IMG/VR virus record: IMGVR_UViG_2061766007_000575
Source of the DNA: an uncultured virus (IMG/VR IMGVR_UViG_2061766007_000575)
Taxonomy: Duplodnaviria > Heunggongvirae > Uroviricota > Caudoviricetes
DNA length: 34,246 bases
Direction: 5' to 3' (one strand)
Part shown: positions 1 through 34,246 of the stretch, piece after piece
Position numbering within the stretch: the stretch's first letter is position 1
Layout of the letters: every line of letters starts with the position of its first letter
Made by a program: the position numbers and the translations under genes
The notes under the pieces: generated by a model
What the model was told of the DNA's origin: nothing
Seen by the model: the letters and a program-made list of their open reading frames with translations, nothing else
Database searches by the model: none

Positions 1-645
1 CCTGAGGCAGAAGAGATGCACGCTGGCGCTGTGGGTATGTTAAAGGGGAATCCAAATATTAGTGTTTTAACTACCTATGCCGATGTTGAAGCGATAGTTT
101 CTAAAACTTCATCTGATACAGCGCACAATAATATTGAAAAAATGTTACAGACTGTTTATAATAACGCTGGAACAAGTAGTCAATTATTTGCGTCAACTGG
201 TAGTTCAACTTTAGAGTCCTCTATTAAAAATGATATGGCATTAATGATGGTTTTTGCCAATAAATTTGCCACTTTTGTCACTAATTTAGTCAATAAACTT
301 TATTCAAATTCTAATATAAACTTCAAGTATTCAATACTCCCAATTAGTTATTATAATGAAAAGGATTATACGGATACTTCCTTTAAAACTGCAAGTTCTG
401 GTTATAGTTTAATACTGCCGGCGCTTGCTATGGGAATTAACCAAAAAGATTTAATTAACTTAAAAGACTTAGAAAATGATGTTTTGAACCTGAGAGAAAA
501 ATTAATTCCACCAGAATCTTCTTACACTCAAAGTGCAAGTGAAAATCCGGTTGGAAGGCCAAGTAAGACGGAGGAAGAAAAGTCTCCAAAAACTTTGGCG
601 AATGAAAAATCATTAGACAATCAAGCTCAAGGAGGCTCTGATTAA
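1..645 (+). CDS. Portal protein, C-terminal part (5' truncated by the window)
   Basis: Frame is open from base 1 (PEAEEM...). It lies directly upstream of the protease/scaffold and capsid genes. The C-terminal 'LIPPESSYTQS...VGRPSK' tail is typical of SPbeta YonE-like portals. Confidence 0.75.
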   Translation, partial: PEAEEMHAGAVGMLKGNPNISVLTTYADVEAIVSKTSSDTAHNNIEKMLQTVYNNAGTSSQLFASTGSSTLESSIKNDMALMMVFANKFATFVTNLVNKLYSNSNINFKYSILPISYYNEKDYTDTSFKTASSGYSLILPALAMGINQKDLINLKDLENDVLNLREKLIPPESSYTQSASENPVGRPSKTEEEKSPKTLANEKSLDNQAQGGSD

Positions 646-647
646 GG

Positions 648-2000
648 ATGGATAAATTAATTAGAGAATTCCCCGTGACTGTCTATGGTAACTTAACCAA
701 ATATTCTGAGACAATTTCGAAAGCCAGATGCAGAATATTTTATAGGGGCGCGAATAGAAATGGTACTTATATTACTGATGAGTTTGCTGAAAAGTTACTC
801 AGTACCATTTCCTACTCTCCTGTAAAAGGTATTTTTGAGGAGTCAGAAAATGATTTTACTGACCACGGCACAGAACGGAGTCTCGGTCGCATCTATGGTG
901 TTGTGCCAGAGTCTCCAAATTTTGCTTGGGAAACTTTTTTAGATGAAGATGGCGTTGAACGCGAATATGCTTGTGTAGATGTTCTTCTTTACACAAGCCT
1001 TTATAAAGAAGCACAAGATATTCCTGGCAAATCTCAGTCTATGGAACTTTATGCTCCTTCTATAAAAGGCAATTGGGAAATTGTTGAGGGTAAGAAACTT
1101 TTTAAATATACGGATGGATGTTTTTTAGGATTACAAGTTTTAGGTGATACGGTTGAGCCTTGCTTCGAAGGCGCCGCCTTCTTCACCTTATACGAAGCTT
1201 TTGTCAGAATGACGAAAGAGTTAGAGAAATTTGGTTATACGTTATCAAAGGATAGAGAAGAAGGAGGATTATTAGAAATGAAGGTTAACTTCAAACTTTC
1301 AGATGCTCAAAAGCACGATGGCCTCTTTTCTCTGTTAAATGAGCAATACAACGAAGAGAATGGCTGGATGATTACCTATGCCATTTGCGATGTTTATGAT
1401 GAGTATGCAGTTTGCTATAACTATGAAGCTCAACAGTTTGAGAGAGTTTATTACACAAAGGATGATGCGACTGACTCTCTGACTCTGGGTGATAGAATTC
1501 GTTGCTATATTGTTGATGTAACAGAAAAAGAAAAAATCGCGCTTGAGGCATTACAGGCTTTAAATGGCGGCAATTTTGAGCTTGTTGATGAGAAATATGC
1601 AAAAATTGCCGAATATGAGCAGAAAATTGAAGAGCTGGATTCTTCTGTTTCTACTTTAGAACAGGAAAAGGGTGAACTTTCCTCTCTCTTAGAAGAGACA
1701 CAAGCCACTCTTACTTCCGTAGAAGAGGAGAATGCTTCGTTAAATTCTTATAAGAAAGAAATTGAAACTGCTGAAAAGATGAGGGTCATTGATTCTTATG
1801 CTAATTTACTTGCAGAAGATATTCTTGACAGTTTCAAAGAAAAGGTTGATGAATATACTGCAATCGAATTAGACAAAGAACTGGCTTATTCTTTAAAGCA
1901 AAACAATTTTTCTGCTTTCCAGAAAGAAGAGTTTCAGGTTATCCCCAAGGACAACCCGTTAACTGGTATTGAAGCTATTTTATCTAAATATAAAAAATAA
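648..2000 (+). CDS. Prohead protease / scaffold fusion
   Basis: N-terminal domain has 'GANRNG', 'DFTDHG' (His) and 'KSQSMEL' (Ser), as in HK97/herpes-like maturation proteases. C-terminal part is an acidic coiled coil. Located between portal and capsid; GGAGG RBS. Confidence 0.8.
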   Translation: MDKLIREFPVTVYGNLTKYSETISKARCRIFYRGANRNGTYITDEFAEKLLSTISYSPVKGIFEESENDFTDHGTERSLGRIYGVVPESPNFAWETFLDEDGVEREYACVDVLLYTSLYKEAQDIPGKSQSMELYAPSIKGNWEIVEGKKLFKYTDGCFLGLQVLGDTVEPCFEGAAFFTLYEAFVRMTKELEKFGYTLSKDREEGGLLEMKVNFKLSDAQKHDGLFSLLNEQYNEENGWMITYAICDVYDEYAVCYNYEAQQFERVYYTKDDATDSLTLGDRIRCYIVDVTEKEKIALEALQALNGGNFELVDEKYAKIAEYEQKIEELDSSVSTLEQEKGELSSLLEETQATLTSVEEENASLNSYKKEIETAEKMRVIDSYANLLAEDILDSFKEKVDEYTAIELDKELAYSLKQNNFSAFQKEEFQVIPKDNPLTGIEAILSKYKK

Positions 2001-2014
2001 TGGAGGAATAAAAA

Positions 2015-2590
2015 ATGGCTATTAATAGATTAGCGAAAGACGGCTATGGTCAGTTAGAGCTGAACCAGGTTGCCTTCCGTAGAGATGGCCGCATCGAGGC
2101 ACAATGCGCCTTAGATGCTACCGCTTTTGCGTCTGTTCCTGCTGAGAATGGTATGGTTCTTTGCGTTGATAATGTTAATCGCGTAATTAAGCTCCCGACC
2201 TCTGCTAACATGGCGCTGTATCCGATTGCGCTCAATTATTCTGCTGAGCATCTGTATGATGAGCGCGCTCTTGGTTTAAAGAACTTTAAGCTTGGCATTA
2301 ACGATGGTTTTTATCCTCGTTTAGGTTATCTGGCTGTTGGTGATAAGTTCACTACTAACACCATCTGCTATGATACTTCTGATTTTGCTGATGATGATGC
2401 TGTTAAGGCTGCTTATGCTGCTATTGCTACCACTCCGCTTTATGCTGTTCCTTATCAGGATGGCTATTGGCAGTTAGTTGATACTCAGCCGCAATCTGGT
2501 CCGTACTGCGCAGTTGTTACTGGTACTGGCGCTGGCTCTATGCCTGATGGTCAGTATGCTATTAAGCTGCAAGTTTATGCGACCCACTAA
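2015..2590 (+). CDS. Putative head decoration / capsid-associated protein
   Basis: 191 aa with 'AENGMVL' and 'LAVGDKFTTN' motifs. Immediately upstream of the major capsid gene (YonC-like position), with the same high-expression codon bias. Confidence 0.6.
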   Translation: MAINRLAKDGYGQLELNQVAFRRDGRIEAQCALDATAFASVPAENGMVLCVDNVNRVIKLPTSANMALYPIALNYSAEHLYDERALGLKNFKLGINDGFYPRLGYLAVGDKFTTNTICYDTSDFADDDAVKAAYAAIATTPLYAVPYQDGYWQLVDTQPQSGPYCAVVTGTGAGSMPDGQYAIKLQVYATH

Positions 2591-2613
2591 TTTTTGAGAA
2601 GGAGGTAAAAATA

Positions 2614-3645
2614 ATGGCTACATTTGCTGAATTAAAAGAATTAGCTCTGCATGCTGCTAAGGGTACTGCGCCCGCCACCTTCTCTGTGGAAGATGTCAAT
2701 GCCGCATTACGTGATGGCTTTAAAGAGCTTGCTGGTAATTACAACCAGTTCATGAAGAATCGTTATGATATTTATCAAATTATAATTGAGACCGTTGATG
2801 AAGTTGTTCCTAATCGTGTATCTGACGCTGTTGGCATTTTTGCTGATGTTCGTCAAGCTGCTCAGGGCGAGAAAGTTATCTTCAAGCAGGCTGTTGGCAA
2901 ACAGCGCGCGAAGAAGTTCTTAACCCGCGTTGGTCTGTCTGGTGTTTATGAGACATTCCGTCTTGACCAGACCACTTTTGAGCTGCCTGTTTATGCGATC
3001 GGTGGCGCTTGCACCCTCGACTTTGAGCGTATGCTTGATGGCGCTGAGGTTATGAGCGAGTACATGGACGTTATGACTGATGCTCTGACCGATTCTATTT
3101 ATCTTGAGATCCAAAAGACTCTGCGCGCTGCTGTTAACACCATTCAGCCGACTGCTAACAAGTATGTTGGTTCTTGGAATGCTGATCAGATGGTTCGTCT
3201 TTGCAACATTGTTAAGTCCTATGGCCAGGGCGCCACAATCTTTGCGCCTCCCGAGTTCATCGCGGCTATGGGTCCTGATGCAATCGTTCCTGTGTCTGCT
3301 GTTGGCCAGGGCGTCTATCATCCGCAGGATATTGATAGAATTCACTATCAGGGTTACATCAACATTTTCCGTGGCAACCCGATTGTTTCTTTCCGTCAGT
3401 CTTATGTTGATGATGAGAATACAAAGGTTGCTATCGATCCGCAGTTTGCTTACATTCTGCCGACCGGCGGCGAGCGTGTTGTAAAGGTTGTCCTTGAAGG
3501 CCAGACCCAAATCTGGGATTGGAAGAACAAGGATCAGTCTATGGAGATTGATCTCTACAAGAAAGTTGGTGTTGGTATTCTCTCTACCCGTAACTGGGCT
3601 ATTTATCAGAATACTGGTATCACCGCTCCTCTGTATGGTGGCTAA
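2614..3645 (+). CDS. Major capsid protein (HK97 fold, inferred)
   Basis: 343 aa, strong AAGGAGGT RBS, biased codon usage, followed by a strong terminator; canonical position in the head module. Confidence 0.85.
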   Translation: MATFAELKELALHAAKGTAPATFSVEDVNAALRDGFKELAGNYNQFMKNRYDIYQIIIETVDEVVPNRVSDAVGIFADVRQAAQGEKVIFKQAVGKQRAKKFLTRVGLSGVYETFRLDQTTFELPVYAIGGACTLDFERMLDGAEVMSEYMDVMTDALTDSIYLEIQKTLRAAVNTIQPTANKYVGSWNADQMVRLCNIVKSYGQGATIFAPPEFIAAMGPDAIVPVSAVGQGVYHPQDIDRIHYQGYINIFRGNPIVSFRQSYVDDENTKVAIDPQFAYILPTGGERVVKVVLEGQTQIWDWKNKDQSMEIDLYKKVGVGILSTRNWAIYQNTGITAPLYGG

Positions 3646-3669
3646 GTCCTACGGTATATAAGTGAAATT

Positions 3670-3698
3670 GGGGAAGGGGTTTTCCCCTTCCCCTTTTT
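3670..3698 (+). terminator. Rho-independent terminator after the capsid gene
   Basis: GGGGAAGGGG-TTTT-CCCCTTCCCC followed by TTTTT. Confidence 0.9.
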
Positions 3699-3738
3699 GA
3701 AATAAAAAAAATTTTTTGAGTGAAAAGGAGTAATTAAA

Positions 3739-4227
3739 ATGGAAAACAAACAAGTTGAATTAGTAAGCACTATTAATGCTTATGTTGGTATTGATGTCCC
3801 AGATTTACATCTGAAGAGACTGTGGGAGCGTAAGGGCGCGAAGAAGTCTATTCCGCTTGATGTCCTGCGCGAAGCTATTTATGATCCGAGTGTTGAGTAT
3901 CTTCTGCGCGAAGGTATTCTCTATATTGAAGATTTAGACACGAAAATTGAATTAGGTCTAGAGGATGAGAGTGCCAAGGAACCTGGCGCGCAACTTAACA
4001 TTCAACTCTTAAAAGAAGAGGAAATGAACCGTCTTTTAACTGTTGTGCCTATTTATGACTTTAAGGCTAAAGTTAATGATTTAAAGAAAGAACAGGTTCA
4101 AGCTTTAGTTGACTATGCAATTACGCATGAGATTACTAACTTTGAAAAGTGTGAATATTTAAAGGAGCTTACTGGACACGATATTATTCGTACTGTTCAG
4201 TTGAATCATGACGAAAAGGAGGATTAA
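3739..4227 (+). CDS. Conserved head-module hypothetical protein (YonA-like position)
   Basis: 162 aa ORF with AAGGAG RBS, directly after the capsid terminator. Confidence 0.6.
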   Translation: MENKQVELVSTINAYVGIDVPDLHLKRLWERKGAKKSIPLDVLREAIYDPSVEYLLREGILYIEDLDTKIELGLEDESAKEPGAQLNIQLLKEEEMNRLLTVVPIYDFKAKVNDLKKEQVQALVDYAITHEITNFEKCEYLKELTGHDIIRTVQLNHDEKED

Positions 4228-4229
4228 CA

Positions 4230-4658
4230 ATGACTCCTTATTGGAAGGTTTACGACGCTTTCTTGGCTAAGACTTTGGAAGATGAATGGGGTCAATGGAT
4301 GCCGGAAGAAACAGAAGCCGATTTACGAGTAATTTTAGAAGGCGCCATACCTTATTTTAAGTTCCCTAGAACTAGTTTAGAAAGAGATGCGGAAGGATTT
4401 GTAAATGATTTAACTCCTCAGGAGATTCAAATTCTTTCCGTTTATATGAAGTGTGAATGGTTAAATAGATCAATAATGACATGGGAGAATGTAAAACCAT
4501 TGTATGAAGAAAGGGACTTCTCTCAAGCTAATTTATTAGATAAGTTAAAAAGTACTCTTGAATACGAACGGACTAATGCCGCGCGCATGGAAGACTTTTA
4601 TTATCGTTCTATAGATGGGAAATCTTATAAATATAGTCAATTAGCAGGTTCTAAATGA
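4230..4658 (+). CDS. Putative head-tail adaptor/connector
   Basis: 142 aa, helical; 'MTPYWKVYDAFL...FVNDLTPQEIQILS...DFSQANLL' resembles SPbeta-type adaptor proteins; position. Confidence 0.6.
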   Translation: MTPYWKVYDAFLAKTLEDEWGQWMPEETEADLRVILEGAIPYFKFPRTSLERDAEGFVNDLTPQEIQILSVYMKCEWLNRSIMTWENVKPLYEERDFSQANLLDKLKSTLEYERTNAARMEDFYYRSIDGKSYKYSQLAGSK

Positions 4659-4927
4659 TGAGTGAGTATATTTCTTCTGTAAAAGAAGGATATAATAATA
4701 AATTAAGAAATAAACTGTTCGGGCTACTTTGTGAATTTGAAAAAGGGCGCGAATGGGAGAAGTTTCTTGATTCAATTCTAATTGAATTAATGGGATTTCC
4801 CGAAGAAGAAAAAACAATTAACTATTTCACACTTTGTCATAAATTATCTACTTTAAGATATTTAAAGTATGAATATTTTCGTTCAACAATTTTTGATTGT
4901 ATGGATTTATTAGGCAAGGAGGGATAA
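4655..4927 (+). CDS. Hypothetical protein (neck region)
   Basis: 90 aa ORF with ATGA overlap on the upstream stop. Confidence 0.6.
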   Translation: MMSEYISSVKEGYNNKLRNKLFGLLCEFEKGREWEKFLDSILIELMGFPEEEKTINYFTLCHKLSTLRYLKYEYFRSTIFDCMDLLGKEG

Positions 4928-4929
4928 CT

Positions 4930-5673
4930 TTGGCTGATAAACCTCCAATTGGGTACTATGATATTTATTTAAAAAGATTAAATAGATATGGGTTGAATTA
5001 TCAAGAAAGGACTCAAAAGAAGCGTGAACGTGAGTTTGAAGATTACATGCTCAAAAGCGTTTATTTAATTGATTTTGATTATTGTTGTGAAAATCACCCA
5101 GGTACCTTTGAAAGATATAAACAAGATGAAACCGAAACTTTGCATTATCTTTTAACGAGAGTCGACCTTAATATGCCGGCCGGCACTGTTCTTATGTTAC
5201 CAGATAAAGATGATATAAGACGCCCATGGATGGTTTGGTATATTGAGAGAATTAAAGCTAGTGGATATAACCGTTATATCATGTTAAGAATGACTCATTT
5301 TCTTACTTGGAAAGATCGTAGTGGTGAGACAAGAAAATCTTGGGCATATATGTATGGTCAAGAAAATAATATGTTAAAAGATGAATTGCAATCGCGCAGT
5401 CGTATGGATACAAGATATACGGAAAATTTGAAACTAAGTTTCTTTGTTATGCCAACGACACCCTATATCCGTAAAGATGATTATTTAGAAGTTGGAAAAG
5501 GCTTATTACAAGAATCTTATCGTGTTACTGGTTATGATATTCAATCTACTGAAGGAGTTGAATATGTAAGCGTCGATCCAATTTATAAATATGACTTGAC
5601 ACCGCCGCCAGAAGAGCAGCCTGGAGATAATCCAGAAGACTTCTATTGGCTTAATGGAGGTGGCACAGAGTAA
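4930..5673 (+). CDS. Putative head closure / neck protein
   Basis: Likely TTG start at 4930 behind a GGAGGG RBS (ORF track starts at 4897); beta-rich; position in the neck cluster. Confidence 0.55.
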   Translation: MADKPPIGYYDIYLKRLNRYGLNYQERTQKKREREFEDYMLKSVYLIDFDYCCENHPGTFERYKQDETETLHYLLTRVDLNMPAGTVLMLPDKDDIRRPWMVWYIERIKASGYNRYIMLRMTHFLTWKDRSGETRKSWAYMYGQENNMLKDELQSRSRMDTRYTENLKLSFFVMPTTPYIRKDDYLEVGKGLLQESYRVTGYDIQSTEGVEYVSVDPIYKYDLTPPPEEQPGDNPEDFYWLNGGGTE

Positions 5674-6170
5674 TGGGAGTTAGAAACTGTCGAGATATAG
5701 GAGAGAATCTTCAGAAGATTTGTAAAAGATTGATGGCTAATGATAAGTTAGTAAATCTTTTATATTTTACAGATAAAGATCCTATTAATCATGAGCCACT
5801 TACAGAAGATAAAAAGAAGGAATTTATCTTTGAGAAACTTATAAAAATTGTGCCTCGACTTGGCGCGGAAGAAAAAGAGCTTGCAACTTCAATAATCTCA
5901 ATTCGTGTAGTGCGTGGACGACAAAATAGTGAAAATTCAGAGTTTAAAGATATGATAATTGAAATTGAGACTTTTGTTCCTTTAACTCAATGGATTATTA
6001 AAGATTCTAATTTGCGTCCTTTTGCTATAATGGGTGAGGTTCAAGAAAGTCTTAATGGAAAAACAATTAATGGTTTAGGCAAAATGGTTGGCGGAGATTT
6101 TGATTTACAATTTTTATCTGAAGAAATATCTTGTTATGTACAGATGTTTTATATAACCAGTTATGAGTGA
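5673..6170 (+). CDS. Putative tail terminator / neck protein
   Basis: 165 aa; 'RPFAIMGEVQESLNGKTINGLG' C-terminal motif; located upstream of the tail tube region. Confidence 0.5.
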   Translation: MGVRNCRDIGENLQKICKRLMANDKLVNLLYFTDKDPINHEPLTEDKKKEFIFEKLIKIVPRLGAEEKELATSIISIRVVRGRQNSENSEFKDMIIEIETFVPLTQWIIKDSNLRPFAIMGEVQESLNGKTINGLGKMVGGDFDLQFLSEEISCYVQMFYITSYE

Positions 6171-7317
6171 TGCTGCAACTTTTCTTTGTTTACCAAAGGA
6201 TTTTAAGCAAAAGTTTTTAATATATCCGCCAACNNNNNNNNNNCAGAACTCTGAAAATTCAGAATTCAAAGATATGATTATTGAAATTGAGACTTTTGTT
6301 CCTTTAACGCAATGGATTATTAAGGATTCTAATTTGCGTCCTTTTGCTATAATGGGTGAGATTCAAGAAAGTCTNNNNNNNNNNCTTATCTGAAGAAATA
6401 TCTTGTTATGTACAGATGTTTTATATAACTAGTTANNNNNNNNNNGGTTAAGCAAGTAGTCGGCAATCCTAAATTTAATCAATATAGGGCGCTTTTAACG
6501 CTTTCACAAGAAGAGTTAGAAGACGTTTTTATAAAGAATAATAAACAAAAAGGATTTAACGACTATGATAAATTTAAAGTACCTACTCCTTTTGAGTATT
6601 TTATGGCTAANNNNNNNNNNAGTTAAGCAAGTAGTCGGTAATCCTAAATTTAATCAATATAGAGCGCTTTTAACACTTTCGCAAGAAGAGTTAGAAGATG
6701 TTTTTATAAAGAATAATAAACAAAAAGGATTCAATGACTATGATAAATTTAAAGTACCTACTCCTTTTGAGTATTTTATGGCTAATAGCTATCACAATAA
6801 AGAAGTTGAGGAAATTGCTAAAGAAGCTTTTTACTTCTTTACTAAACAAACAATTAGTTTTCTTTATGAAGAAGGTTTAATTTTAATTGGTGATTTAGAG
6901 GATGAACTGAAAAGAGTTGGAAAGCATTTAGATGCCCTAGTTTTTCTTACTGCTGATGAATTTTTTGAATTTCAAAATGCAATTAGAGAGAGTTTGGGAG
7001 AAGATAAGATTGAGCCTCCTGATCCAACTCTTCATCCGAAAATTAGAAGAATGAAGGCTTTAGCGCGTTATAGAGATAAAATAAAGGCAAAAAAAGGAAT
7101 GGGAATAACTTTAGAAACTACTTTGGTTTCAATTTGTTGTATGGGAATAGGAATTACTCCACTTAATATTGGAGAGTTAAGCTATGCGTCTCTTTCTACA
7201 TTAATGCGGTCTTATCAAGAAAAAGAAAAGTACGAAATTGATGTTAGGAGTCTACAAGCAGGCGCGGATGCTAAAAAAGTAAAACCAAAATATTGGATTA
7301 GAAATTTAGATAAATAA
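6163..7317 (+). CDS. Conserved tail-module protein (~255 aa), interrupted by scaffold gaps and duplicated fragments
   Basis: Joining 6163-6233 to 6621-7317 gives a continuous frame (..IYPPTVKQVVGNPKF..), 768 nt. The intervening pieces are allelic duplicates. Confidence 0.65.
6244..6610. repeat. Allelic duplicate fragments between N gaps (assembly artefact)
   Basis: 6244-6374 repeats ~5921-6051, 6385-6435 repeats ~6113-6163, and 6446-6610 repeats ~6621-6785, with mostly synonymous SNPs. Confidence 0.85.
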
Positions 7318-7335
7318 ATTAGGAGGCTATAAAGA

Positions 7336-8494
7336 ATGAATATTCTTGATAGATATGGCATTAAAGAGGTCGCCGACGTTACCTTCTATGAAATTAATAA
7401 TGATGGTAGTCCGAAGCTTCCTGTCTTATATCTGGATACTTTAAAGGTTACTACTATTGAGCAAACAGCTGAAGAGACTGAGGCTCGTGGTGGTAAAGGT
7501 AATGCCGCTCTGATAGCTTGGGACTATGGTAAAGAAATTAATGTTACCATTGAGGATGCTCTGTTCTCTGCAAAGTCCATGGCTATTATGTTTGGTAATG
7601 GTGCAGTTGTTCCTTATAGTGGTGAAAGTGCTTATATTATGAAAACTGAGCAATTTACCGCTACTGATAATGGTACAATTGCTGATGATGCTAATGCAGA
7701 TATTCTTGGCTGGAAAATTAAGTATATTGCTCCAGATGGTAAAGAATATACTAAGCTTAACCCAAAATTCTTCACTGCTGAGGGTAAAAAGTTAGAAGAT
7801 ACTTATGTAGTAGATACTACTGTTACTGCAACTAATTTTGCCGATAAGAAAGCTAATTTATATACAAAGAGTGGAGATACTTATACTTCCGCTTCAAGTG
7901 CTACTTATAGTGCTTCTGAGACTTATTATTTAAAAGTTAATGCTATTAAAGGACAAACTTATTTCTGTTCTTATGACTTATTAGTTGATGGTGCTGTTAT
8001 TGAAGTTTCTGCTAATAGTTTCCCAGGTACCTATTATGTAACTGGTGACACTTTTGCTCGTTCTGAGGCTTCTGGTAAGGATGAGTTCTTCCAGTTTATT
8101 ATTCCTAAGGCAAAGGTTCAGTCTGAGAACACTATNNNNNNNNNNCGACTTATTAGTTGATGGTGCTGTTATTGAAGTTTCTGCCAATAGTTTCCCAGGT
8201 ACCTATTATGTAACTGGTGATACTTTTGCTCGTTCTGAGGCTTCTGGTAAGGATGAATTCTTCCAGTTTATTATTCCTAAGGCAAAGGTTCAGTCTGAGA
8301 ACACTATAACTCTTGAGGCCGAAGGTGATCCTTCTGTTTTCAATATGAACCTGAAGGTTCTGCGTCCTGCTGATGGTATTATGATGAAGCTTGTTAAATA
8401 TGATCTGCTTAATGGTACCGATGCTACTACAACTCAAAGTGAGATGTATCATAACCATTACTTAGACGTTGCTAATGTTCCTGCTGGTAACTAA
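7336..8494 (+). CDS. Major tail tube protein (~328 aa after removing the duplicate 8146-8307)
   Basis: 'YGIKEVADVTFY', 'ARGGKGNAALIAWD' and 'IIPKAKVQSENTITLEAEGDPSVFNM' are typical of SPbeta YomU-like tube proteins. Joining 7336-8135 to 8308-8494 is in frame. Followed by a terminator. Confidence 0.8.
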
Positions 8495-8508
8495 TTAACT
8501 AAATAATC

Positions 8509-8550
8509 AAAAAAAGGGTGGATGGCCGGCGCTATCCACCTTTTTCTTTT
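8509..8550 (+). terminator. Rho-independent terminator after the tail tube gene
   Basis: GGTGGATGGC-CGGC-GCTATCCACC then TTTTTCTTTT; A-tract upstream. Confidence 0.85.
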
Positions 8551-8561
8551 AGGAGGCTAAA

Positions 8562-9347
8562 ATGGAAAACGAATTCTCTCTTAAAGAATTGTATGATGTC
8601 TTCTTAAAAACTACTTATCCTATGGAGATTGCTGGAAAACAATTCCAAGAAGGAGAAACGCTTTGTGTTTTTGATAAAATTCAAATTGCACAATTTAATG
8701 AAAAGAAAACAATAATCACCGCACATGGTGGTTTTGAAGATAGAGATAGAGTTGTTTGGGAAGCTACAAAAGAAGTTCAACTGGACTTCGCACAAGGAAT
8801 TTTTAATCATTTACAGTTTGCGCTTTTAGTTAATGCTCAATTAATTTATACTGCGCCACAGTCTTCAATTAAGATTCCAATTCAAGAAATTTTAGAAAGT
8901 AATGAAAATAGTCAAATAACTCTTTCAAAAACCCCTTGTGGTAGTCCTTTCTTTTATAAAAAGGATACGGGTGAAAAAGTTCAATTAATTTTAGTTGAGG
9001 AAAATACGTATACGGCGCCGGAGGCATATAAAGAATATATTTGTAATTATTATTATGATTACAATGATGGCGCACAGTTCGTAACAATTGGAAATCAATT
9101 AATTAATGGGTTCCTTCGTTTAGAAGGAAAAACGCGAGTAAAGGATGATATTACAGGCAAAACAAGGACCGGAATTATAGAGATTCCAAAATTAAAATTA
9201 GTGTCTGGTTTATCTATGAGGTTGGGGAAAAATGCGAATCCTGTTGTGGCAAATTTTAGAACTTTAGCTTTGCCAGTTGGAACGGGTGGAAGAAGTACTG
9301 TAATTAATATCTTTTTCCTCAATGATGATGTGGATAGTGATATGTAA
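8562..9347 (+). CDS. Tail-tube paralog (minor tube-like protein)
   Basis: Collinear motif similarity to the 7336 protein: LKELYDV/IKEVADV, AHGG/ARGG, VVWEATKEV/IAWDYGKEI, IEIPKLK/FIIPKAK, NPVVANF/DPSVFNM. Confidence 0.6.
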   Translation: MENEFSLKELYDVFLKTTYPMEIAGKQFQEGETLCVFDKIQIAQFNEKKTIITAHGGFEDRDRVVWEATKEVQLDFAQGIFNHLQFALLVNAQLIYTAPQSSIKIPIQEILESNENSQITLSKTPCGSPFFYKKDTGEKVQLILVEENTYTAPEAYKEYICNYYYDYNDGAQFVTIGNQLINGFLRLEGKTRVKDDITGKTRTGIIEIPKLKLVSGLSMRLGKNANPVVANFRTLALPVGTGGRSTVINIFFLNDDVDSDM

Positions 9348-9350
9348 TAG

Positions 9351-9389
9351 AAATCAGCATTAATTTTAATGATTAATGCTGATTTTTTT
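9351..9389 (+). terminator. Hairpin/terminator before the tape measure gene
   Basis: AAATCAGCATTAAT-TTTAATG-ATTAATGCTGATTT plus T-tract. Confidence 0.7.
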
Positions 9390-9405
9390 ATTAGGAGGGA
9401 ATAAG

Positions 9406-12400
9406 ATGGGAGATAAAAAATTTAACATAGTTTTTGATGTTAATGCCAATACCTCTCAGGCTCAACAAAAATTCAATAGTGTTTTCAATGATATGAAAAG
9501 AGACGTTGAAGGCACACAAAAGGAATTTAATAAATTACAAACAGTTTTAGAAAATATTGAAATTCCACCTAAATTTAAAAAAGGTTTAGAGGGAATAACT
9601 TCACAAATAGAAAGTGAAATAAAAAACTTTAAATCTCTTACTGAAAATGGTCTTAATAGTTTAGGTGATAGTAAAAAGGCAGAACAATCCGTTAATAAAA
9701 TTTCTGAATTATATAGAAAATTAAAGATAGAAATTAATGATATTAGTGGAATTGATATTGAAAAACTTCTGCCTAAAGAATTTGTAGCAAGAGTTAAAAC
9801 TGCAACTGATTCTTGGAATAAGTTTGTTAAGGTTTATAATGATATTGGAAAAGAAAATCAAGCTATTCAAGATACTAATGATAAATTAAAAGAACAGGCT
9901 AAAATAGTTGATGAATTACAGCAAAAACAAAAAAACTATAAACCTTCAGATAATTCAGAATTAAATAAACAAAGATTTGCTGAAGTACAGCATCAAAAAA
10001 GTCTTGAAAAGCAACAGCATGATATTGCTATAGAAAGAGACAAGATTAGTAAAGATAGAAGTTATAAAACTAAACTAGAAAGACAAGATGATATTAAAAA
10101 ATTAGAAAATGATTATAAAAGCTTAGGAGAACAAATAGAGGAATCAAAACGCAAGCAAGCTGAGTTTACTAAACAGATAGAAGAGAATAAAAAAATAGGT
10201 GAAAATTTAGATAAAGCTAAACAAGAATATGCTGAATTAGAAAAACAATTAAGACAATTAACTGAAGCCGCTCAGACTGAAAAAATAGAAGAGTTTAGAG
10301 AATCTTTAGCCCAAGCACTTAATTTACCAAACAAAGAAGAGCTTCCTAAAACTTTTGAAGAGTTACAGACTTATATCAATAATTTAGAAGTTGATCAAGC
10401 TCAAAAAATTACCGAACAATTAAAACAATTGGGACCAGCTGCAGAAAGTGGTGCAAAAGCAGTAGGTAAGTTAAAAGAAAGTACTGATAAAGCTGGAGAA
10501 GGTTTCAGAGAACTTTCTCAAAGAGAAAAGGAAATAGAACAATTTGCTAATAGAATTAAATATTTCTTCTCTATTGGTAATACTGTTATGCTTTTCCGGC
10601 GCGCGATTAATTCTGCTATTGAAACGGTAAAAGAACTTGATGAAGTTATGACTCAGGCCGCAGTGGTTACTAGATTTACTGTGGCAGATATGTGGGCACA
10701 ACTTCCACAATATGCACAGCGTGCTAATGAACTTGGCGTAACAATTAAGGGCGTTTATGAAGCATCTACTCTTTACTATCAACAGGGTTTAGATACAATT
10801 GAAGTTATTGGTGTTGCTAATGAAACTTTAAAAATGGCAAAAATTGCCGGTATTGATTATGCATTAGCAACCAATTATATGACTTCTGCGCTTCGTGGTT
10901 TTAATATGGAAGTTAACGAACTTTCAGCGCAGAAAGTTAATGATATATATTCACAATTAGCAGCAAAAACAGCATCAAATGTTCAAGAAATTTCGGTAGC
11001 TATGTCAAAAACTGCTCCTTTAGCACATAATGCTGGTATGGAGATTGAGACTACTGCTGCGCTGTTGGCACAGATGATTGAAAGAACTCGTGAGGCTCCT
11101 GAAACTCTTGGTACTGCTATGAAGACTGTTATAGCTCGTTTCCAAGAATTAAAGAAAGATCCAGCATTAATTGAACCAGTTGAGGGCGAAATCGTTGATG
11201 CAAATAAAATTGAAACCGCTTTAAGAACAATAGGAGTTTCACTTAGAGATACTAGTGGCCAATTTAGAAACTTAGATGAAGTCTTTCTTGAGATTTCAGA
11301 AAAATGGGATGGATTAACCACTAATACTCAAAGATATATTGCTACAATTGCAGCAGGTTCTCGTCAGCAATCTCGTTTTATTGCTATGATGGCTGATTAT
11401 AAGAGAACTATGGAATTAGTTGGATTAGCTAATAATGCTGCAGGAGCAAGTGAAGAACAATTTGCTAAAACTCAAGATTCACTTCAAAGTAAATTAAATA
11501 GACTCAAAAATGCTTGGGATGAATTTACTATGGGTTTAGCTAATAATAAAGTTATTAAGGCAGTAGTTGATTTATTAACTGGATTTATTAATTTAGTAAA
11601 CAAATTAACAAAAACTCTTTCTTTTGGTAGTGGATTATTAAAATCTTTTTGGGATGTAGGAGCTTTATTATTAGGGATTAAGCTTGGTCGTGCTGCTTTT
11701 AATGGATTTTTTGGATGGCTATTAAAAACGTCTAAAGTTGAAGCTTTAAAAGCAGGAACTGCAGCGGGAACTGGTTTTGGTACTGGTTTAAAAGGCAGTT
11801 TAACTACTTTAAAAAGTTTTTTAAATAAAACTATTCCAGCAAATGTAGAAAATTTAAAGAAAACTTTTTCTACTGCTCTTAATAGTGGTATTATTGGTGA
11901 TTTAGATTCTCCAATTTCTGAAGAAATGTTTTCTAATGCAGCAACTGCAACACAAGCATATCGTTTAGAGCTAGAAAAAGTTGGAAAAACTTTATCGTTA
12001 ACAAGTGAACAACAAAAAATATCTAATTTATTACAACAGCAAGGAGTTACGGTAGGTATTGCTAATGCTGCGGCAGTATCTGGACTAACAGAAGAAGAGA
12101 TAGCCGAAGCTATAGCTACAGCTGGTGGGACAAATGCTGATAAAGAAGCTATTAAAAAACAATTAGAAAAGATTGCGGCGGATAAATCTGAAGCTATAGC
12201 TACTGGAAAATTAATTGCTTCACAAAAATTAAGTTTAGGTCAGAGAATTAAAGGAAATGCCGCTTTATTATTTGGATCTGAAGCCGCTCGAAAAAAGGCT
12301 TTTGCTGATTTGAAACTAGCTGGGGCAGATGTTGAAGCGACGGCGGCTTCAGAAGCTTTCAATGCTTCTATTTATGCCTGTCCAATTGGTTGGTATGTTG

Positions 12401-15400
12401 CTGGTATTGCCGCGATAGTTGCTATTTTAGCTGTTCTTGCAATGCAGGCTCATGCAATTTCTCTTGATGGCAGGATGAAGGCTGCGGCGGAAGCAACAAA
12501 ACAAGCAAAAGAGGCAGCAGATGAAGCAAAGCAATCGTATGATGATTTAGCAGATGCTCACAGTGGTTATGATGAAACTCAACAAGCTTTAAAAGATTTA
12601 GCATATGGTACACAAGAATGGAGTGACAAATTAGCAGAAGCTAATCAACAAGTTTTAGAGTTGATTCAAAAGTTCCCAGAATTGACTAAATTTTTAAAAC
12701 AAGGAGAATATGGTCAATTAACTATCGATTCAGCTGGTTGGGATGAAGTTATTAAAAAACAACAAGACTTATATTTAACATTAACTGGAGCAGCAATAAA
12801 GGCTCAAACTAGAGAGAGTGATTTAGAATTAGAAAAAACAGCAAAAGATACTAATTATAATAAATATCAATCTCAGTATGGAGAGATTTTTACGGGTATG
12901 GAAGAAGCTCTCTTAAGTGGTTCTGGAGAAGAATTTGAAAGGTTAGGAGAAATATTAAGTATTTCAGATGAAAAATTAAAAAAAGTAAAAAACAGTATAA
13001 TAGATTATAATAGTGCTTTAGAAGAATCTAAACAAGTTGTTGAAAAAAGTACTCAAGCATTTTTCACTTCAGTTCTTTCTCCTGAAAAAATTCAAGATTT
13101 AGGAGTAGAAGCTTTAAATAATTTATCTCAAACTTTTTCTCAATATACTAAAGATAAATATACTGGAGAAAATATTTTAACACCAACTCCTAGTGGTGTG
13201 GCACCAGATCAAAGAATCAATTCAGATTTAATGGAAAGGTATTCTAAAGAAATAGATAAAATTGGAGGAATTAATGAATCTGGTGATGTAAAAGCTCTTC
13301 GATCTATGTTAAGTGCTCTTACTGGAAAAACCATGAAGGAATTGCGAAAGCAGTATGGTAGAGATATTAAAGCTATGGAATTAGCTATCGCTGATTTTGC
13401 TAATTCAGATGAAACAAAAAAACAGATTGAAGAAATAACAGATAGATATTTATCTTTAAGTGAAGCTGATAAAGAAATAGTTGATGTTTTAACTTCTAAT
13501 GGAGAAGGATATTACGAAGGAGTAAAAGAGTTTACTGATACTCTTTCAAAGGCTGGAAAAGCTTTTATTGAAGATTTAACTGGACAAGATTATGAGGACT
13601 TTTTCACAGAAAGCTTACAAAAGAAAGGAATCGAACAACAAAAAATTGCAAGAGAAAATTTAACTAATAGAAATATTAATATTGAGAATTTTGGCCAGTA
13701 TATGGATACTGGAATGATGCAAGGACTCTCTGATAATTTAATAAAAGTTTTTGAAGCAAGCGGAAGTAAAGCTGCAGAAATACTTGGATCGCAGTTATCT
13801 TCAATGTTTGTTAATTTAAGAGCACAAGATCCAGAAAAAGCTAAACAATTTATGACAGCTTTAAATAGTATTGATTGGAAAAAAACTAATTCAATTGAAG
13901 ATTTAAGTAATAGATTAGACGAACTTGGAATTACAGCTAAAGATTTAGGTGTAATAGATATTGATAATTTAGAAGATGAAATTAAACAATTAGCTAAAGC
14001 CGCTAGAGAAGTTGACTTAGAAAAATTAACTAATCAAATTCGAACTTTAGGTCAATTAGCTTATGATATAAGTTCTGGTAAGCAAACTAATGATTTTTCT
14101 GAAGATCAAAAAAATAATTTGGTTTCAGAAGGAATAGCTAAAGAATCTGATTTCATTTATGATTTTGAAACTGGTAATTTTAAATATCTTGGCGGTACAA
14201 TGGAAGATTTACGGCAAGCTATTATTGAAAACACTAAAGCAAAAACAGAAGAAGCACAACAGAGTCTCGAAGATCAAATTACTTCTGCGCAAGCCGCGAA
14301 AAATATCATAGACAATTATGGAACTGATGAATATGGTAACGAAATTAGTGGAAATAGTTTAGTTGAACAATTTATAAGGTCTGGGCAATCAGATAAAAAT
14401 ATGGAATGGTTTAACCAAGCTACTGGTGATGAAATCGTTGCTTATGCTAATGAAATTAAACAGTTGGTAAATGAATTACCGCAACTTGAAGATAAACAGA
14501 CTGCTATAGCACAGCAAGTTGAAATTAATGAATTAATTGCTGAATATCGAGATAACCTAGAAGGTCTTGGATATGCGGCAGAAGCAGGTAACGAATCGGC
14601 AGAAAAGGCTTTAAAAACAATAGCATTAAATGCTGGCGTTGCCGAAGATGCTATAAATGATTTAACGGCTTCTGAGTTAGCTGAAATGACAACTGTTTAT
14701 CAGCAAGCAGCAGCTCATGATATTGATGCTAAAGATTTAGAATATTATGCTAATCAATTACAAAAAGCTAATAAGCAATTAACAAAAGTGCAGGCTGCAC
14801 AAGTAGCATTAGGTAATGCTCGTCTTAACAAAGGTATTAAAAGTTTAGTTGATACTTATGAAGATTGGACAGGAATTTTAGATAAAACTGGTGGAAAATT
14901 AGAAGGACTTGCTAGTGAAGATGCTAAAATGGTTAAAGAATTAGGTAGTAGCTTATCTACTATGTTCAATCTTACAGAAAAACAAGCAAATAAACTCATT
15001 GAAGACCATTATGATTTAATTAAAAAGGCTGCAGAAGGCAGTACTGAAGCTTTAGGTCAGTTGCAAGAGGCTGCGGCGAGAGAAGTTGCTCTAGATATTA
15101 GAGCAGAGTTACATGATGAAGAAGCAATTAAAGCTATAGATCAATTTGTTCAGTTTTTAGATGATGTTGATTTGCCACCTCTAGAGCCAGGAATAGATTT
15201 GTCAGAAGTATGGGCTGGGGCTAATGATTTTGCTGCGATTTGTTCTAATTTAATAGCTAATGGTAGTATGACTGCCACTCAGTTAAATAGAATTTTTGGT
15301 AATTTAGGTTTTGCTGCAGACGTAACTTGGAAAACGGATAGCCGACCTCTCGCCCAAGTAGAAGGCATGAGTGGTAAAATGTTAAATACTAGTTTATTTA

Positions 15401-17385
15401 GCGATGATGAATTAGCACAAATAAAATCAACTTTAACTGTTAATACTCCTGTTATAAAATTTAAGTCAATTGGTAGTGGTGGTGGGGGTGTCAGTTCTAC
15501 TATTGCTCCTGCTTCTCCTAGTGGTGGAGGTGGTGGTGGAGGTTCTTCTACCGAAGATAAAACTTGGGAAAACCCCTACGACTGGCTTTATAACCTCACC
15601 CAAAAAATAAATGCTGAACTTCGTACTCGTGAAAAACTTGAACGTCGTTATCAGCGACTTGTAAAAACAGGCACAGGTTCTGGAGAAGATCTTAAAAAGA
15701 TTACTGATCAAGAAATAGAATCTCTTGAAAAACGCCGTAAATATGAAGAAGAAATGATAAAATTACGGCGTCAGGAACTTAAAGAGTATTTAGCTGCAAA
15801 TGCTGCACTTGCCAAATATGCTCAAATTGATTGGGAATTAGAAGTTGTTCGTATTGATTGGGATCAAATTAATGCTGTAACTGATCCTGAAGAAGGAGAA
15901 GCTATTGAAAAATATATCAGTAAATTAGAAGAACTTCTTCAATCAATTAAAGAGGCGCAAGATACTATTGATGATATTGATGATGATTTATTAGATATAA
16001 AAGAGCGCGGAAGAGATCAATATCGAGACTTAGAAGATCGTGTACTTGATGCTTTAATTGGTGAACAACAAGATATGATCGATGAGCAAGAGCGTATTTA
16101 TAATGCAATTAGTAATGCAGCCTCTGATTTGATGGATGCTATTTCACGGAATATTGAAAAGATACGGCAAGATAGACAAAATGAAGAAACTGAAACCTCT
16201 CTTGCTGAAAAAGAGCGCCGTCTTGCTTATTTACGTCAAGATACGACTGGTTCTAATGCTCTTGAAATTAAAAAACTTGAGCAAGAATTAGATAAAGAAA
16301 AGCAAAATTATACTGATACTTTAATTGATCAAGGTTTAAATGATTTAAAAGAGCAAAATGATATTGCTGCTGAACAGCGAGAAAAACAAATTGAATTAAT
16401 GCAATCTACTTTAGATTGGCAACAGCAAACTGGTTATTGGGTTGATGAAGCTACTAGAATTGTTCGTGAAGGTATCGGTGAAAAAGGTATTATGGATGAA
16501 AATAGTAGACTTTATCAGTTATTAGCAGAGCAAGAAGGTCTTATAGCTAAATCTAATGCTTCACAGTATGAATGGAATACTGACTTAGCTAAAAAAATTA
16601 GCGAAGCTTTTGTTTGGTTAAAAGGAGCTTTAGCAGCAAAAGAATCTGGTGCTAATACACCTGCACAAGGAGATACTCCAAGTCAAATTATAGATAAAAT
16701 GAGAGGAAACTCTCGAGAATGGTGGATTGCAAATTCTAAAGAAGAACAGGATACATTATCATACGCTCAAGAACAATTAAAACAAGATTATATTAGTAAA
16801 ACTGGAGATACAATTTATAAAAAAGACAATGGTGTTTGGTATCATGAAAATGGAGATCGGCTTTATGAATTAGATATGCCAAAAAGCGAGGTTGCTGAAA
16901 GTATTGTTAATAAAATGAAGCAGAATGAAAGTAGTCTTTCTGGTGAGGAATTACAGGCTGCAAACCGCTTTCTAGCTAATAAAATTGAAATTTTATATAA
17001 TCATCAAAAAACTGTTGTCCAAGATGGAAATGGTGTTTGGTGGGTAGATGGAGAAGAGCTTTATAAAAAGAAATTTAAGCATGGTGGTTTAGCTGACTTT
17101 ACTGGTCCTGCTTGGTTAGATGGTAGTAAATCTAAACCAGAAATGGTGCTTAATGCACGGGATACAGAAAATTTCCTACAATTAAAAGATATTCTCTCAA
17201 ATCTTAGAATGTCATTTAGCGAATCAAAAGGCGCACTTGGCGGCGACTGGTATTTTGACATTGATATTAATGTTGGTGAAATTGCTAGTGATTATGATGT
17301 TGATCAATTAACAGAGCGTGTTAAACAATCTATTTATACAGAATCTACTTATCGAAATGTAAATGCTATAAACTTTTTGAAATAA
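9406..17385 (+). CDS. Tail tape measure protein (~2660 aa)
   Basis: ATG at 9406 behind GGAGGG. TP901-type TMP core ('REAPETLGTAMKTVIARF', 'IAAGSRQQSRFIAMM'), long coiled coils, central hydrophobic segments, Gly-rich linker and C-terminal 'GGLADFTGPAWLDGSKSKPEMVLN'. Confidence 0.92.
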   Translation: MGDKKFNIVFDVNANTSQAQQKFNSVFNDMKRDVEGTQKEFNKLQTVLENIEIPPKFKKGLEGITSQIESEIKNFKSLTENGLNSLGDSKKAEQSVNKISELYRKLKIEINDISGIDIEKLLPKEFVARVKTATDSWNKFVKVYNDIGKENQAIQDTNDKLKEQAKIVDELQQKQKNYKPSDNSELNKQRFAEVQHQKSLEKQQHDIAIERDKISKDRSYKTKLERQDDIKKLENDYKSLGEQIEESKRKQAEFTKQIEENKKIGENLDKAKQEYAELEKQLRQLTEAAQTEKIEEFRESLAQALNLPNKEELPKTFEELQTYINNLEVDQAQKITEQLKQLGPAAESGAKAVGKLKESTDKAGEGFRELSQREKEIEQFANRIKYFFSIGNTVMLFRRAINSAIETVKELDEVMTQAAVVTRFTVADMWAQLPQYAQRANELGVTIKGVYEASTLYYQQGLDTIEVIGVANETLKMAKIAGIDYALATNYMTSALRGFNMEVNELSAQKVNDIYSQLAAKTASNVQEISVAMSKTAPLAHNAGMEIETTAALLAQMIERTREAPETLGTAMKTVIARFQELKKDPALIEPVEGEIVDANKIETALRTIGVSLRDTSGQFRNLDEVFLEISEKWDGLTTNTQRYIATIAAGSRQQSRFIAMMADYKRTMELVGLANNAAGASEEQFAKTQDSLQSKLNRLKNAWDEFTMGLANNKVIKAVVDLLTGFINLVNKLTKTLSFGSGLLKSFWDVGALLLGIKLGRAAFNGFFGWLLKTSKVEALKAGTAAGTGFGTGLKGSLTTLKSFLNKTIPANVENLKKTFSTALNSGIIGDLDSPISEEMFSNAATATQAYRLELEKVGKTLSLTSEQQKISNLLQQQGVTVGIANAAAVSGLTEEEIAEAIATAGGTNADKEAIKKQLEKIAADKSEAIATGKLIASQKLSLGQRIKGNAALLFGSEAARKKAFADLKLAGADVEATAASEAFNASIYACPIGWYVAGIAAIVAILAVLAMQAHAISLDGRMKAAAEATKQAKEAADEAKQSYDDLADAHSGYDETQQALKDLAYGTQEWSDKLAEANQQVLELIQKFPELTKFLKQGEYGQLTIDSAGWDEVIKKQQDLYLTLTGAAIKAQTRESDLELEKTAKDTNYNKYQSQYGEIFTGMEEALLSGSGEEFERLGEILSISDEKLKKVKNSIIDYNSALEESKQVVEKSTQAFFTSVLSPEKIQDLGVEALNNLSQTFSQYTKDKYTGENILTPTPSGVAPDQRINSDLMERYSKEIDKIGGINESGDVKALRSMLSALTGKTMKELRKQYGRDIKAMELAIADFANSDETKKQIEEITDRYLSLSEADKEIVDVLTSNGEGYYEGVKEFTDTLSKAGKAFIEDLTGQDYEDFFTESLQKKGIEQQKIARENLTNRNINIENFGQYMDTGMMQGLSDNLIKVFEASGSKAAEILGSQLSSMFVNLRAQDPEKAKQFMTALNSIDWKKTNSIEDLSNRLDELGITAKDLGVIDIDNLEDEIKQLAKAAREVDLEKLTNQIRTLGQLAYDISSGKQTNDFSEDQKNNLVSEGIAKESDFIYDFETGNFKYLGGTMEDLRQAIIENTKAKTEEAQQSLEDQITSAQAAKNIIDNYGTDEYGNEISGNSLVEQFIRSGQSDKNMEWFNQATGDEIVAYANEIKQLVNELPQLEDKQTAIAQQVEINELIAEYRDNLEGLGYAAEAGNESAEKALKTIALNAGVAEDAINDLTASELAEMTTVYQQAAAHDIDAKDLEYYANQLQKANKQLTKVQAAQVALGNARLNKGIKSLVDTYEDWTGILDKTGGKLEGLASEDAKMVKELGSSLSTMFNLTEKQANKLIEDHYDLIKKAAEGSTEALGQLQEAAAREVALDIRAELHDEEAIKAIDQFVQFLDDVDLPPLEPGIDLSEVWAGANDFAAICSNLIANGSMTATQLNRIFGNLGFAADVTWKTDSRPLAQVEGMSGKMLNTSLFSDDELAQIKSTLTVNTPVIKFKSIGSGGGGVSSTIAPASPSGGGGGGGSSTEDKTWENPYDWLYNLTQKINAELRTREKLERRYQRLVKTGTGSGEDLKKITDQEIESLEKRRKYEEEMIKLRRQELKEYLAANAALAKYAQIDWELEVVRIDWDQINAVTDPEEGEAIEKYISKLEELLQSIKEAQDTIDDIDDDLLDIKERGRDQYRDLEDRVLDALIGEQQDMIDEQERIYNAISNAASDLMDAISRNIEKIRQDRQNEETETSLAEKERRLAYLRQDTTGSNALEIKKLEQELDKEKQNYTDTLIDQGLNDLKEQNDIAAEQREKQIELMQSTLDWQQQTGYWVDEATRIVREGIGEKGIMDENSRLYQLLAEQEGLIAKSNASQYEWNTDLAKKISEAFVWLKGALAAKESGANTPAQGDTPSQIIDKMRGNSREWWIANSKEEQDTLSYAQEQLKQDYISKTGDTIYKKDNGVWYHENGDRLYELDMPKSEVAESIVNKMKQNESSLSGEELQAANRFLANKIEILYNHQKTVVQDGNGVWWVDGEELYKKKFKHGGLADFTGPAWLDGSKSKPEMVLNARDTENFLQLKDILSNLRMSFSESKGALGGDWYFDIDINVGEIASDYDVDQLTERVKQSIYTESTYRNVNAINFLK

Positions 17386-17404
17386 ACTATAAAAAAGTTA
17401 CTTA

Positions 17405-17435
17405 GTAGTAGGCGGTCAATGCGGCCGCCTACTAC
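17405..17435. other. GC-rich stem-loop between the TMP and Dit genes, without a U-tract
   Basis: GTAGTAGGCGGTC-AATGC-GGCCGCCTACTAC; 13 bp stem with one G-U pair. Confidence 0.7.
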
Positions 17436-17454
17436 GAAAAAAGGAGTTGAAAAA

Positions 17455-18690
17455 ATGAGTGCGATAAAAGGCGATTTCACAGGATTTACCTTTAACGGGG
17501 TTCATTCTAGTGAGCTTGGATTAACTCGGGTTAGTGACAATAGTCGTTATACGGAAAACTTATATCCAACAATCCAAGATAAAACTGTGCAAGTACCTGG
17601 CGCTGATGGAACCTATTATTTTGGTAGTTTTTATACTCAGCGGTCGATCAATATATCTGTTGCTTTTGATAGTGTAAGTGAGGAGCAACTTCAAAACATA
17701 AAAAGGATTTTTGGTGATAAAAAAATCCATGATTTAATTTTTGATGAAACACCATATAAAGTTTATAGAGTTAAATCAACTGGGACTCCAAATTTAAAAT
17801 ATGTTTGTTTTAATAAAGGGCCAGATACTTTTGATAGAGATTATGAAGATAATTTAAAATATGAAACAAAGGAACAACTTTATGGGGTTGGCGCTGTGTC
17901 ACCATTTGGACGAGTTTATAAAGGCGAAGGGCAATTAAATTTTGTTTGTTACACACCTTTCGCGCGGAGTCGTTATAAATATATAAATGATTATACAATT
18001 CAAAATGTGCCTGAATGGGGTCCAATGGATAACCCTTCAGCTAATAATGTACATTATAATTTATATGACTGGGTAGATAGTGCCGGACTAAAGAGAAATG
18101 ATGCAGGAAAAGTAGTTGATGGCACTTCTTATGTGATTGATAAGGTTCAGTCAACTGGAGTTTTAGTTTATAATCCAGGTAATTTTCCAGTTTCTTTTAA
18201 TTTGATTTTTGAATTTACTGGCTCTGGAAATCCTAATACAGTAGATCTTTCTAATTGTTTACTTAGTTCATCTCAAAATCAAGATTTCGACAAATATTAC
18301 TTAAGAATTGAAAATTTAAAATTAAAAGTTAGTGATGAAATTACTGATGATGCAATTAGAATTAATGGAAGTTTAAATTTAGTCGAAGGCATGAGAAAAA
18401 ATTTCGAACAAGTTGAAGATTTAATCGGCCGGAATCCGGTAGCAGAAGGTTGGTATGAATTAGATGATGAGACTTACGTTTTAAGTTCAGATACATTTGC
18501 CGATCAGACTAAAACTTATTATAGACTTTTCTTTACTCAAAGTGGTACAATTTATAATGATTGTATAACTCAAGGAGATTTCTTTAAAATACCAATTACT
18601 TCAGATCTTGTCTTTTTACCTATTACTTTTAAAGGCAGCGCGCCGAATAACTTTAAGGGCTATATTGAATATGATTATTTATACTATTAA
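17455..18690 (+). CDS. Distal tail protein (Dit)
   Basis: ATG at 17455 behind AAGGAG. 'GFTFNGVHSSELGL', 'VPGADGTYYFG', 'LIFDETPYKVY' and 'FVCYTPFARS' are Sipho_tail/Dit motifs; directly after the TMP gene. Confidence 0.85.
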   Translation: MSAIKGDFTGFTFNGVHSSELGLTRVSDNSRYTENLYPTIQDKTVQVPGADGTYYFGSFYTQRSINISVAFDSVSEEQLQNIKRIFGDKKIHDLIFDETPYKVYRVKSTGTPNLKYVCFNKGPDTFDRDYEDNLKYETKEQLYGVGAVSPFGRVYKGEGQLNFVCYTPFARSRYKYINDYTIQNVPEWGPMDNPSANNVHYNLYDWVDSAGLKRNDAGKVVDGTSYVIDKVQSTGVLVYNPGNFPVSFNLIFEFTGSGNPNTVDLSNCLLSSSQNQDFDKYYLRIENLKLKVSDEITDDAIRINGSLNLVEGMRKNFEQVEDLIGRNPVAEGWYELDDETYVLSSDTFADQTKTYYRLFFTQSGTIYNDCITQGDFFKIPITSDLVFLPITFKGSAPNNFKGYIEYDYLYY

Positions 18691-18702
18691 GGAGGGTATA
18701 AA

Positions 18703-21700
18703 ATGAGTGAAATGTTGAAAAAGCCATATAAGATTACCCTCTGGGAAGATAGAAATGTTTATATTGTTAATGGTCAAAAAAAGTATCAATTAGAAGAAAA
18801 TGATATAGTTCAAAATCAATATTTAGAAGAAGTTTGTGTTGCAACAATTGGTTCTGATACAATGGATTCACCAATTCGTGCTTTCAATCCAATTTTAACT
18901 GAAGAGTTGAATGGAAGTAAGACTTTTACTTTTACTGTTTATTCTAGGTATTGGGATGATAAAGATGAAGTTTTTAAAGATAATCCTTTTACTAAATTAT
19001 TAGTGAATGAAAGAAAAGTTAAATTAAAGTATGAAGCAGAATGGTATGATTTCATTATAAAACAAGTTCAAGAAAACTCTGAAAACTATAGTTATACCTA
19101 TACTTGTAAAGATCTTTTTGTCAACGAACTTGGAAAAACTGGTTATGCCGTTGAACTTGATACTGAACTTCAAAATAATATGGGTACAATTACTGAATTA
19201 GCTGAAACTATATTAGATGGAACAGACTGGCAAGTTGATAAAGCTAATACTGATAAGTTAATTCAGAAAAACAAAGAGAGTTTATTTACTTATGTTTTGC
19301 CACAAGATATTACTAATGCTACATATTATTTATCTGGGGAATCTTATGATACTATTGCCGCAGGTCAAGTAATTTTAGTTTTTAATTCAAGCCAAGCAAA
19401 TCATGAAAACCCAGTTCAGTTTTTATATAAATCAGGCGGTTCATATTCAACAATTGATGAAGCGATAGCTGATTTTTATAAAACTGATGATTATGGTTTT
19501 GTAAAAAATTGCGATAATTTAAGTGCAACGTTACCAGCTAATTGGTGGTTAGAAGTTTATCCAATCAATATGTTTGGAGAAAAAATGCTTCGAAAGCAAA
19601 AGACGAAGTTCTTTCCTCAAATTGGAGAGGTTTGTGGAGAATATACTAAAAACAATCTTACCTATTATGCTTATACTGAACTTGATTATGCTTCTGTAAC
19701 TGAAATTCAAAGTATGATAAGTAATGGTTGTGGATTTATTAGTACCAATGCTTGGATTGTACCTGATGGCGCAAGTGGTAGAGTAATGCTTTCTTCTACT
19801 TCTACTGGAAGTGGGCAAAGTACAGTTTATACTTGTGCTCTTAATTTACAAGGTACTGTTTATAATACTGGCTTTTATGATAATCGTGCTGCTTTATCTC
19901 CAAACGGATTTACTAATGGAGAAAGATATGTATTAATGGTAAAAGGTAGTTCTAATTTAGGAAGTGGCAGTTACTTAAAATTAGTCGGTGCAGCAGGTAA
20001 TGAATCAATTAATCAATTTTTGTCTTTTGATGAATTAATTGATGATAATGTAAAAACAAGTGATTGTGTTGGATATAATATTTATTTAGCTACTTGTGAT
20101 CAATCTATTTCTTATTCTAATTTACTTAAAAATTATAGCGATATGCAGTTTTATTTAGACTTCTCAGGAGATTTAAATGATTGTAAAGTTTTTAAATATA
20201 GATTAGATGAAAATGGAAAATTAATAATCCCAGATTTACAATCTACTGCGAATTCAATTATAAAAACTCGTTATAATTTCTTTGAAGAATCAAATATTCC
20301 AAATCAATCCATTTGGACTAAACAAGATTTAGAAATAACTGAAAGTCTTTTACAAACTGATGCTAATTTTAATAACTATACACCAGTAATGGTAGATGGT
20401 TGTGAAAAAGTTACTTCAATAACTGGTTCGAAATCAAATCGTTTTAATTTAATTCAATCTCTCTGTGAAGCATTTGAATGTTGGGCGAAATTTACAATTG
20501 ACCATGATGAAATTGGGCGAACTATTTATGAATATGTAGCAGTTTCACAAAATGATTTTTTAGTAGGTAAACGCTATTATCAAAAATTGTCTGGTACTTC
20601 AGAAGATTATTCTGATGACAATAATTTTGAAATTTATACAGGAACTTCTTATCCACAAAGTGGTTCTCTTTATAAAAAAGTTTATCATAAAAAAGTTTGT
20701 TTTAAAGAATATATAGGTGATGATAATCCAGTTGGCTTCCGTTATGGAATAAATCTTAAATCAATTCAGCGTAATATCGTGTCGGATCAAATTGCTTCTA
20801 AAGTAATTGTTCAGCCTAATACTAATGAATTTTCGCCGAATGGTTCTTGCACGATTCAGCAATCTATTTTAAATCCAACTGGAGAGAATGCACTTTATAA
20901 TTTCCAATATTTTGTAAATCATAATTTATTAGATGGCGCGGCGCTCAGTGATGATTTATATGGAATGAATGGTGGTTTAGGATTTTTCTCTAAAATGAGG
21001 GAATATAATGATAATTTACAGCCCTATATAAATCAATTAACTGAGATAAGCAGTACTTTATATACGCTTCAAAGTCGTCAAGCAGTTTATGATGCTATGA
21101 TGACTGAAGCGCAAAGACTTTTAAATGAAACTACCCAAGAATTAAATGCTACTGGATATGATGATAGTAGAACTAGTGTACCAGATTATGTAAAAACTTT
21201 AAGAGATAGAAAAAAGACTTACAATGGTACAATTACATATTATACCGATTTAAAAAGTCGAAATGAAAGTTTATTAAATGCTTATACCACTAAGTATAAT
21301 AATGTTACAGAACTTTTAGAAAATATTCGTGAACAAAAAGATCAGCTTAATTATGACTTTGAAAATAAATATTATCGTTTCATCCAAGAAGGTACCTGGA
21401 ACTCTAATGATTATTATGATCCAGAGCTTTATTATCAAGCCGCTTCAATGGTTTTATATACTTCTTCTTTCCCACAAGTTTCTTATACAATCAATGTGTT
21501 GGAAATAAGTCAGATTGAAGGTTTTGAGCCTTATAAGTTTAAAATTGCTGATAAAACTTATATTGAAGATACAGAATTTTTTGGTTATGATAGACAGGGC
21601 CGACCATATAAAGAAGAAATTGTTATTTCTCAAGTTAAATATAATTTAGACGATCCTTCACAAAATACAATAACAGTTAGAAACTATAAAACTCAGTTCC

Positions 21701-23910
21701 AAGATTTATTCCAGCGCATGGCCGCGACTTCTCAATCTTTACAATATCATGAAGGTGAATATCAGCGTGCGGCAAGTGCTATTAATGATGATGGTACTAT
21801 TAGTTCTGCTTTAATGCAGAATACACTTGAAGCTAATGCTTTAGTAATTCAAAATGCTAAAAATCAATCAGTTACTTGGGATGAAACTGGTATTACAATT
21901 AGTAACTATTTAAATGCTAATGATATAGTTAGATTGACAAGTAGTGGAATTGTTCTGACTAAAGATGGTGGCGTGAACTGGACTGCTGGTATTACTGGTG
22001 ATGGAGTTAATGCGGATGTAATTACTGCCGGTCGCATTGATACTGATAGAATTCGGATTTTTAATAAAGCGATGCAGCAAACTTTTGAATGGAATGATAA
22101 AGGTATTAATGCTTATATGACTGGTGGTTCTTATTATGATGATCAAGGAAACACTCAAACTTTAACAGATGAAATTAATTATGGGCAATTTGTTAGATTT
22201 GATAAATATGGATTATATGGTTATAAAGGCGGATATCCTGCTTGGGATCCAGATGCGCCGGATAATCCTAGTAATCCAAGCGAAGGTGTAAGAGGAGTCG
22301 ATAAGGCTATAAGAGATTCGATTTTCTCTTTAACTTGGAAGGGATTGAATATTAACATCCCTGCGGGAAGTCAAACCACACCTGTCATTACAATTGGGCC
22401 GAGTAGTGATCCTGTTTTTCAAGTTGATGAAAATGGTAACGTCATTTTAAAAGGTAATATTACTTGGGGTAATAACGCGCCTTCTTCAACCAATGTTTTA
22501 TATGCAAGAAATAAAATAGCTAAACCTGTTGATAGTACTAGTAGTACTTATGAGAATTATTTTGATAATGATACCACCCAACAGATTAATTTTGAGCAAG
22601 ATGAGACTTATGGTTGGCAAGTTAGCGAATTAACTCGTACTACTAGTGGCATGCAAAATACAATATATCAATCTACAAATCAAGGAATAAATAATTCTTA
22701 TTCAATAGTTAAAGTAATCTTTTCTGGATATACAACTTTTAGTATTAATATTAGATCTTATGGGCCAAGTGGTAGTTATGTTGTTGCTTCTTTATTAGAT
22801 GCCAATCAACCTCCTACGTCTTCTTCTGGGGGTCAAGGTGCGGCGACATCTCAGTATTCTAATACTTATACAACAGTTACCTACTCTTCCTTAGACAGTA
22901 ATGAACACCATATTTATATTGTATTTTATAGGCCTACTGTTTCAACTACAACTTTAAATGAAGATTCCGGATATTTTCAACTTCCTGTTGTTAGTTCTTC
23001 TACAAATACTTGGCATAAGATTTATAATGCAGATTTTGATAATTATGCTTCTTATAGTTATGATGGTGGAAAGACTTGGTCTGAACCAATGACTGTTGGA
23101 TTAAGTAGTAAAGATGTTTATAAAGCTTTGGTCAATGGAACCAGTACAGAATTAGGCTTATTCCATACAGCTGATGGTAAGTTGAATATTAATGCTAGTT
23201 ATATCAATGCAGGAACGATGTCAGCAGACTATATTTCTGGTGGAACTCTTGATTTTAATAATATTTCAGTTAATAATTTAAGTGCAAGCAGCATTTCTAC
23301 AGGAACTCTAGATGCTGCTAGGGTTACTATTAATGGGACTCCTATTATTACAAATATGTCTGGCGGTTCTTCGTCTTCAACTTCAAAAGTTAATAATAGC
23401 TATATAGATTTAAAGGGAATAATTGTTTATAATAATAGCGATCCGCCTGTTGAAGCTTTTTCTGTGGATGGCACAACAGGACAATTAATAATGGGCAACT
23501 CAGCTGGAATTAATGTTAAATTAGTTGGAAACACTTTGGGGCCTAGTGGGTTAATGTTTAGCTATGCTGGAGATGAGTTAGGACGATTAGGAAGAGATTT
23601 AAATGGAGATGTTTCAATAGCAGGAACTTATCATCGTTCCTATTTAAGAATAAGAAGTATACTTGGCAATGGTAGTTATTCTAATTATGGCTATTTTATG
23701 GTAAATAGTTTAGAAACATCAGAAGATGTTTATAAAACTTCAATGCACATAGGAGATCCCTATAATTTAAATGGAATGTGGATAACAATGGCTAATAATG
23801 GAAATGATACAACAGGAGGACAGATTTATTTTATACAAAATGGTAATAAAATAACCTTAGATAGCTTGATATCTGGTAGTGGTGGTTCTTCTACTGCAGT
23901 ATTTGGTTAA
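18703..23910 (+). CDS. Tal-like tail tip / minor structural protein with fibre or spike C-terminus
   Basis: 1735 aa after Dit. N-terminal hub-like region ('LVNERKVKL', 'SNRFNLIQSLCEAFECW', 'FRYGINLKSIQR'), a coiled coil, and 'GVNADVITAGRI' and 'INASYINAGTMSADYISGGTL' repeats typical of phage tail spikes. Confidence 0.8.
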   Translation: MSEMLKKPYKITLWEDRNVYIVNGQKKYQLEENDIVQNQYLEEVCVATIGSDTMDSPIRAFNPILTEELNGSKTFTFTVYSRYWDDKDEVFKDNPFTKLLVNERKVKLKYEAEWYDFIIKQVQENSENYSYTYTCKDLFVNELGKTGYAVELDTELQNNMGTITELAETILDGTDWQVDKANTDKLIQKNKESLFTYVLPQDITNATYYLSGESYDTIAAGQVILVFNSSQANHENPVQFLYKSGGSYSTIDEAIADFYKTDDYGFVKNCDNLSATLPANWWLEVYPINMFGEKMLRKQKTKFFPQIGEVCGEYTKNNLTYYAYTELDYASVTEIQSMISNGCGFISTNAWIVPDGASGRVMLSSTSTGSGQSTVYTCALNLQGTVYNTGFYDNRAALSPNGFTNGERYVLMVKGSSNLGSGSYLKLVGAAGNESINQFLSFDELIDDNVKTSDCVGYNIYLATCDQSISYSNLLKNYSDMQFYLDFSGDLNDCKVFKYRLDENGKLIIPDLQSTANSIIKTRYNFFEESNIPNQSIWTKQDLEITESLLQTDANFNNYTPVMVDGCEKVTSITGSKSNRFNLIQSLCEAFECWAKFTIDHDEIGRTIYEYVAVSQNDFLVGKRYYQKLSGTSEDYSDDNNFEIYTGTSYPQSGSLYKKVYHKKVCFKEYIGDDNPVGFRYGINLKSIQRNIVSDQIASKVIVQPNTNEFSPNGSCTIQQSILNPTGENALYNFQYFVNHNLLDGAALSDDLYGMNGGLGFFSKMREYNDNLQPYINQLTEISSTLYTLQSRQAVYDAMMTEAQRLLNETTQELNATGYDDSRTSVPDYVKTLRDRKKTYNGTITYYTDLKSRNESLLNAYTTKYNNVTELLENIREQKDQLNYDFENKYYRFIQEGTWNSNDYYDPELYYQAASMVLYTSSFPQVSYTINVLEISQIEGFEPYKFKIADKTYIEDTEFFGYDRQGRPYKEEIVISQVKYNLDDPSQNTITVRNYKTQFQDLFQRMAATSQSLQYHEGEYQRAASAINDDGTISSALMQNTLEANALVIQNAKNQSVTWDETGITISNYLNANDIVRLTSSGIVLTKDGGVNWTAGITGDGVNADVITAGRIDTDRIRIFNKAMQQTFEWNDKGINAYMTGGSYYDDQGNTQTLTDEINYGQFVRFDKYGLYGYKGGYPAWDPDAPDNPSNPSEGVRGVDKAIRDSIFSLTWKGLNINIPAGSQTTPVITIGPSSDPVFQVDENGNVILKGNITWGNNAPSSTNVLYARNKIAKPVDSTSSTYENYFDNDTTQQINFEQDETYGWQVSELTRTTSGMQNTIYQSTNQGINNSYSIVKVIFSGYTTFSINIRSYGPSGSYVVASLLDANQPPTSSSGGQGAATSQYSNTYTTVTYSSLDSNEHHIYIVFYRPTVSTTTLNEDSGYFQLPVVSSSTNTWHKIYNADFDNYASYSYDGGKTWSEPMTVGLSSKDVYKALVNGTSTELGLFHTADGKLNINASYINAGTMSADYISGGTLDFNNISVNNLSASSISTGTLDAARVTINGTPIITNMSGGSSSSTSKVNNSYIDLKGIIVYNNSDPPVEAFSVDGTTGQLIMGNSAGINVKLVGNTLGPSGLMFSYAGDELGRLGRDLNGDVSIAGTYHRSYLRIRSILGNGSYSNYGYFMVNSLETSEDVYKTSMHIGDPYNLNGMWITMANNGNDTTGGQIYFIQNGNKITLDSLISGSGGSSTAVFG

Positions 23911-23921
23911 GAGGTAGATAA

Positions 23922-24860
23922 ATGGCACAACTTGAAATAGTAACTTATACTCCATATAGTATTACAGTGAAATTGACTGATTTAGTGGCAAACTGGCCAA
24001 GTCCAAATACTGGAGTTACAGAAAAAAGAAAAGTAACTTGGAAATATAAAACCTCAAGTGGTTCTTATACTACTGCTGGAACTAGTTATTTAGAAAATTA
24101 CAGTAGTGAAACAGAAAGTGATAATTATACTTTTTATAACTTAAATAATAATACATTATATTACGTTCAAGCAATTATTAGTCATTCAACTTGGGGAAGT
24201 ACTACCTATAGCTTTGAAACGAGTCAAACAACTCAAAAGCTTTCTGGTACTTTAATTTTTAGAAATTATCCAACTCGGACTTCTATAAAATTTGGTATAC
24301 TTAATCCTTCTTGTGGTTATTGGAAATGGTACAAAAAAGAAAATGGGACAACTAGTTGGGGAAATTCTATAACCTCTATTTGGTCATATCTTGGTTTTCA
24401 AGAAATTAATTATACTTTTACTAACTTATCATCTTTTGGAGATTCAACTTTTTATGATTTTAAAGCAGTTTTAGTTGATAACAATGGCAATACTTTAAAA
24501 ACAGTAGAATTTGATAGAATTAACTGCGCTCCTTCAGCTGGTTTTTATGTTAAAGATTTTTCATATAATACTTGGAATGCTATGGTAGATAGTGTATATA
24601 ATTTACGAGGAGCTTGGAGTAGTTCGTATGCCTCTTCAACAAATACAAAAATGACCTCTCAAAATAGAACATTAACTACCACTCGAATGAAATCTTTATG
24701 GTATAATATAAAATTAGGTGGTGGAACTATGAAGACCATTTCTACACTTTCAACTGATAGTAATGGAGTTCCTTTATTTACCACTAGTACTGAAGTAAAG
24801 GCAGATTGGTTTTATGATCATATTCCAGAAGGAATTGATTCTATGCCTGATAATTCTTAA
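23922..24860 (+). CDS. Putative virion / receptor-binding protein with FN3-like domains
   Basis: S/T/Y/W-rich; 'YTFYNLNNNTLYYVQA' and 'YTFTNLSSFGDSTFYDFKA' resemble FN3 strands; follows the tail-tip gene. Confidence 0.5.
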   Translation: MAQLEIVTYTPYSITVKLTDLVANWPSPNTGVTEKRKVTWKYKTSSGSYTTAGTSYLENYSSETESDNYTFYNLNNNTLYYVQAIISHSTWGSTTYSFETSQTTQKLSGTLIFRNYPTRTSIKFGILNPSCGYWKWYKKENGTTSWGNSITSIWSYLGFQEINYTFTNLSSFGDSTFYDFKAVLVDNNGNTLKTVEFDRINCAPSAGFYVKDFSYNTWNAMVDSVYNLRGAWSSSYASSTNTKMTSQNRTLTTTRMKSLWYNIKLGGGTMKTISTLSTDSNGVPLFTTSTEVKADWFYDHIPEGIDSMPDNS

Positions 24861-24863
24861 AAT

Positions 24864-24892
24864 TTGACTTCTTCTTAAAATTCTTATATAAT
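24864..24892 (+). promoter_or_regulatory. Sigma-A/70-type promoter
   Basis: TTGACT (24864-24869), 17 bp spacer, TATAAT (24887-24892), upstream of the 24924 ORF. Confidence 0.75.
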
Positions 24893-24923
24893 ATAATTAG
24901 AAAGTAAAAAGGAGTCGAATTAA

Positions 24924-25307
24924 ATGAAACTTAAATTTTCCGACCTTCAATCTTTTTCTAATTCTTATTCTGAAATCAAAGATGAAAAAATGTCAATAAA
25001 TCTTGCTTTTCAACTTTCTCAAATCTCAAAAGCAGTTTCTGAATGTATGACATTTTATCAAGAAAAAGCTTCACATTACTTTGAACAATATGCAGAAAAA
25101 GATGGAGATAATTACAAACTTACTCCCGATAAAAATGGAGTAGTGTTAAAACCTGAAACGGCGAATGAAGCGCGCCAGAAATTCAAAGAACTCGATTCTT
25201 ACGAGTTTCCAATTGAAGTCAAAAAAATTAAACTTTCTTCATTAAATGATTTAAATCTTTCTCCCTCCACGTTGACAGGTTTACTTCCCTTTATTGAAGA
25301 AGAATAA
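24924..25307 (+). CDS. Hypothetical phage protein (DUF1617-like)
   Basis: 127 aa with AAGGAG RBS; the pattern 'MSINLAFQLSQI..EQYAEKDG..IKLSSL..LSPSTL..LLPFIEE' recalls small proteins found after tail-fibre genes. Confidence 0.5.
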   Translation: MKLKFSDLQSFSNSYSEIKDEKMSINLAFQLSQISKAVSECMTFYQEKASHYFEQYAEKDGDNYKLTPDKNGVVLKPETANEARQKFKELDSYEFPIEVKKIKLSSLNDLNLSPSTLTGLLPFIEEE

Positions 25308-25345
25308 AAGAAAAGACCTCATCATTTCGATGAGGTCTTCTTTTT
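25306..25345. terminator. Bidirectional terminator between the convergent modules
   Basis: A-tract, AAGACCTCATC-ATTTC-GATGAGGTCTT, T-tract. Confidence 0.85.
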
Positions 25346-26060
25346 ATTCCCAACTTTCTACTTTCGGTTTTTCAGAACGCGTTGTCGCGAAATGACCGAT
25401 GCCAATGGCATCGGCGCAATCATCGTTTACTGTAACATCATACCACTCTTTTATTTTGAGTTGCATTGAACGCTTTTTATCTGTTCGAGTTTTTCCTTTC
25501 ACATTACAATAATTGCGCCAAGTCGCTGTATGACATACAGTATATTTAACTCCTAATTCATCTATTGCACACATCAGAATACCTTGAAGGCGTGCGAGCT
25601 TTGCATATGTTACCGCACCAAACTTCTCTTCATATTGAATGCCCTCAAGTGCTATAAAATCTGGCTGCCAATTTTCTATCATGGAAATCAGCCAGTTTTT
25701 TATTTGGATGTCGCGTTTTATTTCGTCTTTTTCTTGAGTTTCAAAAGTTCCGTATCGTAGAAGGTTGTTGTTTGAAAAAAGCGCCCAGCCAGTAATGTGC
25801 GTGGCTTGATCAAGAGATAAAACTCTATATTCTCCTTTCTTTTTTGGAAGTAATGTTTGCTCAACTTCTTTAAATTGATTTTGTCTACAGATGGGGCAGT
25901 CGCGCTTTGTACGCATTTTCTTCCATGTACTATAAACACGATGCCCCTCTGGACATTCAAAAATCAGTTCACTATCTAAGTTTTTATACTCAGTAGAAAC
26001 TATTTTCCAATTTTCAGAATCTAAAACTTCTTGAATCTGAGGAATTGTAAAGCGTGCCAT
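25344..26060 (-). CDS. RuvC-like Holliday junction resolvase with N-terminal Zn ribbon
   Basis: RNase H-fold acidic residues in 'LSLDQATHITGW', 'IALEG' and 'NDDCADAIGIG'; N-terminal CPEGH...CPIC. Confidence 0.75.
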   Translation of the reverse strand: MARFTIPQIQEVLDSENWKIVSTEYKNLDSELIFECPEGHRVYSTWKKMRTKRDCPICRQNQFKEVEQTLLPKKKGEYRVLSLDQATHITGWALFSNNNLLRYGTFETQEKDEIKRDIQIKNWLISMIENWQPDFIALEGIQYEEKFGAVTYAKLARLQGILMCAIDELGVKYTVCHTATWRNYCNVKGKTRTDKKRSMQLKIKEWYDVTVNDDCADAIGIGHFATTRSEKPKVESWE

Positions 26061-27013
26061 TAGACTCCGGTAGAGCCAAATCCGCCGCCACGATTATCGC
26101 CAATTTCTTCAACAGAATCGACTCTAAAGAAGGCAGCCTTTGGCACTTCTGAAAGAACTAATTGAGCAAACTTTTCCCCCTTTCCGATTGTATAAGATTG
26201 ACCATATTCAATATCACCTTCGGTTAAAGGAAGAGGTTGAGTGGTCTTAGCTCCATTTTCATGAAGTTCAAGAATTTGTTCTCTTAAATGAATCGCGCGA
26301 ATTGGAGGATCAACATTTTCAACAATAACTCCAACTTCATCTCTATAGCCTGCATCAATAGTGCCTGGAGTATTAGCAATTCGAAGTTTTGTTTTGAGAG
26401 CGCGACCGCTCTTTGGACGCACTTGTAGTTCATACCCCGGCGGCAGTGCAACTTTAAAGCCCGTTGGTATTAACTTTGTCTCACCTGGTGCGATTGTATA
26501 GTCATCAAGGGCATAGATATCAAGTCCACTATCATCAATATTAGCATATTGAGGAATTTTAGCGTCTGGGTGACAAAGTTCAATCGGAATTTGAATAATG
26601 CGTTTCGCAATACCTTCAGTTTCTTGAACTGCATTGACAACAGAACCCATAACTTCTTTTAAAAAGTCCTTTTTCTGATCTGATAAGCCTTCAATCTCAT
26701 CAATTTCATCCACCATTGGAAGGAAAATTTGGAGTAAATCTTCGGCTTTGGCGCCGGATGCGTTCAATGACTGAACAAGACTTATCTTATCATTTGGATT
26801 ATTGAGGGTTTGTTGAAAACTTTGAAGGACACCTGGCGCGAGAAGCTTAAAGTTTTCCTCGTCCATTGAGAGAAATGTCATAAATTGCTTTAAAATTGCA
26901 TTTTCTTCATTGTCTTCGCTTAAAAGTTCTTCAAGAGTTTTAGAAATTTCTTGGACTTGTTCTTGAGTAAGAGTTTCATCCTTTTTTTCTTCTAAATCTA
27001 TGATATCTGCCAT
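26060..27013 (-). CDS. dut: Trimeric dUTPase with ~135 aa N-terminal extension
   Basis: All five motifs are present: SGLDI, RPKSG, GTIDAGYRDE, FAQLV, RGGGFGSTG. Confidence 0.9.
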   Translation of the reverse strand: MADIIDLEEKKDETLTQEQVQEISKTLEELLSEDNEENAILKQFMTFLSMDEENFKLLAPGVLQSFQQTLNNPNDKISLVQSLNASGAKAEDLLQIFLPMVDEIDEIEGLSDQKKDFLKEVMGSVVNAVQETEGIAKRIIQIPIELCHPDAKIPQYANIDDSGLDIYALDDYTIAPGETKLIPTGFKVALPPGYELQVRPKSGRALKTKLRIANTPGTIDAGYRDEVGVIVENVDPPIRAIHLREQILELHENGAKTTQPLPLTEGDIEYGQSYTIGKGEKFAQLVLSEVPKAAFFRVDSVEEIGDNRGGGFGSTGV

Positions 27014-27014
27014 T

Positions 27015-27341
27015 TTATTTCTCCTTGAAGGTTATATTTCCAGTTGTTGAGCTAGTATAAGTTGAATCTGAACTTATAGTAGCATTAGAAGTAATTGAAT
27101 CTCCACAAGTTATAGTTCCTTCTGTTGAAGTGCTTGTAGAAGTCCAAGTAATCGGTGAGTAATAAGGCCATTTATAATAATAAGGACAACTACCATATCC
27201 ATAAGGACAACTATAAGTTACAGAGCTACAAAACTTCCTTCCATCTTTATAACCTTCATCATATTTTTCTTTTAAGAGTTTTTCAAGTTCAGCCTTAGTG
27301 AGGTCTACTTTTCCACTTTTTACATCAACATAAATAATCAT
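27015..27341 (-). CDS. Hypothetical protein
   Basis: 108 aa with 'YDEGYKDG', a Y/C/P-rich middle and S/T-rich tail; translationally coupled within the operon. Confidence 0.6.
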   Translation of the reverse strand: MIIYVDVKSGKVDLTKAELEKLLKEKYDEGYKDGRKFCSSVTYSCPYGYGSCPYYYKWPYYSPITWTSTSTSTEGTITCGDSITSNATISSDSTYTSSTTGNITFKEK

Positions 27342-28057
27342 TTATCTATTTCTCCTATAAAATTTTTTAATTTTTTATCAATATCATCATTTTTATAAAT
27401 GTATAATATTGGAATTTTATTGGTAATACAAAATAAATATTTTTGTTGGTCATTATATTTTCGTTGTATATAACTTTCCTGACCACCAAATTTTTTAACT
27501 GGATAATAATGTTGTTCTCCCTGATATTCAATTAAACCAGTTAATTTATTGTTTTTAAAGATTCCAAAATCAAATCTTAATTGGCCGCCATTATACCCAG
27601 TTAGTTCTTGAAACTTATACTCTTTCTGATATTCAATTTGATGAGTTGATAACCATTGAAGAATTAAAAATTCTCCTTTTGACTTCATACAACCACAAGA
27701 TTTTTGATTTCCTGATCTTAAATCTGTACCGGCTACATTACATTCTCTACCACATAGACATTTACAATGCCACATTATTTTATTACAATTGGAATTTTCA
27801 ACTCTATATAATACTGTTAAATATCCATAAATGTTTCCGGTTTCATCTATATAACCAGAACGTTCTTTTTTAAGAGGGCAGTTTCTTCCACAAGTAGTAA
27901 TTCTTCCCGTTCTTAAATCTGAACCTCTTACTATTTTAGTATTACCACAATCACATTTGCATAACCATGCTGTTCTGCCATTTTTATCTTTTGTTAATTC
28001 AATAGGAGTTAAAAAACCATATTTATTACCTATTTCATCAATTAGTTTTTGACTCAT
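27338..28057 (-). CDS. Free-standing homing endonuclease (two CxCxCG DNA-binding repeats plus a PD-(D/E)xK/Vsr-like nuclease)
   Basis: 'WLCKCDCGN..GSDLRTG..TCG' and 'WHCKCLCGR..GTDLRSG..SCGC', then 'SKGE', 'LRFDF', 'IEYQGEQHY'. ATG at 28057 behind GAGGTG. Confidence 0.8.
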   Translation of the reverse strand: MSQKLIDEIGNKYGFLTPIELTKDKNGRTAWLCKCDCGNTKIVRGSDLRTGRITTCGRNCPLKKERSGYIDETGNIYGYLTVLYRVENSNCNKIMWHCKCLCGRECNVAGTDLRSGNQKSCGCMKSKGEFLILQWLSTHQIEYQKEYKFQELTGYNGGQLRFDFGIFKNNKLTGLIEYQGEQHYYPVKKFGGQESYIQRKYNDQQKYLFCITNKIPILYIYKNDDIDKKLKNFIGEIDK

Positions 28058-28109
28058 TTTTCTCACCTCTACTTAAAAGTAGATTTTATAGTCAAAAACT
28101 TCACCTTTT

Positions 28110-28325
28110 TCAGTCTTCCCAAATGTCTCCATAAATAAGAACAATTTTACAAAGCCACTTCTCACTTATAATTTCACCTTTGGATTTTTTAGTTTTATGG
28201 GTGTATCCGGCAGCGCCTATAATATAGCCTTTTTCACTGGCTTCTTTACGATACTGCTCAATACATTCTTTCGCGCCCTCTTCAGTATCTGTCCTCAGTT
28301 CGAGGGTTTCCTTTAAAAGTCTCAT
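28110..28325 (-). CDS. Hypothetical protein
   Basis: 71 aa ORF with GGAGGAG RBS. Confidence 0.6.
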   Translation of the reverse strand: MRLLKETLELRTDTEEGAKECIEQYRKEASEKGYIIGAAGYTHKTKKSKGEIISEKWLCKIVLIYGDIWED

Positions 28326-28336
28326 TTTCTCTCCTC

Positions 28337-28966
28337 CTAATTAATTAAAAGTTTATCAGCATAAGGTAATGTTTCTATCCATTTACAGAATATTTTCCAT
28401 TCTGGTAAAGCGTGATTTTTTCTTTGTAGATATATGTTACGCAAGCATCGGTAGTTTGTTGCAATGCGCGCAGTGATTTTAAAACCTGATGGATTTGAAT
28501 ATAAGATTTCAAGATATTTATTTTGTAAACAAGATAAACGATATGTCTCTGCGGCAACGCCAAGAGTTTTTACTTTACATATATCATTATATTCTTTAAT
28601 TTTTTCTTTCATGATTTCTATAATGCGTGGATCGACATAGTTGATATATTGTTTATCTAAGTCGAATTTAGTAATACAATGCATTGTAGATTGAGAACTT
28701 ACAAACTCTAAAAATCTATATCGCTCTGCTTCTAACCAAGCCTTATTAGTAAAAGTTAAATCAAAATTAACTCTTATACCAGTCATAAATTGATTATGTG
28801 CGCCATTGCCAGTTTTTGTGGCTTCATTGAGCGTTTCGGCGCGACCGACATCTTTTTGATCAAAGGGATGGATGAGGTTTTCTGTCCTCATCGGGTAACC
28901 ACTTGCAATTAAAGATTCTTCTAAATCATAAATTTTTACATTATTAATAATATCGCTAATTTCCAT
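28337..28966 (-). CDS. Divergent ThyX-like (flavin-dependent thymidylate synthase fold) protein
   Basis: 'HNQFM', 'EAERYRFLEFVSSQSTMH' and 'TNYRCLRNIYLQRKNHALPEW' align in position with the ThyX H.S..E / RHR..S...S.R / N.R......R motifs. Nucleotide-metabolism context. Start at 28966 behind AAGGAG. Confidence 0.55.
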   Translation of the reverse strand: MEISDIINNVKIYDLEESLIASGYPMRTENLIHPFDQKDVGRAETLNEATKTGNGAHNQFMTGIRVNFDLTFTNKAWLEAERYRFLEFVSSQSTMHCITKFDLDKQYINYVDPRIIEIMKEKIKEYNDICKVKTLGVAAETYRLSCLQNKYLEILYSNPSGFKITARIATNYRCLRNIYLQRKNHALPEWKIFCKWIETLPYADKLLIN

Positions 28967-28967
28967 T

Positions 28968-29153
28968 TTACTCCTTGGTTTTGAAGTAGAGGCCACAATG
29001 GCATAAACCTTCTTTTTGTTCTCTAAATTCTTTACACATACAACGGGTATCTACTGTTTTTATTAGTTTACAAGGACAATATCCTTCGTTGGCTTTTACG
29101 GCGCGAAAGATAGCTTCTGCTTTTTCTTTATCTGGATTAAAATAAATTGACAT
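28968..29153 (-). CDS. Ferredoxin:thioredoxin reductase catalytic-subunit-like protein (FTR beta / FDR-like)
   Basis: 61 aa with 'GYCPC', 'CMC' and 'GLCHCGLY', matching the CPC/CPC/CHC FTR signature. Confidence 0.85.
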   Translation of the reverse strand: MSIYFNPDKEKAEAIFRAVKANEGYCPCKLIKTVDTRCMCKEFREQKEGLCHCGLYFKTKE

Positions 29154-29643
29154 CACTAACCCTCTTACCATATTGATTATCACTAGCGAGTTTTACGCCA
29201 AGGACTTCATCAAAATGCGGTTCTTGGTTTGGCTCATAGCGACCAAATTTTATAATAATGTTTGGATATTTGCTAATGTTTTGAAAGACGATTGCAAGAT
29301 AGGCAATAACAGATATTCTAAATTCATCTTCTGTATAACCAGTATAGATGACAATATCATCATCACATTTATACTTGTTGCGCAAGCAGTCAATAAAGCT
29401 CATTAAATCAAAAGGAGTATCAAAAGGCTCTAATCCGCCAAGAACAACAGCAGATGTCAAAGGATTTTTTAGGTATCTTTGACATACATCTTCTACTGGT
29501 ATATCAATTATTGAATTGTTAATTAAAGACGCATTTTGACATATATCTTTCCCGCATTTAAAATCGCATTTAGGAAAAGCAATATACATTGAACACTTTT
29601 TATAATTAACAATATCTTCATCAATTAAGCCAATGATTTTCAT
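29137..29643 (-). CDS. nrdG: Anaerobic RNR activating enzyme (radical SAM)
   Basis: 'CDFKCGKDICQN', 'VVLGGLEPF', 'IVIYTGY', 'KFGRY', 'LASDNQ'. An allelic copy of the N-terminus lies at 29654-29767 across the N gap. Confidence 0.85.
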   Translation of the reverse strand: MKIIGLIDEDIVNYKKCSMYIAFPKCDFKCGKDICQNASLINNSIIDIPVEDVCQRYLKNPLTSAVVLGGLEPFDTPFDLMSFIDCLRNKYKCDDDIVIYTGYTEDEFRISVIAYLAIVFQNISKYPNIIIKFGRYEPNQEPHFDEVLGVKLASDNQYGKRVSDVNLF

Positions 29644-29763
29644 NNNNNNNNNNTGCATTTTGACATATATTTTTCCCGCATTTAAAATCGCATTTAGGAA
29701 AAGCAATATACATTGAGCACTTTTTATAATTAACAATATCTTCATCAATTAAGCCAATGATTT

Positions 29764-29979
29764 TCATTTTGAATCATCCTCAATTTTTAATTGAAACTGC
29801 TCCATAGCTTCATTATAGCCTGCAATTCGTTCTTCTAATAGTCTTTGTTTTATATGATCCCATGCTGCAGGAAATAAACTACCTATCACAAATGAGAAGC
29901 TTACGTCTTTGGCGCCGACTGCTTCACTTTTTTCGACTATTTTTTTTATTTGACTAAGCGATACAGTCAATTCGTCCAT
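29764..29979 (-). CDS. Hypothetical protein between nrdD and nrdG
   Basis: 71 aa with GGAGG RBS inside the nrdD 3' end; ATGA coupling to the nrdG start at 29767. Confidence 0.6.
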   Translation of the reverse strand: MDELTVSLSQIKKIVEKSEAVGAKDVSFSFVIGSLFPAAWDHIKQRLLEERIAGYNEAMEQFQLKIEDDSK

Positions 29980-32086
29980 TTACATCCTCCCATCCTCTCA
30001 TTTTGAATTCTTCTTTTCTTTGTTTTCCCCAAGTTTTTATAGGTACATAAAAGCCTACTACTCGGGTATATTCTGTTGCGACAGGTTCACCACAAACTGG
30101 ACATTTAGTGCCAAAGAAAGCGTGATTGTGTTTACAGGCTTGAATTTTTGTGTTAAAAGCAAAATAGGTTAAGCCTTGATCTGCTATATATTCAGTCAGC
30201 GCCCAAGCTTGATCAAAGTTAGTGAAAGGAGCCTCTATATTGATGTGCGCGATTGAGCCGCCATTACAATAGGAATCAAAAAGACTAGCAATTCTGACTC
30301 TTTCTTGCATTGTAGTCTTAATTCCAAGAGGAATAAACTGATTACCATAAAGTGGTAAGTCGTCAACTACTCTATCTGGATAAAGAAGAGCATCTGCCTT
30401 TTGCATTTTAACNNNNNNNNNNACGAACTCTTTCTTGCATTGTAGTTTTAATTCCTAGAGGAATAAACTGATTGCCATAAAGTGGTAAGTCATCAACTAC
30501 TCTATCTGGATAAAGAAGAGCATCTGCCTTTTGCATTTTAACTGCCGCGGTTTCACCTGGAATTTGCTCGCAATTTATTTTATAATCTTTATCTAAAGCG
30601 AACTGGTCTTTAGTACGATGAATAACTTCAAAAATCTTCTTTCCGAAGCGGTCGGCGCTCTCTGTATAGAAAGTATTACCAAATTCATCTTTTCTTGTAT
30701 ATCCAAAAGTTTTCATTGTTTCATAGATACCAATGAAGCCTATTGTATTATATAAATGTTCAAAATCAACCAAGCCTTTTGAAAAGTTTGGAAGAAGTCC
30801 TTTCTCAACATTGCGCTGAATGATATGACGTACAACATCTAAAACTTTACAATCTAATTCAACTATATCCCGAAGTGCAACCAAATACTCTTGTTCTGTC
30901 TGATACATGAGAGCCAGTCGCGCCAAATTCACCGTCGAAACTTTAACTGAACCAACTTTCAGTGCCGTACCACCAATTGAATTGAAGTAACCTAAATCAT
31001 CAATATTACTTTTAAGACGGCAACAATTAGAAAGACTTGTGACACTATCATCAATAAAGAGGTTTGCATCTGCCCACTGCATATTATGTTTAATTGCCCA
31101 GCGCGCAAATTCTTCATCTGCAAATTTACCATTCTGTCGNNNNNNNNNNAACACTATCATCAATAAAGAGATTTGCATCTGCCCATTGCATATTATGCTT
31201 AATTGCCCAGCGCGCAAATTCTTCATCTGCAAATTTACCATTCTGTCGNNNNNNNNNNTGCAGCCTCTTCCATAAAGACTTTTTGAAATTTACAAATTTC
31301 TTCAAGCTCATCAATCATAAAACTGCCATCGGGGAATTGCGCGCCACCAAACAGTGCCTCAAGATAAGGATGATCAAAAACGCTCACATTAGTAAAAGCA
31401 CTCTGCATACCATCGCGCACATAGGGCTGATTTATGGCATAGATAAAGCGCTGAATTTGCTGTTTTTGATGATATTCTGGACTTTTTGTTGCATATCCTT
31501 CTTCGCAGTCCTTTTTCCAAAAATAATACATATATGGAATGAGATTTGGAAGACCTACAGCGCCGGAACTTCTGTTAGCTGCAAAACTAATATATTCTTT
31601 GACAAAATCAACAAAAGATTCAAGATGCTGTGGTGGTTCTGGATTAAAATTGTCTAAAAAGAACAACCCTTTTTCTGCTAAATCTTTTAAATCATAAGCA
31701 AAACAGTAATGAACATATGTACAAGTATCACTGTCATGCATATACAGAAGTTTTGTCCATTCGGCGCGCAGCCAATCATTTGCAGTTTTAAATCCATATT
31801 TTTTATTGAGTTCATAATGAATTTTATTGAAGGCTAAAAGTTTGCGATGCGGTTTTGGCATTTCATTCATAAGAGTTCTCATATCCTTATTGCCAACATT
31901 AGCATTTCCATCTATTGAAGCATCAGCAACTGTTTCACTATCAATAAAATTATCAATAAAATCAGTTAAACTAAGCTGACTATCACCAAAACCATTTAAA
32001 TAGGCAAATTCTTCACCATATTCTGTTTGTAACTTATTAAATTGAGTCGTAAAGTTCTTTTTTAATCTTATATTTACTTCTGCCAT
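29954..32086 (-). CDS. nrdD: Class III (anaerobic) ribonucleotide reductase, fragmented by three scaffold gaps with duplicates
   Basis: 'YCFAYDL', 'QSAFTNVS', finger loop 'SNCCRL', 'GSVKVSTVNL', 'EQIPGE', 'NGGSIAH', Zn site 'CKHNH...CPVC', glycyl-radical motif 'TRVVGF'. Confidence 0.92.
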
Positions 32087-32087
32087 T

Positions 32088-32294
32088 TTATCCCTCCAAA
32101 GAATTAACCCATTTTACGGCTTCTCCGAAGGGAAAGCTTTGTCCATCAATTTTTAAAACTGGAACCTCTGTGTAGCCTAGCGCCAGCATTTCGTCAACAT
32201 TAGTATGTTCAGTATATTGGACACCTTTAAGTTCAAGTTTCTTTTCTAATGCAAGACATTTGGGACAATGGGTTGTATATAATTCTACATTCAA
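32088..32294 (-). CDS. nrdH: Glutaredoxin-like NrdH redoxin
   Basis: 68 aa with 'YTTHCPKC' and 'VPVLKIDG'; immediately upstream of nrdD. Confidence 0.85.
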   Translation of the reverse strand: MNVELYTTHCPKCLALEKKLELKGVQYTEHTNVDEMLALGYTEVPVLKIDGQSFPFGEAVKWVNSLEG

Positions 32295-32488
32295 TCTGCC
32301 GAAGCCTCCTTATAACAATAGATACAATATCCATCTTGGAAATTATGTTTACATTGTTTTTGGAGTTCTTCATTTTCTTTTAAAAGTTGCGCCACGGTAT
32401 TATTTAAAGTAAACTTATTTGGAGTTAGTAAATTTTCAATCATTTGATTATTATAATCAATTTTTGTTTTAATGTCTTTAACGTTCAA
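32291..32488 (-). CDS. Hypothetical protein with C-terminal CxH...CxxC
   Basis: 65 aa; 'CKHNFQDGYCIYC'; coupled to its neighbours. Confidence 0.55.
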   Translation of the reverse strand: MNVKDIKTKIDYNNQMIENLLTPNKFTLNNTVAQLLKENEELQKQCKHNFQDGYCIYCYKEASAD

Positions 32489-33596
32489 GTTCTATTTTCC
32501 CTCCTTGGATGTGTGCTCCGCTATTTTCATAAAACATTTTAAATAGGTTAGGATAGTTTTTTTGAGCATAGGAAAAAATTTCTATTGCTTCCGGCTGTAT
32601 AATTATTTCGTTATGATATTGATCTTTTTCTCTTAATTGTTTAACAAAATAGAAAAGGGAACTTGTTTTTTTTCCATTACCAGTTCTTCCATAGGCTGTA
32701 AATAGATTAAACATTTTTTTAATTTCAGGCGGAACTAAAAAACTATCGTTACATATAAGTAGAAAATGTTTGCAGTTTTTATATAGAAATAAGACTTGTG
32801 TATAAATTTTTATTAGGGCTTCTTCTGAAAAATCATCTGGGCCGTATGACGCCGGCAAGGGATTATAAATTATATTTTTGGATTGAGTAAGATTAATTTG
32901 AGATATAATCGTAGCTAATTCTTCATCAGTAAACATTCCATTGTACTGAAGAAGAAAGTTAATTGATGCAAAAGTAAAATAAAGCCATTTAGAAAAACTA
33001 ATATAGTCTGAACAGATAATTGGAAACTTATTACATAAACTAATTTTTTGTTTGCTTGAAAAACGATATTTTTCCATTATAAGTGTAATGTTTTCCGCAG
33101 CAAGCTCTATATCATTTAAATTATAATCATGTAAAAAGAAAACCCGAGCCTTTGTGTTGCGAGGAATTTGCTTTTCAAAATCTTTCCAAATTGTCTTTCC
33201 ATCAAGTGATAAACGAAAATGTACGCCATGCGTTAATGTTGTATAAAATAATTTATTAAGAGCCTTGTCTGCGAGAAACTGACTTTTATATCTATCATAA
33301 ATTGTCACATCCGGCGCGCACCGCTCAATTTCTTCTTTCATTGGAATATATCTATTGCCGGAGAAGGCTTTGCCGCCGAAAACAAGATTGTCATGTTTAT
33401 TTAAATCACTTTGAAAGTCTCCATCATTAAAATCTTTTCTATAAAAGAATTTTGTATATCGCTCTGGCGCGAAAGAAGGAGCCATAACAGTTATTTCCTT
33501 CTTTCGCTTATAATAGGTTGAGAGCTTCATTAACTCAAGATTAAAAATTGTTTGATGATATTTGAAGAAGTCGGCGTCATATAAACCTACACTCAT
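32478..33596 (-). CDS. Degenerate radical-SAM-family-like protein (no CxxxCxxC)
   Basis: The N-terminus 'VGLYDAD..FNLELMKLSTYYK..GGKAF..EEIERCAPDVTIY' resembles a phage radical-SAM family N-domain; the cluster-binding motif is absent. Confidence 0.45.
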   Translation of the reverse strand: MSVGLYDADFFKYHQTIFNLELMKLSTYYKRKKEITVMAPSFAPERYTKFFYRKDFNDGDFQSDLNKHDNLVFGGKAFSGNRYIPMKEEIERCAPDVTIYDRYKSQFLADKALNKLFYTTLTHGVHFRLSLDGKTIWKDFEKQIPRNTKARVFFLHDYNLNDIELAAENITLIMEKYRFSSKQKISLCNKFPIICSDYISFSKWLYFTFASINFLLQYNGMFTDEELATIISQINLTQSKNIIYNPLPASYGPDDFSEEALIKIYTQVLFLYKNCKHFLLICNDSFLVPPEIKKMFNLFTAYGRTGNGKKTSSLFYFVKQLREKDQYHNEIIIQPEAIEIFSYAQKNYPNLFKMFYENSGAHIQGGKIELER

Positions 33597-34246
33597 TCAT
33601 CATCACCTGCTCTCGCGCCGGAGACTTTAATATTACCTTTATCATCTATTTCGGTTATTAGCTCAACTAAATGATATGGGGTTCTTGCATATTTCTTTGC
33701 AATAAAACTATCTTCACGCCGAATACCAGTTACTATAATTTTATTTCCTCGACTTAACCACGACTTTTCAATAACATGCTTCTTACCATCGGCTCCGCGC
33801 TCACTAAGCTGTTTATCATAATGAGTAAACACTTGACCAAAAATCTTTACTGTTACAACTCCACTCTTTGTAAGCAAAGTTACCATTTTCTTTGCTTTAT
33901 CCTTATCAAGAACTGTTCCCATAATTCGAGTTATTTTAAATAGAGGAACTTTTTTACCTTTTATAAAAATTACTCTATCAACAGGAGGTTCTTCGGGTAA
34001 CTCATAAAAGTCGCTAAAATCATATAACTTCTCTCTTACTTTTGCTAATTCGTGTTCGTGGGAATAGAAGGATACAGAATCCATTTCCCATTTACTAATC
34101 GTTCCAAGACAATATTTATTCCATGTATCACTCATCAATCTTGTGTTAATTACATTGAGTAACTCATCATGATGAGCTTTTACATATGGACGAACCTTAT
34201 CCATATTCTTTTTATAAATATTATCCCAAGAAGTTTGTTTGATGCG
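33593..34246 (-). CDS. dnaE: DNA polymerase III alpha subunit, C-terminal OB-fold part (5' truncated by the window)
   Basis: 'WEMDSVSFYSHEHEL' corresponds to the DnaE 'E...GFY.S.HPL' motif, followed by an OB fold ('IMGTVLDK..VTLLT..VTVKIF..KIIVTG'). Frame is open to the window end. Confidence 0.75.
   Translation of the reverse strand, partial: RIKQTSWDNIYKKNMDKVRPYVKAHHDELLNVINTRLMSDTWNKYCLGTISKWEMDSVSFYSHEHELAKVREKLYDFSDFYELPEEPPVDRVIFIKGKKVPLFKITRIMGTVLDKDKAKKMVTLLTKSGVVTVKIFGQVFTHYDKQLSERGADGKKHVIEKSWLSRGNKIIVTGIRREDSFIAKKYARTPYHLVELITEIDDKGNIKVSGARAGDDE

Follow-up and report, generated by a model that had tools for sequence, protein, structure and literature searches.

Why should a GC-only hexamer recur along the genome of an AT-rich, cattle-gut phage? 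The window (the whole stretch of DNA that was analysed, 34,246 nt) has a GC content of 33.7%, at which a zero-order model predicts 1.6 copies of GGCGCG and its complement, and it holds 21. The first-pass annotation had listed 21 sites against an expectation of 1–2, and a recount recovered each of them at exactly the position given: 14 GGCGCG on the plus strand (747, 3835, 3985, 4746, 5862, 7261, 10598, 20935, 26835, 28838, 29100, 31763, 33313, and 33466; span 747..33471) and seven on the minus strand, seen as CGCGCC on the plus strand (18639, 22476, 25171, 28272, 30919, 31340, and 33614; span 18639..33619).

Extent and shape of the excess

All 21 hexamers lie inside ORFs, where they use all three frames and have distinct flanks; GGCGCG is on the sense strand of the gene in 12 cases and on the antisense strand in nine, which agrees with the earlier description of coding sites in both orientations. 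Within-gene synonymous shuffling (300 shuffles) leaves 4.0 ± 1.9 hexamers in the window, with a maximum of 10. The broader set GSCGC/GCGSC has 103 sites in the window, and the 101 within ORFs compare with 41.7 ± 6.2 under codon shuffling. Across the entire 123-kb genome that contains the window (G000), through which the word family runs, GGCGCG occurs 48 times vs. 8.1 and CGCGCC 28 times vs. 5.4 (codon shuffle, 101 ORFs). The excess is present in every frame and equally on both strands, and non-coding DNA shows it too (36 vs. 18.1; 31 vs. 11.6). The proposal of a DNA-level signal overlaid on genes is therefore supported, as the excess outlives protein-preserving shuffles.

The probable major capsid gene (2614..3645, plus strand; phrog_4088), assigned this role from its position and size and used as the query for finding the phage family, has a GC3 of 0.45 and nine GCGC vs. 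3.4 expected. The tape-measure gene (9376..17385, plus strand) had been described as sparse in sites; it does contain a single hexamer, but this sparseness is partly due to a GC3 of only 0.15, and GSCGC is still enriched there (18 vs. 7.6). Its enrichment is the lowest, albeit positive (GCGSS OR 1.9 vs. 3.2 for replication genes). In ten early genes the word is not in excess (7 vs. 7.4); the idea of a motif-free first-injected region is weakened because their intergenic DNA is enriched, partly via a repeated element. Depletion in mobile genes is ruled out by the homing endonuclease genes (OR 4.3 on 19 counts), and density dependence of sites was discarded because its sign differs from genome to genome. 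No tandem array, iteron array, or word cluster marking pac or an origin was found.

The hexamer that the first-pass annotation took as the unit did not survive as such: under a maximal-order Markov model, the 21 copies in the window compare with 17.9 expected, and GCGCGC (55 vs. 9.1) and CGGCGC/GCGCCG (71 vs. 13.8) are enriched as strongly. Non-palindromic GCCGC is equally enriched, and GC-only words containing GGG/CCC are depleted. Sorted by flanks, GCGC stands at 0.83x in W-GCGC-W (39 vs. 46.9, not enriched), 2.2x in S-GCGC-W, and 5.0x in S-GCGC-S, a gradation expected of a one-sided unit. The hexamer belongs to a graded, one-sided word family with the consensus 5'-G-S-C-G-C-(not T)-3', which, with its complement, extends over 1..34246 on both strands (codon shuffle, PWM fits, and strand counts) at a two- to five-fold excess. 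Each of the 14 plus-strand GGCGCG hexamers includes GGCGC, a strong member of this family. Independent PWM fits, one-sided in every case, agree: an S-rich 5' stretch leads into (C)GC, after which T is disfavoured. In G000 the fit says no more of the 3' base than "not T", and CG is more constrained than the final C; a clear GC-A end is seen in G012 (C-S-G-C-A, with GC invariant) and in the GCCGCA lineages.

Sites occur at one per 0.3–0.5 kb per strand and lack orientation bias in three genomes (394/393, 481/501, and 480/462, the first being GSCGC plus CGCGC on the plus and minus strands of G000); the coding-strand excess is only about 1.3-fold and inconsistent by region. Same-strand spacing in G008 is more even than chance (CV 0.66 vs. 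0.87, p 0.003), and even spacing reached p<0.05 in 9 of 28 overlap-safe tests vs. 1 of 32 control-word tests, the words having been chosen post hoc and the tests being non-independent. It was not found in G000 (GSCGC, p 0.81), G012 (p 0.98 and 0.80), or G013 (GCCGCA, p 0.75), and an overlap-safe search of 322 words for evenly spaced ones gave none that replicated.

Distribution and turnover of sites in the phage family

A version of the word is carried by all 41 scorable family loci (44 fetched): 30 have a GCGC OR of at least 2, and the remaining 11 have a TGCGG OR of at least 2.2. Lineage words comprise GGCGC/GCCGC, GCCGCA, CSGCA, CCGCR, and TGGCGC; in the G004/G014 lineage, GCGC has been purged (1 vs. 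44) and the word is CCGCR. The variant goes with the primase/helicase clade across GC3 values of 0.16–0.42 and both genetic codes. A quick primase tree, on which the analyst assigned the variant labels and which is confounded with kinship, requires three label changes, the minimum. In locus L027 the N-terminal part of DnaE is 71% identical to that of G000, yet the locus carries the other word variant, in keeping with its distant primase and helicase. A radical-SAM-like gene in the window lacks the cysteine motif; its detection was confined to clade A and L035.

In twelve phage and Firmicutes DNAs from outside the family, the OR is at most 1.66 vs. 3.4; the signal is absent from five outside phages with 35–37% identical primases (OR 1.0–1.7), and the word is not enriched in two phages with endolysins similar to those of the family. 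An Enterococcus phage has a weak version (OR 1.9, z 4.9). The excess is shown to be restricted to one phage family, with lineage-specific variants. Endolysin matches indicate Oscillospiraceae or relatives as likely hosts. A GTDB scan for the host placed one locus in a Bacteroidales MAG, probably through misbinning. Host bias had been raised as a check on the signal: three Clostridia chromosome proxies of 40–50 kb do not show an excess of this strength. A literature search, with subscription journals and supplements outside its coverage, found no report of the word in these phages; it is a heritable, lineage-specific DNA word with a selection-like bias, present throughout the coding sequences of a widespread family of gut phages, and has no described reader.

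Individual sites turn over. In 13 close genome pairs, motif-completing sites have a pi of 0.63 vs. 0.21, and controls with GC-rich flanks resemble other sites (pi 0.22). Relative to control sites, the word is gained x2.8 (2.3–3.4) and lost x0.43 (0.35–0.53), which excludes both a pure cold spot (gain x1) and a pure hot spot (loss x1). The completing base in G000 is favoured over its transition partner (OR 2.8–6.8) and its transversion partner (OR 3.2–4.9) alike (GCGC and five-mer sets). The pattern is selection-like, and is not that of deamination or T:G repair. Fixed functional positions are ruled out by turnover, as G002 keeps 62 of 123 GCGC and 8 of 22 hexamers; G001 keeps 132 of 235 and 23 of 51, respectively. 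Local duplex stability is ruled out by the GC-rich-flank controls and the outside genomes.

Alternative explanations for the word

A HIP1-like motif tied to methylation had been among the earlier suggestions. Cyanobacterial HIP1 and alternative HIPs include GCGATCGC, GGCGCC, GCsGC, and rCCGGy (excerpt of PMC4390886), and the phage word resembles HIP1, as described there, in being short, GC-rich, dispersed, frame-independent in coding and non-coding DNA, and without polarity, with sites that turn over. Unlike HIP1 as presented in that excerpt, it is one-sided and degenerate rather than an exact palindrome, has an excess of 2–6-fold vs. tens-fold, and belongs to a phage family in which no cognate methyltransferase was found among phage genes. 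PF00145 was detected in 0 of 10 virus records, PF01555 and PF02086 in 0 of 5, and no methyltransferase in 132 ORFs scanned (6.2 kb of G000 is N); neither G000 nor related near-complete genomes yielded a C5, N6/N4, or Dam-type enzyme. With a one-sided unit, no methyltransferase found, and substitutions that are not transition-specific, the methylation reading is not supported. A non-adaptive drive, in which sequence-directed mismatch repair, gene conversion (compare Elhai's G-meC model of HIP1), or an error spectrum of the phage polymerase that depends on context fixes mutations leading to the word and repairs those leading away from it, would likewise lack a phage methyltransferase, and we consider it unlikely. 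Biased conversion also yields faster gain and slower loss, so that sequence data cannot tell whether it or weak selection is at work. A biochemical bias suits a word family that is graded and degenerate, strong codon bias would make early genes resistant to such a drive, and transition neighbours at outer word positions show a small additional depletion (z -2.6 to -4.8, in pools). A standalone DUF559-like nuclease gene (G000:30637-31002), which we take to belong to the Vsr superfamily, adjoins the DNA ligase gene; comparison with the PDB gave no significant match. A Vsr-type signature, with bias confined to transitions, was not seen: transversions are favoured like transitions, which excludes T:G repair by this gene, or protection from deamination, as the main force. 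Such a drive also accommodates poorly the exclusion of pure cold and hot spots, the match of the L027 variant to a distant primase/helicase despite its similar DnaE, and the even spacing in some relatives, for which it offers no reason.

Selection for a host protein is improbable; the most plausible such protein would be the AddAB nuclease of clostridial hosts, with the word as its Chi-like signal. Firmicutes Chi words (AGCGG, GAAGCGG, and GCGCGTG) all contain GCG (bioRxiv 2021.07.08.451572), a core that the phage word shares, Chi can accumulate in phages (PMC12315714; excerpt of PMC3784561), and in a Monoglobus chromosome proxy CCGC and CGGC words are mildly enriched (OR up to 2.4). In phages LLS, MD8, and P1, too, a short word is positively selected through coding sequence (excerpts of PMC12315714 and PMC3784561). 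Unlike Chi, however, the known words are unenriched in G000 (AGCGG OR 0.83, GCGCGTG 0 sites), with AGCGG mildly raised in G007 only (1.43), and orientation bias is absent, compared with 20 vs. 3 and 32 vs. 0 in Chi-rich phages (PMC12315714). G000 encodes its own Sak4-like recombinase, and phages with such a recombinase tend to lack Chi (excerpt of PMC3784561). The variant tracks phage lineage across very different GC3 and genetic codes, and neither the weak version in an Enterococcus phage nor the lack of the word in two phages with similar endolysins fits a host determinant. That the word arose as a side effect of codon usage, codon-pair usage, local duplex stability, or amelioration to a GC-rich host is very improbable and largely refuted: the likely hosts can be GC-rich, and Subdoligranulum DNA has a GCGC OR of 1.5, but the excess spans frames, strands, and non-coding DNA, word-free GC-rich flanks have no effect, GGG/CCC words are depleted, and the twelve outside DNAs lack comparable enrichment.

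A rather unlikely alternative is selection of the word as the site of another phage protein: a RuvC-like resolvase (by cleavage preference at branched concatemers), a putative terminase-associated zinc-finger protein, a type II topoisomerase, or an abundant HTH-like DNA-coating protein. The evidence for selection and for a phage-borne determinant fits this equally well, and a double-strand reader accounts for the missing polarity more simply than a primase does; the per-strand regularity of some relatives, in turn, would be unexpected of such a reader, and there is no array or cluster marking pac or an origin. The RuvC-like Holliday junction resolvase (25344..26060, minus strand; phrog_827, E 1.7e-20) occurs together with the phrog_3314 protein in G001, G004, G007, G009, H1, and Phass-1, and also in G008, but known resolvase preferences span 2–4 bases. 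The HTH-like candidate is a small gene (G000:6637-6894; GC3 0.45) detected in G001 and G009 only. The H1 stretches that were searched yielded no topoisomerase, and genes of the gyrase type are present in the negative controls VPE25 and GR1. Were another protein or a repair bias responsible, the word would still be a family signature usable for contig assignment, and would raise a HIP1-like question in a system that lacks a methyltransferase.

A phage primase as candidate reader

Among the options in the first-pass annotation, a site for a phage DNA-organising protein fits best, and we name the primase as the lead candidate: tentatively, the word is a priming site of the phage's own YorJ-like primase. 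The window contains only the C-terminal piece of the phage DnaE-type polymerase (33593..34204, minus strand), the remainder of the replication module lying outside it: a DnaB-like helicase (G000:15367-16956), the primase (G000:16943-17986), and DnaE (G000:20985-23720). The primase is a zinc-binding TOPRIM protein (phrog_47, E 5e-43; TIGR01391, E 4e-15, below its cut-off; PF01751) with a CH..C..C zinc motif and similarity to DnaG. It resembles the SPbeta YorJ-type primase (VPE25 homologue annotated "YorJ B. subtilis homolog"; NCBIfam PRK08624, phrog_47) at 33–38% identity over its full length, with an identical helicase–primase–RecJ gene order; the family differs from that type in a longer zinc-domain loop, and none of the five outside phages tested has the word. 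No biochemical data on YorJ-like primases were found in the literature.

The YorJ-like primase would start Okazaki-fragment primers at the word as template, with a predicted primer pppGC-G-S-C, and weak selection would likely keep the word at a two- to five-fold excess on both strands. By our own arithmetic, chance alone would supply a five-base GC-only site roughly every 4 kb on each strand of a genome with 35% GC; because chance sites would be so rare, each new one would bring a small benefit (scaled strength about 1.9). Enrichment of both strands would follow from forks moving in both directions, as in recombination-dependent replication; the phage carries Sak4-like, RecJ, UvrD-like, and RuvC-like genes. 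If the primase is the reader, recognition sites would for the first time be predicted for SPbeta YorJ-type primases, together with a natural variant series pairing zinc-domain sequences with sites. A more doubtful extension is that a large gut/rumen Firmicutes phage family inscribes in its genes, via weak genome-wide selection, a map of priming sites for its own YorJ-type primase, with lineage words as specificity readouts and host restriction having steered site evolution in G004/G014; were this true, primase specificities could be read from genome statistics alone.

Against a primase stand the lack of lagging-strand polarity (394 vs. 393), the ten early genes without excess, the absence of even spacing in G000, and the outside phages with similar primases and no signal; tracking the primase tree is also tracking kinship. 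The T4 primase, for comparison, also uses GCG. Template sites given in excerpts of PMC2532735 and PMC12839067 are 5'-GCA-3' for SP6, 5'-(G/T)2GTC-3' for T7, GTT for T4, and 5'-GC(G/C)-3' for M. tuberculosis DnaG, and the phage word is, like these, short and one-sided, fixed in its 3' core and graded in its 5' extension. Unlike the T7 sites of the PMC12839067 excerpt, it is equal on both strands, and its density exceeds what fragments of 1–6 kb need. T7-like control words in turn give a weak signal (TGGTC 1.57, GACCA 1.64; GGGTC, GTGTC, and TTGTC not enriched). In G012, C-S-G-C-A ends in the SP6 trinucleotide and matches the rule of a middle pyrimidine and cryptic third base (excerpt of PMC2532735). 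The middle-pyrimidine rule fits the word in more than one register, and so discriminates little.

Excess of a GC-only word in the phage genome

The window corresponds to bases 89124-123369 of G000, a 123-kb phage record (CheckV completeness 100%; 6.2 kb is N), and encodes portal, head, tail, tape-measure, and nucleotide-metabolism genes. G000 encodes a replication and recombination set (type II topoisomerase, Sak4-like protein, DnaB-like helicase, primase, RecJ, and DnaE) and further DNA-handling proteins (ligase, UvrD-like helicase, and RuvC-like resolvase). Bovine gut metagenomes account for most sequencing runs containing part of G000, and the endolysin matches suggest a host among Oscillospiraceae or related Clostridia. 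By capsid-type gene comparison, the closest complete named genomes are Phass-1 and Enterococcus phages H1 and EF1. Near window positions 6230-6450, 8130, 29640, and 30410-31260, 10-N joins repeat flanking sequence and break genes (nrdD, tail genes), and the last gene of the window is present again at G000:24829-25557; the joins and this duplicated gene are assembly artefacts.

The first-pass annotation had called GGCGCG/CGCGCC over-represented as a DNA-level signal. All 21 positions that it listed are exact, none is a duplicate, and all lie inside ORFs, with all three frames represented. Synonymous shuffles of the window genes gave 4.0±1.9 hexamers (maximum 10 among 300 shuffles) vs. 21 in the real sequence; the excess thus survives a protein-preserving shuffle of the kind that the annotation had named as its own challenge, which does not refute the call. 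Genome-wide, across the 101 of 169 called ORFs that were kept (short, doubtful, and N-rich ORFs being left out), GGCGCG occurs 48 times vs. 8.1 expected and CGCGCC 28 times vs. 5.4, with each frame raised.

A one-sided five-mer and its lineage variants

Once sub-words are accounted for, 21 hexamers compare with 17.9 expected, so the hexamer is not a special unit. GCGC is not enriched with A/T on both sides (0.83x), and reaches 2.2x with one S flank and 5.0x with two, as happens when a one-sided five-mer is tallied a single time or on both sides. When synonymous choice was modelled by conditional logit, with terms for codon, gene, and local third-position GC (GC3), the best single term was GCGSS/SSCGC (odds ratio [OR] 2.8, z 22.9). 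PWM fits from varied starts all reached G-S-C-G-C, with T disfavoured at the next position; non-coding DNA is likewise enriched for this word. GC-only words containing GGG or CCC runs are depleted. Enrichment is positive in all gene classes, being lowest in tail tube and tape-measure genes (OR 1.9) and 3.2 in replication and head genes. Ten short genes on the minus strand, in an early region rich in promoters, form the exception: they hold 7 sites vs. 7.4 expected, compared with 84 vs. 35.9 in 19 further genes whose GC3 is close to theirs; a comparable dip occurs in the related records G001 and G009, and a fainter one in G004 and G007.

The excess itself is firmly established and extends across the family. 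Among 44 DnaE-anchored loci, several of them near-duplicates, 41 had enough coding DNA; 30 of these have a GCGC OR of at least 2, and the other 11 a TGCGG OR of at least 2.2. In whole records, the lineage word is GSCGC in G000, G001, and G009 (GCGC-type in G010), GCCGCA in G008, G011, G013, and G015, CSGCA in G012, TGGCGC in G007, and CCGCR in G004 and G014, from which GCGC is purged (1 vs. 44 in G004). The top word of Phass-1 is GCCGC (OR 2.5, z 12), and H1 has a weak signal (GSCGC OR 1.9, z 4.9; independent part 1.6, z 2.8). On a quick primase tree the word variants need three changes, the fewest possible, but close relatives carry the same label. GSCGC has an OR of 0.46-1.66 in twelve outside DNAs (nine phages and three Clostridia chromosome stretches) vs. 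3.40 in G000; a Monoglobus chromosome stretch is mildly raised (OR 1.43, z 3.9), which leaves the host comparison suggestive rather than conclusive. Searches of openly accessible literature found no account of the word or of such a family signature in these phages; short words under selection within phage genes have a precedent in Chi.

Both G004 and G014 (L039, L040) strongly avoid GGCC and CCGG and favour GCGG/CCGC 6-8-fold; their near-total GCGC loss suggests host restriction at GCGC. Two Sextaecvirus phages (L105, L106) show the reverse of the present family, strongly avoiding the CCGC/GCGG and CGGC words favoured here (OR ~0.4 or lower). Second, AT-richer words are raised in G004 (CAATAG and CAAGAG), G014 (CAATAG), Phass-1 (CAATAC), and H1 (CAAGAG). 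Reading through TAG raises coding coverage in L016, L021, L022, L024, L026, L027, L030, L034, L036, L041, L044-L046, L048, and L049, and in G007, G009, G012, and G013; many relatives therefore appear TAG-recoded, and G000 does not.

Site turnover and candidate readers of the word

Individual positions turn over: G002 retains 62 of 123 GCGC sites. Across 13 genome pairs, not fully independent because some genomes recur, synonymous transition sites that complete the motif show a pi of 0.63 vs. 0.21, with gain x2.8 and loss x0.43, and GC-rich flanks lacking the word behave as background. For selection at strength 1.8-2.0, the predicted gain is x2.2-2.3 and the predicted loss x0.31-0.36. The completing base at four-fold sites is favoured alike over transition and transversion partners; transition neighbours show a small extra loss in pooled data only. 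The joint gain and loss rule out a pure cold spot or pure hot spot, and the equal favour rules out T:G repair as main force. The turnover appears compatible with weak selection and biased conversion alike, which it cannot separate; a repair or conversion drive that generates the word is an unlikely explanation.

The HIP1-like methylation reading was not supported. Alternative HIPs of cyanobacteria are each linked to a cognate enzyme in Elhai's account (PMC4390886), whereas no methyltransferase gene was found in G000 or the related near-complete genomes, which removes the direct parallel. That the word is a host Chi-like signal is improbable: the known Firmicutes Chi words (bioRxiv 2021.07.08.451572) are not enriched in G000, and the word is strand-balanced, whereas Chi-rich phages are described as strand-unbalanced (PMC12315714). 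Chi also tends to be missing from phages that carry recombinases, according to PMC3784561.

The word variant follows lineage over GC3 0.16-0.42 and two genetic codes, which fits a phage-encoded reader. The best single candidate, tentatively, is the phage's own YorJ-like primase, for which the word would be a start site. T4 primase uses GCG. Primase sites, as described in PMC2532735 and PMC5737085, are short and one-sided, with a start opposite the middle pyrimidine and a cryptic third base, the SP6 site being GCA; PMC12839067 gives GC(G/C) for M. tuberculosis and GTC, extended to (G/T)2GTC, for T7. The fit for G012 is C-S-G-C-A, with GC invariant. The evidence on a primase reader is mixed. Per-strand spacing is even in G008 (CV 0.66 vs. 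0.87, p 0.003) and weakly so in G004, G014, G007, G013, and G001, and 9 of 28 spacing tests for words gave p<0.05 vs. 1 of 32 for control words; even spacing is lacking for GSCGC in G000, and it is lacking in G012 as well, and a 322-word spacing search yielded no replicated word. In two T7-like control genomes, TGGTC and GACCA are raised ~1.6-fold on both strands with GATC controlled for, and other T7 pentamers are not raised. The word signal is missing from five outside-family phages whose primases are 35-37% identical. Because these results are mixed, the drive, the host signal, and a different phage protein as reader (candidates being the RuvC-like resolvase, the phrog_3314 protein, and an 85-aa HTH-like protein), itself rather unlikely, stay beside the primase, and any reader is at candidate level.

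Two small genes were observed in G000. An 85-aa HTH-like gene at G000:6637-6894 (L001; GC3 0.45) is probably highly expressed, and its product is a candidate DNA-coating protein. A standalone 121-aa DUF559-like nuclease gene at G000:30637-31002 (L002:11138-11503) adjoins DNA ligase and has matches in G001, G004, G007, G009, H1, Phass-1, and pCD1602_4.

Other regions of the genomes

Outside the window, a minus-strand small-gene array at G000:71300-79900 (L004:12800-20000 and beyond) has its own TTGACA/TATAAT-type promoter for most genes. Its spacers carry a repeated intergenic element (AGTTAG-N5/6-CTAACT palindromes and CCCGGGC), and GATC reaches 30 per 5 kb vs. ~8 elsewhere; in overall form the array resembles an immediate-early cassette region whose operator serves a phage regulator. 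GATC is almost missing from G001, except for 11 in one 5-kb bin of the tape-measure region vs. 0-5 in other bins, a hint that the tape-measure gene was exchanged recently. At window 32478-33596 (minus strand), a 372-aa protein has language-model likeness to B12-binding radical-SAM proteins and lacks their cysteine motif; it is conserved beside DnaE at 26 loci, and its H.RLS, HD, and K.P motifs are invariant.
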